Part shown: positions 1 through 64,000 of the stretch, in pieces
How positions within the stretch are numbered: position 1 is the first letter of the stretch
Layout of the letters: each line of letters begins with the position of its first letter
Origin: Nitrospirota bacterium
Lineage (GTDB): Bacteria; Nitrospirota; UBA9217
Length of the DNA: 64,000 bases
NCBI GenBank assembly: GCA_963818475.1
Contig: CAWFSF010000006.1
Location: 1,408,001 to 1,472,000, forward strand
Direction: 5' to 3'
The notes under the pieces: model-generated
Databases searched by the model: none
What the model saw: only the letters and a program-made list of their open reading frames with translations
What the model was told of the DNA's origin: nothing
Translations under genes and position numbers: made by a program

Positions 1-1579
1 CGGCGATAACGGCTGCCATCGAGGCTGAAAGTGCATCATGGATCCCCCCGGCATAAAGGATGTGGTACTCATCCAGCCGGTCGGAGCCCTTCAAAGACTC
101 GATCAGTTTTTCCGTCATCATGTCCCAGAGAACGAAGCTGGACCGTGGACCGATATGCCCGCCGCACTCATTTCCCTCGAAAATAAATCGTTTCGCTCCG
201 GCCTGAAGGAACATATCAAGGATGTCCGGTGAGGGCACGTGGACATACGTGGCTATTCCCTTTGACTCCAAGAGAGAAGCCTGATTGGGCAGACCTCCGG
301 CAATGATCGCGAAGGGTGGTGAAAAATAACTGAGTGCTTCCACTTGTTCCCGGAGAAGTTCTTCTTTATTAAAACCGAGAATTCCAACGCCCCACGAACG
401 ATCACCCAGCGTTTCCCTTACTTCCCGCAGGAGCGTTTTGATCTCCTCTCCCTTGAGCATCGCTAACGCCACAAAGGGCAGGCCGCCTCCCTCTGCCACC
501 CGAGACGCAAATGCCGGGCTGTCAGTAATGCGGGCCATGGGTCCCTGGGCAACGGGGTAGAGCGTTCCGTGTGACCTCGCCAGCGGGGAATCCTTGTGAA
601 GGGTTACCGCTGTCTTTGCTATTTTAGTATGTTCATGAACAGCTCTTCTGATCGCCCGGAGAATCGAGCCGACGGTGCCATATCGTTCAGCGAACGGCGC
701 TGCAAAGGCTACGTCCTGCCCCAGAAGCCAGAAGGGGTTCCTGGTATCAGTCCAGGACAGTTGTTTCGTGATGATTTCCCGCCACGCAGCCTGCATTTTG
801 TGATTTTCGTCATGATTGCTCTCTGAAGATATTTCTCTTTTACGAAGATCTTCTAAACAGGGAGAACCGGGACGCATATAGAGCCTGCACGGGGCCTTCG
901 TGTTTTCTCCAATCAATTGAGGCTCGCTGCCATTCATTCTGCCTATATACTTCTTTACGTCTTCTGGCAACGGAGACTCACGAGTTAAAAGCAGCTGTGA
1001 ATCTAAAACAACACCAGCCGCCCCTGCGGCGTAACAGGCCGCAGCGGTGTGCAATCCGATGCCTCCTTGGGCAAATACAGGCACGTTTGCCTTTGAGAGT
1101 ATCTGTTGGAGTAGAATGAATGCGGTTTTCTCCCCAACCATTCCCGCTGCCTCATTTCCTTTGGCCAGCAATCCATCAACTCCCGACACTTGCCCGAACA
1201 TCGCTTGAGCGAGAGAGGTAACTTCCAGAATTACGTTCTTATTCCGGCGATGGATTTCATTTATGATTTTTTTTATATTTTCTGGGTCACCCCCGGTGAG
1301 AATCACGACCTCAATGCATTCCGGGAGTTCCGACATGAGGGCAGTGATGAAAGCATCATCACCACAACTCACTTTGATACCATAGCGTCCACGGGCATTA
1401 CGTCCAATTTTTTCAATGCTCTGCCTGGCCACCTGGACATCGCCGGTATACTCTAAATCGAGAATGCCCAATTCACCAGCCCTTGCAGCAGCAACAGCAA
1501 TGGCTGGTTCAGGCAACCCTCCTGGAGTGAGTGCGAAACACTGGAACCGAGGGCTTTGTCTTTGTACTGCAGAATCCAC
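1..1579 (-). CDS. 5' part of an iterative type I PKS/FAS with N-terminal tandem FabK/nitronate-monooxygenase-like enoyl-reductase domains (ArsA-like); runs off the left edge; apparent frameshifts near 1290 and 50
   Basis: Hand translation from GTG at 1579 after GGAGG: AKGNEAAG, QGGIGLHTAAACYAAGAAGVVLDSQLLL, QGPMARITD, FIFEGNECGGHIGPRSSFVLW, AGGIHDALSASM. Not in the ORF track. KS/AT domains are not visible in the window. Confidence 0.75.
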   Translation of the reverse strand, partial: MDSAVQRQSPRFQCFALTPGGLPEPAIAVAAARAGELGILDLEYTGDVQVARQSIEKIGRNARGRYGIKVSCGDDAFITALMSELPECIEVVILTGGDPENIKKIINEIHRRNKNVILEVTSLAQAMFGQVSGVDGLLAKGNEAAGMVGEKTAFILLQQILSKANVPVFAQGGIGLHTAAACYAAGAAGVVLDSQLLLTRESPLPEDVKKYIGRMNGSEPQLIGENTKAPCRLYMRPGSPCLEDLRKREISSESNHDENHKMQAAWREIITKQLSWTDTRNPFWLLGQDVAFAAPFAERYGTVGSILRAIRRAVHEHTKIAKTAVTLHKDSPLARSHGTLYPVAQGPMARITDSPAFASRVAEGGGLPFVALAMLKGEEIKTLLREVRETLGDRSWGVGILGFNKEELLREQVEALSYFSPPFAIIAGGLPNQASLLESKGIATYVHVPSPDILDMFLQAGAKRFIFEGNECGGHIGPRSSFVLWDMMTEKLIESLKGSDRLDEYHILYAGGIHDALSASMAAVIA

Positions 1580-2016
1580 TTATTTCCTCCTAGCGCATGG
1601 CGTTTGGCCTTGCTCCAATTAGCTTTGCCTATAGCATGTTTTTATAGTTAAGCTATAACAGCATCAGAATGCCCGGCAGAAGAATAGACGATACCGGAAA
1701 TGAACACAAAGAGAACCTCTTCATTCCAAAATTCCTTAGCAATGCTTCGCCCTCTCGGTTACAAGAACCGCTAAGTGAGTTGATTTATTAAGATTTTTTA
1801 TTGCGGTGCTGCGCGAATTGTGATGCGAAGGCAAGCCTCAGGTCAGAAAATCGAAAGCCTGCAGAAAAAGATCTTTGACATGAGTATACCTCTGTTTTTT
1901 TTACTGCTTGCAAACCCGGTATGCATACAGAGATGTAAATATTTTCGAATACCCTGTTGCCCATCGGTCAGCTTCTTTGGCCCCTCCTTATGCTTGCATA
2001 CATGTGTACATTAGAT

Positions 2017-2032
2017 AGCAAGTTCAATGCCG
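2017..2032 (-). promoter_or_regulatory. sigma54 (-24/-12) promoter facing the PKS gene
   Basis: Minus strand CGGCATTGAACTTGCT = GG-N10-GC with TTGC. Confidence 0.65.
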
Positions 2033-2050
2033 CGAATGCGAAACTCGTGA

Positions 2051-2063
2051 TATCAGCCAGTTG
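2051..2063 (+). promoter_or_regulatory. IHF site between sigma54 promoter and enhancer boxes
   Basis: TATCAGCCAGTTG matches WATCARNNNNTTR. Confidence 0.5.
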
Positions 2064-2094
2064 ACTGTAATCGCTGCCGCGTCGTATTCACGAA

Positions 2095-2227
2095 TGTTTC
2101 CATCGGAAACAGATAATTTTTTTAACCGTATTTTTTCATTAAGAACTGTGTCTCTCGGGTAAACAATTCTATTAAATACCTTATAAATTAAAAGATGTGG
2201 TACGGCTCTCTGTATTCTTTGGACACA
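2095..2227. promoter_or_regulatory. Three TGT-N11-ACA enhancer-like boxes (2095-2111, 2149-2165, 2211-2227)
   Basis: TGTTTCCATCGGAAACA (palindromic), TGTCTCTCGGGTAAACA, TGTATTCTTTGGACACA; all upstream of the sigma54 site. Confidence 0.55.
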
Positions 2228-2524
2228 CTTTAATATTCAGGCATTCATGAGGCACTCTTGTACGTTGTATGCCGGTCCTCTAATTCAGGTACGATGGATT
2301 CTCTTTTTGTCTGACACGGACAAGCAACATCGTCCGGCTGCATCAAAAAAAATGTATATCCCGCGGCAACAGCTGCATTGATAACCAGCGGTTTTGTCAA
2401 ATAATCCGGTCAGGTCCCGGGCAAAAGCGGCAAACACTTTGATTTCATCGATTAAAACGGGACACCAAGCGATCAACCAAGGATTGTGATCTTCTGCCCT
2501 TCCCTGCTGGCAGTATTGGGGTCA

Positions 2525-2553
2525 GGGGTATTCGATTCACATCAGCTCCACCA
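2525..2553 (+). other. Degenerate tRNA-Ala/tmRNA 3'-end fragment (relic att site)
   Basis: GGGGTATTCGATTCACATCAGCTCCACCA: T-loop-like TTCGATT plus AGCTCCACCA end; no 5' half; hairpin follows. Confidence 0.4.
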
Positions 2554-2560
2554 GAAAAAT

Positions 2561-2590
2561 AAAAAGGTTGGCTATTTAGCCAACCTTTTT
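2561..2590. terminator. Bidirectional intrinsic terminator-like hairpin
   Basis: AAAAAGGTTGGCT-ATTT-AGCCAACCTTTTT. Confidence 0.7.
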
Positions 2591-2712
2591 GTATTCTTAT
2601 GAGGAATCGAACGAAGTGTTGGGGAAGAGGCTTCCCCATGCTTCGGGGTTTAAACCGCCATAAGGGAGCTGGCACCCTGTGGAAGCGAGACATGAGATTC
2701 TCCCTTATCACC

Positions 2713-2745
2713 AAAAAAAAGGGTTGACCATAAGGTCAGCCCTTT
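2713..2745 (-). terminator. Intrinsic terminator downstream of rtcB
   Basis: A8-GGGTTGACC-ATAA-GGTCAGCCC-TTT. Confidence 0.65.
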
Positions 2746-2917
2746 CTGATTCCTGGATCATAATTTCGAATTGACGGACAGAAGCTTGCACTATTTCATC
2801 TGCAAGGCCTCAGAAATGAGAAGGGCAGCGGTTATCGGCATGATCTGTATCTGAGGCGTTGTTCTGCAGGCGTGATTGTTGATACCATAGTATTTCACAG
2901 GGAACTTGTGCGTCAAA

Positions 2918-4349
2918 TTACCCTTTTACGCAAGCGATCGGTACGACCCGGGCCACCTTGCGCGCCAATCCGGCATGGTGCGCGGCTTCAACGACCTCGG
3001 TCACATTCTTATACGCTTCCGGGGCCTCTTCAGCGATGCCCGAGTAAGAATGGCCGCGCACGATCACGCCCTGCTCTGCAAGCGTCTTGACAACTTCCCT
3101 GCCATGCCACAGTTTCGAGGCCTGTGTGCGTGACATCGCCCTGCCCGGCTCCGTGACAGGCGGAACCGAAGGCCGTCTTCATCCCCTCATCGGTCCCGAC
3201 CAGGATGTATGACGAGGTCCCCATGGTGCCCCCGATCAGCACGGGCTGCCCCATGTCACGGTATTCCACGGGGAGGTCGCTTCTCCCGGAGCCGAAAGCC
3301 CTGGTCGCTCCTTTGCGGTGCACGTAGAGCCTTTTCATTTTTCCATTGACCTCATGTTTTTCGACCTTGCAGGTATTATGGCTCACATCATAGAGCATTT
3401 TCACCAGTGCTTCCGGAAAGATCTCGTCCACCACCCCGCGAACGAGGTGCGCGATGATCTGACGATTCGCCAGCGCACAGTTGATCCCGGCGCACATGGC
3501 GCTGAAATACTGTTTGCCCTGCGGAGAGTTGATCGGAGCGCTCACGAGCTCGCGGTCCCTGATCATAAGGCCGTAGTGCTGAGCTGCGGCTGCAAGGTGC
3601 TTCAGATAGTCCGTCCCGATCTGGTGCCCGAGGCCGCGCGATCCGCAATGGATCGAGATGACCACATCATCCTTCCGGAGGCCCATGATGCGCGCGGCCT
3701 GTTCTTCATAGATATCCCGCACCACCTGCACCTCGAGGTAATGGTTCCCTGAACCAAGGGTGCCCATTTCACGGAATTGGCGCTTTTTGGCAGTCTCGGA
3801 AACCTGCGACGGATCTGCAGCAGGGATCGTCCCCTGCTCCTCGATGAACGCAAGGTCTTCTTTTGTTCCGAAACCCTTGCCAACAGCCCACCGCGCTCCG
3901 CCTGCAAGCATCTCATCGATCTGTCCGGAAGAAAGGTGGATCAGCCCCTCGGAACCCACCCCGGCAGGAACACTGTGAAAAAGACTGTCCACGAGCAGCT
4001 GCAGCCTTGGCCGGACCTGTTCGAGGGTAAGGCCGGTCTTCAATGTGCGCACTCCGCAGGAAATATCGAAGCCCACGCCACCGACGGAGATAACGCCGTC
4101 CTCATCAGGATCAAAGGCCGCAACACCCCCGATCGGGAAGCCATACCCCCAGTGCGCATCGGGCATGGCGATGGAGGCGATCTGGATCCCCGGCAGCGCA
4201 GCCACGTTCATCACCTGCTCACGAACTTTCTCGTCCATGGCCCGGACCAGCTGTTCGCTGGCAAAGATCCTGCCGGGAACGCGCATGGGGCTTTTTTGGG
4301 GGATCTCCCACAGATAATCGTGTATCTTATTCAGCGTAGTAATATCCAT
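2918..4349 (-). CDS. rtcB: RNA ligase RtcB (one frameshift near 3140)
   Basis: MPDAHWGYGFPIGG, GFDISCG, GTLGSGNHY, HCGSRG, SHN, HRKGAT, SACHGAG; C-terminus EEAPEAYK...ACVKG in ORF 2918..3136. Confidence 0.95.
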
Positions 4350-4407
4350 AAGGTTCTGAACCAACGAGCTACAAGGACCTGAAGTTTTTGCGTTGAGTAG
4401 TAGTTCG

Positions 4408-4434
4408 CCTGACTCCTGACTCCTGACTCCTGAC
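4408..4434. repeat. 7-bp tandem repeat (CCTGACT)x~4 between archease and rtcB
   Basis: cctgact cctgact cctgact cctgac. Confidence 0.8.
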
Positions 4435-4436
4435 CT

Positions 4437-4853
4437 TCACACATCAACGACGCACTGGGCTACGAACCTGCCTTGTTCTTTTTTTACACGCAGCATATGA
4501 TAGGTGGCGGCTTTTATCTCAACATGAGGCTGATGCCGGACCTGATCGAGATGTTCGCCCCAAGCCCGTCCGGTAAGCGTCATGCCGCTGATATCCACCT
4601 CGAACCTCGAGAATACCATGCGCTCAATATCGGAAAGCGACAGGAGCGCGTTCAGCCATTCGACAAACAGCAGTTCGTGGTCCGACGCCGTAACCGCGAA
4701 GACCCTCATGTCAATCGGCGCTATGGTCGCTACATTCACCATCACCGAGTAAAGCGCGATCGCGGCATTTTCAAAGGCTTCTTCGATGGTCTGTCCGAAG
4801 CCTCTGATCCCGATGTCCGCTTCATGTTCAAAGGTCTCGTAGTGAACCGTCAC
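4437..4853 (-). CDS. Archease (RtcB cofactor)
   Basis: FEHEADIG ... EIKAATYH ... VVDV; adjacent to rtcB. Confidence 0.95.
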   Translation of the reverse strand: MTVHYETFEHEADIGIRGFGQTIEEAFENAAIALYSVMVNVATIAPIDMRVFAVTASDHELLFVEWLNALLSLSDIERMVFSRFEVDISGMTLTGRAWGEHLDQVRHQPHVEIKAATYHMLRVKKEQGRFVAQCVVDV

Positions 4854-4921
4854 TATTCCTCTCGATATTCATTACAACGCAGTGCGGAGCAGCCGCGATT
4901 AAGCCTTCTTCCCGGCCGCGT

Positions 4922-5962
4922 CTACGTCCAGATCCCGTCGATGACCGACCCGCAATGACCGCACGCGCCTTTGGCTATGGTATTTTCGATCACGCGGAAC
5001 CCGCTCCTTTTGATAAGCGTTTTGCCGCAGCTCCAGCAGAGCGTGTCCTCGCCCTCCCCCGGGATGTTCCCCTCATAGACATACCGGAGCCCGGCGTCGA
5101 TGCCGATCTGACGGGCCCGTTTGAGCGTTGCGGAAGGCGTGATCCCGGCATCGGTCAACTTATAGGTCGGATGGAACCGGGATACATGCCAGGGGATCTC
5201 TTCTCCGACGGAGCGGATGAATCCCGCTATCTGCCTGAGCTCGGCATCCGAATCGTTATGTCCGGGAATGATAAGCGTGGTGATCTCGATCCAGATGCCG
5301 GCCTGTTTATAGTTTTGAATGGCATCGAGCACAGGTGCGAGGCGGGCGCCGCAGATATTCCGGTAGAAGTCATCGGAGAATGACTTCAGGTCGATGTTGG
5401 CGGCATCGAGGACGGGCCTGATCATGCTGAGCGCTTCGGGGGTTATATAGCCGTTCGTCACGAACACGTTGCCGATGCCGGCATCTTTTGCGCATTTGGC
5501 CGTGTCATAGGCAAGTTCGAAAAAAATCGTCGGCTCGGTGTAGGTATAGGATATGCTGGCGCAGCGGGCCTGCTGCGCGGCAAGAACGATCGCAGCGGGC
5601 GCTACGGCCTTTCCGAGGATCCGCCCGCGCAGCTCCCGGGGAAGCTGAGAGATGTCCGAGTTCTGGCAGTGCTTGCATCTGAAGTTGCATCCCGGGGTGG
5701 CAATGGAATAGGAGTTACTTCCGGGCTGGAAATGAAAGAGCGGTTTTTTCTCAATGGGATCGACGTTCTGGGCGATGACCTTGTCGTACACGAGGCTGTA
5801 GAGGACGCCGTCCTCATTCTCCCGTACTGCACACAATCCCAGCTTGCCGTCACGGATACGGCAACGGTGTGAGCACAGGCCGCAACTCACTTCCTTTCCC
5901 TCCCGCGGCTCCTGGAACAACGCCCGTCTCATATCGGCTTTCATTGTGTTTGGCCTGTCCAT
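4922..5962 (-). CDS. amrS: AmmeMemoRadiSam system radical SAM enzyme
   Basis: CGLCSHRC...CAVR, VDPIEKKPLFHF, GCNFRCKHCQNSDISQ, YTYTEP, C-terminal CxxC pairs. Confidence 0.9.
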   Translation of the reverse strand: MDRPNTMKADMRRALFQEPREGKEVSCGLCSHRCRIRDGKLGLCAVRENEDGVLYSLVYDKVIAQNVDPIEKKPLFHFQPGSNSYSIATPGCNFRCKHCQNSDISQLPRELRGRILGKAVAPAAIVLAAQQARCASISYTYTEPTIFFELAYDTAKCAKDAGIGNVFVTNGYITPEALSMIRPVLDAANIDLKSFSDDFYRNICGARLAPVLDAIQNYKQAGIWIEITTLIIPGHNDSDAELRQIAGFIRSVGEEIPWHVSRFHPTYKLTDAGITPSATLKRARQIGIDAGLRYVYEGNIPGEGEDTLCWSCGKTLIKRSGFRVIENTIAKGACGHCGSVIDGIWT

Positions 5963-5974
5963 GTCGGACCTTGA

Positions 5975-6748
5975 TCAGCTTGAGGAAATCCGACTCGACC
6001 GCTCTTCCCGTATCTTGTGGTTCAGAGATTCAGCCTGTATCCTGCTCTTGCAGCTCATGCAGATGATATCGTCCGAAGGATTGCTGCATACGAGGCAACG
6101 CCGGTCCTTGCCGGGCTGCAGACCCTCGGCCTGGAAGATCATCTCGAGGAACTCGCTTTCGGTGACATGCCCGTCCATGTGCAGGTTCTCGCCGAAAATG
6201 GTCTTAGGCAGGGTTTTTATGGAATATTTTCTGATGAGTTCAGGGTAATCACTGGCGATGATGATATCCGTACTGACCAGGGTGCTTTCCAGTGCCAGGC
6301 CGATCGCGGTCTGTGCCACGGGTCGGCACAAAGGGCAGTCCGTTTCCACGAATACCTGTATGCGAACCGTTCTCGCCAGATGACGCAGCGTCGAACGGAT
6401 ATCTGCAGGAAACCAGGTGCGTCCTTCCGATGCAGCGTGAAGAGCATCGATAAGGATCGAGAAAAAAACATCCTCGACCAATCCGTAAAAGGTGACCGTA
6501 TGGCCGTCGTTATCCTGAACGACCATCGCCGGGACGCGCTTGATGCCGTAGAGTTCTGTTTTGTCACGGTCCATGACCTGGTCATAGATCTCGAGTGCGA
6601 CCAGTGGCGCGTTCTTTTTTATAGCCTGAGCCGCCCGCTTTGCCTCCGGACAGGTCTCACATCCCACATCATTTACGAACAGGATTAACCGGACCGGTTT
6701 TTTCAATGCCCCGATTGACTGGACCATCATCTGGATCGCAGCTTTCAT
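5975..6748 (-). CDS. Two-domain glutaredoxin-like protein-disulfide oxidoreductase with extra C-terminal 4-Cys motif
   Basis: CETC and CPLC motifs, cis-Pro-like RVP and TLP; tail CLVC-x8-CMSC. Confidence 0.75.
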   Translation of the reverse strand: MKAAIQMMVQSIGALKKPVRLILFVNDVGCETCPEAKRAAQAIKKNAPLVALEIYDQVMDRDKTELYGIKRVPAMVVQDNDGHTVTFYGLVEDVFFSILIDALHAASEGRTWFPADIRSTLRHLARTVRIQVFVETDCPLCRPVAQTAIGLALESTLVSTDIIIASDYPELIRKYSIKTLPKTIFGENLHMDGHVTESEFLEMIFQAEGLQPGKDRRCLVCSNPSDDIICMSCKSRIQAESLNHKIREERSSRISSS

Positions 6749-6951
6749 TCATCGTGACACCTCACCGTCATTCATTCCTTTATCCTATTATACCAGATTT
6801 TCATGGATAGCCTTTGCCGCAGTATGCGGAGCGGTCCAGAAAAACCGTGCTCAAGAAATCGCTTGAACCAGGTCCGCTGAATTGGTATAATGGTTGCAAC
6901 AAAAAAGAATAGTTTCACAGGTGCTAAATAGTAGGGGGGAGGAATCATTTT

Positions 6952-7269
6952 ATGAAAAAGGCACTGGTATTCGCTGTTTTGTACTGCCTCGTTTTACCGT
7001 ACACCGCTTCTGCCGAAAAGGTCGGAGGGGGGGACATAACCTTCACTCCCAAGAACGCTTCAATAGTCATCTTCAGCCATGAAAAGCATGTCAATGAAAA
7101 GGGGCTCAAGTGCACTGGTTGCCATTACCAGATCTTCCAGATGGCGCAGGGTTCATACAAAATGGACATGTCCCGCATCAATAAAGGTGACTTCTGCGGC
7201 AAATGCCACAATGGAGAAAAATCCTTTGACGTAAAGGACAAGAAGAACTGCATCAGGTGTCACCACTAG
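6952..7269 (+). CDS. Periplasmic c7-type triheme cytochrome (GSU1996-domain-like)
   Basis: Signal peptide, FSHEKH, CTGCH, CGKCHNG, CIRCH. Confidence 0.9.
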   Translation: MKKALVFAVLYCLVLPYTASAEKVGGGDITFTPKNASIVIFSHEKHVNEKGLKCTGCHYQIFQMAQGSYKMDMSRINKGDFCGKCHNGEKSFDVKDKKNCIRCHH

Positions 7270-7275
7270 GAGCCA

Positions 7276-7590
7276 ATGAAGACCATTCTCAGCGCAGTCC
7301 TCATGTTCTGTCTCGTCCCGCTTCCCGCCTTCGCGGTCATTGACGGCGGTGATGTGACCTTCAAGCCTTCCGGCACCAACCCTGTTGTGTTCAGCCACGA
7401 TTACCACATGAAAAGCAGGGGGATCAAGTGCGCGGCATGCCACTTCAAAACCTTTGCGGCGGCAGAAGGCGAGCATCAGATCAAGAAAGAAAAACTGAAC
7501 AAGAGGGATTTTTGCCAGCATTGCCATAATGGCATGAAGGGCTTTGACGTGACATCAGCTGGAAATTGCGCGCGCTGTCACAAAAAATAG
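7276..7590 (+). CDS. Periplasmic c7-type triheme cytochrome, tandem paralog
   Basis: Signal peptide, FSHDYH, CAACH, CQHCHNG, CARCH. Confidence 0.9.
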   Translation: MKTILSAVLMFCLVPLPAFAVIDGGDVTFKPSGTNPVVFSHDYHMKSRGIKCAACHFKTFAAAEGEHQIKKEKLNKRDFCQHCHNGMKGFDVTSAGNCARCHKK

Positions 7591-7630
7591 AGCGCGCCCT
7601 GCTTCTTATTCTTTGGACCTTCCAACGAAC

Positions 7631-7661
7631 GGTACCCCTGACTCAGGGGCACCGTTTTTTT
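7631..7661 (+). terminator. Intrinsic terminator after the c7 pair
   Basis: GGTACCCCTG-ACT-CAGGGGCACC followed by T-tract. Confidence 0.6.
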
Positions 7662-7738
7662 CTGCTCCGTGCCATGAACTTGCCGGACAATCCAAACAAC
7701 AGGTACACTTTTTTTGCGCCGCTGCGGGGAGCCGTAAT

Positions 7739-8308
7739 TCAGGCAAAGACGAGTGTGCCGAGACCAAGCAGCATGAACAGTATGCCGGCTGCAGGCGTCA
7801 CCAGCCGGGCGGGGATGAACTTATGAAGCCGGCCGGCAACAAGAATCCCGAGCAGGGACGCCAGGCTCAAGGCGACAAGGCTTCCGAGGAACACCGCAAT
7901 GAAATTCTGATACTTTACCGACAGCAGCAGGGTCGCGATCTGGGTCTTATCACCCATCTCGGAGACGGCGATCAGACTGAAGGCGGTAATGAAGCCAGCC
8001 TTTGCCGATGGTTTGACCGCTGCGGTTTCGTTGTCCTCACCCTTGCGCAGCAGCATGTATATCCCAAACAGGATGAACACCCATGCGGATATTCGAGTGA
8101 TCAAATCCGGTGACAGCAGTTCACCCAATCCTTTTCCCAGGACCGCAGCGCTGCCGGAAAGCAGTGCAAATGCAAGGACCGCTCCGGTCAATACCGGACG
8201 CCCCCCGTAGCGCAGGGCAAGCGTGAAAACCATCAGTTGTGTCTTGTCTCCGAGTTCGGCAACAAAAATAAGCCCGAAAGAAACGAGGAATATCATTATG
8301 AGGGACAT
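7739..8308 (-). CDS. TMEM165/GDT1 (UPF0016) Mn2+/Ca2+ transporter
   Basis: Two ExGDKTQ motifs (ELGDKTQ, EMGDKTQ); hydrophobic. Confidence 0.92.
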   Translation of the reverse strand: MSLIMIFLVSFGLIFVAELGDKTQLMVFTLALRYGGRPVLTGAVLAFALLSGSAAVLGKGLGELLSPDLITRISAWVFILFGIYMLLRKGEDNETAAVKPSAKAGFITAFSLIAVSEMGDKTQIATLLLSVKYQNFIAVFLGSLVALSLASLLGILVAGRLHKFIPARLVTPAAGILFMLLGLGTLVFA

Positions 8309-8322
8309 AAATAAAGGCTCTC

Positions 8323-9037
8323 CTAGGGCTTTCCCAACAGGTCATGCTGCTTCCTGACAAGTGCCTTGATCCCTTTTTCACCAAGAGCAACCAGCCTGTT
8401 GAGTTCGGCCTTTGAGAACGGTTCACCTTCAGCCGTCCCCTGCACCTCAACGATCCTGCCTTTGCCGGTCATGACGATGTTCATATCAACCTCTGCAGCG
8501 GAGTCTTCCGTATAGCAGAGGTCGAGCATGGGTTTCCCGTCGACGATCCCGACGCTGATCGCCGCCAGATAGTCCGTCACGGGAATCGTCGTCGATCATC
8601 CCCTGCTTTCTGGCCCGTCTGAGGCCGTCGACGAGCGCAATATAGGCGCCCGTTATCGAGGCCGTACGAGTGCCGCCGTCGGCCTGGATCACATCACAGT
8701 CGATGAGCACGGTCCGTTCACCCAGGGCTTTCATATCCACGACCGATCGCAGGGACCGTCCGATGAGCCGCTGGATCTCATGGGTGCGGCCGCCGACCTT
8801 GCTCCGCTCGCGCGAGATCCGCTGCGCTGACGAACGGGGAAGCATGGCATATTCCGCCGTGACCCATCCGGTCCCCTTGCCTTTGAGGAACGGAGGGACC
8901 GAGTTCTCCACCGTCGCCGTGCACAGCACGCGCGTATCGCCAAACTCGATCAGGACCGAACCTTCGGCTGTTTTGAGATAATTTCTGGTGACCTTCAGCT
9001 TGCGGAGTTCATCCGCTTTTCTGCCATCTGCCCGCAT
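8323..9037 (-). CDS. rph: Ribonuclease PH (frameshift near 8590)
   Basis: [69 protein letters not shown]. Confidence 0.95.
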
Positions 9038-9169
9038 TGCATCCTCCTGTTCAGAAATCTCTTTCGCCCGACGCACACAGAACCCCTGCGTTCAAGCATA
9101 ACTTATTATCGGCAATCGCCTGGACAGGCGATGCCGTATGTCCTTGGCGCTCTTATGCGAAACCACCAA

Positions 9170-10531
9170 TTAGATCTTGTACTTTTTCAGTTTGTACCGC
9201 AGCACCCGCTCACTGATGCCGAGCCGTTCTGCAGCGCGTGTCTGGATGCCGTCAGACTCTTTCAGCGCATCGAGGATGAGGCCCCGCTCCACGGTATCGA
9301 GCGTTTCGTTGAGCTGCCCCTTTAAGGGAACAACAGGCGCCTTGCCGTCGCTCTCTGCGCCCTGGAGATGCAGCGGAAGATCCGTGACCGTGATCGTCCC
9401 CCGCTTCGCCAGCACCACTGCGCGCTCGATGATGTTTTCCAGTTCCCTGACATTCCCGGGGTATGCATACCGCATCAACCGGTCCCGTGCCTCTGCTGCC
9501 ACTCCCGAGATTTCCTTCTTATTCTCGGCACTGTATTTTTTAATAAAATGCTCCATCAATGCCGGAATGTCTTCCTTCCGGTCGCGCAGCGGCGGGATGA
9601 CCACGGACACGACATTCAGGCGGTAGTAGAGGTCCTCCCGGAATCTTCCTTCACGAATGTCCTTTTCGATGTCGCGGTTCGTTGCCGTGATCACGCGAAC
9701 GTCGACCTTGATCGTCTGGTTTCCGCCGACGCGTTCGAACTCCCGTTCCTGCAGCACCCGGAGCAGCTTCACCTGCATTCCCGGCGTCAGTTCACCAATC
9801 TCGTCCAAAAAGATGGTCCCCGTGTCAGCAGCTTCGAACCGTCCGATGCGTTTCGAGGTGGCGCCGGTAAAAGCGCCTTTTTCGTGGCCGAAAAGCTCGC
9901 TTTCGAGCAGTGTCTCGGGAAGCGCAGCGCAATTGACCTTGATAAGCGGGCATTTCGCCCGCGGGCTGTGGTAATGGATCGCCTTGGCAACCAGTTCCTT
10001 GCCCGTGCCGCTTTCCCCCCGCAGCAGCACCGTGGCATTGCTGGCCGCCACACGGCCGGCGAGGTTCAGCGCCTCTTCCATGGCATGGCTGGTGCTCACG
10101 ATCTCGTCGAACTTATATCGTTCGCGGAGCTGTTCCTTCAGTTCTGTGTTCTCACGGATAAGGTTCTGTCGCTCCGAGATACGCTCAATTAAGAGGACCA
10201 GCTGTTCCAGGTCAATGGGCTTGGGAAGATAATCATATGCCCCTGCCTTGATCGCCTTCACCGCCGTTTCGATAGTTCCAAAGGAGGTCATAATGATGAC
10301 CGCCATGTCAGGATTCAGTTTGTGTGCCTCGCCTGAGGTCCGGAGCGCATCCACGCCGGGGATGTTACAGTCGGTAAGAAACAGATCGAACCGCTCCCGT
10401 TTAAGCGCCTCCATGGCGTCGGCAACGCTGCCGACACCCAGAACATCATATTTCCGCTGCGCGAGGAACGTTTCGATCCGCTTCCGTTCCTGTTCCTCGT
10501 CATCCATGACCAGAATTCGCGCTTCCTGCAT
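9170..10531 (-). CDS. sigma54-dependent response regulator (NtrC family), no adjacent kinase
   Basis: Receiver, GESGTGKE, GAFTGA, Fis HTH. Confidence 0.93.
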   Translation of the reverse strand: MQEARILVMDDEEQERKRIETFLAQRKYDVLGVGSVADAMEALKRERFDLFLTDCNIPGVDALRTSGEAHKLNPDMAVIIMTSFGTIETAVKAIKAGAYDYLPKPIDLEQLVLLIERISERQNLIRENTELKEQLRERYKFDEIVSTSHAMEEALNLAGRVAASNATVLLRGESGTGKELVAKAIHYHSPRAKCPLIKVNCAALPETLLESELFGHEKGAFTGATSKRIGRFEAADTGTIFLDEIGELTPGMQVKLLRVLQEREFERVGGNQTIKVDVRVITATNRDIEKDIREGRFREDLYYRLNVVSVVIPPLRDRKEDIPALMEHFIKKYSAENKKEISGVAAEARDRLMRYAYPGNVRELENIIERAVVLAKRGTITVTDLPLHLQGAESDGKAPVVPLKGQLNETLDTVERGLILDALKESDGIQTRAAERLGISERVLRYKLKKYKI

Positions 10532-10535
10532 ATCG

Positions 10536-11522
10536 TTACTCGTCCTTTATTGCCGTTGTCTGAGATTGTTTTGCCGAGAGGTCCGCCACGATGCCTTCAC
10601 GCAGCCCCCCGCTGCTGACCAGCATTTCCCTGTATGCGTAGCGTTCCATTATTTCCTGCGTTATGATCGCGCCGGGAAGAATAATGTCTTCGCGCCCCGG
10701 TTCCAGGCCGGCCAGGGTCCTCCGTTCGCTTAAACTGGAGCGCACCAGCGTTTGTACGATCCTGTCTATGGCACTCCGGGTAAGGATCGAACCATTGATC
10801 TTCACGGGATCATAGCTAGCCATCCCCTGGTCCATGGCGGCCAGGGTCGTGATCGTACCCGCGGTCCCGATAAGTTTTTCCGGTCGGCTCCCCGCACCCA
10901 GCGGCAGTGACTGCCGGACGTTCTCCGCCCTTTCCAGTTCCATCCGGATGGCCTGCCGAAGCGCTGCGACCTCATCCAATGCAGGCGGATCAGCGGCAAC
11001 GTATCGCTCAGCCAGATACACTGCTCCGAGAGGAAGGCTCTGCACTAAGGGCCCGCTGCAGCCATTCGTCAGGATGAACTCCGTGCTGCCGCCGCCGATA
11101 TCGATGACCAAAGCCGAGGCCAGCAGGCCGGTCTCCCGCTCACCCTGTCCCTGCAGCGCGCTCGCTACCCCCAGGAGGGTGAGCCGTGCTTCCTCCTCAC
11201 CGTTGACAACACGGACAACGATGCCCGTTCGGCGGTGCACCTCAGCGATGAATTCCTGTGCGTTCGAGGCGTTCCTGAGCGCGCTCGTACCGATGGCCGA
11301 GGTCTTGCTGGCTGAAAAGCGGTGAATATGAGCGCTGAATTCGCTGAGGGCGGAAAAAGACCGCTCCATGGCGTCCGGAGAGAGCCTGCTTGTGCGGTCG
11401 AGGTCTTTGCCGAGGCGGGTTGTCCTGCGTGCTGAATACAGTTCGCGGAAGGCATCCGTGCCGGCTTCGGCAATGATGAGGCGGATGCTATTTGTTCCGA
11501 TATCGATCCCCGCAAGGATCAT
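10536..11522 (-). CDS. ppx: Ppx/GppA family phosphatase
   Basis: IDIGTNSIR, TSALR, GEEEARL, DIGGGSTE, GLREG. Confidence 0.9.
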   Translation of the reverse strand: MILAGIDIGTNSIRLIIAEAGTDAFRELYSARRTTRLGKDLDRTSRLSPDAMERSFSALSEFSAHIHRFSASKTSAIGTSALRNASNAQEFIAEVHRRTGIVVRVVNGEEEARLTLLGVASALQGQGERETGLLASALVIDIGGGSTEFILTNGCSGPLVQSLPLGAVYLAERYVAADPPALDEVAALRQAIRMELERAENVRQSLPLGAGSRPEKLIGTAGTITTLAAMDQGMASYDPVKINGSILTRSAIDRIVQTLVRSSLSERRTLAGLEPGREDIILPGAIITQEIMERYAYREMLVSSGGLREGIVADLSAKQSQTTAIKDE

Positions 11523-11977
11523 ACTGTAAGCAGATTTTTGAACCGATCACCATAGGCCCTGATGCGCATGGCGAGCAGCCTCGTGATCGCCATCAGAAGA
11601 CGGGAGCCGGTCCGCGGATCCAGGTCGAGCAGGGCTTGAAAATCTTTTCTGGTGAGCATCAGCAGCTCCGTTTGACCTTCGGATTTTGCCGTCGCCAGCC
11701 GCCCTTCTCCCTGAACCAGCGCGAGCTCACCAAAGAACTCGCCCGGATTAAGCAGCAGCAATCCCCGCTCGTGCCCTTCTCCGGCCATAACGGAGATCCT
11801 GACGTTTCCGCTCTTGATGATATAGAGCGCTTCTGCAGGCATGTTTTCCGTAAATATCGTGGTGTTCGATTTTATTTTGCGTTCCTGGAACAGGCCCAGC
11901 GCAAGTTCAAGCTCCTCGACGGTGCACCCTTTGAACAGCATCGTTTGGTGTAAGAGCTCCAGATTATCCATAGACAA
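11519..11977 (-). CDS. Stand-alone cyclic nucleotide-binding domain protein
   Basis: LYIIKSGNV, GEFFGELAL, RLATA; no HTH. Confidence 0.85.
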   Translation of the reverse strand: MSMDNLELLHQTMLFKGCTVEELELALGLFQERKIKSNTTIFTENMPAEALYIIKSGNVRISVMAGEGHERGLLLLNPGEFFGELALVQGEGRLATAKSEGQTELLMLTRKDFQALLDLDPRTGSRLLMAITRLLAMRIRAYGDRFKNLLTV

Positions 11978-12088
11978 TAGTTGATTCGGCTGCTGCCGTC
12001 CCTCCGAAATGAGGCGCCGTAACCAGCCTCATGGTATCCTGATTATAAACGGACAGCTGATTTTGTCAAGAAACAAAGAAGTTTTTTG

Positions 12089-13588
12089 TCATAGCCTGCA
12101 CTGCTCCGGCAATTCCTCGGGGATGGCCATGAAACTCCGTCTTTCGGCAAGAATGACCGTTCCGGGTTTCGCTCCTTTCGGTTTGCTCACCTTGCCGGCG
12201 AGGGTATGGGTGACCGACACTTTTCCCGCTCCACGCCCCTTGCTGTAGAAAGCAGCATACGAAGCCGCCTTCATCAACACCTTCTCTGGCACCGGAACCC
12301 CTCCGGGATTGCGCACCAGGACATGTGAACCCGGCATCCCCTCCGCATGGAGCCACCTGTCGCAGGACCGGGCAAGTTTTGTAGTCAGGTAGTCGTTCCC
12401 TGCCGCACTCCTGCCGACAAGGATCTCCCATCCGCAAAAGACCGTTCTGCGGTATGACGGCGGATCTCCCGCCAATCTCTTTTTTGCGGAACTCTGAGGC
12501 ACGTTACGGCAATCCCGCACGCTCATTTCGACACGAAGACGGATGAGCGTGTCCGTGTCCGGTGCTGCTGCAACGGAAGCTTGCAAGTGCTGGAGGGATG
12601 CCGCCTCCTCGCGTGCCGCGACGAGCCGGGCCAGGACGATCGCTCTTCCTGACTTTGCTTTCTTATATCGTTTAAAATACTGTTCGGCGTTTTGTGTCGG
12701 GGAGCACCGGGGATCAAGCCGCACCGACATCATCGTGCCATCATAATCAGCAAGCGCCGCCTGCTCCTGCCCACGGTCCAGACAGCTCAGGTTTGCCAGG
12801 ATCAGGTCGCCTATTTTTCGGAAATCTTCCGCCCGGCTGGACAAAACAAGGTCGGCCGAGAGTGCCTCTGTCCGGCGAAGGGTTTTTGTCAGGCTTTTCG
12901 CAAGCGCACGCGAAAGCTCTTTGCGCTGTGCGTCAAGTTGTCCACCCGAAATACGCTCATTGAAAAAGGCCTCAGCAACACAGTTCGCAGGTGCATCGCT
13001 CAGGGACGCAGAAGAAAACCGGCCGGTCGGGATCACTCCGGCGTTTTCAAGTTGATGAGCCGTCGTTGCCGGTCGGAATTCCCTTGCCGGCGGAGGAACA
13101 TAGGTAAGGCCTGCAAGAAGCTGCCGTTGACGAGCATCCGAAACCGGGACAGGAAAATAGACCGCCTTAATGACCGACGCTGCATTCACCATGACCAGAT
13201 TTGCCGCGGAGCCGGTGAGTTCGGCAACGAGCCGGAACTCGGCACCCCTGGCTGAAAGCAGGATCTCGACCACGCGGTCATTGTTCAACACCGCCACTCC
13301 CTTGACCGTTGCGCCCGACAGATGACTCCGGAGGTAAAGGACCATTGCATGGGGTGGGGTTACGGCCGGAGGTTTTTTTATGACCAGATGGAGTCGGGGC
13401 ATCGTCCGGTCGGGAGCGATCAGCAGAACGAGATCCCTGTCGGAACGGTGCAGCAGAAGATGGATTCCATTGGCCCCCTGGAACACACGCCGCACCCGCG
13501 CCCCGGGAAGCAGGGCTGCAAGTTCGTCAACAACGGACGTAAGCAATTCGTAACGCATGCACCTATACTCCTGCTGATTGCTCTGCAT
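12089..13588 (-). CDS. rqcH: NFACT / RqcH (FbpA) ribosome quality-control protein
   Basis: DRVV..ELTG...N, NAEQYFKRYKKAK, VGRSAAGND, WLHA..PGSHV. Confidence 0.85.
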   Translation of the reverse strand: MQSNQQEYRCMRYELLTSVVDELAALLPGARVRRVFQGANGIHLLLHRSDRDLVLLIAPDRTMPRLHLVIKKPPAVTPPHAMVLYLRSHLSGATVKGVAVLNNDRVVEILLSARGAEFRLVAELTGSAANLVMVNAASVIKAVYFPVPVSDARQRQLLAGLTYVPPPAREFRPATTAHQLENAGVIPTGRFSSASLSDAPANCVAEAFFNERISGGQLDAQRKELSRALAKSLTKTLRRTEALSADLVLSSRAEDFRKIGDLILANLSCLDRGQEQAALADYDGTMMSVRLDPRCSPTQNAEQYFKRYKKAKSGRAIVLARLVAAREEAASLQHLQASVAAAPDTDTLIRLRVEMSVRDCRNVPQSSAKKRLAGDPPSYRRTVFCGWEILVGRSAAGNDYLTTKLARSCDRWLHAEGMPGSHVLVRNPGGVPVPEKVLMKAASYAAFYSKGRGAGKVSVTHTLAGKVSKPKGAKPGTVILAERRSFMAIPEELPEQCRL

Positions 13589-13669
13589 CGTTCCAGCTTC
13601 AAACCGGTGACGAAGACGGCAGACAACCGCAGAAAACCCTAAAGCTATCTGACGTCCGGCGCAACGCTG

Positions 13670-14407
13670 CTATGGGACCTGCAGCATCTTGTGCACTTGC
13701 GGGATGACCCGCACATCGCCAAGGATCTCCAGCGCCTTTTCCTGGAAGGCAAGGAGCATGGCCGGTGCCGGTGCGGAATTTCCGCTGGCAGGCTGGAGAA
13801 TGAAAGGAACCGAAGGATCGGTGCTCGAAATGATCCTGGCGGCAGTAATGATGTCGTCCAGAGAGGTGTCATTGGTCATGACCGCTTTTACAAAGCACTC
13901 CTTCCCGCGGGTGGCGACAAGGAACTTCCGGTGTTCTTCCCAGAAGGGACGCAGTCCTGTGGCAGAGGGAAGCTTGATATCCATGCTCACCACATCGATG
14001 AAATCGACGACCTGCTGCAGCGCTTCGAACTGAATGCCGTTCGTTTCAAGATAGATTCGGAATGCCGGCCTCATCTGCGGAAGCCATGCTGATAAAAAAT
14101 CACGCTGGAGCAGCGGTTCACCGCCGGTGAGGCTGAGAACCTGCAGGAGGCCGGGCAGAGCAAGACGCGTGCATAGTTGTGAAAGGCGGTCAGCGGTCAG
14201 CGGATTTTGCACCATTTCCTGTTCCCAAGAGGCCAGCGACCGCTGCGCCCGGCAAATATCACCATGCAACTGAATTGCAGCCGGGGTATCGCAAAAGCGG
14301 CAGCGGATATGGCAGCCCTGAAAACGAACAAAAATATGCCGTTCTCCTATCCGAGGCCCCTCGCCCTGCACTGAGGAAAATATTTCATCAATAAAGGCTG
14401 TCTTCAT
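13670..14407 (-). CDS. queE: 7-carboxy-7-deazaguanine synthase (radical SAM)
   Basis: EIFSSVQGEG, CHIRCRFCDT, TGGEPLLQ, LETNG, IPQVHK. Confidence 0.85.
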   Translation of the reverse strand: MKTAFIDEIFSSVQGEGPRIGERHIFVRFQGCHIRCRFCDTPAAIQLHGDICRAQRSLASWEQEMVQNPLTADRLSQLCTRLALPGLLQVLSLTGGEPLLQRDFLSAWLPQMRPAFRIYLETNGIQFEALQQVVDFIDVVSMDIKLPSATGLRPFWEEHRKFLVATRGKECFVKAVMTNDTSLDDIITAARIISSTDPSVPFILQPASGNSAPAPAMLLAFQEKALEILGDVRVIPQVHKMLQVP

Positions 14408-14592
14408 ATTGCAGGATAATACAGAACATTAATCTTAAATACAAGTACAAGGACAGAAAAATGCACTTTTTAACTTATCTTGGCGAATCAGGTAGTTAAT
14501 GCAACATATTGATTATACTTCACTTTTACTAGCTATTCTTACTTGACAATTCAACATTAATAAGGTAATACTAAAGGTAATATGGAGGTTTC

Positions 14593-15928
14593 ATGAAAAG
14601 CGGTTCTATTGTACTTTCAATCTGCATTATTGTGTTACTGTCGTCAGCCCCGATACAGGCAGAGACCCTGGCCTATCAGGACGGCCAGACAACCATCCCT
14701 TCCCAGCTTAAACCGCCAACTGAGGACCTTGCACAGCTTGATGAACTGATCGATGAGGCTTCTGAAGAGAAGCCCTATCATATCCCCATGATCCTGAACG
14801 ACAGCGTCGAGAACCATCTTGAGTATTTCAAGACGCGCGGACGGGATGTATTCCAGCGGTGGCTCGACCGCTCGGCGCGGTACATTCCGGTTATGAAGGA
14901 TATTTTCAAAGAAAAGAACCTGCCGGAAGACCTGGTCTATGTGGCCATGATCGAGAGCGGTTTCAACCCCTATGCCGTTTCCTGGGCCAAAGCCGTGGGC
15001 CCCTGGCAGTTCATGCCCGCAACCGGCAAGCTTTACGGGCTCAAGATCGACTGGTGGATCGACGAGCGCAAGGATCCGATCAAGTCGACCATGGCAGCAG
15101 CAGAACACCTGAAGGATCTGCACAACCTCTTCGGCTCCTGGCCGCTTGCCCTGGCATCGTATAATGCCGGCGCTGGAAAGGTCCAGCGTGCAGTGCTCCG
15201 GACGCGTTCCGATGATTTCTGGGACCTGAAGGCATCGCGCTACATCCGCAAGGAAACCAAGAACTACGTCCCCAAGTACATGGCCGCAACTATCATTGCC
15301 AAGAATCCCGAGGCATACGGATTCAGCGTCACCAGTATCGAGCCGTACAATTTCGACGAGGTTGTGGTCGACCAGTCCACGGACCTCCGCTTGATCGCGC
15401 GCTGCGCCAACTGCACCTATGAAGAGATCAAGGAATTGAACCCTGAGATCAAACGGTGGGTGACGCCTCCCCAATATGCGAATTACGTCCTGCGGATCCC
15501 GAACGGCAGAAAAGACACCTTCCTTGCGAATTACGCCGCAGTCCCGGCGGAACAGAGGATCACATGGGAACGGCACCTGGTGCAAAAGGGAGAGACCCTT
15601 GCCGTCCTTGCCAGAAAGTACAATACGACCCCTGAGGCGCTCCGCGATATCAACGGGATCAAAAAGGACCGCGTCATTCCCGGCAAGCACATTCTTATCC
15701 CTCTCGACCTGAACAGCAAGACCCAGGACTTAAGCTACCTGACCATCAACCAGGGCAGCAAGACTGCAGGATATCTTGTACCGGGTTCGGAGAGGTGAGA
15801 CGCTCGGCGTCATCGCACGAAATCATAATGTAACGGTTGCCGATATCAGGGAGTGGAACAAAGGACTGGGGAAATCGGTGCGGGCCGGCCAGAAGATCAA
15901 GCTCATCGTGGACACTGACCAGATCTGA
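14593..15928 (+). CDS. mltD: MltD-like lytic transglycosylase with two LysM domains (frameshift near 15760)
   Basis: IESGFNP, AVGPWQFM, YNAG, ETKNYVPK; LysM VQKGETL and YRVRRGETL, stop at 15928 in shifted frame. Confidence 0.85.
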
Positions 15929-15947
15929 CACAGACGAAGGCGACGAA

Positions 15948-15984
15948 TTAAAAAAAGGCCGGGAGCGAATCCCGGCCTTTTTTA
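15948..15984. terminator. Bidirectional terminator between convergent mltD and cluster A
   Basis: A-tract GGCCGGGA-GCGAA-TCCCGGCC T-tract. Confidence 0.8.
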
Positions 15985-16021
15985 TTTGTCTCTATGCAGT
16001 ACAGCTTATGCAGAGCTGGAC

Positions 16022-16699
16022 TCAGACGGCCAGCAAGGTACCCTGGTTCATGCGGAGATGGCGTTTCGTCTGCCTCGCCAGGTCGGTATTATGGGTGACC
16101 ATGATGAACGTGACCCCTTTGGACCTCGTTCATGGTCTTAAAGAAACGCATCATGTCCCCTTCCGTCTCTTCATCGAGGTCTCCCGTAGGCTCGTCGGCC
16201 AGCACCAGGGCCGGATCGTTCATAAAGGCCCGGGCGATCGCCACCCGCCGCTGCTGTCCGCCGGACAATTGCGCAGGATAGACGTTGATCTTGTCCGTGA
16301 GGCCGACCATGCTGCAGCAGTTCTTCCGCCTTTCGCCGCCTCCTGCCCGGCTGCGCGCGGCCTGAAGACCGTGGGCAGCAGAAGGTTCTCCTTGACCGTG
16401 AGTATCGGAAGAAGACTGGCGAACTGGAACATAAATCCGATCTTTTCACAACGGTATTCCGAGACCCGGTCGCTTGCCAGCGCATAGATATCCTCGCCGT
16501 CGAACAGGACCTTCCCCGAGGAGGGACGGGTAATGCCGCCGATCATGGACAGCAGGGTGGTTTTGCCTGAACCGGAGTGTCCGACGATCGAGATGAAATC
16601 TCCCTTGTCGATCCGCAGAGAAACGGAACGAACGGCGTCGATGGGAGCGTTATCGACGAGGTAGGTCTTGGTGATATTCTCAACAATGATCTGCGGCAC
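16022..16699 (-). CDS. LolD/MacB-type ABC ATPase, cluster A (frameshifts)
   Basis: [43 protein letters not shown]. Confidence 0.9.
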
Positions 16700-16702
16700 G
16701 GA

Positions 16703-17901
16703 TTACTCCTGTTTGATCACGAGCAGGGGTTCCAGCTTTTTTAAGCCGTTGGACCGGCGACAGCGCCCCCAGCACGCAGATGCCGGTCCCGAACAACAGG
16801 CCGGCAAGAGCGATGACCGTACGGGTGAACGTACTGAGGTCTACGGGGAGATTTTTCAGGATCGAAAAACTTTGCGCCATGATGAACGTCAGTGTTGTTC
16901 CCGCGATAATGCCGACAATGCTTCCTATCGCACCGAGCACAAGGACCTCAAAGAGGAACAATGTTCACCACATGTCGCTCTTTCGCACCGAGAGCACGCA
17001 TGATACCGACCTCCCGCGTCCGCTCGTTCGCAATGGCGGTGAAGATCGCCCACACCAGGAAGAGCGAAAGAACGGTTGAAAGGACCATGGTGAGATAGAA
17101 GATCTTGCTGATGTCCCCCAGGGTGGTGATCAGGCTCTTTCCGATGTCCTTGCGCATCACGACGTCCAGTTCAATGATATTGTTCTCGATCTCGGACATG
17201 ACCGTATAGGGGTCCGCGCCCTTTTTGAGCTTGGCGAAGATCACGGATATCTGGTCCGGCTTGATATCTGCATCGCTGTTCTTGATGATCTCGTCGATGT
17301 TCTCATCGCTGATGAACACCGCGGTATCGAGGCCTGAGCCGGTCTTGTCCAGTACGCCGACCATGCTGAACACGCTGCCGAACAGCTTCGCCTCCATCTC
17401 CACCATTCCAAGATTGATATTATAGGCCGACTCGCTGCCGACGATGGCTTCCCCTTTTCGCAGCTTCCGTCCCAGTTTGTCTTTCAGCCAGGGCGTAACA
17501 ATGAAGTCGGTCTCCTGGTTAAAGGCAACGACCATGGATGACGGAACGGAACAGCAAAGTCCGGTAAGCGTTACCAGATAGGTCTGAGCGGAAACCTTAT
17601 CGATGCCCTCGATCTTTTTGATCCGGTCAAGAAAGGACTTGTTCATGTAGAAGGACGTGGCACGGTTCTCTACCAGAATGTCCTCTGCCCCTCCCCGGGC
17701 TCCCGTAGGCACGATCAGAAGGTCGGCGCCAAGGCGGTCCGACGTCAGCTTGATGCTTGAATTAACGCGCGTGACAAAGGAGAGGGCAAAAACGAGAGCA
17801 GCCACCATCAGGGACAGCGCCGCCACGAGGATGCCGGTCCGGAGGGGCCGGCGGCGCAGGTTACGGAAAGCCATGGATGAGAGCGTAAATTGATCAGGCA
17901 T
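16703..17901 (-). CDS. MacB/FtsX-type ABC permease with periplasmic Cys-Cys motif, cluster A (frameshifts)
   Basis: RNLRRRPLRT, RLGADLLIVP, LTGLCCSV, ERTREVGIMRALGA; ends PLLVIKQE*. Confidence 0.88.
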
Positions 17902-17920
17902 AGTGTTTTAGCAGGCAAAT

Positions 17921-17956
17921 AAAAACCTTCTCTGCGGAATATCCCGCAGAGAAGGT
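17921..17956 (-). terminator. Hairpin/terminator between propeller A and its permease
   Basis: ACCTTCTCTGCGG...CCGCAGAGAAGGT, T-tract on minus strand. Confidence 0.7.
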
Positions 17957-17985
17957 CAGGACGTTTCAGCTATTGGATCTTTATA

Positions 17986-19133
17986 CTACTTCTTCCAGTT
18001 CGTGTCAAGGCCGCAAAGAACAGCATTCTTGTCGCCGAGACCCATGCCCTTGTGGCATGCCAGGCAGACCGAGGTGGACTTGTCGGACAATTTCTTCGCA
18101 TCAGCATCATAGAACATGAGCGTGCCGTCGGTGATGTCAACGCCCTTGCCCTCTTTTACGATCGCCTTGCCGTCGGCATCGCAGCCGGCAGTCACGGTAC
18201 GAACCGTCAGCATGGCATACTTGTCGTCAGGCGTCGTCTGTGCATCGTGGATCTGGTTTCCGGCCGGCATCATCTTCTCGTCGATCAGGGTCAGGGTCTT
18301 TGCATCGAGCACCCAGAGGCGGTCGCCTGCCGACTGATAGATGCGGGTTCCGTCGTTCGAGAAGTACTGGCGGAAGGTGATGGTCTTGTCCGGCTCACCC
18401 TTCAGCGTGTTCTTGGCGATCTTCTTGAATTTGCCCTTTTCAAGCGATGCCATATCAACAAGGATGAAATCGATGGAGCCGTTGCCTTTGCCGTCCTTGC
18501 TGCCTGATTGAGCACCAGAAGGAAGGTCTTCATGTCAGGCGAGTTGATGCCGTGCGTGAACTTGTACGTCCCCTTTTCATAGCCCAGGTCGCTCACCCAT
18601 ACCCGTTCCTTGTGCTTCATCGTGGCCTTGTCAAAGACATCGACATAGCCTTCCTGGCCCATGAACACCGGCATGTAGAAACCCTTGCTCTGGCCGGATG
18701 CGCAATAGAGCGGCGGCTTCGAGCCACCTGCGCTGGCATCGGGGTCCATGGCAACATCCTTGATCACGTTGCCGGTCTTGAGGTCGGACTTGCCTACATG
18801 CTGCTTGCCCTTCGGGTCAAGCACATAGGTTGACCAGAACATGGTGTTCGGATCGTTCGCATCGATACGTGCGTCATGGGTCGGATGGGTCTTCTTGTCA
18901 CCGATAACAATGCGGTCCAGGTTGGTCACTTTGATCGGCTCATTTTCATTGCTCGGGTCGATGGTCACATCGGCCTTGGCAAAGTGGCCGCCCATACCGG
19001 CAACATAGGTTGTGCCGCTGTAGGTAGTGCCTGCTGCGATGGCGACCGGCGTTGTGGAATCAACGGTCGTAAAAGCAAGGTAGCCCATAACAACAACTGC
19101 GCATATGGTCAGTACAACGAAAACCTTTTTCAT
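17986..19133 (-). CDS. Secreted His/Cys-rich beta-propeller protein with C-terminal CxxCH (propeller A; frameshift near 18500)
   Basis: Joined ORFs 18402..19217 and 17986..18453; ATG 19133 after GGGAGG; signal peptide; blade-like repeats THDARID, YCASGQS, THGINSPD, FRQYFSNDG, IHDAQTTPDD, LCGLDTNW; CLACH. Confidence 0.75.
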
Positions 19134-19275
19134 ACTGTTCCTCCCTATTATAATATTATTTAACATCATACTTGATACATGTTTGTTCGAGTGTTCGACA
19201 TAATACTTCTGTAGCACGTTGCCCCTAGCACCTCCTTGGTATTATATAAAGAGCATATTGCTTATGATTATACAC

Positions 19276-19326
19276 AGTATCACAGAGCTATAACAAGGTC
19301 GTCAACTTCAAATTCTAATTTTACAT
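19276..19326 (-). promoter_or_regulatory. sigma70-type promoter with operator abutting -35, cluster A
   Basis: Minus strand ATGTAAAATT-AG-AATTT-GAAG-TTGACG-N18-GATACT with extended TG. Confidence 0.6.
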
Positions 19327-19801
19327 CATTGATAGCGGCTCCGCGTGGCCCTTGTTGCATAATCCGTTAACTTCATTACTATTGTTCTTTCGCCTGAGCG
19401 TTTAAAGGTCAGCACGATACGAAGCTCCGTCCCCGCCTGCATGGTCCGCGGCAATCTTAAAGATCATGATATGCTTGCCGGCCGGCCTCAGCACAAGAGT
19501 GCTGTTCGCGGGGACGTCCATGCCGGTGACGGTCGTCATTTTCCCGTCTTTCTTCGTCATGCAGTTCCGTTATCGCTCCGGGCATATCCGTACGGGCAGA
19601 CAGAAGCCGATCGTCGCCGTTTCCCGTGTTGACGATCTTCATGAACACCGATGCAACGCCCAGTATGACAGGCGACAGTTTTGCCTCGGGCTCTTCGACC
19701 ACGATCTGAGGCTCTCCGGGAGAGCACGCGGCTCCTCCCAGAAGGAAAGCGACCAGAACTGCCAAGATGGTGCAGATGAGAGGATTCGCCTTCAGGGGCA
19801 T
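19326..19801 (-). CDS. PCuAC copper chaperone lipoprotein (frameshifts)
   Basis: Lipobox AAC; ASVFMKIVNTG..DDRLLSA; ELH...GKM...LRPAGKHIM (H-xn-M...H-x-M); LTFKRSG. Confidence 0.85.
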
Positions 19802-19825
19802 AGCCAGATCCTTCCCTTGTACGCG

Positions 19826-20524
19826 TTATTTTGCAGCGGTTCCCTTTGCAGGAGGCGCAGCAGCGCCCTGAACCTCAGGCGCAAAGGTGGTACCGCCGAG
19901 CTTTTCAGCGATCACTTTATTCTTTTTCTGCGCCTCAGCTGTGTTCCCAGCACGTTCGTACAATTTAGCCAGTTCCACCGTGGCAATCCCCGGCCCGAGA
20001 ACCGCCTCCGCCTTTTCGAATGACGCTATGGCTTCACTCTGTTTGCCGAGCGCACTATACACGTACCCCATACGCTGATAGGCCAGTCCGACCAGATCCT
20101 TATCAACGAATTTACTTTTTGGCAAGGGTTTCGTATTCCCGAAGGGCCTCATTCGGGCTGGTTGAGCTTTACGAGACAATTGCCGATGTAGAATTGCGCG
20201 ATTGCGCCGCTCATCGTGCGGGGATACTTTTTTTGCACATCGCGGTACCGTTCGAGCGCCTTTGCATAATCAGGCGCAGCACCGCGCCTGCTCCTGATAC
20301 AGTCCCTGTGCGGCGGCAAGCAGTGCGGAGGCTTTTTTGTCGTTGCTGGACTGAAAAAGCGTATAGCCTGCGGCAATGACGACCACTGCCGCCAGGACAA
20401 CGACGGCTATCGTAAGGTTCTTCTGGTACAGCGAAACGAGATCAAGGGCCTTGTTCGCGATGGTCATGAGCTGCGGCTCCGCATGCTTTGACGCGGCAGA
20501 GCCTTTCTTCTTTATCATATGCAT
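19826..20524 (-). CDS. Membrane-anchored TPR protein, YfgM-like (two frameshifts)
   Basis: N-terminal TM segment, YPRTMSGAIAQFYIGN, TPR helices across ORFs 20270..20524, 20149..20400, 19826..20179. Confidence 0.7.
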
Positions 20525-20602
20525 CCGTACAACCTCCTCAGATGGAATTCACCGGCATTTTCTTATCCGATGCGGAATAATCACGATCGTTACGAGCGCT
20601 TG

Positions 20603-21259
20603 TTAAACCTGTCCAGTGCCAGCGACCGACAGCTCCTTCGAGTTCCTGAACGCGACTGCGATCTGGTCCGCGGTCAGACCGGCCCCCCTGAGCACGGTCT
20701 CCGCGAACTCGCTGGTGATCAGGTCGCCCGGTTCATGGGTATCCGTGTCGATCACGAGTTTCGCACCCGCTTCAACGGCCATCTTCGCCACATATCCATT
20801 GGAAAGGCTGTGGCCCTTGCGCGATGATATCTCGAGATGAACGCCTTTCCGCGCAGCAAGTTCAGCCTCCTCCCTGGTGATCAGGCCGGGATGGGCGAGA
20901 ATATCCACCCCGGCTTCGATGGCAGCACGGTTCGTGCCCGGATGGACCGGCTCCACCAGCGTTTCTCCATGGGCGACCACGATCGCGGCGCCCAGGGAGC
21001 GCGCCTTCTGCGTCAGTTCGGCAAAGGTTTCCGGCGGGATGTGCGTCAGTTCGATGCCCGGCAGCGCGATGATCTTCCATCGGCGGTTCAGTTCCTTGCA
21101 CGCTGCGGCCACCCGCGGGATCGTAAAGTCAAGGTTCGAGGAATCGGCGTGGTCGGTGATGGCGATCACTTCGTAACCCTTCATGACCGCCCGGCGCACG
21201 AGCTCCGACGGCACCAGCACGCCGTCGCTGAACAGAGAATGAGTATGAAGATCGATCAT
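20603..21259 (-). CDS. PHP-domain protein (putative histidinol-phosphatase-like)
   Basis: IDLHTHSLFSDG, ITDH, GIELTH, HGET, LAHPG, DTDTH. Confidence 0.88.
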   Translation of the reverse strand: MIDLHTHSLFSDGVLVPSELVRRAVMKGYEVIAITDHADSSNLDFTIPRVAAACKELNRRWKIIALPGIELTHIPPETFAELTQKARSLGAAIVVAHGETLVEPVHPGTNRAAIEAGVDILAHPGLITREEAELAARKGVHLEISSRKGHSLSNGYVAKMAVEAGAKLVIDTDTHEPGDLITSEFAETVLRGAGLTADQIAVAFRNSKELSVAGTGQV

Positions 21260-21360
21260 GGCAGCTCCTTAAGTAGTTGCATCGCAGAACGCGCGGAGCG
21301 TTCGGCGTTTAAAGCATCCCCTCCTGATCATGGATCCCGTTTTCAGGGAAGGCAGACACT

Positions 21361-22308
21361 TCACCGCAGACGCCGCTTGCCCTGGAACGCCTCTTGCCGC
21401 GCCATATACGCGTCAAGGTCGTTCAGCAGTTCACTGCGGGTCTTGTTCCAGACCGGAGCAATGAGGATCTCATCGGGAGCAGCGGCAAAAAGCCGCTGCA
21501 GCACGATCTCCGGGGACAACCGCTCCAGAAAGTCGGACAGCATTTCGATGTATTCATGATAGCCGAAGGTCGGAAAAGGCCGTTCTGCATAGAGATCGGC
21601 AAGCGCCGTTTCCCTGACCACCTGGAGTTGATGGATCTTGAGGAATTCGATGGGAAGCTGTGAAAGTTCATCGGCCATACCGAGCATCTCTTCCCGCGTT
21701 TCGGTCGGGAAGCCGAGGATAAGGTGCGCCCCGATGTGAATGCCCCTGCCGGCGGTCAGTTCCAGTGCATGTTTGAAACAGGCGTAGTCATGCCCCCGAT
21801 TGATGAATGCCAGCGACTTGTCGTAGATCGACTGAAGTCCGTATTCGACCAGGATAAAATGATCACGGCCCAGCCGTTCCAAAAGCGCGATCTTTTCCTC
21901 GTCAACACAGTCCGGGCGGGTCCCGATGGCAAGCCCCACGACACCCGGGTTATCGAGTGCCTGGCGATAGAGCCGTTCGAGGATATCAACGGAAGCATAG
22001 GTGTTCGTGTAGGGTTGGAAATAAACGATGAACTGTTCTGCCCCATAGCGGGAGCGGAGGTAGGGTATGCCGTTCGCGATCTGTTCCTTGAGCGATGCAG
22101 TGCTCGTGCAGGCCGACGGCCTGAAGCTGTCGTTATTGCAGTAAATACAGCCGCCCGTGGCAACGCTGCCGTCCCGGTTGGGGCAGGTAAATCCCGCGTC
22201 CACGTTCACCTTGTAGACCGGCCGGTGGTACAACTCCTTCATATACTGCCCGAAGGCGTTGTAACGCCTGGTCGTTGTCTTTTTATCGGATAGAGCTGCT
22301 GCCTTCAT
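21361..22308 (-). CDS. TIGR01212/YhcC family radical SAM protein
   Basis: GFTCPNRDG...GGCIYC, YFQPYTNTY, IGTRPDC, EYGLQS, INRGH. Confidence 0.9.
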   Translation of the reverse strand: MKAAALSDKKTTTRRYNAFGQYMKELYHRPVYKVNVDAGFTCPNRDGSVATGGCIYCNNDSFRPSACTSTASLKEQIANGIPYLRSRYGAEQFIVYFQPYTNTYASVDILERLYRQALDNPGVVGLAIGTRPDCVDEEKIALLERLGRDHFILVEYGLQSIYDKSLAFINRGHDYACFKHALELTAGRGIHIGAHLILGFPTETREEMLGMADELSQLPIEFLKIHQLQVVRETALADLYAERPFPTFGYHEYIEMLSDFLERLSPEIVLQRLFAAAPDEILIAPVWNKTRSELLNDLDAYMARQEAFQGKRRLR

Positions 22309-22445
22309 GGCTATGACCTGTTGCCGAGGATCCCTGGAGTATGGACAATAATTGGATTTGTTAATATACCAGAGGCAATGGAGAAAAATCCAGAAAGGAA
22401 TTTATCCGGGGCCCCGCTCAGGCGGCCCCGGACGGGTGATCGCAT

Positions 22446-22779
22446 TTACAGGTCAGCGTACTTCCGGGTGGATTCCACGACGATCAGGAGCGCCCCGAGC
22501 AACAGGACGACCAGAAAGATCTGCTGGGTCCGGCCCGCGTTCGTGCTGGTCAGTTGGGTGACGGCACCAATGGCCAGCGTCGCTGCAAGGACGAGCTCAG
22601 CGATCACCAGCTTTTTGGGCTGTACCGCCGGGAGCTCAAAGGTCTGGACCGCCAGAAGGACCAGTCCGATACAAAAAGAACGCCATGTCCCCCTTTATTG
22701 CCGTAGCGCCGACAAGAACGAGCAGGACCCCGAGATTGATGAGAATGTTCTTTAACATATCGCTTTTCTTTTCCGTCAT
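22446..22779 (-). CDS. Small multi-pass membrane protein of about 110 aa (one frameshift; absent from ORF track)
   Basis: ATG after GGGGGA; MTEKKSDMLKNILINLGVLLVLVG...QIFLVVLLLGALLIVVESTRKYADL*. Confidence 0.6.
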
Positions 22780-22881
22780 GGTTCCCCCTTTACCCTTTCA
22801 TATGATCAAGCTGGTGAAAAACTGGATCATTATATCGACGCCTCGTACAATCGTCAATCCTTTTTTATTCCCCCATGCATA

Positions 22882-23283
22882 TTAACGATCCACGACAATC
22901 CGGCCCACAGCATCAAAGAACCCCGATGCATCGGCCAGCAGTGCCTCCACCTCGTGCCGGGAGATCATGTTGAGCTGGGGAACCGAACATTTTGGTTTAA
23001 GCTCGAATAATCTACGAAGGGCATGGAAAAAGCGCTGATCGATCTCTCCGGTATTGACGAACTCCTTTTCGAACAACGCGACCGATACACTCTGCATAGC
23101 TGCAGGAATTCCCCTGGTATGGAGAAGCGCAAGCGCAGGATAATACATCGCATAATACAGGCTGTTCACGACATATTTCAGCTCCGCATTGTCAGCCAGC
23201 AGGCCCCGCGCATCTTCGAGCGCTTCATTGGCCTGCGCCAGCTTGAGCCGGGCATATTCCCTGTGCGCCTTGTTTACTTCCAT
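22882..23283 (-). CDS. Stand-alone HEPN-domain protein
   Basis: AxEALEDAR.LL, NSLYYAMYY..LALL, FEKEFVNTG, EA..F helical pattern. Confidence 0.75.
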   Translation of the reverse strand: MEVNKAHREYARLKLAQANEALEDARGLLADNAELKYVVNSLYYAMYYPALALLHTRGIPAAMQSVSVALFEKEFVNTGEIDQRFFHALRRLFELKPKCSVPQLNMISRHEVEALLADASGFFDAVGRIVVDR

Positions 23284-23313
23284 CTGCGCCTGCTCCCGAT
23301 CGCCGCTTATAGC

Positions 23314-23769
23314 CTATCTCGTCCAGACCGCTGTTCTGCCGATCAGCGAGATGCCGATGAAGCCCCGCAGGTTCAGCTGCGCGGGCGAAACGAGCGTCAG
23401 CTTGCCTCTGTAGGTCCTGCCGTTCTTCGGATCGTAGACACGGCCGCCGGACCATGTATTTTCACCGGCATAAGAAAAATCGCGCACGATCTGAAGGCCG
23501 ACGACCGGCGAGCTCCGGAGGTTCCTGTCAGGGTTATTATGGTCGACCTTCGGCGTTCCCGGAACACCCTCGTTCGACCCCTCAGGATAGTTCGGCGCCT
23601 TGAGCCAGACGATCTTGCCGCAGTAGTTATCGCCGCATTTTTGGATCTCGATCTTGGCGTCCTTCTCCTGATTGTTCCAGACGCCAAGGATATCGTCTGC
23701 GCCAGCAGCATACGCAGCGGCCGCGATCATTTGCAACAGCATGATTACCAGCAGAATGGTTTTTTTCAC
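23314..23769 (-). CDS. DUF2147 family secreted protein
   Basis: ILGVW, GKIVW, D.NNPD..LR, WSGGRVYDPKNGRTY, LRGFIGISLIGRT..WTR. Confidence 0.9.
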   Translation of the reverse strand: MKKTILLVIMLLQMIAAAAYAAGADDILGVWNNQEKDAKIEIQKCGDNYCGKIVWLKAPNYPEGSNEGVPGTPKVDHNNPDRNLRSSPVVGLQIVRDFSYAGENTWSGGRVYDPKNGRTYRGKLTLVSPAQLNLRGFIGISLIGRTAVWTR

Positions 23770-23776
23770 AAGCCCC

Positions 23777-24617
23777 TCACTGTATCAGCGATCTCACGAC
23801 CTTCATATTCTTCGGGTCGTCCTCTTCCGTTTTTTTCGGTGTCTCCATGATTTTAGGCACATTCTTAAAAGCCGGATGGTTGAGCAGCAGTTTGAAACCG
23901 TCAAGGCCGATTTTGCCTTCGCCTATATGCCAGTGCCGGTCTACATGCGAGTTCAACTCCTTCAGGCAGTCATTGAGATGCATCCCCTTTAACTGCGCCA
24001 GGCCGACCGTGGAAGCTATCTTGTCGGCAAGACTGTTCACGCCCTCTTTTGTGCGGATATCGTAGCCTGCGGCAAAACCGTGGCAGGTGTCGTAGCAAAG
24101 CCCGATATGATCCGTATTGGAAAGCCGCGATATGACCTCCTGCACCTGCTCCAGCGTGTAGCCCACATCGCCCTTTTCCCCTGCCGTATTCTCCAGCAGA
24201 ATGGTCGCTTTCGGCTTATGGAGCTTCATTGCCATGTTCAGCGCACTCGCCACGCGCTCGATCATCCAATCCTCGCTCTGACCGCTTGCAGATCCCAGAT
24301 GCGTGACCAGATATTCAGCGCCCAGGGTCTCGGTCCGTTCAAGGTCGATGACGAACTGCTCGATCGACTTCTCATACAGATCCGGCTTTGACGAAGCGAG
24401 GTTGATGAGGTAGTTCGTATGCACGAACACCGGCGCGATGTCCAGGTTTTCGCGCAGCTTTTTGAATTCGGCCACGTCGGCTTTATCGAGCGGCTTGACG
24501 GTCCAGCCGCGCGGGATTCCTGCTGAAGATCTGCATGCAGGTGCAGCCCAGCTCGGAAGCGCGTTCGACCGAACTGGCAAAACCGCCGCTGATGGAGACA
24601 TGAAAGCCTATTCGCAT
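23777..24617 (-). CDS. nfo: Endonuclease IV (frameshifts near the 5' end)
   Basis: MRIGFHVSISGG, HTNYLINLAS, LENTAG, DTCH, HLND, DRH, METP. Confidence 0.92.
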
Positions 24618-24645
24618 ATGCTCATCCCGCCGATTAAATACCAGT

Positions 24646-26745
<2,100 letters not shown>

Positions 26746-26787
26746 TTACGTGCTGCTGTTATAACACAAAAGGGAAGGCGGTATTTT

Positions 26788-27978
26788 CTATCTTCCCCCG
26801 GCTTCGATGAGCGACTCATTTACCACGGCCATCGCATCCTGGTTGCGTTGAGTTATTGTTCGCTTATAATAAAATTTTCCTTCTTTTTGCGCCGTTTCGT
26901 TCTGCTTAACTTCTTTCATCAAAACCAATTTTCCGCCCGCGACGCGGTAAAAACTCTCCACATAGAGCTGACCCGCATCTCCGTAATCGTTGAAGACACG
27001 AATTTCCTGGACATCCGGCCCACTGACCGAATCAGGCAGCATCGCTCCGGCGAATGGAATGAACATGGATTTTTTCCTGTTGTAAATATAATAAAGGTAG
27101 CCTGCCCGGGTCCCATCGTCGCGCATGCACAACAGTTTAAGGTCCTTGTTCCAGTGCGCATTAAAATCTGCAGCAATCAGCAATCCTACTCCGCCAGGTG
27201 ATGGTCCGCATTCAAAATCTCCGTATTTGAATGTCTGATGAATCTTGTTTTCGCCTTCCCGTACTATATCTATGCGCGAAAGGTTTTGTTCTCTGTTGAA
27301 CGTTATATAAAAAGAGTAGTTTTGCTGTTCATCATCCATTGAGTAGCTGTAAACATATTTCCTTTGAAATGCGGCCGTCGTTTCCACATTCGATACAAGG
27401 CCATTTTTATAACGAGCCAATCCCTCCATGCGATTCCTGATCATATTGGCATGTTTATACCCCGGATTCAGCTTCAACGACAGATCATAGTTCCCGATAG
27501 CGCAGTCCGGCAGGCCCTCATCGTAACAGAGGTCCCCCAGGATCAAATAGGTGTCCCATCTGTCAGGGTTGATATCGACCACCCGATTCAAACAGGCCTC
27601 GGCCAAGAGATAATATTTGCTGCCCATCTTGAAATAAGCCTGCCCGAGGTTGAGCAGCACGTCAACATGCGCAGGACAGGCCAAGCCGGCAGTGAGCGCA
27701 AGACCATCGGCTTTTTTCCACAACGCAACGGCCTCCTGTCGCTTCGTCTTGACAAACATCTGAAGCGCCTCATTATTTAAACGTTCGATTTCCCGGACCG
27801 TTTGTTCGCCGGATGGAGGCGGGTCTTTGGCCACAGCGACGAGAGGGAACACAAAGGGAGTAAGACTGATAAACAAAGCGGTGAGCAGGAAGCAGTTCCC
27901 CCTGAATGACCGGCATGTTACTTTAGCATGAGAAACGGTGCGAAACGTGTATGCCACGACAGTGAACCTCCCTACCAT
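26788..27978 (-). CDS. Secreted TPR protein with C-terminal beta-rich domain; more AT-rich than its neighbours
   Basis: Signal-like N-terminus, TPRs (LNLGQAYFKMG, LILGDLCYDEG), ADFNAHWNKDL motif. Confidence 0.65.
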   Translation of the reverse strand: MVGRFTVVAYTFRTVSHAKVTCRSFRGNCFLLTALFISLTPFVFPLVAVAKDPPPSGEQTVREIERLNNEALQMFVKTKRQEAVALWKKADGLALTAGLACPAHVDVLLNLGQAYFKMGSKYYLLAEACLNRVVDINPDRWDTYLILGDLCYDEGLPDCAIGNYDLSLKLNPGYKHANMIRNRMEGLARYKNGLVSNVETTAAFQRKYVYSYSMDDEQQNYSFYITFNREQNLSRIDIVREGENKIHQTFKYGDFECGPSPGGVGLLIAADFNAHWNKDLKLLCMRDDGTRAGYLYYIYNRKKSMFIPFAGAMLPDSVSGPDVQEIRVFNDYGDAGQLYVESFYRVAGGKLVLMKEVKQNETAQKEGKFYYKRTITQRNQDAMAVVNESLIEAGGR

Positions 27979-27999
27979 GCACTCTTTTGATCCCGGCTT

Positions 28000-29385
28000 C
28001 TATTCAACGATCTTTTCCTCAAGCTGATAATCCTTTATCTTCGTAAGAAGCGTCTTATAGCTTACCTGAAGAATCTCGGCGGCGCGGGTCTTGTTCCCGC
28101 CCGTCTGCTTGAGCACCTGCCTGATGCGGCGGGATTCAACAATGCGCGTTGCAGCCTGGGCGATCTCGTGAAGCGGGCCTTCCAGTGGCACATGTTCTGC
28201 AAAGGCCTCCAGGATGCTCGACTCACTGATGCCGAGGTCTTGGGCACGGATCACGCCGCCTTCGGCATAGATGACGGCCCGTTCGATCACGTTCTCCAGT
28301 TCACGCACGTTCCCTCTCCAGGGCGCCTTCATCAGGATATCCATGGCCTCGTCGGAGATGGTCAGCGGGCCTTTGCGCACTTCGGCGGAATACTTGTTCA
28401 GGAAACTCGCCGCCAGCGCAGGAATATCGTCTCGCCGTTCGCGAAGCGGCGGGATCGTGAGGGGGAAGACGTTCAAGCGGTAAAACAGGTCTTCACGGAA
28501 GAGCCGGGCATCGACGGCCTTTTGCAGGTTCTTGTTCGTGGCGGCAACGATCCGCACATCGATCTTGATCTGCTTGCCGCTGCCGCCGATCCGCTCGATG
28601 ACCTGTTCCTGAAGCACCCGCAGCAGCTTTGCCTGAAGCGCCAGGTCCATGTCCCCGATCTCGTCGAGGAAAACGGTGCCGTTATCCGCCAGTTCGAGTT
28701 TGCCGAGCTTTCTCGCGTCAGCGCCGGTGAAGGCGCCGCGCTCATACCCGAACAGTTCGCTTTCGAGCAATTCATGGGGGATGGCGGCTGAGTTGATAGC
28801 CAGGAAGGGCCGATCCTTCCGCAGGCTCAGGTAGTGAATGGCCCGGGCGAAAAGCTCTTTTCCCGTACCGCTCTCGCCCTGAATCAGGACCGTGGCATTC
28901 GTGGACGCCACTTTCTGGATTTTTTCGCTGATCTCCTGCAGCTGACTGCTTTTGCCTATGATCTTCGGAAAGCCGAGCTTGTCGGAGAGTTCTGACCGGA
29001 GCAGGATGTTCTCCGTTGCCACGCGGGTCGTATCGAGCGCACGTTTGATAAGCACCAGCAAATGGTCGATGTCAAAGGGCTTGGTCAGGAAATCGTACGC
29101 GCCCTGCTTCACGGCCCTGACCGCAGTCTCGATCGTGCCGAAAGCGGTCATGACGATGACCGGCAGAAGCGGGCTGTCTTCCTTTACGGCCTTGAGCACC
29201 TCGAACCCGTCTTTTTTAGGCAATTTCAGGTCCGTCAGCACCAGCATGATGCTCTCGTCGGCGAGTTTTTTTATGCCCTCGGCGCCGTCTCTGGCAGGGA
29301 CAACCCGGTAGCCTTCGGCCTCGAGGGTCTGCGTAAGCATGGCGAGCATGCTTTCCTTGTCTTCTATGACGAGAATCGTGTCCAT
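28000..29385 (-). CDS. sigma54-dependent response regulator (PilR-like context)
   Basis: Receiver, GESGTGKE, GAFTGA, HTH; downstream of a kinase and pilD. Confidence 0.92.
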   Translation of the reverse strand: MDTILVIEDKESMLAMLTQTLEAEGYRVVPARDGAEGIKKLADESIMLVLTDLKLPKKDGFEVLKAVKEDSPLLPVIVMTAFGTIETAVRAVKQGAYDFLTKPFDIDHLLVLIKRALDTTRVATENILLRSELSDKLGFPKIIGKSSQLQEISEKIQKVASTNATVLIQGESGTGKELFARAIHYLSLRKDRPFLAINSAAIPHELLESELFGYERGAFTGADARKLGKLELADNGTVFLDEIGDMDLALQAKLLRVLQEQVIERIGGSGKQIKIDVRIVAATNKNLQKAVDARLFREDLFYRLNVFPLTIPPLRERRDDIPALAASFLNKYSAEVRKGPLTISDEAMDILMKAPWRGNVRELENVIERAVIYAEGGVIRAQDLGISESSILEAFAEHVPLEGPLHEIAQAATRIVESRRIRQVLKQTGGNKTRAAEILQVSYKTLLTKIKDYQLEEKIVE

Positions 29386-29426
29386 ACCGTAATAACTACC
29401 TGACCCGGACAAACCGGAATAAATTT

Positions 29427-29528
29427 GCCACGAAGACACGAAGGCACCAAGAGAGGCATCCGTGTCTTTGAGGTCTGATTAACGCGATACGTTTCAAGAC
29501 GTTCTTTGTGTCTTAGTGCCTTCGTGGC
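29427..29528. repeat. Intergenic palindromic element with 9-bp-period arms
   Basis: GCCACGAAGACACGAAGGCACCAAG ... CTTTGTGTCTTAGTGCCTTCGTGGC. Confidence 0.75.
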
Positions 29529-29571
29529 GATAATTTCCTGCCCTTTTGTGTCGCATTTGATGCGTAACTTA

Positions 29572-30840
29572 CTAATTCCCTGTCATCGGCAGAACCACCG
29601 TAAAGGTCGTCCCCTGCCCTTCGGTGCTCTGCACGTCGATCCTTCCGCCGTGGGACAGGACTATCTTGTGCACCAGGGCCAGGCCGAGACCGACACCCGT
29701 GTCCTTGGTCGTGAAGAACGGGAGAAATATCTTCTTGACTTTCTCCCGGGGAATGCCGGTCCCGGTATCGGTTATCGTGAGGGAAAGCTCCCTGCCGGCG
29801 CCCATGCCCTGGATCGTCAGCGTTCCGCCTTCCGGCATGGCTTCGACGGCATTCTGGACCAGGTTCGTCAGTGCCTGGCGCATCAGTACTTCGTCGAGGG
29901 AAACCTCGAGATCGGGCAGGTCCAGCACCGTTCTGGTCCGGTCATCATTTCCTTTGGCTTGAAGAACGTTCGCGACACAGCCTTCGATCAGTTCCCTGAT
30001 GTTGATCCGCACCCGGTTCAGCGAGGCAGGCCGGGCAAAGGTCAGCAGGTCGTCAATAATGCGGTTCATGCCGTTGATCTCGGCGACCACGTCCCTGATG
30101 ATCTTCTGTTCGGGAGCGGCTGACTTTTTTGAGACCAGTGCAAGATAGCCGGCAATGACGGCCATGGGATTCCGCAGCTCATGTGCTATGCCGGCCGACA
30201 TCTCGCCCAGGGCGGTGAGCCGTTCGCGGAGTTCCACCTGTTCCTGCAGCCGCTTCACCTCGGTGAGATCCGAAAATGACAGAATAACGCCGAGCGAAGA
30301 ACCATGCCGGTCGGTTAAGAGCGCGGTGTTGTACCCAAGCCACATGCGGCCCTCAGGACGCTCCAGCGTTGCTTCCATTCTCAACAGGGTCGTGGCCCGC
30401 CCGAGGGTCTCCCCTACCGAACGGCAGATGTCGCCGGCGCCGAAAATGTCGCTGCAGGGCCGGTTAACCGCCTGTTCATGGCTTATGCCGAGCATCTCTT
30501 TCGCTGCGTGATTCAGGGTGATGACCCGGTTATTCCGGTCGAAGGTCATGACGCCGCTCGTTACACACTGGAGGATGTTCTCATTGTAGCTCTCGACGTT
30601 CTCGGCTCGTTGTTCGGCGCTGGCACGAAGCCGTTCAAGTTCCTGCTTCTTTTCCTTGAGCTCCTTGGTCACGCCGTGGAAGGCATCGATGATAAATCCG
30701 ACGTCTTCTTTTTTCCGCCGTTCTTGTTTTTTGAGGCCAAGGTCCTGCCGGAAACGGCGGGACAAGATCCAGGCTATCGCCAGGCCGACTGCAACGATGA
30801 CCAGTCCGAGCAGCTGTATGGAAAGTGAATAGGACATCAT
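29572..30840 (-). CDS. PAS-domain sensor histidine kinase
   Basis: AHELRNP, NLVQNA, DTGTG, FFTTK, GVGLGL. Confidence 0.93.
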   Translation of the reverse strand: MMSYSLSIQLLGLVIVAVGLAIAWILSRRFRQDLGLKKQERRKKEDVGFIIDAFHGVTKELKEKKQELERLRASAEQRAENVESYNENILQCVTSGVMTFDRNNRVITLNHAAKEMLGISHEQAVNRPCSDIFGAGDICRSVGETLGRATTLLRMEATLERPEGRMWLGYNTALLTDRHGSSLGVILSFSDLTEVKRLQEQVELRERLTALGEMSAGIAHELRNPMAVIAGYLALVSKKSAAPEQKIIRDVVAEINGMNRIIDDLLTFARPASLNRVRINIRELIEGCVANVLQAKGNDDRTRTVLDLPDLEVSLDEVLMRQALTNLVQNAVEAMPEGGTLTIQGMGAGRELSLTITDTGTGIPREKVKKIFLPFFTTKDTGVGLGLALVHKIVLSHGGRIDVQSTEGQGTTFTVVLPMTGN

Positions 30841-31664
30841 ATGCGGAGCAGGCCCAGGTACCAGGAAATGATATCGGAGCCGTAAAGCATCGTTGCCACC
30901 CCCCCCGCGGCCAGGAACGGTCCGAAGGGTATAACGTGGTCAGCCTCGTGCTTTCGCAGCAGGATGAGCGTCACACCCACGACAGATCCCGCGATCGCGC
31001 CGAGCATGATAATAAGGAGCGCGCTTTTCCAGCCGAGAAAACTTCCGAACATGCCCATGAGCTTCACATCGCCGCCGCCCATCGCTTCAACGTGGCGCAG
31101 CTTTTCCCAGATCCAGCCGAGGATAAGGAGCGGCGCGGCTCCACACACCAGTCCGATGAACGAGTTGATGACGCTCTCGACATACGGCCAGTCCTGGGGC
31201 ATCAAACGGTCCAGAGAGAACGGGAGCGGCCCGGCCAGTGCCGGCATGAAGAACGGCGCGACGACCAGGCCGAGAACCATGCCCGGAAGCGTGATCGCAT
31301 CGGGGATGATCTGGTGGTCGAGATCGATGAACGTGATGACGATCAATGACGAGCAGAGCGCCATGATCAGGATCGCTTCGCCGTTCAGACCGAGCTCCCG
31401 GTAGACCCACCCGTAGGCCAGGGTGTTCAGCAGTTCGACCAGCGGATAGCGCCAGGAGATGGGCAGACCGCAGGTCCTGCATTTTCCCCGAAGCAGGAGA
31501 TAACTGATAACCGGTATGTTGTCGTAGAATTTGATCGGTTTCCTGCAGCGGGGGCACTGGGACGGCGGCGTCGCGATGGACTCACCGTGAGGAAGCCGCA
31601 CGATGCAGACATTGAGGAAACTGCCGATAAGAAGACCAACCAGGAGGACCAGGCCAATGATCAT
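30837..31664 (-). CDS. pilD: Prepilin peptidase / N-methyltransferase
   Basis: GSFLNVCIVRLP, CPRC..CRTC, IDLDH.IIPD, MGGGDVKL, IPFGPFLA. Confidence 0.95.
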   Translation of the reverse strand: MIIGLVLLVGLLIGSFLNVCIVRLPHGESIATPPSQCPRCRKPIKFYDNIPVISYLLLRGKCRTCGLPISWRYPLVELLNTLAYGWVYRELGLNGEAILIMALCSSLIVITFIDLDHQIIPDAITLPGMVLGLVVAPFFMPALAGPLPFSLDRLMPQDWPYVESVINSFIGLVCGAAPLLILGWIWEKLRHVEAMGGGDVKLMGMFGSFLGWKSALLIIMLGAIAGSVVGVTLILLRKHEADHVIPFGPFLAAGGVATMLYGSDIISWYLGLLRI

Positions 31665-32026
31665 GGAGTGGTCTCCCCCGCCTGTTTCGGCGCCGGTCGG
31701 AAGACGGACGCTTCGTTCCTGATTTCATCGGTCAATCGGTCAAGTTCCTTCTCCAGCAAAACGATCTCGGTCAGCGACGCCGCGACCTTCTCGTCCTGCA
31801 GCAGCTGCTCCGTCAGTTTGGGCAATGATCCGGAATTGTTCAATTCCACCAGGGTATGGCCTATGATGCGGTATTGTTCATTGACGCTTTCCTGAACATT
31901 GTCGACCCTGATCCGGAGACGCACGATGTTCAGCTCCGCCCGGACCCGTTCAGATAACGTGGCTGCTGCAGCCATCAATTTGTCCGATCCCTTCTGCATG
32001 TTCGAAACGACTTTTCCCCAGATCAT
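31661..32026 (-). CDS. Hypothetical coiled-coil protein
   Basis: 121-aa helical ORF, RBS GGAG, overlaps pilD start. Confidence 0.65.
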   Translation of the reverse strand: MIWGKVVSNMQKGSDKLMAAAATLSERVRAELNIVRLRIRVDNVQESVNEQYRIIGHTLVELNNSGSLPKLTEQLLQDEKVAASLTEIVLLEKELDRLTDEIRNEASVFRPAPKQAGETTP

Positions 32027-32107
32027 ATGATGGTGACTCCTTTAAAAGGGGCAAGGGGATCAGATTGCCGGAAGTGCAACCACCCTTACGCCTTCCCGTT
32101 TTTTGTC

Positions 32108-32142
32108 CCTGACTCCTGAACCCTGCACTCAGAACCCTGCAC
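32108..32142. repeat. Degenerate 7-bp tandem repeat x5
   Basis: cctgact cctgaac cctgcac tcagaac cctgcac. Confidence 0.65.
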
Positions 32143-32186
32143 CTTGGCTCCTGTTTTTTTTACTCTATCAGAATGCCGTGGAAATA

Positions 32187-34637
32187 TCAACCGACGCTTA
32201 AGAGGCCCAGCTTGCCCTGCCACCTTCTCCAAAGCGAGTCGCGCAGCTGTGGATACTGCGTGAGCGCGGCGTCCTGTTGGATAAGCTCAAAAGCCTCGGT
32301 CCGCGCCTTTTCCAGAAGGTCTGCATCGCGAATGATGTTCGCCGCGCGCAGGTCCGGCAGGCCTGACTGGCGCGTTCCCAGGAACTCGCCCGGCCCGCGC
32401 AGACGAAGGTCCTCCTCGGCGATCTTGAAGCCGTCCGTGGTGCGCGCGAAAGCGTTCAGCCGCTCCCGCGCTTCGTCGGCGAACATCCGGGGACCCATCA
32501 GGATGCAGTAGGACTGGTGGCCGCCCCGGCCTACGCGGCCGCGGAGCTGGTGAAGCTGCGCCAGGCCGAAGCGCTCGGGATGCTCGATCACCATGACCGT
32601 GGCGTTCGGCACGTCCACGCCGACCTCGATCACTGTGGTCGAAATAAGGATATGCGTTTCCTTCGCTTTAAAGGCGGCCATGGCGGCCTCCTTCTCGTCA
32701 GCCCTCATCCTGCCGTGCAGAAGGCCCACGTTCCAGTTCGGGAAGATGTCCTTCTGGATATGCGCCGCCATTTCTGTCGCTGCCTTGAGGTCGCTTTTCT
32801 CGGTCTCCTTGACCAACGGGTAGACCACATAGACCTGACGCCCCTTCTTGATTTCCTCATCAAGGAACTGATAGGCCTCCCTGCGCCGGGGTTCGAAATA
32901 GATCCGGGTGACGATGGGGCTCCTGCCCGGCGGCATTTCGTCGATCACGGACACGTCGAGATCCCCGTAGACCGTCAGCGCCAGCGTTCGCGGGATCGGC
33001 GTAGCGGTCATGACGAGCACGTCGGGCTCATAGCCCTTCGACGTAAGCGTTGAGCGCTGCATCACGCCGAAGCGGTGCTGCTCGTCGATAATGGCAAGGC
33101 CTAGGTGTTTGAACTGCACGTTCTGTTCAATGAGCGCGTGCGTACCGACCACGATGTTGGCAACGCCGGACCCGATCTCGGCAAGTACCATTTCCTTCGC
33201 CTTTTTCCTGAGGCCGCCCACGAGATGGCGCACCGTGATGCCCAGCGGCAATGCCAGCGCCTCGATATTATTGTAATGCTGTGCTGCCAGGATCTCCGTG
33301 GGTGCCATGAGACAGGCCTGGTAACCGTTTTCCACAGCCATGAGCGAGGCGATCATGGCGACGATGGTCTTTCCGCAGCCTACATCGCCCTGTACCAGCC
33401 GGTTCATGGGCCGGTCCCCGGTCATATCATTCTTGATCTCGGCGATCACTCGTTCCTGGGCGTTCGTTAACCGATAGGGCAGCTTCGACCGGAGCGCAGT
33501 TTCGAGCCGGTCAACCGCTTTGAACGCGATACCCTTCTTGGCCGCGGCTATTCCCCGCTTCCTGAGCGCCAGCCCCAGTTCCAGCGTGAACAGCTCTTCA
33601 AAGCTCATCCTTCGATGAGCCGCGCTCTCGCCACGGTTCAGGATGGCTATATCCTTTTCCTGCTCGGGGAAGTGCACCTCGGAAATCGCCTCGGCAGCGG
33701 ACAGCAGCGAGTATTTTTTAACAATATGATCCGGCAGAATGTCGGGCATGGTGCTGCAGCAGGAATCGATGATGGTCTTCATCATGCTGCGCAGGTACCG
33801 CACGGACAGGCCGGAGGTCGTGCGGTAGATCGGGACCGTCCTTCCCGCATGGATCAGGCTGTCCGGTTCAGCGTCGTCCATGATCTCATAATCGGGATTG
33901 TCGATCTGCGGCAGGCCGCCCCGGTAGGGGTTGGATTTGACGATGCCGGAAAGGACCACCTTCTGCCCCGGTTTGAATGCTTTTTTCATGAAGGGCTGGT
34001 TGAACCAGGAGCCGACGAGCATGCCGCTCCTGTCAGTGACCAGGAGCTCGAAGACCTTCACCCACTTCCGTTTTGTCTCGACCACTTCCGCCGAGACCAC
34101 TTCTCCCATCACGGTCTCATAGGAGCCGATGCTGAGCCGGCTGATCTTCTTCAGGTTGCCGCGGTCTTCATAGCGCCAGGGGATGTAAAACAGCGCTTCT
34201 TCGATCGTATTGACGCCGAGCTTCTTGAGGAGCTCGGCGCGTTTGGGGCCGATGCCTTTGCAGAATTGGATGGGGGTGTCGAGCGCGACCGGCGCTGCGG
34301 CAGAATCCGCTGGATGCGAAGAGGAGGTCCTGGGACGGGTCTTTATGGCTGCCAGCGGGGCCGGAGCGATGCGCCCCGTTTCGAGTGCTGCGATCACCGC
34401 TGATGCGCTGATGATGCGGTTCTTCTTCTGGTCTGTCGGCAGCGTATCGAAGCCGGAGAACAGCGCTTCGAGCTGCTGAAGGTACGCAGGATCTGTTGAG
34501 CAGCGCCTCAATTTTTCTATTTGCACGCGCATGAAAGGCTCGAGCGCTGCAAGGCTCCGGACATGGGCAAAGTTGTCCCGCGCCGCAAATATCAGCGGTT
34601 TCCCTATTCTCTCAATGATGGCTTTTCTATCGTCCAT
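32187..34637 (-). CDS. recG: ATP-dependent DNA helicase RecG with N-terminal extension
   Basis: QGDVGCGKT, DEQHRFG, TATPIPRT, QLHQLRGRVGRG, RGPGE. Confidence 0.96.
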   Translation of the reverse strand: MDDRKAIIERIGKPLIFAARDNFAHVRSLAALEPFMRVQIEKLRRCSTDPAYLQQLEALFSGFDTLPTDQKKNRIISASAVIAALETGRIAPAPLAAIKTRPRTSSSHPADSAAAPVALDTPIQFCKGIGPKRAELLKKLGVNTIEEALFYIPWRYEDRGNLKKISRLSIGSYETVMGEVVSAEVVETKRKWVKVFELLVTDRSGMLVGSWFNQPFMKKAFKPGQKVVLSGIVKSNPYRGGLPQIDNPDYEIMDDAEPDSLIHAGRTVPIYRTTSGLSVRYLRSMMKTIIDSCCSTMPDILPDHIVKKYSLLSAAEAISEVHFPEQEKDIAILNRGESAAHRRMSFEELFTLELGLALRKRGIAAAKKGIAFKAVDRLETALRSKLPYRLTNAQERVIAEIKNDMTGDRPMNRLVQGDVGCGKTIVAMIASLMAVENGYQACLMAPTEILAAQHYNNIEALALPLGITVRHLVGGLRKKAKEMVLAEIGSGVANIVVGTHALIEQNVQFKHLGLAIIDEQHRFGVMQRSTLTSKGYEPDVLVMTATPIPRTLALTVYGDLDVSVIDEMPPGRSPIVTRIYFEPRRREAYQFLDEEIKKGRQVYVVYPLVKETEKSDLKAATEMAAHIQKDIFPNWNVGLLHGRMRADEKEAAMAAFKAKETHILISTTVIEVGVDVPNATVMVIEHPERFGLAQLHQLRGRVGRGGHQSYCILMGPRMFADEARERLNAFARTTDGFKIAEEDLRLRGPGEFLGTRQSGLPDLRAANIIRDADLLEKARTEAFELIQQDAALTQYPQLRDSLWRRWQGKLGLLSVG

Positions 34638-34867
34638 AGGTTATATTCAGGACAATACTAGAATATTTTAAAGTTTTTGTCGAGGAAAAGAGCACTCATC
34701 GGGTAAAACCCTTACCTTATTTTTCATCAGTCGTGGTTAGAAGTTAACAGGTTTTCCCACGTCCCCCTGACCTTTTTACTGCTGATTATTTCCTTGCAAA
34801 CACCTTGTTCTTATGGTAAGGTAGCCATCTTTCGGGCAATCATTTTCACATATGGAGGAATATTCTC

Positions 34868-35062
34868 GTGGCAGGTAAATGCGAAATTTGCGGTAAAGGC
34901 AGGCTCAGCGGCAACAAAGTGAGCCACGCTAACAACAAAAGCAAGAAGGTCTCCAAGCCGAATGTGCAGACCGTCAAGGCAGTGGGTCCCCATGGCGGCA
35001 ATGTTCGCGTCCATGCATGCACGCGCTGCATCCGCTCCGGCAAGGTTAAGAAAGTCAGCTAA
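34868..35062 (+). CDS. rpmB: 50S ribosomal protein L28
   Basis: CEICGK..SGNKVSHANNK...PNVQ...CTRCIRSGKV. Confidence 0.95.
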   Translation: MAGKCEICGKGRLSGNKVSHANNKSKKVSKPNVQTVKAVGPHGGNVRVHACTRCIRSGKVKKVS

Positions 35063-35085
35063 ACCAGTCCGATCCCAGCTACGCA

Positions 35086-35123
35086 TATGCCCTCCCCCTT
35101 TAAGGCGGAGGGCATTGTTTTTT
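35086..35123 (+). terminator. Terminator after rpmB
   Basis: ATGCCCTCC...GGAGGGCAT followed by T-tract. Confidence 0.7.
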
Positions 35124-35279
35124 GTTACGCCTTAACCTCTGCAGCAAGCAACTCCTCACAGCCGGCAATTCGGAAACCCGAAAACTCCGGTGTTTTTTCG
35201 GTTCCACACCCCTTCGCGATCACCGGGAAAACCTGTTTCAAAAAGGGACATCCTTTTGAAAACTGGATGTAAATCTAAC

Positions 35280-35336
35280 ATGTAAAATTGTAATTTTACA
35301 TTGACACCGTCGATTCCGGGGATTAAAGTGTCAATG
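35280..35336 (+). promoter_or_regulatory. Palindromic operator plus sigma70 promoter, cluster B
   Basis: ATGTAAAATT-GT-AATTTTACAT perfect palindrome (35280-35301); TTGACA(35301)-N17-TAAAGT; second inverted repeat CATTGACAC-N20-GTGTCAATG. Confidence 0.7.
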
Positions 35337-35457
35337 TGAAACACAGTTTTATTCTTGCTGTGAAAAAGGGAAATCTCACGAGAAAGCGGGATCACTGACA
35401 CGCGTACAAATCACCTGGACACCTATCGTGCCCGGGATAATAAAGGGAGGAATCATT

Positions 35458-36471
35458 ATGAAGAAAAGTATCATAGTTTTGCTCGTTGTTCTCAGCATCT
35501 TCGGTCTTGTCGTGGCAGTACAGGCCGCAAACGAACTGAAGGGAACCATGTACGTTTCTGGCCATGGCGGACATCTCGCCATCATAGACCTGGCCACTCT
35601 GAAGGAACCCACTGACGTTGAAAAGGACCGTATCGTCATTACCGAAGCAGGCTCTGAGATGGAAGGCAAAATTGCCGGCATGGACTTTGCTGCGGTGAAG
35701 AAGTCCGGCGGTTCGCACGGCAGTTCGCTTATCGACAAGACGCTTTATGTCGGCCTGCTGAACGGCACCGTGGTAACGTACGATCTGAAAACCGGAAAAA
35801 AATCAGCGCCCATCGCTGTCGGCAAGAAATTCTGCGACGCAGTGGTCGGTCCTGACGGCAACATCTACCTTGAAGACATGGCCGACGGGCATGTCTATAT
35901 TTTCGATCCGAAAGGCTTGAAGACCGTGGACAAGCTGCCGGTCGGTGCTGCAGTATGCGGTATTGCCTGGACCAAGTCCCGCGACAAGGCTTATGTTTCC
36001 GACATGCCCCAGGGAAAGATCTTCGTCATCGACTGGAAAACGAAAAAGACGGTAAAAGAGATCACCGATCCCGAGTTGACCTTTATCCACCAGCTCCGCA
36101 TGACCAATGACGGCAAGCAGGTATGGGTTGCAGCCGCAAATGAATACGATCCAGGCCTCAAGCCCGGCACCCATAAGTCGCAGATCGTCGTGATCGACAC
36201 AAAGACCGACAAGGTCGTAGAGCACATCGTTCTTCCTGACACGCTCAGGGCCCATGACGTGAAGTTCTCTCCCGATGGAAAAACAGCACTCGTCAGCGGT
36301 CGCGATTACGCGACCAAAGACGGCGCCATCGGAATCATGGACGTCAAGACCCGTAAGATCGTGAAAACCGTATCCATCTGCGCAGGCTGCCATAAGGCTG
36401 CCGGTGTTACGGTAACGATCGACGATGGCGCACCGCTCCTGTGCGGCATGGCTATTGACTGGAAGAAATAA
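35458..36471 (+). CDS. Secreted YncE/YVTN-like beta-propeller with His/Cys ring and C-terminal CxxCH (propeller B)
   Basis: ATG after GGAGG; signal peptide ending VQA; blades SHG, FCDAVVGPDG, VCGIAWT, IHQLRMTNDG, AHDVKFSPDG, LCGMAIDW; CAGCH. Confidence 0.82.
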   Translation: MKKSIIVLLVVLSIFGLVVAVQAANELKGTMYVSGHGGHLAIIDLATLKEPTDVEKDRIVITEAGSEMEGKIAGMDFAAVKKSGGSHGSSLIDKTLYVGLLNGTVVTYDLKTGKKSAPIAVGKKFCDAVVGPDGNIYLEDMADGHVYIFDPKGLKTVDKLPVGAAVCGIAWTKSRDKAYVSDMPQGKIFVIDWKTKKTVKEITDPELTFIHQLRMTNDGKQVWVAAANEYDPGLKPGTHKSQIVVIDTKTDKVVEHIVLPDTLRAHDVKFSPDGKTALVSGRDYATKDGAIGIMDVKTRKIVKTVSICAGCHKAAGVTVTIDDGAPLLCGMAIDWKK

Positions 36472-36502
36472 ATCGTATACTATGCCGCACGTAGGTTAAC
36501 GC

Positions 36503-36546
36503 CGGAGGGCGGGGAATAACCCGCTCTCCGTTTTTTTATTTTTTTC
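36503..36546 (+). terminator. Terminator between propeller B and its permease
   Basis: CGGAGGGCGGG...CCCGCTCTCCG followed by long T-tract. Confidence 0.75.
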
Positions 36547-36588
36547 ACTGCTGCCTATTTCATCTCCGAAGGAAAACCGCGCATCGTT

Positions 36589-37784
36589 ATGAATATCCCC
36601 TATGTAGCGCTTAAGAACCTGAAACGGAAGATCACGCGGACCTGGCTGCTCTTTGCTATCGTAGCTGTTGTTTCGGGTACGCTCTTCACGGCCACCCTTT
36701 TTTTAAAGAGTATTAACAACGCGCTGAAGCTCGGCACCTATCGCCTCGGCGCCGATATCCTGGTTGTGCCGGCAAGCGCCGAGACCAGGGCCAAGGCAGC
36801 GCTCCTGTCCGGAGAGCCGACGCAATTTCTTATGAACAGATCGGTGCTCGATCAGGTGCGAAAGATCGAAGGGGTCAAGGCCGCCACGCCGCAGCTCTTT
36901 CTTAAACCAAGCAGCTTCTCCTGCTGCTTTAACGTGGAAATTTTTCTCGTTGCCTTCGACCCCGAGACCGACTTTACCGTAAAACCCTGGCTCGAAAAAC
37001 ACCTGAACAGGCCCCTGGGCCCCAACGAAATCATTACCGGCCGTGAGATCCCGGTCATCGCCGGCGACAATATCCCCTTCTTCGGCACAACGTTTAGCGT
37101 GGTGGGAACCATGGAACCCACGGGGATGGACTTCTTCGACCGCACGGGTTTCATGAGCCTTGATGGCGCCTACAAAATGGCAGAAGATTCAAAATTAAAA
37201 GCACTCCAACCGCTCGATATCAGCCGAGACCAGGTTTCCACCGTCCTGGTACAGGTCACCGAAGACTTCAGCCCCGACCGCGTCGCCATCGGATCGAACA
37301 TGACATACCCGACGTCAAGGCACTGACCTCCGACACCGTCATCAGCACCGTAAGAAAACAGCTTTCGGGCCTGATCCGCGCCATTGTCATTATCAGTGTC
37401 ATACTCTGGTTCATCGTCCTTTTGATCATGGCCTTTGCGTTCTATATGATCGTCAACGAACGCCGACGCGAGATCGGCCTGCTGCGCGCCATGGGAGCGA
37501 ATCGTGGCCATATTGCTGCGATCGTTCTGACCGAAGCGTCGCTGCTATCAGCCGCAGGCGGGGCCGTGGGCGTTCTGCTTGGGTTCGGCCTGCTGATGAG
37601 CATCAAAAGTCTGCTCCTCCATTACCTGAAGCTTCCCTATCTGTTCCCTTCATCGCCTGAGTTGATCGTTCTGACCGCGGGAGCGATATCCCTTTCCATC
37701 CTGACCGGCCTGCTCTCGGCGTTTTTGCCGGCCGTCGCCATCATCAGGACCGAGCCCTACGAGGCCATAAGGAGCGCAGAATGA
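36589..37784 (+). CDS. MacB/FtsX-type ABC permease with periplasmic Cys-Cys motif, cluster B (frameshift near 37290)
   Basis: KNLKRKITRT, RLGADILVVP, SFSCCFNV, ERRREIGLLRAMGA, EPYEAIR. Confidence 0.88.
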
Positions 37785-38377
37785 GATCTATTCTTACCAT
37801 TATTCTGCTGCTGACCCCAGTCATGTTCTCCTGTTCCCGGGATGCCGCCAAACCGGCAGCGCCGGTTGCTGAGCAGAAGAACGACATCCAGCTCTTGCGG
37901 GAACAGATTCAGAACAACCCGCAGGACGCCGAGGCGTTGTATCAACTCTCCGAGCTCTATGATCGTGCAGGCTTGTTCCAGGAAGAGATCGACACCCTGC
38001 GCAAGGTAGTTGCCATAAAGCCGGACATGGGATATGCCTATTTCAAGCTGGGGACTGCCTGCAACAGGATCGAACAGTACCAGGAGGCGGTGGCAAACTT
38101 CACCAAAGCGACGAAGTTGATCCCCAACCAGCCCATGGTATACAACAACCTTGCCTTCTCCTATGGAAAACTCGGTAAAACGGACCAGGAGATCGCAACC
38201 CTGAAAAAAGCGCTTGCCATACGGCCGGGCTATAACATCGCCCGCTTCAACCTCGGTATGGCTTACCTTAGATCAGGACAGCAAAAGGAAGCGCTGCAGC
38301 AGTATACGGTCCTCAAGGAACGGGACGAGGGGTATGCAGCTGCGTTAAAAAAAGAGATCGATTCCAAAAGGAGATAA
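37781..38377 (+). CDS. TPR lipoprotein
   Basis: Lipobox FSC; about 4 TPR repeats. Confidence 0.85.
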   Translation: MRSILTIILLLTPVMFSCSRDAAKPAAPVAEQKNDIQLLREQIQNNPQDAEALYQLSELYDRAGLFQEEIDTLRKVVAIKPDMGYAYFKLGTACNRIEQYQEAVANFTKATKLIPNQPMVYNNLAFSYGKLGKTDQEIATLKKALAIRPGYNIARFNLGMAYLRSGQQKEALQQYTVLKERDEGYAAALKKEIDSKRR

Positions 38378-38785
38378 TTGATGCAACGGTTGATGAAAAT
38401 GTTTTTCCCGGCGTTTTCAATAGTACTTTTCTGTTCCCTTTCCGCATCTGCAGAGATGATACAATGCGCTCAGTGCGGCATGGGGGTGGACCTCGACTCA
38501 AAGTTCACGTCCAGGATCGTTCAGCCAAAGCAGACCCGGCATTTCTGCGATATCGGCGACCTCTTCGCCTATCTGAAAACAAACCCTTCTGCCGCTGCCG
38601 AGGCACAGGTCAGGGATTATCGGTCCGGAGAGTGGGTCAACGCCCAGCAAGCCTACTATGTAAATTCTGCAAAGAAGTTTCAGACACCCATGGGCTGGGG
38701 CATCGCAGCATTTAAGAACAAACCGGAGACCGCTGAATTCGGAAACGCGCTGAATTTCAATGATATGACGAAAAGCCTGAAATAA
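38378..38785 (+). CDS. nosL: NosL-family copper-binding protein
   Basis: CAQCGM, FCDIGDL, VRDY..GEW.NA..AYYV, TPMGWG.AAF. Confidence 0.88.
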   Translation: MMQRLMKMFFPAFSIVLFCSLSASAEMIQCAQCGMGVDLDSKFTSRIVQPKQTRHFCDIGDLFAYLKTNPSAAAEAQVRDYRSGEWVNAQQAYYVNSAKKFQTPMGWGIAAFKNKPETAEFGNALNFNDMTKSLK

Positions 38786-38818
38786 GACCCTCCCGGGCGT
38801 GTGCAAGAAAGGAATGTC

Positions 38819-39482
38819 ATGATCGAGCTGAAAGACCTGTCAAAAACTTATAGGGTATCAGACCGGACCGTCAATGCGGTCCTGCCGGTCACATTGTCCA
38901 TCAACCAGGGAGACTTTGTGTCCATTGTCGGACACTCCGGGAGCGGCAAAAGCACGCTGCTCAGCCTGATCGGCGGAATAGCGAAACCCGACAAAGGGAC
39001 CGTGGTCATAGACGGCACCAATATCCGGGACTATGACGACCGGAAGCTTTCAAAATTAAGAAATGACAAGTTCGGGTTCGTCTATCAGTTTGCCAGCCTC
39101 ATCCCCACGCTCACGGCCAGGGAGAACGTCCTGCTGCCGACCGTTTTCGGTCAGACAAAAAAACGATACCGATGCAGTTCAATTGCTTCACCAGGTCGGT
39201 CTGGGCGACAAGATCGACCGCTACCCCTCCGAGCTTAGCGGCGGCGAACAACAGCGCGTGGCCATAGCACGCGCCTTTATTAACTCGCCCGAGGTCATCC
39301 TTGCCGACGAGCCGACCGGCGACCTCGATGAAGAGACCGAGGCGGAGATTATGGCGTTCTTCGAAAAGATCAATAAAGAAAAAAAAGTCACCATGATCAT
39401 GGTGACCCACAGTTCAGAGCTTGCGCTCCGGGCCGCCAGCCGGTTCAGGATGAAGCAGGGAACGCTGGAAAAGTTGAATTAG
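38819..39482 (+). CDS. LolD/MacB-type ABC ATPase, cluster B (frameshift near 39165)
   Basis: [43 protein letters not shown]. Confidence 0.9.
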
Positions 39483-39502
39483 CGGCACATCATGGACTAA
39501 TT

Positions 39503-39533
39503 AAAAAAGCGGCCATATCAGGCCGTTTTTTTG
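39503..39533 (+). terminator. Terminator ending cluster B
   Basis: AAAAAAGCGGCC-ATATCA-GGCCGTTTTTTT. Confidence 0.7.
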
Positions 39534-39575
39534 TTTGCAGGACCATCTGATAAAACCGGTAAACCTAAAAACGGT

Positions 39576-39715
39576 ATTTGGACACGGAAGAATCGGAAAC
39601 ATCTGATTAACGCGGACAAATTCTGAAGCAAAGCATTCACCTATTGGGTGAACCTCTTGTAAAAGAAATAATCCGCCGTTATCCGGCTCTTATCCGTGTT
39701 AATCCGTGTCCAAAT
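39576..39715. repeat. Intergenic palindromic element with about 10-bp-period arms
   Basis: ATTTGGACACGGA... / ...ATCCGTGTTAATCCGTGTCCAAAT. Confidence 0.7.
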
Positions 39716-39875
39716 GCTTTTTTGAGGTAAAGTGGTTAGTCCGTTTTTTTTAAGTCAATGGCTGGCAGAGACCGGGTGCAAACATGACCGACCGTAAATA
39801 AAAAGACGGCGGCCATTGTTTGGCCGCCGTCCTGATGTGCATCGGATGCAGAATGAACCCTGAAACTACTTCTTT

Positions 39876-40577
39876 TTACCTGACTTTGTCTCCAAAGAGA
39901 TGATCATACTCAGCCGGATGATGGTGCTTCAGCTGGTCAATGGACATCTTCCCGGTGAGCCACATCCAGTTCATCGGGAACACCTCAGACCTCAGGTGCT
40001 CGTTATAGAAGTGGAAGATCAGGATGAACACGATCGCAAGCAGGGCTTCATCGCTGTGCATGGCAATGATCACGTCCCAGATCCACTGGATCGACCACAT
40101 CGGGAAGAGCGACGATACCGTCACCGGGAACGCCAGGAAGAACCCCGACGCGCCGATGATGAACATGCCCCAGTACACCGCCCAGTAGTCGAACTTCTGC
40201 ATGTAGTTGAACTTGCCGAAGTAGGGCTTCTCTTTCCTCAGCCCGAAGAAGTACATGAAGTTGTGGAACGCGTCAACAACGTCCTTGGGCATCGGAATGA
40301 GCGTGGGCCTCATGCCTCCCTTGCGGAACTGGTTGATGAGGTAGAACTGGTGGTAGATGAAGTCGAGCAGCATGGTGATGCCCGCCACGCGGTGTATGAG
40401 CCCCGCCATCTTTGCGCCGCCCCAGAAGCTGATCCAGGCGCTGGCAGGGTCCTGATAGGCATACTTGAGCCCCCAGCCGGTGAAGGACAGGAGCAGGAAC
40501 GTGGTGAACATGATGACATGCTGGATGCGTGCGGAGAGGTCGAACCTCTCGATCTCAGTCGGAACAGTCTTATTCAT
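39876..40577 (-). CDS. Cytochrome b subunit (FdnI/CbcL-type membrane domain)
   Basis: RIQH, IHRVAG, KFNYMQKFDYWAVYWG, HSDEALLA, HFYN. Confidence 0.88.
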   Translation of the reverse strand: MNKTVPTEIERFDLSARIQHVIMFTTFLLLSFTGWGLKYAYQDPASAWISFWGGAKMAGLIHRVAGITMLLDFIYHQFYLINQFRKGGMRPTLIPMPKDVVDAFHNFMYFFGLRKEKPYFGKFNYMQKFDYWAVYWGMFIIGASGFFLAFPVTVSSLFPMWSIQWIWDVIIAMHSDEALLAIVFILIFHFYNEHLRSEVFPMNWMWLTGKMSIDQLKHHHPAEYDHLFGDKVR

Positions 40578-41472
40578 GATCGTCCCTCTTTCTGAACAAA
40601 CGTTCGCGGATGTCGGCGAAGATATCCAGAAGCACATGGATGCAGATGAACATGAAGACGCTCACGGTGAGAACGATAAGGCCGATCTCGGTCCAGTGGG
40701 CAATGGGATGCATCGGTTTGTGCGTGATGGCTGCCACGAATTTTTCGGTTGCACCCGGGTGGCACTTGGCGCAGGTCTTGATCTTATTCGCTCCGTTCAC
40801 CGGCGAGGACGGGTCCTTAGCGCTCTTCACATCATGCGCGCCGTGGCAATCCGAGCACGCAGGAGCGTTGCGGTGGCCTACTTTGAGCTTTCTGCCGTGG
40901 AAGCTTTCCTTGTAGCGCTCCATGACATGCGGGCTGAAACCGTACTTCTCGGTCATGCTCTTTTCTTCATGGCACTTGCCGCAGGTTTCGACAATATTAA
41001 AATGATTGACCGCCGATTCCCTGCTGGTCTTTGACTGGATATAATGCGGCGACCCGTGGCAGTCCGTACACACCGGGCCGTCTGAGGATTTTTTTACGAT
41101 GACATTCTGGCCATGGACGCTTGTTTTGTACGCCTGGTAGGTATCGGCATGACAGTTCACGCAGGCGGCCTGCGCGACCGCATTGGACCTGCTCTTCGGG
41201 GAAATGGCTGCGGCAAGTTCCACCACGGTTTTGTCCGGCTTGGCTCCCGACAATCCCTGATGCTGTGCACCTTGCAGCGTCAGGTGGCACATGGTACAGT
41301 CATTCATCCCGCCGTGGACCGATTTGGAGAATTTTTCCTGATCTACTTTTACAGCGCCTTCCATGGACCCGTGACAGCCCAGACACGTTGCAGCATCAGC
41401 TGCCGCGTGTGCCGACGGGGCCAGAAGAAGGGTAAACAAGAACAACGATACTGCGTTCAACCAGTTCCTCAT
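40570..41472 (-). CDS. Membrane-anchored heptaheme cytochrome c
   Basis: Signal peptide; seven CxxCH (CLGCH, CTMCH, CVNCH, CTDCH, CGKCH, CSDCH, CAKCH); SVHG/SFHG repeats; C-terminal TM helix with His. Confidence 0.9.
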   Translation of the reverse strand: MRNWLNAVSLFLFTLLLAPSAHAAADAATCLGCHGSMEGAVKVDQEKFSKSVHGGMNDCTMCHLTLQGAQHQGLSGAKPDKTVVELAAAISPKSRSNAVAQAACVNCHADTYQAYKTSVHGQNVIVKKSSDGPVCTDCHGSPHYIQSKTSRESAVNHFNIVETCGKCHEEKSMTEKYGFSPHVMERYKESFHGRKLKVGHRNAPACSDCHGAHDVKSAKDPSSPVNGANKIKTCAKCHPGATEKFVAAITHKPMHPIAHWTEIGLIVLTVSVFMFICIHVLLDIFADIRERLFRKRDDHE

Positions 41473-41680
41473 ACGTTCTCCTTTCGAGTAATATCGGACA
41501 TCATAAAGACCGTGAGCGTTATGTGCTGTGGTTTTTAAATGCTGCCGCTTCAGGGCACATGCTGTGCATTATAGCAGACATTGGTGCGATTCAGATGAAA
41601 GAGTGCGGAACGCGATGGACCGGCACCGATCCGTACCCATGAATATCGTCATGATTAATGATTTATTTGCGGTTATTGTG

Positions 41681-41713
41681 TGCACGTATCATGCCAATGA
41701 TAACCATTTGATA
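41681..41713 (-). promoter_or_regulatory. sigma54 promoter plus IHF site for the cytochrome c/b pair
   Basis: Minus strand TTGGCATGATACGTGCA (GG-N10-GC); TATCAAATGGTTA at 41701-41713 matches the IHF consensus. Confidence 0.65.
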
Positions 41714-41800
41714 TTTCAATGATCTGAACCATATGATCATTTGCATGAATGAGAATACAGTAGACCTTCAGTAACAAACGTGCGAAAATGACACCGCGTT

Positions 41801-42592
41801 CTATTCTGCATAGATGACGCGCACCAGGTACAGTCCATGCGCCGGCGCTGTACGTCCCGCGGTTGTACGGTCGCAGGACAAGAGCATCTGCTTCACATCC
41901 TCAGGCCGGAACCGACCGAGGCCCACTTCCACCAGCGTACCCGTGATATTGCGGACCATGTACTGAAGAAAGGAATCAGCTTCCAGCCGGATCTCGATCA
42001 TATCGGCGCTTTTCCTGATGATGATCGGTTTGAGCGTCCGTACCGGCGAGCTGGCACTGCACCCTGCCGCCCTGAATGCGGAGAAGTCATGCTGTCCGGT
42101 GAGGTATTCCGCCGCGCCCCGCATGGCCCGCATATTCAGCCGGAGGTTCACGTGCCATGCCGCATGACGATACAGGGCAGACGGCGCACGTCTGTTCAGG
42201 ATGCGATAGGAATATATTTTCCCACTCGCGCTGAACCGTGCGTGAAAATCCGGAGCAGCTTCCTCCGACGAGAGCACCCGGATGTCCTCAGGTAAAACAT
42301 GGTTCAGGGCCGGGGCCCATGCAGCAGGAGGAATAGGGCTGCTGATCACAACGCTGCAGACATACCCCAGGGCATGCACTCCGGCATCGGTCCTGCTGGA
42401 GCCGTTGACCTTCACGGGTTCGCCCGTCAGGCTTGAAAAGGCTTTTTCCAGCGTTTCCTGGACCGTTGCCTGTCCGCTGCCGGCCTGCGTCTGCCACCCG
42501 TGATAGTTCGTGCCTTCGTATTCAAGGGTGAGCTTGATATTTCTGGACACCGTTGCCTCAGAACGCCGGTCTGATCTTGTTTTGCCCGTCAT
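41801..42592 (-). CDS. truA: tRNA pseudouridine(38-40) synthase
   Basis: YEGTNYHGWQ, SRTDAGVHA, FHARF, HDFSAF, FLQYMVRN, APAHGLYL. Confidence 0.95.
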   Translation of the reverse strand: MTGKTRSDRRSEATVSRNIKLTLEYEGTNYHGWQTQAGSGQATVQETLEKAFSSLTGEPVKVNGSSRTDAGVHALGYVCSVVISSPIPPAAWAPALNHVLPEDIRVLSSEEAAPDFHARFSASGKIYSYRILNRRAPSALYRHAAWHVNLRLNMRAMRGAAEYLTGQHDFSAFRAAGCSASSPVRTLKPIIIRKSADMIEIRLEADSFLQYMVRNITGTLVEVGLGRFRPEDVKQMLLSCDRTTAGRTAPAHGLYLVRVIYAE

Positions 42593-42605
42593 CGCAGTGA
42601 TAGGT

Positions 42606-43307
42606 TCATTCTCCAAGATAGGCCTTTTTGATGCCCGGGTCATTCTCGAGCATCGCTGCCGGGCCCTGCATAACGATCTTCCCCGTCTCCATGACGTAGG
42701 CGCGATGCGCCAGCCGGAGAGCGGCTTTAGCATTCTGTTCCACGAGAAGGACCGTGGTGCCCTGCTGATTGATCTCTTTGATGATCTTGAAGATCCTGCT
42801 CACGATAATGGGGGCAAGACCGAGGGACGGCTCGTCGAGCAGCAGCAGTTTCGGCTTTGCCATCAGCGCCCTGCCGATGGCCAGCATCTGCTGTTCTCCG
42901 CCGGACAGGGTGCCGCCAAGCTGATGCCGCCTTCCTGCAAGCGCCGGGAACATCTCAAAGCACCGTTCCATGTCATCGGCCGTCTCCCGCTTGTTCCTGA
43001 CGAAGGCTCCCATCTCAAGGTTCTCGGCCACCGTCATCCGCGAAAAGATGCGTCTGCCTTCCGGGACCTGGGACACGCCCATGCGGACGATCTCGTGGGC
43101 AGGACGCCCGGCGATCGGAACCCCGTTGTAGACAATACTCCCCTGCTGCAGCATCGAAACACCCGAGATCGACATGAGCGTCGTCGATTTGCCGGCCCCG
43201 TTCGCGCCGATGAGCGCCACGATCTCGCCCTGTTCCACGTGAAGGCTGACTCCTTTGAGCGCTTCGATCATGCCATAGGAAACGACGATGCCGGTCAGTT
43301 CAAGCAT
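42606..43307 (-). CDS. livF: Branched-chain amino acid ABC ATPase
   Basis: GANGAGKST, VPEGRRIF, LSGGEQQMLAIGRALM, DEPSLGLAP, VEQN. Confidence 0.93.
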   Translation of the reverse strand: MLELTGIVVSYGMIEALKGVSLHVEQGEIVALIGANGAGKSTTLMSISGVSMLQQGSIVYNGVPIAGRPAHEIVRMGVSQVPEGRRIFSRMTVAENLEMGAFVRNKRETADDMERCFEMFPALAGRRHQLGGTLSGGEQQMLAIGRALMAKPKLLLLDEPSLGLAPIIVSRIFKIIKEINQQGTTVLLVEQNAKAALRLAHRAYVMETGKIVMQGPAAMLENDPGIKKAYLGE

Positions 43308-43346
43308 GCGCACCTCCCGGATAAAATCCGGAGAGGCAAATTGGCG

Positions 43347-43427
43347 GCCACAGAGAACGCAGAGGGAAGACCGGCAAGGGTCCTTCAACCTCTTGAGACC
43401 TCATACGTTCTCTGTGAACGCTGTGGT
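43347..43427. repeat. Palindromic element with 9-bp-period arms inside the liv operon
   Basis: GCCACAGAGAACGCAGAGG ... CGTTCTCTGTGAACGCTGTGGT. Confidence 0.7.
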
Positions 43428-43474
43428 TACTTTTTGGCATTACGCCGGTAGAAATGCCACAGAGGAAGCTCCGG

Positions 43475-44250
43475 TCAGTCATGGCGGCCCTCCTCCTTGC
43501 CGAGATAGGCCTCGATCACGGCAGGATCTTCCTGAATGTCCCGGGGCAGCCCCTCGGCGATCTTTACTCCGTGGTCGAGGACCAGCACGCGATCGGAGAT
43601 GCCCATGACCACCCTCATGTCATGCTCGATCAGGATGATGGCCACACCATTATCGCGGATCCTGCGGATAAGCGCCATGAGGTCCTGCGTTTCCTGCGGG
43701 TTCATGCCTGCTGCCGGCTCATCAAGCAGCAGCAGGTGCGGCTCGGTGCCGAGCGCCCGGGCGATCTCAAGCCGCCGTTGGTCACCGTAGGAAAGATTGG
43801 ATGCACGATCGTCGCTCTTGACCTCCAGGCCGACGAACTTCAGGATATCCATGGCGCGAAAGACCATGTCCCGTTCTTCCTTGCGCACCCGTTCCGGCCG
43901 GATGATGGCGCCGAACACGCCGGTCCTGGTCCGGCAATGGCCCGCGACCATGACGTTCTCCAGGCAGGTCATATCATTGAACAGGCGGATGTTCTGAAAC
44001 GTGCGGGCAACGCCCAGCGCCGTAATATCATGAGGCTGCATACCCGTGATGTCGTGGTCATGGAATAGATATGGTCCCTGCCGTGGGCTGATAGATCCCG
44101 GTGAGGCAGTTGAAGAACGTGGTTTTGCCGGCGCCATTGGGGCCGATAATGCTCACGATCCTCTCCCGGTCTACCCGCACATCGATGCCGTCGAGGGCAC
44201 TTGAGCCCGCCGAAATGTTTTGTCAGATTTTTTGTTTCCAGAAGATGCAT
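43475..44250 (-). CDS. livG: Branched-chain amino acid ABC ATPase (frameshifts)
   Basis: [59 protein letters not shown]. Confidence 0.9.
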
Positions 44251-44285
44251 AAGGCTAATGTCCGCTTCCTTTTCCGGATGTCGTT

Positions 44286-45434
44286 TTACTTTTTCACGGT
44301 TCCCAACAGGCCCTGCGGCCTGAAGATCATCATCAGCACCAGCGCCGCACCAAAGGCCAGCATCCGGTAATCCTGAAAATCCCTGAACACCTCGGGGAGC
44401 GCGATCAGCAGGAATGCCCCCAGAATGATCCCCGGAATACTGCCCATGCCGCCCAGCACCACCATGCACAGGATCATGACCGACTCAAAAAAGGTAAAGC
44501 TCTCGGGCGAAACAAAGGCCATCTTAGCGGCAAAAAATACACCCGCCAATCCCGCCCAGGCGGATCCGATGACAAAGGCCAGGAGCTTGAGCTTGAACGT
44601 ATTGATGCCCATGGCCTCTGCAGCGACCTCGTCCTCGCGGATCGCGATCCAGGCACGGCCGATGCGCGAGAACATCAGCCGGTTCACGGCATATATGGTC
44701 ACGGCAACGATAAGAACGATAAGGTAGTAGAAATCGAGCGGGGAAGAGAGGATATGGCCGCCGATCACCGGCCGCCCTATCCGGGAAATTCCGTTCGGCC
44801 CTCCGGTCAATGAGGCCCAGTTGTTCAGAACGATGCGGGTGATCTCTCCCAATCCCAGGGTAACGATGGCAAAATAATCTCCGCGCAGCCTGAGGGTCAC
44901 GGATCCGAGAAGCGTCGCGGCAGCGGCAGCGGTCAGCGCACCGATGAAAAGCCCCGGCCAGAAGGACAGCCCGAACCGCGTCGAGAGGATCGCATACGCA
45001 TAGGCTCCAACGGCATAGAATGCCACATACCCGAGGTTCAGGAGGCCTGTCTGGCCTACGATGATATTAAGGCCGAGGGCAAGAACGATATACATGCCGG
45101 TAAGCGTAAGGATATCCCGGTAATAATCGTTCAACAGAAGTGGCAGGAGGAGAAGAAGTGCGCTGATAACCGCTAATGCTGCGGGGGAGCTTATAGTGGG
45201 AGCAAGTGTTGACAGAGGTCCGCGCAACCGGGCAATGCTTCCGGCTGCTGACGAGCGAACGGCAACGATTGCCGCCGTCCTGTATACACGACGCAACAGC
45301 ACTGCCGCAGTTGCAACAGCAAAGACCGCCAACCCATTTCTGGCGCCGGTGAACGGAAGTACAAGCAGCCCAGCCCCAGCGGGAACCGCGAGGATCCTGC
45401 AGCGCATGGTCAATGTTCCCATTACCTTGTTCAT
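44286..45434 (-). CDS. livM: Branched-chain amino acid ABC permease
   Basis: LALGLNIIVG..GLLNLGYVAFYAVGAY, LRLRGDYFAIVTLG, AIREDE, RPQGL. Confidence 0.92.
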   Translation of the reverse strand: MNKVMGTLTMRCRILAVPAGAGLLVLPFTGARNGLAVFAVATAAVLLRRVYRTAAIVAVRSSAAGSIARLRGPLSTLAPTISSPAALAVISALLLLLPLLLNDYYRDILTLTGMYIVLALGLNIIVGQTGLLNLGYVAFYAVGAYAYAILSTRFGLSFWPGLFIGALTAAAAATLLGSVTLRLRGDYFAIVTLGLGEITRIVLNNWASLTGGPNGISRIGRPVIGGHILSSPLDFYYLIVLIVAVTIYAVNRLMFSRIGRAWIAIREDEVAAEAMGINTFKLKLLAFVIGSAWAGLAGVFFAAKMAFVSPESFTFFESVMILCMVVLGGMGSIPGIILGAFLLIALPEVFRDFQDYRMLAFGAALVLMMIFRPQGLLGTVKK

Positions 45435-45650
45435 AAGATTATGGATTATTGCATAAATACTGCACGATTTCAAGAACCTTCACAGCTGGCGCCGGTCATT
45501 TATTTTTCAGACTCGAAAATGATGCTCCAAAAGGACCTTCCTCGGCTAATCCAAAGAGGGAGCGCCCCCCCGCCGCAAAAATTCTTCTTCTTCCACGGTT
45601 CTTCTCCATTTGACATTCCTGACGCTCATGGTTAAGATATCAAACAGAAT

Positions 45651-47072
45651 ATGACAAAAATAGTAAAATTATCGATTCTGGCTTTCTGGCTGGTGATGCT
45701 TGCGCTTCTCATCGAACGCACCTATCTCCGGCCGTCCACGGTCATCGCCCTCGATGTCATCAGCGAGGAAGGTGTTCGCACCGGCGACGAATGGTTCGGC
45801 ATCTATCAGCAGGACCGCAAGATCGGGTATGCCCATACACGCATACTGCGCGAAGCCGACACCTACCATCTTTTCGAGGAATCCGAGCTCGACATTCTTG
45901 CGCTCGGGTCCGTGCAGCGCGTTAAAACGGTCATCAACAGCTATGCCGCGAAGAATTTTCAGCTCAAATATTTCGACTTTACCCTGACATCCGACCTGAC
46001 CGACCTGACCGTCAAGGGTGCAGTGGTCGGCAAAAAACTTCTGCTCGACATCACCAGCGGCGGTCAGACCAGAAATGAACGCATTCACCTTGTCAAACCT
46101 CCCTATCTCTCGCCGAACGTCAAACCGGCGCTGGTGCTCCTCGGCCTCGAGCAGGGCAAACGATTCTCATTCCCCCTGTTCAATCCCGCCACCATGAATA
46201 CCGAAGAAGCAACGGTCACGGTGGAATCCAGGGAACGCATAAAAGTTGGCGACCGGGATATGGCAGTGTACAAGCTCAAAGAATCCTTTCAGGGGATGGA
46301 GGCCTTCTCCTGGATCACCGAAGAGGGAGAGACCCTCAAGGAGGAAAGCGCGCTTGGTTATGTGCTTTTACGGGAGACCAGGACCGAAGCACTGAAACGG
46401 GACAAGCGGGGGCCTGCCGTAGACATCATCTCGCTGACGATGATCCCGTCGGACCCCATCAAAGACTGGAGCCGCGTACGGCATCTCAAGGCACGCCTCA
46501 AGGGCGCCCCGCTCAAGGGCTTCCAGCTTCAAAGCGACCGGCAGTCACTTGCAGGCGATGTAATCGACATAACGGTGCAGGACCCCGCTGCCTCGTTCAC
46601 GATCCCCTACCCGGAAACGGACCTTCGTGAGCACCTGCTGCCGTCGGCATTGATCCAGAGCGATGACCCGAAGATCAAAAGCACGGCAGCGCGCATCCTC
46701 GCCGGGCAGCGCGATTCCCGGCAGGCCGCCAGGACGTTGAACGAGTGGGTATACAACAACCTTGAGAAAAAACCGGTTGTCAGCATTCCCAGCGCTTTGG
46801 AAATTCTCGAACAGCGCGTTGGCGACTGCAATGAACACACCACGCTGTTCACGGCACTGGCGCGCGCAGCCGGCATCCCCACGCGCATGGCCGGCGGCAT
46901 CGTCTATATGGACGACGGATTCTATTACCACGCCTGGCCGGAGGTCTGGCTCGGACAATGGACCGCAATCGATCCGACATTCAACCAGTTTCCGGCTGAC
47001 GCCACCCACATCAGGTTCGTCACCGGCAACCTCGATCAACAGACGCAGATCATGAGGCTCGTGGGAAATTGA
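45651..47072 (+). CDS. Membrane-anchored transglutaminase-like domain protein (3' end probably frameshifted)
   Basis: N-terminal TM; GDCNEH, YHAWPEV, IDPT Cys-His-Asp triad. Confidence 0.87.
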   Translation: MTKIVKLSILAFWLVMLALLIERTYLRPSTVIALDVISEEGVRTGDEWFGIYQQDRKIGYAHTRILREADTYHLFEESELDILALGSVQRVKTVINSYAAKNFQLKYFDFTLTSDLTDLTVKGAVVGKKLLLDITSGGQTRNERIHLVKPPYLSPNVKPALVLLGLEQGKRFSFPLFNPATMNTEEATVTVESRERIKVGDRDMAVYKLKESFQGMEAFSWITEEGETLKEESALGYVLLRETRTEALKRDKRGPAVDIISLTMIPSDPIKDWSRVRHLKARLKGAPLKGFQLQSDRQSLAGDVIDITVQDPAASFTIPYPETDLREHLLPSALIQSDDPKIKSTAARILAGQRDSRQAARTLNEWVYNNLEKKPVVSIPSALEILEQRVGDCNEHTTLFTALARAAGIPTRMAGGIVYMDDGFYYHAWPEVWLGQWTAIDPTFNQFPADATHIRFVTGNLDQQTQIMRLVGN

Positions 47073-47180
47073 AAGTGGACGTGCTGGAATACAGTAACGG
47101 ACCTCAGTGAAGCAATGGATTCAAAGTCAAATCGAAGAGCATATTGAATAGTCTTTTCAGTTTAAAACCGAAAGGGCGCT

Positions 47181-47910
<730 letters not shown>

Positions 47911-47970
47911 ATGTAACTATTCAGCATTTCTGTCCCCAGAAAGGCGTTACACGGGAGAAAACCCTTTTGT

Positions 47971-48046
47971 CCGCAGATTTCGCATATAACGCAGATTTAA
48001 TAAAATAATCCAGGCTTGTTAATCTGTGAAATCGGCGCAATCTGCG
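47971..48046. repeat. Palindromic element upstream of sulP
   Basis: CCGCAGATTTCGCATATAACGCAGATT ... AATCTGTGAAATCGGCGCAATCTGCG. Confidence 0.7.
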
Positions 48047-48133
48047 AATTATATGTTGACCTGTGCAGTCACTAATAAATATTCAATCTTTTAATCCTGA
48101 ATCCTATCTGTCCCATTCGCACTGGAGCGTACC

Positions 48134-49876
48134 ATGAATGCAGCAAAATTCTTCCCTTTTTTAAAATGGTGGCCGTCAGTCAATAAACGAACGACTCGTG
48201 CCGACATCCTGGCAGGCTTGACCGGAGCGGTCATTGTCCTTCCCCAGGGCGTGGCTTTTGCCCTTATTGCCGGACTGCCGCCGGAATACGGGCTTTATGC
48301 CGCGATCGTTCCGACGGTCATTGCCGCGCTGTTCGGATCGTCCCACCACCTCATATCAGGCCCAACAACAGCCATCTCCATCGTCATATTCACCACCATC
48401 AGCCCCCTGACGGACCCGGGCAGTGCAGAATATATTCGCATGGTGCTCACGCTCACGTTTATGGCGGGGATCTTCCAGATGGCCCTGGGTCTCGCACGGC
48501 TGGGCGCTCTGACCAATTTCGTTTCGCATTCCGTGGTGGTCGGGTTCACGTCGGGGGCGGCCCTCCTCATAGCTGCAAGCCAGATCAGCAATTTCATAGG
48601 CGTCCCCGGCTCGAAGCGCCATGCCTTTATCCACGTGATGGAGGACATGAGCGGCCTGCTGCCCCGGACGAATCCCTATGTGGTCGCCGTAGCCCTCATT
48701 ACACTGATCGCCGCGCTCATTTTCAAGCGATATGCCCCGCGCTGGCCGGGCATGCTCATTGCCATGGTGATCGGCAGTGGACTGAATTTATTGATAAACG
48801 GAAAGGAACACGGCGTCCGCCTCATCGGTTCGCTGCCGCAACATCTGCCGCCCCTCTCCCTTCCGGACCTGTCAACATCCTCAATACGCCAGCTGGCGCC
48901 GGCAGCGCTGGCCGTGTCCATGCTCGGCCTCGCAGAAGCGGTGTCCATAGCCCGCGCAGTCGCCACGCGCTCGAACCAGCGCATTGACAGCAACCAGGAG
49001 TTCATCGGCCAGGGCCTATCGAACCTGATCGGCAGTTTTTTTTCGAGCTATGCCGCCTCGGGATCGTTCACCCGCACGGGGGTCAATTACGAAGCAGGAG
49101 CGAAGACACCCATGGCCGCCGTCTATGCAGCGCTTTCCCTGACCGCGGTTCTGCTGCTCATTGCTCCGCTTACAGCCTATCTTCCCTTCGCGGCAATGGC
49201 GGGGATACTGTTGATCGTGGCCTACGGTCTTATCGATTTTCACCACATCAGGACCATCATTAAGACCAGCAGACAGGAGGCGGCCGTTATGGGCATCACG
49301 TTCCTTGCAACCCTGCTGGTGGAACTGGAGTTCGCCATCTATGTGGGGGTGATCCTGTCGCTGCTGCTCTATCTCAACCGTACGTCACATCCGCGTTTCA
49401 TCACCATGGTCCCCGACCCGGACAGCGATCGTCGGAGCTTCATCAACATCGCGAAGAAACCGCTGCCCGAGTGCCCGCAGATGAAGATCATCCGGGTCGA
49501 CGGTTCGCTCTTCTTCGGCGCCGTCACCTATTTTTCGGACCAGCTGCGGGGGATCACGAAGCACTACTCGGAGCAGACCCATATCCTCATCATCGGCAGC
49601 GGCATCAACTTCATCGATGTGGCAGGGTGCGAAACCCTCGTCAATGAGGCGCACAATCTTCATATGAACGGCAGGCAGCTCTTCCTCAGTTCGCTCAAGG
49701 GAAACGTGCGCGACATCCTTCAGCGCGGCGGGTATCTGGAGCGCATCGGCGCGGACCATATTTTCCCCTTCAAAGAAGAAGCGATAAAGTACCTGGTGCC
49801 GCATCTTGACCCCGAGCGGTGCCGCGTCTGTAAGGTGCGTATTTTCCACGAGTGTGCGCAGATGCCGGGAGCATGA
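48134..49876 (+). CDS. SulP family anion transporter with STAS domain
   Basis: DILAGLT..V..PQGVAFA.IAGLPPEYGLY, ISGPT, SNQE, ASGSFTRT, DGSLFFG; Cys-rich tail. Confidence 0.93.
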   Translation: MNAAKFFPFLKWWPSVNKRTTRADILAGLTGAVIVLPQGVAFALIAGLPPEYGLYAAIVPTVIAALFGSSHHLISGPTTAISIVIFTTISPLTDPGSAEYIRMVLTLTFMAGIFQMALGLARLGALTNFVSHSVVVGFTSGAALLIAASQISNFIGVPGSKRHAFIHVMEDMSGLLPRTNPYVVAVALITLIAALIFKRYAPRWPGMLIAMVIGSGLNLLINGKEHGVRLIGSLPQHLPPLSLPDLSTSSIRQLAPAALAVSMLGLAEAVSIARAVATRSNQRIDSNQEFIGQGLSNLIGSFFSSYAASGSFTRTGVNYEAGAKTPMAAVYAALSLTAVLLLIAPLTAYLPFAAMAGILLIVAYGLIDFHHIRTIIKTSRQEAAVMGITFLATLLVELEFAIYVGVILSLLLYLNRTSHPRFITMVPDPDSDRRSFINIAKKPLPECPQMKIIRVDGSLFFGAVTYFSDQLRGITKHYSEQTHILIIGSGINFIDVAGCETLVNEAHNLHMNGRQLFLSSLKGNVRDILQRGGYLERIGADHIFPFKEEAIKYLVPHLDPERCRVCKVRIFHECAQMPGA

Positions 49877-49898
49877 CAGTGAGACAAAAACCTCTTTT

Positions 49899-50013
49899 AC
49901 CACGGAGGCACGGAGACACAGAGAAGGTCAAGAGCTTTGATCACTGGTTTTAAACCAGAGCTGAAAGACTTTGGTCCACTCAGCTACTCTCCGTGCCTCG
50001 TGTCTCCGTGGTA
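49899..50013. repeat. Palindromic element downstream of sulP
   Basis: ACCACGGAGGCACGGAGACACAGAG ... CTCTCCGTGCCTCGTGTCTCCGTGGT. Confidence 0.78.
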
Positions 50014-50051
50014 CATTTTTACTTTTTCGTTATGAAAAGGAATACCATACG

Positions 50052-51745
50052 ATGATCCATCTCCTCACACCCCGCTATTATGCAGTCAGAAACCGCATGA
50101 CACGGCTCGCGCCCGGCGACGGGCTGAAGACCCTCATGCTCGCCCTGCTCGGGCTCGGTTTCTGGGCTTTCCTGTTCGCCATCTCCTTCAAGGTCCTTTC
50201 CTATTTCAGGACCATCGAGGGGCTGGGAGACCTGCTCGCGCTCAGGCTCTTGTCGATGATCCTGTTGACGTTCTTCTCGATCCTGGTCTTCAGCAATATC
50301 GTCACGTCCCTCTCGACCTTCTATTTGTCGGGCGAACTCGACATCCTGCTCTCGGCACCGGTGAAGATCGAGGACATCTTCCGGGCAAAATTCATGGAGA
50401 CCATCATTGATTCGTCCTGGATGACGCTGATCTACGGGTTGCCCGTCTTTATCGCCTACGGCACGGTGTTCCAAGCCTCGCTCTGGTACTATCTCGGGCC
50501 TGATCGCCACCATGGTCCCTTTTCTGATCATTCCTGCGGTCATCGGCATCATCATCACCATGCTGCTGGTGAACGCCTTCCCGGCACGTCGGGCCAAGGA
50601 CATCCTGGTGCTCCTGGGCCTTCTGTTCTTTGTGGCCATCTACATCCTCTTTCGCATGCTCAGGCCTGAAAAGCTCGTGGACCCGGATACGTTCCCCACG
50701 CTCGTCCAGTACCTGACTGCCATGCGCGGACCGGTCTCACCCCTGCTGCCCTACCTCTTGGGCGATCGGAGGTGCTTTCTCCGCTGCTTCGCAGATCGGG
50801 CGGCGATGCCGGTTTCTATCTGCTCATGCTCTGGAGCACTGCCGGCGCAGGGGTCGTGATCGGTGAATGGGTCTGCAGCAGGATCTATTACACAGGCTGG
50901 TCCCGTTCGCAGGAGGGAAAAAAGGCGCCGATCTCCCGCTCCCCGCTTGCCGATGCCCTCTTCAATTTCCTCTCCCGGCCCTTCCCGGGAAAAATGCGCA
51001 CCATCGTGCTGAAGGACATAAAGCTCTTCTTCCGCGACACCTCGCAATGGTCGCAGCTGTTCCTGCTGCTGGCGCTCATTATCGTATACCTCTACAGCTT
51101 CAAGCTGCTGCCGCTCGAGCGCGCAGCCATGCCCAGTTTCTATCTGCAGAACCTGATCTCCTTTCTGAACCTCGGCATGGTGGGATTCGTCACCTCGGCC
51201 GTGGCCGTCCGGTTCGTGTTCCCGGCGGTGAGCCTTGAGGGCGCTGCCTTCTGGATCATCCGTTCAGCTCCGCTCTCGATCAGCGATTTTCTCTGGGCCA
51301 AGTTCTGGAGCAGCCTGCTGCCGCTCCTGGTACTGGCCGAGATGCTGATCGTGCTCTCCAACACGCTGCTGAAGGTCACCCCCTTCATGATGGGTCTCGG
51401 CATCGTGACGGTCTGCATGATGACCTTCGGCATTACCGCACTCGGCGTGGGACTGGGCGCCGTCTTCCCCAGATTCAAACACGAGAACGTCGCCCAGATA
51501 CCGACCGGCTTCGGCGGCATCGTGTACATGCTGGTGACCATGCTGTTCATCGGCTCGGTCATCATTCTCGAAGCCTGGCCCGTTTACCGCATTTTTACGG
51601 CACAGACCTTCGGCAGCCTCCATATCCGCCGTCCGGATGGACAGGAATTGCCCTCTCCTTTACATCGGCTCTGCTCGTCAACGTTCTGGCAGTGTACCTG
51701 CCTCTTTCTCTGGGACTGAAGAAGCTGGCCCAGCGGGAAATATAG
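50052..51745 (+). CDS. Putative ABC-2-type exporter permease, about 560 aa (several frameshifts)
   Basis: Multi-TM; FYLSGELDILLSAPV, KDIKLFFRD..QWSQ, FPAVSLEG.AFW. Confidence 0.8.
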
Positions 51746-51764
51746 ATAATTCCCATCCGGGTAC

Positions 51765-51810
51765 TTATCCACATACTTATCAACATCACAATAACCACAA
51801 TATATAGTAT
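51765..51810 (+). promoter_or_regulatory. Two DnaA boxes and an NrdR-like box upstream of smc
   Basis: TTATCCACA (51765-51773), TTATCAACA (51777-51785), CCACAATATATAGTAT (51795-51810). Confidence 0.6.
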
Positions 51811-51850
51811 ATGCTCTATAAAATCAACACCTTAGCTTGTTATTTTTCGC

Positions 51851-51879
51851 TTTACAAACCCGGTTTCTTATGATATAAA
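51851..51879 (+). promoter_or_regulatory. sigma70 promoter of smc
   Basis: TTTACA-N17-TATAAA with TG extension. Confidence 0.55.
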
Positions 51880-52025
51880 CTTGCTCAAAGATAACAACGT
51901 TAAAAACGGTGATCCGGTACGCTCGCGATGTTCGCCGGGTCATTTCCACCGGGCAGATCGTTCCCTTTCTCTCATTTTTTTCAAAAAATTCATAGTTCAT
52001 AAATTCTTTTCACCAGAGGAGACCT

Positions 52026-55000
52026 ATGCAGCTCAAAGCCCTTGAAATGATCGGGTTTAAGTCCTTCTCAGACAAGACGACCGTAACGTTTCAGCCGGGC
52101 GTAACGGCCGTGGTCGGGCCCAACGGCTGCGGCAAGAGCAACATCTCCGACGCCATCCGCTGGGTGCTGGGCGAACAAAGCGCAAAGCATCTCCGCGGCG
52201 ACAAGATGGAAGATGTGATCTTCAACGGGAGCGAGAGCCGCAAACCCATGGGCATGGCCGAGGTCACGCTCAGGCTCTCGAACGTCGAAGGGCATCCTCT
52301 CCAACGAGTTCAACGGCTTCACGGAGCTCGAGATCACGCGCCGTCTGTACCGTTCCGGCGAGAGCGAATACCTGGTCAACAAGATCCCCTGCCGCCTCAA
52401 GGACATCCGCGACCTCATGATGGACGCCGGCGTGGGAGCCAAGACTCCATGCGATCATCGAACAGGACCGGGTGAAAAAGATCATCTATTCAAAACCCGA
52501 GGACCGGCGGTTCCTGTTCGAGGAAGTGGCCGGCGTCATGAAATACAAGGCCCGCCGCCAGGAAGCCTTCTCCAAACTGGAGTCGACCCAGCAGAACCAG
52601 CTCCGGGTGAACGACATCATCATTGAGGTGAAGCGCCAGGTCAACTCGCTCGACCGGCAGGCCAAAAAGGCCGAGCGCTACCAGAAGCTCCGGGCCGAGA
52701 TGAAGGACCTCGACTTGCGGCTTGCCTCCGTGGACTACTCGAACCTCGGCATCGACTGGACGGCATCGTCGGAAGAGTTCAAGAACGTCGAGGACGAGGT
52801 GACGAAACTGCATGCCGCGCTGAGCACGATCGAGGCCAGGCATCGAAGAGACGCGCGCCGATACCCTGGCAGCGGAGCACGAGCTCTCGTCGCTCCAGCA
52901 CAAGATCCACGAGACCGAGACCGCCCTCAGCCGTGCCGAGCATCGGGTGGAGCTGTCGAAGAGCCAGATCGCAGCGCTGAGCGCACAGCGCAGCCGCGAC
53001 TTCGCCGACCTTGAGTACCTGAAACAGGAAACAGCACGGACAGCAGAACAGCGAACGCAGCAGGAGGAGGAATCACGGGTCCTTTTCACGTCGATCGAGG
53101 AGCAGAACGTTGTTCTCGGCAGCAGGAACACGATCCTCGAATCGCTTACCCTGGCGCTGAAGGAGAAGGAAAACTCCCTCGATGAGGCCCGCACCGGCAT
53201 CTTCAATGCCATGACCGCGTCAGCAGCGGAAAAGAACCGCATCGGCAACCTTGAGTCGCGGATCCACCAGATCGACGAACAGGAAGAGCGGGGCAGCAGA
53301 GAGCAGGCGAGCTGACGCAAAAGCTCCAGGAGCTTACGACGCGCCTCGTGAAAAGGAACGGGAGCTTGAGGAGATCGCGGCGCGCCGGAGCGCGGCCCAG
53401 GACGAGCACGCGCGCGTCACGGCCCGGCTGGAAGAGTCGCTGGCAAAGAAGAAAAGCGCTCGAAACCGAGCTCGGCAATACGCGCAACACGCTTGCCGGC
53501 CAGAGCTCGCGCCTGCGTTCCCTGCTCGAACTGGAACAGCGCCTGGAGGGCTACCAGAAAGGCGTCCAGACCGTCATGTCGGCGCGCAAGGAAGCCGCCT
53601 CAAGCGACCGGCTCGGCACCATCCACGGGATCGTCGCGGACATGATCGAGACGGAGCCGCGGTACGAAATGGCCATCGAGGCGGTGCTGGGCGACCGGCT
53701 GCAGTCCGTGGTCGTCGATTCGCAGAACGATTCGCTCAAGGCCATCAACTATCTCAAAAGCGAGAGCGGCGGCAGAAGCACCTTCCTCCCCCGCATGCCG
53801 CGCGAGATCAGATCAGAACCGTTCATCAAGAACGGCCATGCCGGCGTCATCGGTTCGGCCCTCAGCGTCGTGCGCTATCAGGACGACAACCGCAACGTGG
53901 CCCAGTACCTGCTGGGCGACGTCGTGGTCGTGGACACCATGGACACGGCGCTCTACCTCTGGAACAAGAACGGTTTCAGCAAGACCGTCGTGACCCTGGC
54001 CGGGAGAGATCGTCGATCCCTGGGGCGCCGTCACCGGCGGCGCCGTCGATGCCGGCGGATCCGGCATGCTCACCAAGCGGCGCGAGATCAAGGACCTGGA
54101 GCAGGAGGTCACGGCGCTCAAGTCACAGATTGCAGCACTCGAGACCGAACTGACGGCCGTGGAAGCCTCGATCGGGGCGGATACAAGGACCTCGGCGGAG
54201 CTCTCGCAGCAGGTCCATCGCATGGAGATCGAGCTGGTGAACCGGGAGAAGGATTGCACCGCGATCCGGGAGGAGATGCGGGCGGTCCACCGCCCGGGCG
54301 GCCACCCTGGGAGCAGAAGCCTCGGAACGCGCCTCGCTTCGCGCCGAGCTGGCAACCGGCGATCGAACAGGCCGCGGCAACGCTCCGGGAGCTCGAAGCC
54401 GGCCATGCCAGCGCCCAGGCGAGCATCGAGTCGCTGCAGGCAGAGCTGTCGCTCAAGCGGGAAGAGCTGGAAGCGGCGCGCGTCGAGATCACCGAAATTA
54501 AGATGGAGGTCACGGCGCTTCAGGAAAAGCAGGCGGCCGCCACCCGCAGCATCGCTGCCCTGACACAGATGTCCCTGGAATTTGCCGACCGGTTTGCCAA
54601 ACGCGAGGCCGAGATCACCGACATTGCGGCCACACTGACCGATCTGGAAGCATCCATCGCAGGAGCCGAGGACGAGATCAAGGGCTTCATCGAAACGCTC
54701 GAAGCCGAACGCCGGGTCCTGCTGACCAGGCAGGAAGCCCATGCAGCAGTAACGTCCTCCCTCCATGCCGCCGAAGAGCAGGCGCGGCAGGTCCGGCATG
54801 ATATCGAGACGGCGCAGAAGCGGCTTTCGGCGAACGAGGTCAGGCGCACCGAGCTCCGCATGAAGATCGAGCATCTGAAGGACTCGATCTGGACCATCGT
54901 ACCACAGCGAACTTGAGGCGGTCGTCCAGGAGCTGGGCCAGTTCGAGATCAATGTCGACGAAGCGAGGCTCCAGGTCGACGAACTGCGCCAGAAGATCGA

Positions 55001-55613
55001 CCAGATGGGTCCGATCAATGTGGACGCTCTCCAGGAATTCAACGAGCTCAAGGAGCGCTACGACCTGCAGACGGCCCAGCAGAACGACATCAACGAGTCG
55101 ATCAACAACCTCAAGGCGACCATCGCCAAGCTCGACGTCGAGACCAAGGAGCTCTTTAGCGAGGCCTTCAACGCGATCCAGGAGAAGTTCAGCGAGGTCT
55201 TCACCCTGCTCTTCGAGGGCGGCAAAGCAGAGCTGGTGCTGCTCGACCGAGCGAACGTCCTCGAGTCCGGCATCGAGATCATCGCCCAGCCCCGCGGCAA
55301 GAAGTTCCAGAGCATCACGCTGCTGTCGGGCGGCGAAAAGGCGCTCACGGCCATTGCCCTGCTCTTCGCGGCGTTCCTGGTGAAACCCAGCCCCTTCTGC
55401 CTGCTCGACGAGGCCGACGCTCCGCTGGACGAGGCCAATGTCATGCGTTTCACCCGTCTTATCCGCGAGATGAGCGGCCACTCCCAGTTCATCACGATCA
55501 CGCACAAAACGGGCACCATGGAGATGGCCGATGCGCTGTACGGGATCACGATGGACGAACCGGGCTGTTCCCGCGTGGTTTCCGTCAGGCTCCGCGAACC
55601 ATCCCTGGTATGA
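52026..55613 (+). CDS. smc: Chromosome segregation protein SMC (many frameshifts)
   Basis: [15 protein letters not shown], coiled coils, hinge [31 protein letters not shown]. Confidence 0.93.
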
Positions 55614-55770
55614 CCGTTCATGCTCTCGCTACGGTCACCGGGTCCTGAGGGTGTGGCGCTGGGTTTTGTCTTGGAATCGAAAGAGAAAATACAGCGGTAT
55701 GCTGGCGACTTCTAAACAGGATAATTTTCAGTTCATCGTGCTTCCGAACATCGAGTTCTGACTTTCACGG

Positions 55771-56919
55771 TCAATCAGCAGTACGGGCCCTCAGGATCTG
55801 ACCGCGCGTTAAACCGTCCACCGAGACCGTGCTCACCATGTACACCCCTGCAGGCGCACCGGGCATTGCTTCATTGCTGCCGGGAAGCCGGGTTTGAATA
55901 TCTGCGGCGGAAGAGCAGGACAGCGCCCGGACCTCTTCGCCCTCTTTGACCACGGTGATCTCGTCGGGCACATTCTTCTCATGACCCGGCAGGGTTTCTT
56001 CCCAATGCGCAAGCGCTTCCTGCAGCTGCCCATCAAGCGTTGTCCTGATCTTATCTCCGGCGCGGTACAACTTCTGTTCACCGACTACATCAAGCAGGAT
56101 CTGCTCCAGGACAGCCTGATAACAGGGCCTGCCTCCTGACGGCGCAGCTTTATCAGCCGTGCCTGAATTTTCCCTGAGCTTCAGCGTCGCTTCCATGGCG
56201 GCGGTAAACTCATCTGGAGTGATCAGCTTCGCCTGAAGCATGTTGGACAGGACCCGCTCCTGGCGAGCCCGTGCCCTGTGCTGCCGTTTGTAGGGATTAT
56301 AGTACTTCGGGTTCGGCAGCATTCCAGCAAGCAGCGCGGCCTCATCAACCGACAGCTCCGACGCGTGTTTATCAAAGTAAGAGCGGCTTGCAGCCTCGAC
56401 ACCGTAGATGCCGTCACCCCACTCGACCTCGTTGAGGTAGATCTCGAGGATCCGCCTTTTGCTGATTACTTCCTCCGCCCTGCGCGCGAGGACATACTCC
56501 CGGAGCTTGCGGGTGATGGTCTTCTCTTTGGAGAGGAGGACGTTCTTGATCATCTGCTGCGTGATGGTGCTGCCACCGCGCGCAAACCGCTTTTTCTGTG
56601 CATCATGGACAAGAGCATCCCAGGTGGCTTTATAATTGACCCCTTTATGTTCAAAAAAAGTATCATCCTCTGCGGTCACGACCGCCTGGATAAGGATGTC
56701 AGGGAGGCTGGAAAGCGGAACCCATAACCTGAACTTGCGGTCATAGTACTGGGTCAGGACGCGGCCCTCCCGGTCGAGCACTTCGGAGGCCGCCGCAGGA
56801 CGATAGTGTTTGAGGACCGACACATCAGGCAGGTCGGACAGGGCCAGAACAACCCAGAGAACGGCAGCGATCACAACCACGGTAACGAGGCCAAGCCCGG
56901 CAAAAAAAAACTTCTTCAT
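55771..56919 (-). CDS. Monofunctional peptidoglycan glycosyltransferase (GT51), no transpeptidase domain
   Basis: EDDTFFEHKG, GGSTITQQ, RKLRE, KRRILEIYLN. Confidence 0.88.
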   Translation of the reverse strand: MKKFFFAGLGLVTVVVIAAVLWVVLALSDLPDVSVLKHYRPAAASEVLDREGRVLTQYYDRKFRLWVPLSSLPDILIQAVVTAEDDTFFEHKGVNYKATWDALVHDAQKKRFARGGSTITQQMIKNVLLSKEKTITRKLREYVLARRAEEVISKRRILEIYLNEVEWGDGIYGVEAASRSYFDKHASELSVDEAALLAGMLPNPKYYNPYKRQHRARARQERVLSNMLQAKLITPDEFTAAMEATLKLRENSGTADKAAPSGGRPCYQAVLEQILLDVVGEQKLYRAGDKIRTTLDGQLQEALAHWEETLPGHEKNVPDEITVVKEGEEVRALSCSSAADIQTRLPGSNEAMPGAPAGVYMVSTVSVDGLTRGQILRARTAD

Positions 56920-57022
56920 GATACGGTTATTTCTCCTCATCCCGGGGTCAGGTGGACGGTTCTCCTCCTGCTGCGCAACGGCAGGACTGCATTTGACATA
57001 CACGGCGCCGGACGTCAGGCCT

Positions 57023-57533
57023 CTACAGCAAGGACCGAACGGCTTCCACATTAGCGGGCACAGACCAGTCCATGGGCCCGATGATCTTGTGCCGGACCAT
57101 GCCGTCACGTCCGACAATATAAGTCTCGGGGAATTTCAATGTGCCGTAGCTGCCGGCTGTCTTGCGGCTTGTATCATGCAGCACCGGAAAATGGACCTTG
57201 TTCTTATCCAGGAACGCCCTCAGCACATCAGCGCTATCATCAACACTTATGGCGAGGACCTCGATATCAGCACCGAAAACCTGTTGATAGAAGCGTTCGA
57301 GGGTCGGTATCTCTTCCACACAGGGCGGGCACCAGGTGGCCCAGAAGTGCACCAGGACCACCTTGCCGCGGTAATCGGCAAGGCTTACCGTCTTGCCGTC
57401 AACCGACTGCAAGCCGGACCTCAGGCGCACGGTCCCCTACGCCAATGATCTTGTGCTCTGCATTCCTGGTGCAGGAAAATACGAACATACCCATGCCGAG
57501 AGCGACCAGGACAAGAACCATGGGGACCGACAT
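57023..57533 (-). CDS. TlpA/ResA-like thiol-disulfide oxidoreductase lipoprotein (frameshift near 57420)
   Basis: Lipobox FSC; FWATWCPPCVEE; FPETY. Confidence 0.88.
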
Positions 57534-57831
57534 TTTATTTTTTATGTTGCCAACAACGTGCCTGTTCAATAGAACCTCCCTGAGTAACACGCAGTTTCAG
57601 ATGAAATAGGGGTAAATTATACCCCTCCCGCCTCTCAGCATCAAGCGAAAATTGGCTTGCTGACTCCTGGAAACCTGAAAGTCACAGCCGCTCGGGATAG
57701 TGGTCGCCGACAGCTAACCTGAGAGAACGGCTCAAATTCAGATTTTAAAAAATCTCTTGCGTCAAACGATAAATTGCTATAGTATTTTAAAGCGGTTAAG
57801 ATAATTCTTCGGGCTCAGGGAGGAAAGTGCC

Positions 57832-58266
57832 ATGCAGGAAGTGGTAAATGTTTCGAGTGTTGAGAACCTTGACCAGCTCACGTCCTATATCGATGCGCAT
57901 TTCGCCAAAAACAAATATGCTGAGATCACCCAGGCCATCGGCATATACTCGCTGCTTATAGACTCCGAACACACGATCAGCGACCAGCGCAGGTTCTACC
58001 GCCAGGTGCTGAACCTTTTGAAGGACCGGATCAAGACAAGGCTCGGCAAAAGTTACGCTGCCTGGTATGCGGCCTTCCCCACGCTCGCGAACGAAGCTTC
58101 GAAGCTTGCAGGCACGGACAAGACCGCGGCAGATGTGATCGATTCCCGCCTGCATGGCTACGGACTCTTCAAGTCAGTGGATGATTTTTTCTTCTGGGCG
58201 CTCGATGACCGGCGGCTGACCCTGGACCGAATCGTGAACATGATCGAAAAGACCGTTCAGGCTTAA
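57832..58266 (+). CDS. Hypothetical protein (144 aa)
   Basis: RBS GGAGG, coding-like composition, followed by terminator. Confidence 0.7.
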   Translation: MQEVVNVSSVENLDQLTSYIDAHFAKNKYAEITQAIGIYSLLIDSEHTISDQRRFYRQVLNLLKDRIKTRLGKSYAAWYAAFPTLANEASKLAGTDKTAADVIDSRLHGYGLFKSVDDFFFWALDDRRLTLDRIVNMIEKTVQA

Positions 58267-58271
58267 TAAAT

Positions 58272-58304
58272 AAAAGCTGCAATGGTCGAACCATTGCAGC
58301 TTTT
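58272..58304. terminator. Bidirectional terminator
   Basis: AAAAGCTGCAATGG-TCGAA-CCATTGCAGCTTTT. Confidence 0.8.
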
Positions 58305-58328
58305 GCCCGGACCGGGCCGCCTCTCCCG

Positions 58329-59358
58329 TTAAAGCGGGACCTTCCTCATAACGTCATCTACCGAGATCATCCCCATACACCGGATGTCGTCATTACATTT
58401 CCTTTTAAAGCACGGCGAGCACTCGAGTTCTGCACGAACAACGATGTGGGACGGCCCGTAGGGCCCGGTCCTCCAGGGAGCGGTCGGCCCGAACAGGGCC
58501 AGGACCTTCGCATTGGCAGCCGCAGCCAGATGCATGGGACCGGTGTCTGTTGTCACGAACAGGTCCGCCAGTGATGCCAGTGCCGCAAGTTCTTTGAGCG
58601 TCGTTTCCCCTGCCCAATTCACGGCATGCTGGTTCATCATGTTCAGGATCCGGGTCACGGTGGCATGGTCCGCCCTGCTCCCGGTAAAAATGATCGTCGC
58701 CTGTTTTTCAGCAATAAGACGGTCCGCAAGCACTGCGAAGTTCTGCTCGGGCCAGAGCTTGGTCTCCCAGCGGGCCACCGGGTTCATAATGATCAGCGGT
58801 TTGCGCTTAAGGCCGGCATCGGACAAGCCGCTGGTCGATCACCGACCGTTCCTTCCGATCGGAAGCGTGCAGGAAGAAGAAACTTCTCGCGCTCCCAGAT
58901 AGCGGGCAACATCAAGGTACCGTTCCAGCGCGTGTTTGTTCTTGTCGTAGGCAGGCAGGCGTTCGTTCAGAAACCAGGATGAAAGTTCACGAGAGCCGCC
59001 GAAACCTATCTTCCGGTCGGCATCGCGCCAATCCGACCAGGATCCCGCTCTTAAAGAGCCCCTGAAGATCAATGGCAATATCGTACCTGGTCGCGCGCAG
59101 TGCCCGGAGAAAAGCAGCGATCTTCAAGAACCCCTCTCGAAAGGTGCGCGGGTGTCCGAGCATCCGGATCCATGATTTCCTGCCTGAGACAAGCACGGTA
59201 TCGATCTGCGGATGACCTTCGAGGATGCCGGCAGCAGCCTCTTCAACGACCCAGGTGACGCTGCTCGCCGGAAAGGTGCTTTTGATGGCTTCAAGCGCGG
59301 GCAAGGCCTGGACCACATCGCCGATTGCCGAAAGTTTTATGATCAGGATCTTCTTCAT
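58329..59358 (-). CDS. LPS heptosyltransferase, GT9 (WaaC/WaaF-like; two frameshifts)
   Basis: KLSAIGDVV, IDLQGLFKS, TKLWP, TTDTGPMHLAAA, LFGPT. Confidence 0.88.
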
Positions 59359-59425
59359 AGGGGCATGACCGTGGCCATCATAATCCATCACACCGGTTCA
59401 GTCAACTTGTTCTTTTTTCCGCAAT

Positions 59426-59968
59426 ATGGTACAAATCTCCATGCAGAAATCTCTGATGCTGCTGCTCGTCGTGCTCATGACTGCCTGCAGTTTTGCCAGA
59501 AATGCAGTATGGCAGAACGATGGGACGCTCTGGCTTGATGTCGCCATAAATGCCCCGAATAAACCACGGGGTTATAATGAGATCGGCCTTTTCTACATCG
59601 GCCGGCACGAATACCAAAAGGCCTTCGAACCGCTGCAGCGGTCACTGCAACTCGACCCCTACCAGCCTACCATATACCTCAACCTTGGTTTAGCCTATGA
59701 AGGAGTGGGGCTTCCAGACAAGGCGATGGATATCTACCAGCAGGCCATCTCCATGGACCCGAACGACCCCACGGCCTATTATAATCTCGGGCTTCTCTAT
59801 TACAATACCAGGAACGACCGGGCGCGAGCGCTGGAGTTGATGCTCCAGGCGCGGGACCGGAACCCTTTCGAACCGGACGTACACAACATCTTAGCACGGA
59901 TCTATCAGGATATGGGCCGCATGGATCTGGCGCGGGATGAGCTCAGACAATATGAACAACTGAAGTGA
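59426..59968 (+). CDS. TPR protein resembling the C-terminal part of TMTC-type proteins
   Basis: RNAVWQND.TLW followed by TPR repeats. Confidence 0.75.
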   Translation: MVQISMQKSLMLLLVVLMTACSFARNAVWQNDGTLWLDVAINAPNKPRGYNEIGLFYIGRHEYQKAFEPLQRSLQLDPYQPTIYLNLGLAYEGVGLPDKAMDIYQQAISMDPNDPTAYYNLGLLYYNTRNDRARALELMLQARDRNPFEPDVHNILARIYQDMGRMDLARDELRQYEQLK

Positions 59969-59977
59969 TGGCGTTGG

Positions 59978-61171
59978 TCATGGTTCAGGAGTGGCGCGGA
60001 TCGTGTTCAGGATCACCTTCTGACGGTAGGTAAGCAACTGCAGCGTGCCTTCTTCCTTTTTAGTTCGCTTCGCTATGGCGGACAATTTTACGATTTCGCG
60101 TGAAAGGCTGACCGGACGGGCGACCATGCTTGCGCCGACCTTTTCGCGAAAAGACCAGATCGGCTGAAATGCAGACCGAACGATGGTCGTCTTTCCCTGC
60201 TCCTTTTCCGCATAGATCATAAGGATAACCCCATCTCCCCGCAGCGCCCTGGCATTCGTTTTATTCTTTAAAGACACCCCGTAGTTCTGGCTTGAGATAA
60301 AGTTTCCCAGACTGTAGGCAATGACCGTTCGCCTTCCGTCCTTTGCCGTATAGGATTCTATGGGCTGCAGCACATGCGGATGATGCCCAAGAATGATGTC
60401 AGCGCCAGCCTCAACCAGTTCAATAGCCGCCTGCTTTTGCCATGCGGTAGGCACGCTTTTGTATTCATCCCCCCAGTGGAGCGACACCACAACGAGGTCG
60501 GCATGTGTCCGCGCCTCTTTTACCTGAATGATCGCAGCAGCCAGGTCTTCCCGCGAGCCGGACCGGAGGATATTCACCGCAGGCGAGCCCTTCCGCTTTT
60601 TCGGCAAACCGCGATTCGTGCCGTAGGTGTATGCAAGAAAGGCGGTCATCACACCCTGCGAGCTCAGATAGACGGGTGCAAGCGACTCAACCCTGGCCTT
60701 GCCGGCGCCAACGACCGCGAGCCCTGCTGCCCCGATGTTCTGAAGAGTGCGCAGAAGACCATCCGCGCCGGCGTCCCGTGCGTGATTATTGGCAAGTGAA
60801 ACGATGTCGACCCCGGCTTTTTTTAGAGCGGACAGAAGCTCCGGCCGTGCATTGAAGGCCGGGTATCCGGCAACAGCCGCGGTGTGATCGACCGGCGTCT
60901 CCAGGTTTGCAAAGGTGATATCGGCGGCGCCAAGGTCCGGCGCGATCTTCTCGAACAGAAGAGCGTAGTTGTAATTGTCCTTAGCCACGGCCTTTTGAAG
61001 TGAACCGGGCATCATGACATCTCCCAAGGCTGCGATCACTATGCTCGTCTTCCCGTTGGGCCCCGCTCCAGAGGTTGTACCGACAGTACGCACCTCACCA
61101 ATCGATACCATCGGGGCAAGTATCAGAAAAAGAACTATTGCTGAGAATTTGAGTCGCAACATGAGCGCCAT
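59978..61171 (-). CDS. CapA (PGA_cap) family metallophosphoesterase
   Basis: GDVM, NLET, SLANNH..D, SLHWG.EY, GHHPHV, YSLGNF. Confidence 0.9.
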   Translation of the reverse strand: MALMLRLKFSAIVLFLILAPMVSIGEVRTVGTTSGAGPNGKTSIVIAALGDVMMPGSLQKAVAKDNYNYALLFEKIAPDLGAADITFANLETPVDHTAAVAGYPAFNARPELLSALKKAGVDIVSLANNHARDAGADGLLRTLQNIGAAGLAVVGAGKARVESLAPVYLSSQGVMTAFLAYTYGTNRGLPKKRKGSPAVNILRSGSREDLAAAIIQVKEARTHADLVVVSLHWGDEYKSVPTAWQKQAAIELVEAGADIILGHHPHVLQPIESYTAKDGRRTVIAYSLGNFISSQNYGVSLKNKTNARALRGDGVILMIYAEKEQGKTTIVRSAFQPIWSFREKVGASMVARPVSLSREIVKLSAIAKRTKKEEGTLQLLTYRQKVILNTIRATPEP

Positions 61172-61184
61172 TCTAACCATTAGC

Positions 61185-62581
61185 TGACAAGTTTCAGGAC
61201 ATCGGTTACCCGGATATGTCAAGACATCGGTTACCCGAAATCCATTTAAATTAGGATGTCAGTTTCCTTAATGCTGTTTGATGCTATCATGCTCTCCTAA
61301 TCTGAATCAAGAAGGAGAGCCTCTATGGAAGAAGAACTCAGACAGGCAGCTATTAGCCGACACATCCAGGGAGGCGAATCGCCAAAGGATGTTTATACCA
61401 GCCTGAACCGATCCAAAAAGTGGTTCTTCAAATGGCTGATACGATATCGAACCGGCGGACCCGACTGGTACAAAGAGCAATCTCGCGCTCCCAAAACAAA
61501 GCCCTCAGAAATCGACGAGAAGTCGAAAGAGCGTATTCTTTCGACCAGACAAAACTTGGTGGATGCCCCTTATGCCCAAATTGGAGTTTCCTCCATAAAA
61601 TGGGAGCTTAAGAAGCAAGGGTTGCCGTTTCCCTCGGACAGCACGATAAACCGGGTGTTGAAACGCGAAGGGCTCGTTAAAAAAAACAGCTTATGCGCCC
61701 AAAGGGGTCGAATACCCGTACTTCACCGAAGCCTTGGGATGCAACAACATCCACCAGATGGACCTGGTGGGGCCGCGCTACATTAAAGATGACGGCAGAT
61801 TCTATGCGCTGAATGTCATTGATCTGTTCAGCCATGAAGTCTACACCGAGGCTCAAAGAACGAAACAGGATTCCCACGTCTGCCAAGGCCTTTTGCGCTG
61901 TTGGAAGACCGTGGGCATCCCTGATTACCTGCAGATGGACAACGCGCTGAACTTCCGGGGCAGCAACCGGCATCCCAGGTCCATGGGGATGGTCATACGG
62001 CTTTGTCTGAGTTACGGTGTCCATCCGGTATTCATCCCGATCGGAGAACCATGGCGTAACGGCGTTGTGGAACGTTTCAATGACACCTACGACAAACGGT
62101 TCTTTCGTCGGCAATGGTTCTCAAGCTATGCTGTGCTGAAACAGCAGAACAAGAATTTTCAACGGTTTCACAACAAGCATCACCGATACAGCTGCCTCAA
62201 AGGGAAAACGGCTCATGAAATGAAACTGGCCCACGGCTTTGCGCCAATAACCGTGAGGTCGAATAGCAAGATGCCGGATCTTAGCTTCATCCCGGATGGA
62301 AATGTATCTCTCGTACGGTTCATCCGGAGCAATCGGCAGCTTGATATCTTTGGAGAACGTTTCGAGGTATCAAGAGACCTCATATACTCTTATGTCAGGG
62401 CACAGATTGTAACGAATCTACATGCTGTGCAGCTCTATCTAGGAAATGACATCGTCGATACTTTTGAGTACCTAATGCCGGACGATTTACTACCAGTTGA
62501 GCAAACTATCAGACTCGGGTAACCGATGTCTTGATATATGGGACCATTAGAATCGGGTAACCGATGTCCTGACATTTGACA
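61185..62581 (+). mobile_element. IS481-like insertion sequence, 1397 bp, 6-bp target-site duplication ATTAGC
   Basis: IRL TGACAAGTTTCAGGACATCGGTTACCCG; IRR reverse complement TGTCAAATGTCAGGACATCGGTTACCCG; ATTAGC at 61179-61184 and 62582-62587. Confidence 0.9.
61325..62522 (+). CDS. DDE transposase (HTH plus rve core) split by a +1 shift at an A8 run (61679-61686)
   Basis: KWFFKW..RY, STINRVLKREGL; HQMD, QMDN, NGVVERFN. Confidence 0.88.
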
Positions 62582-62605
62582 ATTAGCGTAACACGATTCA
62601 AGATA

Positions 62606-62642
62606 AATAAAAAAAAGGGCGGCCATGAACGGCCACCCTTTA
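62606..62642 (-). terminator. Terminator after the FadL-like gene
   Basis: A-tract AAAGGGCGGCC...GGCCACCCTTT. Confidence 0.65.
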
Positions 62643-62673
62643 TAGATACTTTTCCTTTTCGTGCAAACCGGAG

Positions 62674-63999
62674 TTAGAACCGGTAGCTGTACATGACCTG
62701 CGCATTGGTTTGATTGTGGGTTGAAGTCACGCCTGACGCTGCAGTCTGCCTCACTTCTGGAGCATAGGTGAACGACGCATCCACCGTCGAGACCTCGCTG
62801 ATCATATAGCCCGCGCCCACCGTCACATGGGTTTTCTCGATGGCCGGGAACAGATAGTTCAGATAGGTATCGGGAATTGGGTTGTTCGCATAGTTCAACC
62901 CGGCCCGCACTGTCCATTCTGAGTTCACCTTATAGCCAATTCCGATCTCGTACACAGTCTGGTCATCCCAATTCTGCGGTAGTGCAAAGTCGACAGTCGA
63001 ACCAGCACCAGCATAGGTCATTTTAAAATCTTTCATGACGTCTTTCCAATTGATCTGTTTTATATCAAAGACAACCAGAACGTCTTTGTTGGTATTCCAC
63101 GCAACACCAACTGCGTAAGTCGCAGGCCACTGAAAATCACGTACTGTAATTTTACCGGGAATCGGACTGCCAGCGCCTTGTGCGCTTATTGTCGCTCCGG
63201 TATCGGAAGTTTCCAGATCGTTCAAACTCGTCTTTGAATGATAGGTAGCGCCCACGCTAAAATCTGAGTTGACCTTATAGGCTGCACCAATTTTCCCAGC
63301 AAAACCTTCGCCTTTTGCTGCACCGGTAAAATTGCCACCGCCTGTAAAATCGATGCGAGCCCAGTTGTTTGCAGGAAGGCCACCAAGTAGCCCCATCAAA
63401 GGACCACTAGAACCAGTCACGAGGCCACCCAACTGTGCGACAGTAGCTGCCATCTGCAGATCGAGGGAAGCCCACACATAATCGACACTGGCGCCGAGAC
63501 TGAAATCAGGAGTCACATTATAGGCAAAAGGGATAATGAGCCGCCCCACACCGAGTTCCGAACGGACTTTATCGCCCGAGTTCATGGCCAGGAATGAATT
63601 CGCATCATACTCCGTGCCCATACCGCCTTGCGAGAAGACACCGATACCGTACGCATAGGGTCCCGATCTTTGAATCCATCCAAGTGCCGGCATAAAAAAA
63701 GCGTTAGCAGATGATTTTGCATCAGGCGCACCCGGTGCTGAAGCGGTTACATGAGGCCCCAGGTAACCAAGCGCAACATCCAGGCGGTTTCCCTCGGGCA
63801 TAAGACCGAGCGTTGCAGGGTTGTTCATCACAGCCGCTGCACCGTTGTCATAAGCCATGGACGCGCCGCCCATGCCGGTCGCGATCGGACCGTAGCCTTC
63901 GAGATTCATGCCATTCGTTGCATAGGCCGACGGCATCAAAACCACAGACATGACGACAAATACCAGAACAGATCCAAACTTCAGCAACCGCTTGTCCAT
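62674..63999 (-). CDS. FadL/OmpP1/TodX family outer-membrane transporter
   Basis: Signal peptide, TNGMNLEGYG...GMGGA, NNPA, beta-barrel pattern, C-terminal YRF. Confidence 0.9.
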   Translation of the reverse strand: MDKRLLKFGSVLVFVVMSVVLMPSAYATNGMNLEGYGPIATGMGGASMAYDNGAAAVMNNPATLGLMPEGNRLDVALGYLGPHVTASAPGAPDAKSSANAFFMPALGWIQRSGPYAYGIGVFSQGGMGTEYDANSFLAMNSGDKVRSELGVGRLIIPFAYNVTPDFSLGASVDYVWASLDLQMAATVAQLGGLVTGSSGPLMGLLGGLPANNWARIDFTGGGNFTGAAKGEGFAGKIGAAYKVNSDFSVGATYHSKTSLNDLETSDTGATISAQGAGSPIPGKITVRDFQWPATYAVGVAWNTNKDVLVVFDIKQINWKDVMKDFKMTYAGAGSTVDFALPQNWDDQTVYEIGIGYKVNSEWTVRAGLNYANNPIPDTYLNYLFPAIEKTHVTVGAGYMISEVSTVDASFTYAPEVRQTAASGVTSTHNQTNAQVMYSYRF

Positions 64000-64000
64000 A

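Follow-up and report, generated by a model that had tools for sequence, protein, structure and literature searches.

Paired beta-propeller and MacB-type ABC transporter clusters in a Nitrospirota bacterium that resemble a nitrous oxide reductase assembly line

NosDFY and NosL load the CuZ site of nitrous oxide reductase (NosZ) through an ATP-driven conformational change, and the type VII transporters MacB, LolCDE and FtsEX presumably perform their periplasmic work by mechanotransmission. Thiocyanate dehydrogenase and methanethiol oxidase coordinate their metal with His ligands, not Cys. Gene clusters of a clade III (lactonase-type, L-NosZ) nitrous oxide reductase were reportedly presented by He et al. 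in Nature in 2025. These clusters are known here from PMC13685413, a 2026 review, and bioRxiv 10.64898/2026.07.10.737647. According to PMC13685413, an ABC complex loads the central metal site of NosZ in the periplasm, using Cu(I) from the lipoprotein NosL, and the clade III clusters lack nosDFYL, encoding b-type cytochromes together with ABC components that include a MacB-type one.

The window, i.e. the whole stretch of 64,000 nucleotides analysed here, contains two clusters, A and B, whose layout the initial annotation had compared with nos and regarded as undescribed. The different propeller, the MacB-type ABC transporter and the NosL or PCuAC genes all stand, but a precedent exists: the kind of system is partly in print, because clade III nosZ clusters pair a MacB-type ABC with b-type cytochromes. 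The plan shared with clade III comprises a Sec-type lactonase/YncE-like beta-propeller, a MacB-type ABC and b-type cytochromes, which in clade III take the place of nosDFYL, and the hosts in both cases are anaerobic Nitrospirota and Desulfobacterota. The propellers of the window, at 337 and about 381 aa, are shorter than NosZ and have putative Cys ligands and a CxxCH, which NosZ does not have. When compared to the NosZ/NosDFY/NosL systems of clades I and II, a NosL homologue is held in common, whereas the NosD beta-helix is missing, the ABC is of type VII (MacB/FtsX) and thus differs from NosFY, the putative ligand set is His plus Cys instead of seven His, the propellers lack the cupredoxin CuA domain, and NosL is often replaced by PCuAC or an FtrD-like protein.

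Other periplasmic propellers were also compared. Thiocyanate dehydrogenase and methanethiol oxidase have a central copper, which is putative in our propellers; the former was among the weak matches (E 0.015-0.2 by sequence, TM 0.48-0.53 by fold), though these are no better than those to generic WD40 proteins. The automatic name of an adjacent Atlas cluster is 'putative methanethiol oxidase', and the MtoX model did not match P0001 or P0126. Propeller B resembles the cytochrome cd1 family (NirS, NirF, NirN), scoring 37.1 on Pfam Cytochrom_D1 (gathering score 25.5), and among solved structures it matched NirF (E 1.7e-5) and hydrazine synthase beta (E 7.9e-6). However, the Pfam match is partial, covering the last third of the model, propeller A has none, there is no N-terminal cytochrome c domain, and the hydrazine synthase beta model gives 38.7 bits against a cut-off of 560.

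Two paralogous clusters with conserved His and Cys

Table 1. Features of cluster A (16022-20540, minus strand), cluster B (35458-39482, plus strand) and adjoining genes.
Feature	Positions	Strand	Basis
ABC ATPase A, LolD/MacB-like nucleotide-binding subunit	16022..16699	-	Pfam ABC_tran 69 bits
Permease A, FtsX/MacB type, periplasmic Cys-Cys	16700..17901 (approximate)	-	MacB_PCD 36.3, FtsX 33.9 bits
Spacer propeller A/permease A, 15-bp hairpin then T5	17902..17985	-	Fold energy
Propeller A, about 381 aa read through	17986..19133	-	Translation, family alignment; no Pfam/NCBIfam match
PCuAC-type copper chaperone lipoprotein, in three frames	19329..19801	-	Pfam PCuAC 23.3 bits, orthologue profile
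TPR protein A, about 237 aa in relatives	19826..20540 (upstream limit approximate)	-	Pfam TPR
Propeller B, 337 aa, intact	35458..36471	+	Translation, family alignment
11-bp G+C-rich hairpin then T7, propeller B/permease B	36503..36530	+	Terminator-like site, spacer fold
Permease B, FtsX/MacB type, Cys-Cys	36589..37784	+	FtsX 68.2, MacB_PCD 23.8 bits
TPR lipoprotein B	37781..38377	+	Pfam TPR families; lipobox-like MFSC read by eye
NosL-family protein with CxxCGM	38378..38785	+	Pfam NosL 40 bits (gathering score 24)
ABC ATPase B	38801..39482	+	Pfam ABC_tran on both pieces
b-type cytochrome	39876-40637	-	Pfam Ni_hydr_CYTB 38.8 bits
Multihaem cytochrome c, seven CxxCH counted	40570-41472	-	Pfam cytochrome c7/c3 families

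The gene content and order agree with the initial annotation, to which a TPR gene is added as a further member of cluster A (Table 1). The b-type and seven-haem cytochrome genes run convergent with cluster B and are possible electron-transfer neighbours. Four ORF sets of the window (14, 12, 22 and 22) were scanned with Pfam or NCBIfam, covering all non-antisense ORFs of at least 300 aa and part of the small ones; no nosZ, nosD or oxidase family was matched among them, in line with what had been stated earlier. A six-frame hmmsearch of the window with both propeller profiles returned the two known propellers and no third.

The clusters were described as paralogous, and the propellers, permeases and ATPases are each related far beyond chance. 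The permeases share 33% identity (E 1e-39) and the ATPases 53% (E 5e-42). For the propellers, BLASTP gives E 1e-7 in the N-terminal part and 7e-14 in the C-terminal part, and hhalign a probability of 99.4% over 305 columns (E 1.7e-21), so that by sequence comparison propellers A and B are true paralogues. The motifs read from them (Y..G.GGH, DR(I/V)V(I/L), HD, S.C..CH and LCG...W) show little or no variation across the family alignments. Propeller A has an N-terminal hydrophobic helix, a GMGGH loop and a C-terminal CxxCH...C; propeller B has a Sec-type signal peptide, a GHGGH loop and CxxCH at 308-312. The N-terminal export or anchor helix contains no twin-arginine motif in either. Among the relatives listed, CxxCH is present in 120/120 of B and 119/120 of A, and both families have a conserved Cys 13-17 residues C-terminal of it. 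A short helix is predicted at the CxxCH of propeller B.

Conserved blade positions are H87, C126, C167, H211, H266 and C329 in propeller B, and H86, C144, H194, R254, H295 and C373 in propeller A. By the strand assignments (DSSP) of the AlphaFold models (pLDDT 84.5 and 85.3), the conserved His and Cys lie at the first strand of each blade, their geometry being deduced from strand positions alone. From the hhalign alignment, the two propellers differ in blade 3 (Cys vs His) and blade 4 (His vs Arg), and H87 is variable among distant B-like proteins. Homology searches, which had been proposed for both propellers, matched no characterised family. The propeller A family has no Pfam or NCBIfam match, propeller B groups with lactonase/YncE-type propellers, and structure searches returned generic propellers (TM 0.4-0.6). 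In one distant B-like representative, P0367, a cytochrome c domain is inserted (Pfam PF13442, 31.4 bits).

The permeases have the MacB periplasmic core and FtsX C-terminal domain of type VII transporters, although MacB_PCD on permease B stays under its gathering score of 27; the ATPases resemble LolD. The noted permease motifs RLG.D, CC and DF...PW are (nearly) invariant in the family alignment, and the ATPase motifs GHSGSGK and [12 protein letters not shown] are found in the translations. An invariant Cys-Cys and an obligate propeller neighbour set the group apart from MacB, LolCDE and FtsEX, whose equivalog cut-offs are missed. The periplasmic Cys-Cys occurs in 120/120 A-type permeases among the relatives listed and in the B permeases of the window, L045 and L051. 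A further FtsX permease in the same loci, the one linked to NosL, lacks it.

As for the accessory genes, the PCuAC piece of the window stays under the Pfam gathering score of 29.4; intact orthologues score 65.7-82.9 bits, and their profile matches three frames of the window DNA. Homologues of TPR protein A lie upstream of PCuAC in 10/63 loci of the survey below, and those of TPR lipoprotein B lie 3' of permease B or A in L045, L051, L052 and L053. Several cluster neighbours are lipoprotein-like, with lipoboxes judged by eye.

Recurrence of the module in other genomes

Gene neighbourhoods were surveyed in 63 genomes (63 loci, L-numbered), all collected through the A-type permease; B-type synteny is therefore limited to the window, L045 and L051. 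Propeller A is directly upstream of the permease in all 57 loci with at least 1300 bp upstream, and in 60/63 overall, the remaining three being cut by contig ends. An ATPase follows the permease in 52/55. The propeller, Cys-Cys permease and ATPase thus form a tightly conserved module.

The proposed linkage to copper chaperones was surveyed in the same loci. PCuAC is found in 23/63, NosL in 14/63 and an FtrD-like four-Cys lipoprotein in 20/63. When only the 40 fully flanked loci are considered, 28 have PCuAC or NosL within 5 kb and 34 have one of the three; the other six are L007, L023, L045, L046, L055 and L063. PCuAC occurs without the other types in 22 of the 63 loci, NosL/FtrD-like without PCuAC in 21, both in 1 and neither in 19, with genome relatedness uncorrected. 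This near-mutual exclusion is as expected of interchangeable suppliers.

NosL and the FtrD-like protein (PF10080) occur together in 12/63 loci, in a second, convergent module that includes an FtsX-type ABC where mapped. The Campylobacter P19/cFtr1 iron-uptake locus likewise combines a DUF2318 protein with an FtsX-type ABC. In contrast to the propeller modules, this second module has no propeller, its permease lacks the Cys-Cys, and it is absent from the window.

Multihaem cytochrome c genes were found in 11/63 loci, and in L045 such a gene shares a same-strand array with both modules. By sequence, the multihaem cytochrome adjoining cluster B is no orthologue of those in the loci, its match to the one of L045 being weak (E 9e-4). 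The host lineages are rich in multihaem cytochromes.

A possible copper-loading route and its competitors

We favour, with a probability of roughly 0.45, a reading in which the propeller is a Sec-exported copper or copper/haem redox protein, loaded by a mechanotransducing ABC transporter through a Cys-Cys relay. The apoprotein would cross the membrane unfolded via Sec. Lipoprotein chaperones (cluster A would use PCuAC and cluster B NosL, other lineages NosL plus the four-Cys FtrD-like lipoprotein) would pass Cu(I) to the Cys-Cys of the permease periplasmic domain; Cox17 binds Cu(I) and MerT binds Hg(II) through vicinal Cys-Cys pairs. Cytoplasmic ATP hydrolysis would then cause a conformational change, as in MacB, LolCDE and NosDFY, that moves the metal into the propeller centre, and the CxxCH may hold a c-type haem or supply additional metal ligands. 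The hairpins 3' of the propeller genes, described below, point to propeller made in excess of the ABC. On the other hand, PCuAC and NosL could serve other enzymes. A chaperone gene is missing within 5 kb from 6/40 fully flanked loci, and from 19/63 in the DNA covered. Such strict invariance of CxxCH is seen more often for haem c than for copper sites, NosZ copper motifs are missing, conserved positions differ between A and B, and H87 varies.

It is doubtful that the propeller is instead an abundant periplasmic binding or carrier protein of the MacB-type ABC, and not an enzyme. Comparable to a substrate-binding protein, or to AztD, a zinc chaperone that works with a transporter, it would take up or free a thiophilic metal, be it Cu(I) or a different soft metal, for anoxic homeostasis or detoxification. 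The strict three-gene module and the metal-chaperone neighbours suit such a role, as do the hairpins: the spacer behind propeller A folds with -30.6 kcal/mol (z -5.6), and z is below -2 in 51/56 propeller/permease spacers of the window and loci. A hairpin after the first gene is common behind binding-protein genes. The fold matches include cobalamin-binding BtuG propellers, and AztD is likewise a periplasmic beta-propeller metal handler encoded beside an ABC transporter. But its NCBIfam model gives 18 bits against a cut-off of 400, and AztABC, an importer that includes a binding protein, belongs to another ABC type. Also, the surveyed neighbourhoods showed neither an outer-membrane channel nor a MacA-like adaptor, redox chemistry is indicated by the P0367 insertion and the multihaem neighbours, and the conserved ligand residues, up to ten, are probably more than a carrier site usually needs.

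We consider it unlikely that the propeller binds a His/Cys-ligated c-type haem with no involvement of copper, the ABC handling haem or thiols or keeping Cys reduced, and the copper chaperones adjoining by chance. SoxAX and TsdA are sulfur enzymes with His/Cys haems, and the MacB-type HrtBA exports haem. The CxxCH, invariant in 239/240 relatives listed, with its predicted helix and downstream Cys, and the multihaem-rich hosts agree with this. Left unexplained are the recurrence and mutual replacement of the PCuAC, NosL and FtrD-like genes, and the conserved His and Cys away from CxxCH.

The frameshifts raise the question of whether both clusters are pseudogenes decaying in the source genome. 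At least ten frame-breaking indels of 1-2 nt lie in their coding sequence, affecting every gene of cluster A as well as permease B and ATPase B, while propeller B, TPR lipoprotein B and NosL are intact. They comprise several 1-nt indels relative to L002 in ATPase A, whose pieces lie in three frames, two frameshifts in permease A (about 16966 and 16736), one in propeller A (near 18450-18500), two in the PCuAC gene, indels at 20157 and 20112 in TPR protein A, and one each in permease B (near 37320-37420) and ATPase B (near 39230). The source's own protein set also contains a truncated permease, P0241, of 308 aa; full-length relatives of permease A have 398 aa. Assembly errors are likely, however, because the frameshifts are absent from intact close relatives, to which the pieces have 90-97% protein identity. 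Unrelated housekeeping genes of the window (e.g. SMC and PBP1A fragments) are split too, as are genes on long contigs named 'contig_N' (L041, L055, L063), and this would fit an indel-prone long-read assembly. Decay is therefore quite unlikely.

Membership of the propellers in NosZ of any clade is nearly refuted, as the L-NosZ model and all NosZ motifs fail, and a very divergent, further NosZ-like clade is highly improbable. Apart from the clade III-like layout and its lactonase/YncE-type grouping, propeller B has a weak match of 33 bits to the L-NosZ model (NCBIfam, cut-off 700 bits), but propeller A does not score, and both lengths fall below the 400-900 aa filter of the NosZ test. The CuA motif, GPLH and EPH each occur in 0/240 of the relatives listed, PHG in 1/240 and D/GxHH in 7/240, and Pfam finds no cupredoxin domain in the propellers. 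There is equally little chance that the ABC is a Lol-like or peptide exporter of neighbouring lipoproteins or a small product, with the propeller as cargo or accessory without a metal role: the best NCBIfam matches of the ATPases are to LolD (103-123 bits), those of the permease pieces are weak ones to LolC/E and MacB, and lipoprotein-like neighbours exist, but every Lol and MacB equivalog cut-off is missed by a wide margin (ATPase A, 103 bits against 307), and neither the Cys-Cys specific to propeller-linked permeases nor the ligand-like residues are explained.

Returning to the copper-loaded propeller, the mature protein would be a periplasmic redox enzyme receiving electrons from multihaem or b-type cytochromes. 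A redox role is suggested by the multihaem genes in the loci, the L045 array, the P0367 insertion and the two cytochromes adjoining cluster B. Our best guess for the substrate is a small inorganic nitrogen or sulfur compound. By analogy, both clusters resemble the nitrous oxide reductase assembly line, and they look like an undescribed metal-enzyme assembly system.

Gene layout and the conserved three-gene module

The two clusters stand as the initial annotation gave them, since ORF and Pfam scans of the window (G+C about 55%) bore out both the genes and their strands. It had also stated that no nosZ, nosD or oxidase gene is present, and none of those families was found among the ORFs scanned. 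The features are summarized in the table below. The stretch between the clusters holds housekeeping genes (DNA ligase, RecG, a sigma-54 two-component pair and prepilin peptidase). A six-frame search of the window with both propeller profiles gave no third propeller, and no Rfam family reached its gathering score there. Near the window end lies an IS481/IS3-family transposase fragment (61734-62522, plus strand; NCBIfam 85 bits, cut-off 224). Four ORFs of 275-396 aa (26788-27978, minus; 23023-23850, 42510-43451 and 50772-51719, plus) had no NCBIfam match at E <= 1e-10, and the first three had no Pfam match at E <= 1e-5 either; some of the four may be antisense artefacts.

Features of the two clusters and of the genes facing cluster B
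Feature	Position	Strand or orientation	Cluster
TPR protein A	about 19826-20540	minus	A
PCuAC-type chaperone	19329-19801	minus	A
Propeller A	17986-19133	minus	A
Hairpin, propeller A-permease A spacer	17902-17985	minus	
FtsX/MacB-type permease A	about 16700-17901	minus	A
ABC ATPase A	16022-16699	minus	A
Propeller B	35458-36471	plus	B
Hairpin, propeller B-permease B spacer	36503-36530	plus	
Permease B	36589-37784	plus	B
TPR lipoprotein B	37781-38377	plus	B
NosL-family protein	38378-38785	plus	B
ABC ATPase B	38801-39482	plus	B
b-type cytochrome	39876-40637	convergent with cluster B	
Cytochrome c, seven CxxCH motifs	40570-41472	convergent with cluster B	

A single genome scan, using the permease alignment with A-specific peptide patterns, returned 63 loci (L001-L063), all A-type: 55 from Nitrospirota, 4 Desulfobulbales-like and 4 from Anaeromyxobacteraceae. 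The linkage of propeller to Cys-Cys permease, on which the initial annotation had built, was found again in these genomes, with propeller A directly upstream of the permease at all 57 loci with at least 1300 bp of upstream DNA. The overall figure is 60/63, and the remaining three end at a contig edge. The ATPase lies downstream of the permease in 52 of 55 loci (exceptions L051, L052 and L053). No further gene is nearly so constant around the A-type permease in the 63 loci, and the three genes form a strict module. Two loci join it with its counterpart: in L045 (4721-13493, plus) module B, module A and a multihaem cytochrome c gene line up as one array on the same strand, and L051 (1-6741, plus) carries B and A adjacent on one strand, then a multihaem cytochrome c, with no ATPase nearby. 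Therefore, the two clusters of the window are functionally linked. A single ATPase may serve both permeases of L051, or the two may form a heterodimer of the LolC/LolE kind. Multihaem cytochrome c genes occur in 11 of the 63 loci. A small conserved ORF of about 90-107 aa without a Pfam match is present in 13 loci and directly precedes propeller A in most (e.g. L029, 8222-8494). One 492-aa neighbour, considered as a lactonase-type NosZ (L-NosZ), was rejected, as its sequence by eye resembles a class II aminoacyl-tRNA synthetase, probably lysyl.

We defined a type VII permease by a MacB periplasmic core and an FtsX C-terminal domain above their Pfam gathering scores (27 and 25.5 bits). Permease A has both (MacB_PCD 36.3 bits, FtsX 33.9 bits); permease B has 68.2 bits for FtsX and, in a truncated piece, 23.8 bits for MacB_PCD, slightly under the cut-off. 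Both domains are present in the permease relatives. The two permeases are 33% identical and the two ATPases 53%. The periplasmic Cys-Cys was found in 120/120 A-type permease relatives among the matches listed, and the B-type permeases of the window, L045 and L051 have it too, as their sole cysteines. The second FtsX permease encoded at some of the same loci is without it.

Between propeller and permease genes, in the window as in L001-L063, there is a perfect hairpin of 11-17 bp, often followed by a T-run. The folding z value is below -2 in 51 of 56 spacers, both window spacers included, and a T4 or longer run is present in 33 of the 56. The hairpin is likely an attenuator or a 3' stabiliser, and its place 3' of the propeller gene suggests a higher output of propeller than of ABC transporter.

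Most of the variable neighbours of the propeller A module are lipoproteins that handle metals: of the 63 loci, 23 have PCuAC, 14 NosL and 20 a small four-Cys FtrD-like protein (PF10080). When we consider the 40 fully flanked loci, with at least 4 kb on either side, 28 have PCuAC or NosL at a distance of 5 kb or less, and to that extent the chaperone association of the initial annotation is supported; with FtrD-like proteins counted too, the number is 34, with none of the three in six. The neighbours are interchangeable: PCuAC and NosL/FtrD-like are almost mutually exclusive among the 63 loci (PCuAC only 22, NosL/FtrD-like only 21, both 1, neither 19), in a count that ignores genome kinship. 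The NosL-family protein of the window, a putative copper binder, matches PF05573 at 40 bits (gathering score 24) over model positions 9-127 of 131 and has no NCBIfam match. The window PCuAC scores 23.3 bits against 29.4 for PF04314 because its gene is split; where the gene is intact, in the orthologues of L001, L015 and L061, the score is 65.7-82.9 bits. By eye these orthologues show an H..M...HxM pattern, the spacing of which differs from that of the usual His/Met copper motif.

Other arrangements were also seen. In the Desulfobulbales loci L007 (7931-8467, minus) and L008 (7794-8345, minus), a thioredoxin-like Cys-x-x-Cys lipoprotein, TlpA/ResA-like as judged by eye, replaces PCuAC immediately upstream of propeller A. 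A second module, not in the window, is convergent with the propeller A module in L027, L029 (11879-14794, minus), L035, L042, L043 and L044 and is rearranged in L031, L034 and L036. Its genes are those for a four-Cys lipoprotein of the FtrD-like type (PF10080), for NosL, for an ABC ATPase and for the FtsX permease without Cys-Cys. In some loci a nitrilase-family gene and the gene of a multi-pass membrane protein (CC and HHC motifs) also belong to it. The module resembles the DUF2318 and FtsX ABC genes in the P19 iron-uptake locus of Campylobacter.

Two propeller families and a putative metal site

Propellers A and B are paralogous (hhalign probability 99.4%, E 1.7e-21, 305 columns). Among the matches listed, 688 homologues of propeller B and 1054 of propeller A have E <= 0.001. 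The former come from Nitrospirota, Thermodesulfovibrionales and Anaeromyxobacter and bear the source names 'cytochrome D1 domain-containing' or 'YncE family'; of the latter, every named one listed is 'hypothetical' and none listed has a Pfam domain, family A being absent from Pfam. Against a library of representatives at 50% identity, propeller B has just 15 matches at E <= 1e-30; beyond these, 3062 more reach E <= 0.001, for the most part generic YVTN repeats.

The search for homology to a described family, on which the novelty claimed in the initial annotation depended, reached, apart from one partial Pfam match of propeller B, no characterised family for either propeller in NCBIfam, Pfam or Foldseek against PDB. 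Propeller B matches Cytochrom_D1 (PF02239) at 37.1 bits (cut-off 25.5), only over model positions 228-356 of 368, and propeller A does not match it. Against the NCBIfam models for YncE (cut-off 400), AztD (400), hydrazine synthase beta (560) and PQQ-associated propeller (287), propeller B scores 40, 18, 39 and 39 bits, respectively, all below cut-off, and propeller A gives no score; the MtoX model is likewise missed by a wide margin. The AlphaFold models are confident (pLDDT 84.5 and 85.3), and their DSSP strings give 24 strands with closure by the C-terminal strand, from which we predict six blades; the best fold matches are nonetheless seven-bladed proteins with TM 0.4-0.6. Foldseek against PDB returned no specific enzyme for either model, only generic WD40, YVTN or lactonase propellers, and a PDB profile search with family A gave one match at E 0.57.

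According to hhalign and DSSP, one blade after another carries an invariant residue at its first strand, with equivalent positions in the two families.

Equivalent conserved positions in propellers B and A
Site	Propeller B	Propeller A
Blade 1	H87	H86
Blade 2	C126	C144
Blade 3	C167	H194
Blade 4	H211	R254
Blade 5	H266	H295
Blade 6	C329	C373
GGH loop	H39	H50
C-terminal CxxCH	308-312	356-360

CxxCH is present in 239 of 240 relatives among the matches listed (120 per family). Distant B-like representatives, at 27-59% identity, all keep the GGH loop, C167, H211 and CxxCH; C126, H266 and C329 are nearly invariant, and H87 is variable. Four distant B-like proteins (P0362, P0363, P0369 and P0382) have a short tail with Gly-Cys at or beside the C terminus. 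By eye, the N terminus of propeller B is a classical Sec-type signal peptide, and a twin-arginine motif is absent from both propellers; therefore any cofactor would be inserted in the periplasm. Another relative, P0367 (479 aa, 41% identity to propeller B), has a cytochrome c domain (Pfam PF13442, 31.4 bits) inserted in a loop past the conserved GSE.EG segment, which fits a redox role.

We read the propellers as periplasmic copper or copper/haem redox proteins, the central His/Cys site of which would be filled by their own MacB-type ABC transporter, with a probability of about 0.45. In this scheme PCuAC, NosL or the FtrD-like lipoprotein would hand Cu(I) to the Cys-Cys of the permease, from where it would pass to the propeller. 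Copper as the metal, transfer in that direction, haem binding and an enzymatic function are all presumed. On the other hand, the propeller might be a binding-protein-like metal carrier for homeostasis. The metal-handling lipoproteins beside the module would suit such a carrier, and the cytochrome domain of P0367 speaks for redox chemistry; we consider the carrier unlikely. A haem-only His/Cys enzyme would agree with the nearly universal CxxCH and would leave the recurrent PCuAC and NosL neighbours unexplained; we regard it as quite improbable.

Frameshifts in the window

All cluster A genes, permease B and ATPase B are split across two or three frames, and a truncated permease is also found in the source genome's own protein set (P0241). 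These breaks would be explained if the clusters were real pseudogenes in this genome only, which we strongly doubt. Alignment to L002, a relative at 89% DNA identity, shows indels of 1-2 nt within coding sequence, and the genes are intact in close relatives (propeller A 380-381 aa, permease 398 aa). SMC, PBP1A and RtcB are present as fragments only (e.g. 53348-54916, 55771-57117 and 3030-4364). As housekeeping genes are also fragmented, the frame-breaking indels are window-wide and unspecific to both clusters, and we account for them by probable indel error of a long-read assembly.

Comparison with nos systems and significance

NosZ with NosDFY and NosL is the obvious model for a propeller matured by an ABC transporter, and the clade III nosZ cluster is a nearer one. 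The module is nos-like in this pairing, but has another propeller, another ligand set and a type VII ABC. The nos parallel of the initial annotation holds in layout, with its different propeller and MacB-type transporter, but a MacB-type precedent exists. According to a 2026 review of CuZ, clade III (lactonase-type) nosZ clusters have no nosDFYL and carry instead genes for b-type cytochromes and for ABC components, including a MacB-type one. The review gives the roles of these as undefined and names maturation without NosDFY as an open question for clade III N2O reductase (PMC13685413). Another paper reports that genes for cytochromes and transporters adjoin nosZ of clade III (PMC13477213).

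In spite of the parallel layout, it is highly improbable that the propellers are divergent N2O reductases, and we reject them as NosZ of any clade. The L-NosZ model (NCBIfam NF052460, cut-off 700 bits) gives 33 bits for propeller B and no match for the propeller A pieces or P0126, the full-length proxy for propeller A; the clade I/II models TIGR04244 and TIGR04246 match neither the window propellers nor the database proteins P0001 and P0126. A NosZ filter, quoted in a preprint and attributed to the discovery paper, consists of CX2FCX3HXEM, DXHH or GXHH, PHG, GPLH, EPH and 400-900 aa (bioRxiv 10.64898/2026.07.10.737647). Among the matches listed (120 B and 120 A relatives), the CuA motif, GPLH and EPH each occur in 0/240, PHG in 1/120 B and 0/120 A, and D/GxHH in 7/120 B and 0/120 A; the propeller lengths, 337 (B) and 380-381 aa (A), are below the minimum. 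A Lol-like export system has hardly any chance either, for although LolD is the nearest family of the ATPases, the NCBIfam equivalog cut-offs are missed (lolCE 31.5 bits against 362; LolE 15-21 against 439-540; LolD 103-123 against 308, with pieces of frameshifted genes as query) and the ATPases are far under every Lol or MacB cut-off.

Full-text literature searches gave no description of the propeller-permease-ATPase module, and He et al. 2025 may already show related genes. Neither an anammox paper (PMC12758564) nor a lipoproteome paper (PMC13068155) bears on the module. Going beyond the redox reading, we tentatively suggest, and think it somewhat doubtful, that A and B are undescribed periplasmic Cu-sulfur or Cu-haem enzyme families, with the His/Cys centre built by a type VII ABC through a Cys-Cys Cu(I) relay. 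If so, the task done by NosDFY for NosZ would have a second, independent solution, which clade III NosZ probably shares; this would provide a concrete mechanism for copper enzyme maturation without NosDFY, and two widespread families would join the few periplasmic propeller enzymes with a metal centre. In their hosts, anaerobic Nitrospirota, Desulfobulbales and Anaeromyxobacter, the enzymes would reduce or oxidize a small compound of nitrogen or sulfur, in a reaction so far unassigned. These anaerobes are abundant in groundwater, sediment and soil, so the putative redox enzyme could affect the cycling of nitrogen or sulfur.

Follow-up and report, generated by a model that had tools for sequence, protein, structure and literature searches.

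A conserved Cys/His ring at the hub of a six-bladed periplasmic propeller, probably a copper protein, in Nitrospirota

Which cofactor would a small exported beta-propeller carry when it is encoded beside an ATP-driven membrane transporter and a copper chaperone? The question is raised by a gene, here called propeller B, in a 64,000-nucleotide stretch of a Nitrospirota genome (the window), which also holds a paralog, propeller A, in a cluster of its own (Table 1). Propeller B is probably an uncharacterized copper protein along the lines of the NosZ copper center, a reading we adopt because its ring of cysteines and histidines is conserved and its gene lies next to those of copper chaperones and of a membrane machine driven by ATP.

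Fold and family of propeller B

The product of the propeller B gene, 100% identical to P0001, begins with a Sec-type signal peptide (residues ~1 to 24). Its AlphaFold2 model (pLDDT 89.3, pTM 0.86) is a six-bladed beta-propeller in which DSSP places 24 strands in six groups, with a strand at residues 328 to 335 that joins residues 29 to 60 and closes blade 1 from the C-terminus. The top VIA-align matches of this model are YWTD, NHL, Kelch, and lactonase propellers (Z 20 to 25), folds that we take to be six-bladed, and the AlphaFold2 model of an A-type relative, P0272 (pLDDT 86), has six blades with the same strand layout. A six-bladed propeller had been proposed in an earlier sequence-only reading of this DNA, and the two models and the structural matches bear it out.

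Foldseek against the PDB returned generic propellers only, a PDB sequence search gave a YVTN S-layer protein as top match and no close solved relative, and a protein atlas look-up led to automatic or unnamed clusters only. Fused forms of 591 to 2,000 amino acids were absent at E <= 1e-10, which is weak evidence. Among family profiles, the YVTN-type beta-propeller repeat TIGR02276 scores 40.4 bits on propeller B (cut-off 27.85) and Pfam SGL 27.7 bits (cut-off 26.3). The Cytochrom_D1 profile PF02239 also exceeds its cut-off (37.1 bits against 25.5), as a partial match of residues 177 to 317 to profile positions 228 to 356 of 368; with a six-bladed model, propeller B is not a full-length eight-bladed d1 domain. 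Nor does it belong to the seven-bladed YncE equivalog, whose profile NF052280 gives 40.5 bits against a cut-off of 400. The "YncE" names in the source records of propeller B matches are automatic labels. Proteins of the A type match nothing in Pfam or NCBIfam and are at present without any family assignment.

Table 1. Coordinates within the window of the two propeller genes, their candidate ligand residues, and neighboring features
Feature	Position	Strand	Basis or remark
A-cluster ABC ATPase	~15900-16699	-	frameshifted
A-cluster FtsX-type permease	16680-17901	-	CC pair; frameshifted
Propeller A (A-type paralog)	17989-19133	-	frameshift at 18498
PCuAC-type copper chaperone gene	19457-19801	-	shortened here by frameshift
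Propeller B gene	35458-36471	+	ORF translation: 337 aa, reading frame intact
GHGGH loop (H36, H39)	35560-35574	+	strand 2-3 hairpin of blade 1
Ring-codon span, six codons	35716-36444	+	codon coordinates, DSSP strand map, conservation
H87	35716-35718	+	blade 2, in GSHGS
C126	35833-35835	+	blade 3, in KFCDA
EDM loop, M141	35878-35880	+	equivalent hairpin, blade 3
C167	35956-35958	+	blade 4, in AVCGI
SDM loop, M183	36004-36006	+	equivalent hairpin, blade 4
H211	36088-36090	+	blade 5, in FIHQL
H266	36253-36255	+	blade 6, in RAHDV
CxxCH (C308-A-G-C311-H312)	36379-36393	+	short helix 309-315 that follows blade 6 and precedes the strand closing blade 1
C329	36442-36444	+	blade 1, in LLCGM
Terminator-like hairpin	36503-36530	+	GC-rich, then T-run; between propeller gene and ABC genes
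MacB/FtsX-type ABC permease	36589-37784	+	Pfam MacB_PCD, FtsX; split here
TPR lipoprotein	37781-38377	+	Pfam TPR families; 68/80 loci
NosL-like copper chaperone	38378-38785	+	CAQCGM motif; Pfam NosL 40 bits, cut-off 24
ABC ATPase	38801-39482	+	Pfam ABC_tran on both pieces; 68/80 loci
Cytochrome b561-type gene	39876-40637	-	Pfam; convergent to B cluster
Multiheme cytochrome c gene	40570-41472	-	Pfam; convergent to B cluster

A ring of cysteines and histidines at the hub

The sequence-only reading had singled out six candidate ligands at an equivalent position of each blade. In the model of propeller B every one of them is the second residue of its blade's innermost strand (DSSP), and the six ring strings, like the GHGGH, EDM, and SDM loop strings, are all present in the 337-residue translation. 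The candidates are also conserved as alignment columns: among propeller B and 72 genome homologs, C126, H266, and C329 are found in 73/73 rows and H87, C167, and H211 in 72/73. With 9 His and 5 Cys in the 313 residues of the mature protein (combined frequency f = 0.045), the chance of His or Cys at all six positions is f^6 = 8e-9. Generic YVTN-type repeats, 274 of them from 123 proteins outside the family, carry His or Cys at the x of P-x-G in 15 cases. By this comparison of sequences, Cys/His occupancy of the ring position is family-specific. Among distant relatives the blade-2 residue is H, D, or F, and in two of them the blade-1 Cys and the blade-6 His are both missing. Outside the ring, H36 and H39 are conserved in 73/73 rows and M68, M141, and M183 in 72/73, with H39 nearly invariant in distant relatives as well.

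In propeller A the ring reads, in blade order 1 to 6, C (LCG), H (THD), C (YCA), H (THG), F (TFR), and H (IHD), and the protein also carries GMGGH, VFM, GCD, and CLACH. The ring and loop strings that had been listed for it were all recovered from the gene, whose frameshift the sequence-only reading had read through without mention; intact A-type relatives are ~381 amino acids long. The rings of the two types are each conserved within their own subfamily and, as had been claimed, the candidate ligand sets of the paralogs differ. The ring column of blade 4 is Cys in B (C167) and His in A, while the C126 column stays Cys. Because an exchange of Cys for His is typical of metal ligands, this swap supports a metal-binding role for the ring.

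The number of conserved cysteines, five in each type and thus odd, also speaks against a purely structural role, in which disulfides or a Cys2His2 structural zinc would staple the propeller shut with no part in catalysis or trafficking. C126 and C167 do lie on neighboring blades of the model, disulfides are common in periplasmic proteins, and a clamp at C329 could stabilize ring closure given that the blade-1 strand comes from the C-terminus. A disulfide fits poorly, however, with a C126 that is kept in the A type where C167 has become His. The conservation of six equivalent positions together with the Met/His loops, and the presence of a dedicated ABC transporter and chaperone genes that exceed the needs of a clamp, make a structural role very improbable.

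Absent from the sequence-only reading was the CxxCH motif (C308, C311, H312), and taking it into account changes the view of the proposed site. The motif is conserved in 73/73 rows, invariant in three alignments (A1, A2, A3), and found in A-type proteins and in both halves of a 751-residue tandem paralog; one distant member has CxxxCH in its place. Judged from the aligned proteins, it surpasses every other motif of the superfamily in conservation. A CxxCH in an exported protein, here one with a Sec-type N-terminus, is what is expected of a c-type cytochrome, and the motif is a possible heme c site. It could instead supply extra ligands, or, lying at the start of a helix, act as a redox-active dithiol. 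In a distant relative, P0127, a cytochrome c domain is inserted.

The ring had further been likened to the site that binds CuZ in NosZ. At the level of residues the analogy holds for two blades: H266 aligns with the NPHG histidine of canonical NosZ (index 320 of 9f8x_A), and H211 with the leading His of the L-NosZ HH pair (probability 96.9, E 1.8e-10), but no other columns coincide. The NPHG histidine is H323 in M. nauticus NosZ, a CuZ ligand according to PMC11573801, which also describes NosZ as having a hub ligand from each blade and a first blade whose inner strand comes from the C-terminus.

Gene clusters of the two propellers

The permease gene lies directly downstream of the propeller in 72/80 B-type loci. 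Its periplasmic core domain contains a pair of cysteines, C112 and C113, that is invariant in 25 sequences, and a Cys-Cys pair is present in 70/75 B-type permease ORFs. In the window's genome only the three propeller-linked permeases carry this pair and match the whole profile. NosL was detected in 27/80 B-type loci, and CxxCGM in 27/27 ORFs of the NosL cluster. YtkA-like, DUF4418, and FtrD-like accessory genes occur at some loci. A cytochrome b and multiheme c pair adjoins the cluster in 15/80 loci; in the window these genes converge on the B cluster and are a possible electron-transfer module.

In 49/73 loci a hairpin with T-run comparable to that in Table 1 occurs no more than 130 nt from the stop codon of the propeller gene (a count made with no shuffled control), which suggests that the propeller is the abundant main product of the cluster. 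Promoter-like sites show no excess (5, against a mean of 4.3 in shuffles). A fluoride riboswitch match from Rfam inside the permease gene is below threshold (19.8 bits against 34) and was taken as chance. The permease gene of the B cluster is split by a base missing near 37290 (compared with L001), and the ATPase gene by one A too many in an A-run near 39163. With the ABC genes of both clusters frameshifted in the window's genome, the system may not work in that organism.

In the A cluster the chaperone is of the PCuAC type. Pfam PCuAC scores 23 bits on the window gene and 79 bits on the intact L091 ORF, and outside the window's genome a PCuAC gene lies upstream of the A-type propeller in 23/24 places. 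A permease is near in 22/24 places, with the CC motif at 21/23 A-type loci. Like the B clusters, A-type clusters also encode a TPR protein. Two copper chaperone families are thus operon-linked to the propellers, NosL in B and PCuAC in A, and this context favors copper. Against it must be set the detection of NosL in only a third or so of B-type loci (27/80), the variable blade-2 His, and other possible clients and loci of copper chaperones in the window's genome, with one COX2 match, a second PCuAC locus, and four more NosL-like matches. A Cys2His2-3 set would also suit zinc equally well.

One or the other type occurs in 53/64 genomes of the order and both in 4/64, so that the types are mostly mutually exclusive. 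The hosts are mainly Thermodesulfovibrionales-type Nitrospirota, in which we assume a sulfur metabolism. No NosZ-type match was found at E <= 1e-30 in 44 genomes of the window's family (0/44), and the copper chaperones and ABC transporter therefore do not serve a NosZ. An accessory role of the propeller for L-NosZ was rejected on these 0/44 matches and on the propeller's presence in 0/5 L-NosZ genomes; two extra propellers taken from L-nosZ clusters are without the ring.

These contexts also weigh on a propeller in which CxxCH holds the sole cofactor, a heme c. The ring would then be a distal pocket or a thiol-based active site, where a compound of sulfur or nitrogen would undergo acid-base or persulfide chemistry without copper, and the chaperones would be linked for some other reason. 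That CxxCH outranks all other motifs in conservation, in the B, A, and tandem subfamilies as well as in distant relatives, is consistent with this, as are the Sec signal, the multiheme cytochromes of the organism, hosts presumed to metabolize sulfur, and the precedent of a propeller-centered heme in cd1 nitrite reductase, to which the partial Cytochrom_D1 match of 37 bits may be added. Two unrelated copper chaperone families have, however, become linked independently to paralogous clusters, and the Cys-Cys pair of the permease is hard to account for without a metal relay. Since, in addition, one ring column shows the Cys-to-His exchange typical of metal ligands and two others (H266, H211) coincide with CuZ ligand columns, we consider a protein with heme alone quite unlikely.

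Comparison with known systems and proposed function

Propeller B shares with NosZ a periplasmic beta-propeller with one hub residue per blade and a C-terminal strand in blade 1, and the two systems share a NosL-family chaperone and an ABC machine encoded alongside. They differ in most other respects. NosZ has seven blades and a ring of 7 His, whereas propeller B has six blades with 3 His and 3 Cys (3 His, 2 Cys, and a Phe in A). The C-terminal cupredoxin domain with CuA is absent from propeller B, which ends at residue 337, 25 residues past CxxCH, while L-NosZ ORFs of 581 to 601 amino acids contain the CuA motif. The core cluster has no nosD, nosF, nosY, or ABC-2 permease, and the L-NosZ profile NF052460 gives 33 bits on propeller B against a cut-off of 700. 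The family occurs where there is no NosZ match, and 5/5 L-NosZ genomes are without it. Clade III N2OR clusters, according to a 2026 review, are without nosDFYL and encode b-type cytochromes and an ABC transporter of the MacB type, suggested as possible counterparts of NosDFY (PMC13685413); a MacB-type transporter is likewise present in the B clusters, and b-type cytochromes are a further likeness. The same review places a tetranuclear copper-sulfur center at a propeller hub in N2O reductase only (PMC13685413). In the literature searched, which covered few subscription journals, we found no description of a propeller combined with a copper chaperone and an FtsX/ABC system.

We favor a new propeller that binds copper at its hub, receives it from an ABC machine of its own, and may be a redox enzyme, and we put the probability of this whole reading at about one half. 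Propeller B would be a Sec-exported, periplasmic six-bladed metalloprotein whose ring, in blade order C329, H87, C126, C167, H211, and H266, lines one mouth of the central channel. On the same face would lie a second shell of H36, H39, M141, M183, and a Met/Glu-rich loop at residues 61 to 85, together with the CxxCH helix. The ring would most likely hold copper, as one or a few ions with thiolate and imidazole ligands. A Cu(I) chaperone (NosL-like in B, PCuAC in A) may pass the metal to the Cys-Cys pair of the permease, and ATP-driven movement of the permease's periplasmic domain may then deliver it to the propeller, a relay that would parallel NosL-NosDFY-NosZ. CxxCH would probably bind a c-type heme that feeds electrons to the hub in place of the CuA of NosZ, which would make propeller B a redox enzyme. 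The A and B types may be alternative isoforms with different ligand sets.

Two other groups of proteins share parts of this arrangement. SMP30/gluconolactonase, Drp35, and PAL have the six-bladed fold of propeller B (VIA-align Z 20 to 22 for lactonases, Drp35, and PAL). Propellers of this type hold a metal at the tunnel mouth on their inner strands, bound by Asp, Glu, and Asn where it is Ca or another divalent ion and by three His where it is Zn. Propeller B differs from them in its Cys, His, and Met candidate ligands, its CxxCH, and its dedicated ABC and chaperone genes. MacB, LolCDE, and FtsEX resemble the cluster transporter in having a MacB_PCD and FtsX permease and a separate ATPase. Here, in contrast, the periplasmic domain, with its invariant Cys-Cys pair, forms a subfamily of its own, no membrane-fusion or LolA-like partner was seen, and the conserved neighbor is a beta-propeller.

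Another periplasmic propeller that partners an ABC transporter is the zinc metallochaperone AztD, whose metal site lies close to the propeller center; it offers a model for a protein that is not an enzyme. On this model propeller B would be a periplasmic metallochaperone or sequestration protein, with Cu(I) or another soft metal (such as Zn, Cd, Ag, or Hg) bound at its hub, passing metal to or from the MacB-type transporter in detoxification or trafficking. The strict linkage to an ABC transporter and TPR lipoprotein, Met-rich loops like those of copper-trafficking proteins, accessory YtkA-like, DUF4418, and FtrD-like genes, and copper chaperones that are themselves carriers all point this way, and the near exclusion of A by B (both in only 4/64 genomes) would fit interchangeable carriers. 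The match to the AztD family is weak, however: NF038015 gives 17.9 bits on propeller B against a cut-off of 400. In the AztD system a solute-binding protein and an importer (AztABC) take part, whereas the transporter here is of the MacB/FtsX type and no gene for an outer-membrane channel, a membrane-fusion protein, or a solute-binding protein was seen in the core cluster. CxxCH, the cytochrome c insertion of P0127, and the adjacent cytochromes point instead to electron transfer, and the hairpin after the propeller gene suggests an abundant main product. A carrier of this kind seems unlikely to us.

The copper reading can be taken one step further, to a new Cu-thiolate/imidazole hub cluster, possibly with a covalently bound heme c, that is loaded through NosL or PCuAC by its own ATP-driven MacB-type machine and that, in anaerobic Nitrospirota, reduces a small molecule, perhaps an N-oxide, an oxygen species, or a sulfur species. 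Such a cluster would be the second, independent case of an architecture so far known only for CuZ. Taken jointly, these further steps are speculative and on balance doubtful.

The propeller family retains the hub-ligand architecture of NosZ with most parts changed: Cys takes the place of most His, CxxCH that of the CuA domain, and an ABC transporter of the MacB type, bearing a Cys-Cys pair, that of NosDFY. If copper is bound, the family would provide a second and simpler system, built on a protein of 337 amino acids, for loading a metal cluster in the periplasm, and it would suggest a role for the transporter of the MacB type that clade III nosZ clusters carry. A further consequence would be an undescribed redox activity that is common in Nitrospirota, given that 53/64 genomes of the order encode the B or the A type.

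The ring, its fold and its conservation

Propeller B begins with a hydrophobic signal that lacks a twin-arginine motif, and its translation contains every string from which a sequence-only reading had proposed a ring of soft metal ligands at equivalent positions of both propellers (SHG, FCD, VCG, IHQ, AHD and LCG, with GHGGH, EDM and SDM). The corresponding strings of propeller A (THD, YCA, THG, TFR, IHD, LCG, GMGGH and VFM) were likewise all recovered, in a gene that is broken into two frames at 18498, a break on which that reading was silent. A tblastn search of the window with B identified A as the only paralogue there. The family is small and has sharp limits: only 15 clusters (50% identity) reach E ≤ 1e-30 among 1.8 billion representatives, and no description of it was found in the literature searched. 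Elsewhere in the same genome, a third paralogue is an A-like propeller duplicated in tandem, with CxxCH, GGH and the pattern C/H/C/H/F/H in both halves; its gene is flanked by those for a porin O/P-like protein, a small lipoprotein and a 418-aa FtsX permease with a Cys-Cys pair.

Coordinates of the features discussed (window positions unless stated otherwise)
Feature	Position	Strand	Remark
Cluster A	15900-20400	-	
Propeller A	17989-19133	-	
Propeller B gene	35458-36471	+	intact, 337 aa
61-85 loop of B	35638-35712		25 residues
Hairpin, strong, terminator-like	36503-36530		between propeller B gene and ABC genes
B permease, N-terminal part	36589-37326		
Cluster B, part with indels	36589-39482	+	
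Indel in B permease	near 37290	+	
Indel in B ATPase	near 39163	+	in A-run
Third paralogue	ORF 7822-10077 of locus L130 (contig C5, 562000-579000)	-	751 aa

An AlphaFold2 model of B built from a 43-sequence alignment (mean pLDDT 89.3, pTM 0.86) contains 24 strands arranged as six four-stranded blades, with the inner strand of blade 1 supplied by the C-terminus. Because the innermost strands of the model start at residues 328, 86, 125, 166, about 210 and 264, the ring residues C329, H87, C126, C167, H211 and H266 of blades 1 to 6 would each be second on their strand, in agreement with the equivalent blade positions first proposed. YWTD, NHL, Kelch and lactonase propellers, which are six-bladed, were the top matches in an exhaustive structural comparison (Z 20-25), in which NosZ (2iwf) reached Z 19.9; Foldseek and a PDB sequence search returned nothing but generic propellers. 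The model of P0272, an intact A-type relative, has the same six-bladed layout (pLDDT 86), with C373, H86, C144, H194, F253 and H295 on its inner strands. From secondary structure and the up-down topology of the blades, we infer that one face of the disc is shared by the inner-strand starts, the strand 2-3 hairpins (GHGGH, EDM, SDM), the 61-85 loop and the helix 309-315 bearing CxxCH. This loop (TEAGSEMEGKIAGMDF..KKGGG) is near-invariant in close homologues and is the lowest-confidence region of the model (pLDDT 49-69); it could cover the hub as a Met/Glu-rich lid.

With 9 His and 5 Cys among the 313 residues of mature B, the naive probability of H or C at all six ring positions is 8e-9. In 123 non-family YVTN-type proteins retrieved by a representative search, 15 of 274 repeats have H or C at the same repeat position. 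Across B and 72 propellers out of 80 genome loci, H36, H39, C126, H266, C308, C311, H312 and C329 are present in 73/73 rows, and M68, H87, M141, C167, M183 and H211 in 72/73, the lone outlier having the A-type pattern (C167 to H, H211 to F). In an alignment of 26 A-subfamily sequences (66-91% identity to the reference P0272), no substitution occurs at H50, H86, C144, H194, F253, H295, C317, C356, C359, H360 or C373. The ring is thus conserved by column in both subfamilies, and the two paralogues do have different sets of putative ligands, blade 4 presenting Cys in B versus His in A, which also has F253. That the ring residues serve as a structural clamp is very improbable: the conserved cysteines number five in each of A and B, which is odd, and blade 4 exchanges Cys for His while neighbouring positions are unchanged, so a purely disulfide role is disfavoured.

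Distant representatives (26-46% identity) all have CxxCH, and nearly all have C126, C167, H211 and H39, with a variable residue (H, D or F) in place of the blade-2 His; two members lack the blade-6 His and blade-1 Cys, and one of these also the blade-3 Cys. Several end in a C-terminal Gly-Cys. The core common to all subfamilies comprises the Cys of blades 1 and 3, the His of blade 6, H39 and CxxCH, and this putative metal site could equally fit one ion or two.

CxxCH and the relation to NosZ

The invariant C308-x-x-C311-H312 of B, on a short helix that follows blade 6 and precedes the closing strand, was overlooked in the sequence-only reading. The interpretation given there is borne out in part: the ring, its conservation, the copper context and the NosZ analogy stand. 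CxxCH is the top-conserved motif when the B and A types, the tandem paralogue and distant relatives are taken together, although one distant relative has CxxxCH instead. For a protein exported by an organism rich in cytochromes, CxxCH is by sequence the signature of covalent haem c; alternatively, it could provide thiolate and imidazole ligands or a redox dithiol. In the distant relative P0127 (479 aa), the loop between blades 1 and 2 contains an inserted cytochrome c domain (Pfam Cytochrome_CBB3, 31 bits), which hints at a redox function. An enzyme that works with haem only, or through thiols, is an unlikely reading of this family. Another distant relative, P0126 (2470 aa), is an archaeal surface protein of the PGF-CTERM type in which the propeller accompanies NosD-like beta-helix repeats.

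When the family was compared profile to profile with clade III nitrous-oxide reductase (L-NosZ), the probability was 96.9% (E 1.8e-10, 170 columns); H211 fell on the first His of an HH pair, and H266 on the NPHGHD histidine. With a canonical NosZ ORF, H266 again fell on the NPHG His (82.6%, 66 columns). In an alignment of this ORF to PDB chain 9f8x_A, the HH pair has indices 129/130, and the His residues of NPHG and GPLH have indices 320 and 375, respectively; with a constant offset of 3 these become H132, H133, H323 and H378, the CuZ ligands of M. nauticus N2OR named in the available text of PMC11573801. H266 and H211 lie on CuZ ligand columns, so that one of these ring positions at least, and probably both, is positionally homologous to CuZ ligands, as the analogy with His residues at the NosZ propeller centre had anticipated.

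B was rejected as a member of NosZ, scoring 33 bits against an L-NosZ profile cut-off of 700 and having six blades versus seven, no cupredoxin domain and no nosDFY genes. A role as NosZ accessory was also rejected: a NosZ-type match occurs in 0/44 genomes of the window's family, and the propeller is absent from 5/5 L-NosZ genomes. The available text of a 2026 review (PMC13685413) describes clade III nosZ clusters as lacking nosDFYL and as encoding, besides b-type cytochromes, an ABC transporter of MacB type whose role is unknown; no MacB-type permease was seen within reach of L-nosZ in the four loci examined. In these loci (L126-L129, from other Nitrospirota), L-nosZ adjoins cytochrome c, split cytochrome b and thioredoxin-like genes, together with two genes for NHL/Vgb-like propellers, each about 380-430 aa long, that are fused as an 803-aa ORF in one genome.

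Copper chaperones and a permease with a Cys-Cys pair

Among 80 B-type loci from GTDB species genomes (tblastn E ≤ 1e-5), the propeller is followed by a MacB/FtsX-type permease in 72, a TPR lipoprotein in 68, an ABC ATPase in 68 and a NosL-like gene in 27, and 15 have a convergent pair encoding cytochrome b and a multihaem c; several of the loci without neighbours are truncated by contig ends. Some loci have additional DUF4418, YtkA-like or FtrD-like genes. The hosts are mostly Nitrospirota or Thermodesulfovibrionales, with a few Anaeromyxobacter, Myxococcales, Desulfobulbia and Chloroflexota MAGs. Outside the window's own genome, the A-type propeller has a PCuAC copper chaperone gene directly upstream in 23/24 places (an intact example scores 79 bits in Pfam) and a permease downstream in 22/24. 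CxxCGM is present in 27/27 NosL-like proteins. The two paralogous clusters are therefore linked to different, unrelated families of Cu(I) chaperone, which gives the proposed Cu-type site a copper context. The same association would suit a metallochaperone or sequestration protein, a rather unlikely identity for the propeller in our estimate.

The periplasmic core domain of the permease has a vicinal Cys-Cys pair (C112, C113) that is invariant in 25 aligned sequences and occurs in 70/75 B-type permease ORFs and at 21/23 A-type loci. In the window's own genome, only the three propeller-linked permeases combine a match to the full permease profile with the pair, and the permease pieces of B and A contain no cysteines other than these two. 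We know of no vicinal Cys-Cys in MacB, LolC or FtsX. A hairpin and T-run similar to the one after propeller B lie 3' of 49/73 homologous propeller genes (a raw count with no control set). This placement suggests attenuated read-through into the genes that follow, and a propeller made as the abundant product with the ABC genes as accessories.

State of the clusters and a proposed copper-binding hub

Comparison with a relative of 93% identity shows two uncompensated single-base indels in cluster B and none in the flanking RecG and cytochrome genes. Cluster A has at least 8 single-base insertions relative to three same-genus genomes, affecting its TPR, PCuAC, propeller, permease and ATPase genes. 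The indels of both clusters would reflect either decay of the genes or a local error in the assembly. Of 64 genomes from the window's order, 33 have B, 24 have A, 4 have both and 11 have neither, and the other five genomes of the genus hold one type or the other. Because related genomes are not independent samples, this near-exclusive distribution can only suggest that A and B are interchangeable isoforms; it fits A being a decaying redundant copy in this genome.

We favour a periplasmic copper-binding hub propeller as the identity of B, with a probability of about 0.5. In such a system, NosL or PCuAC would deliver copper, the Cys-Cys pair in the periplasmic domain of the ABC transporter would relay it, and ATP hydrolysis would push it into the Cys/His ring. 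Haem c, probably carried on CxxCH, would then be the point of electron entry into a redox enzyme.
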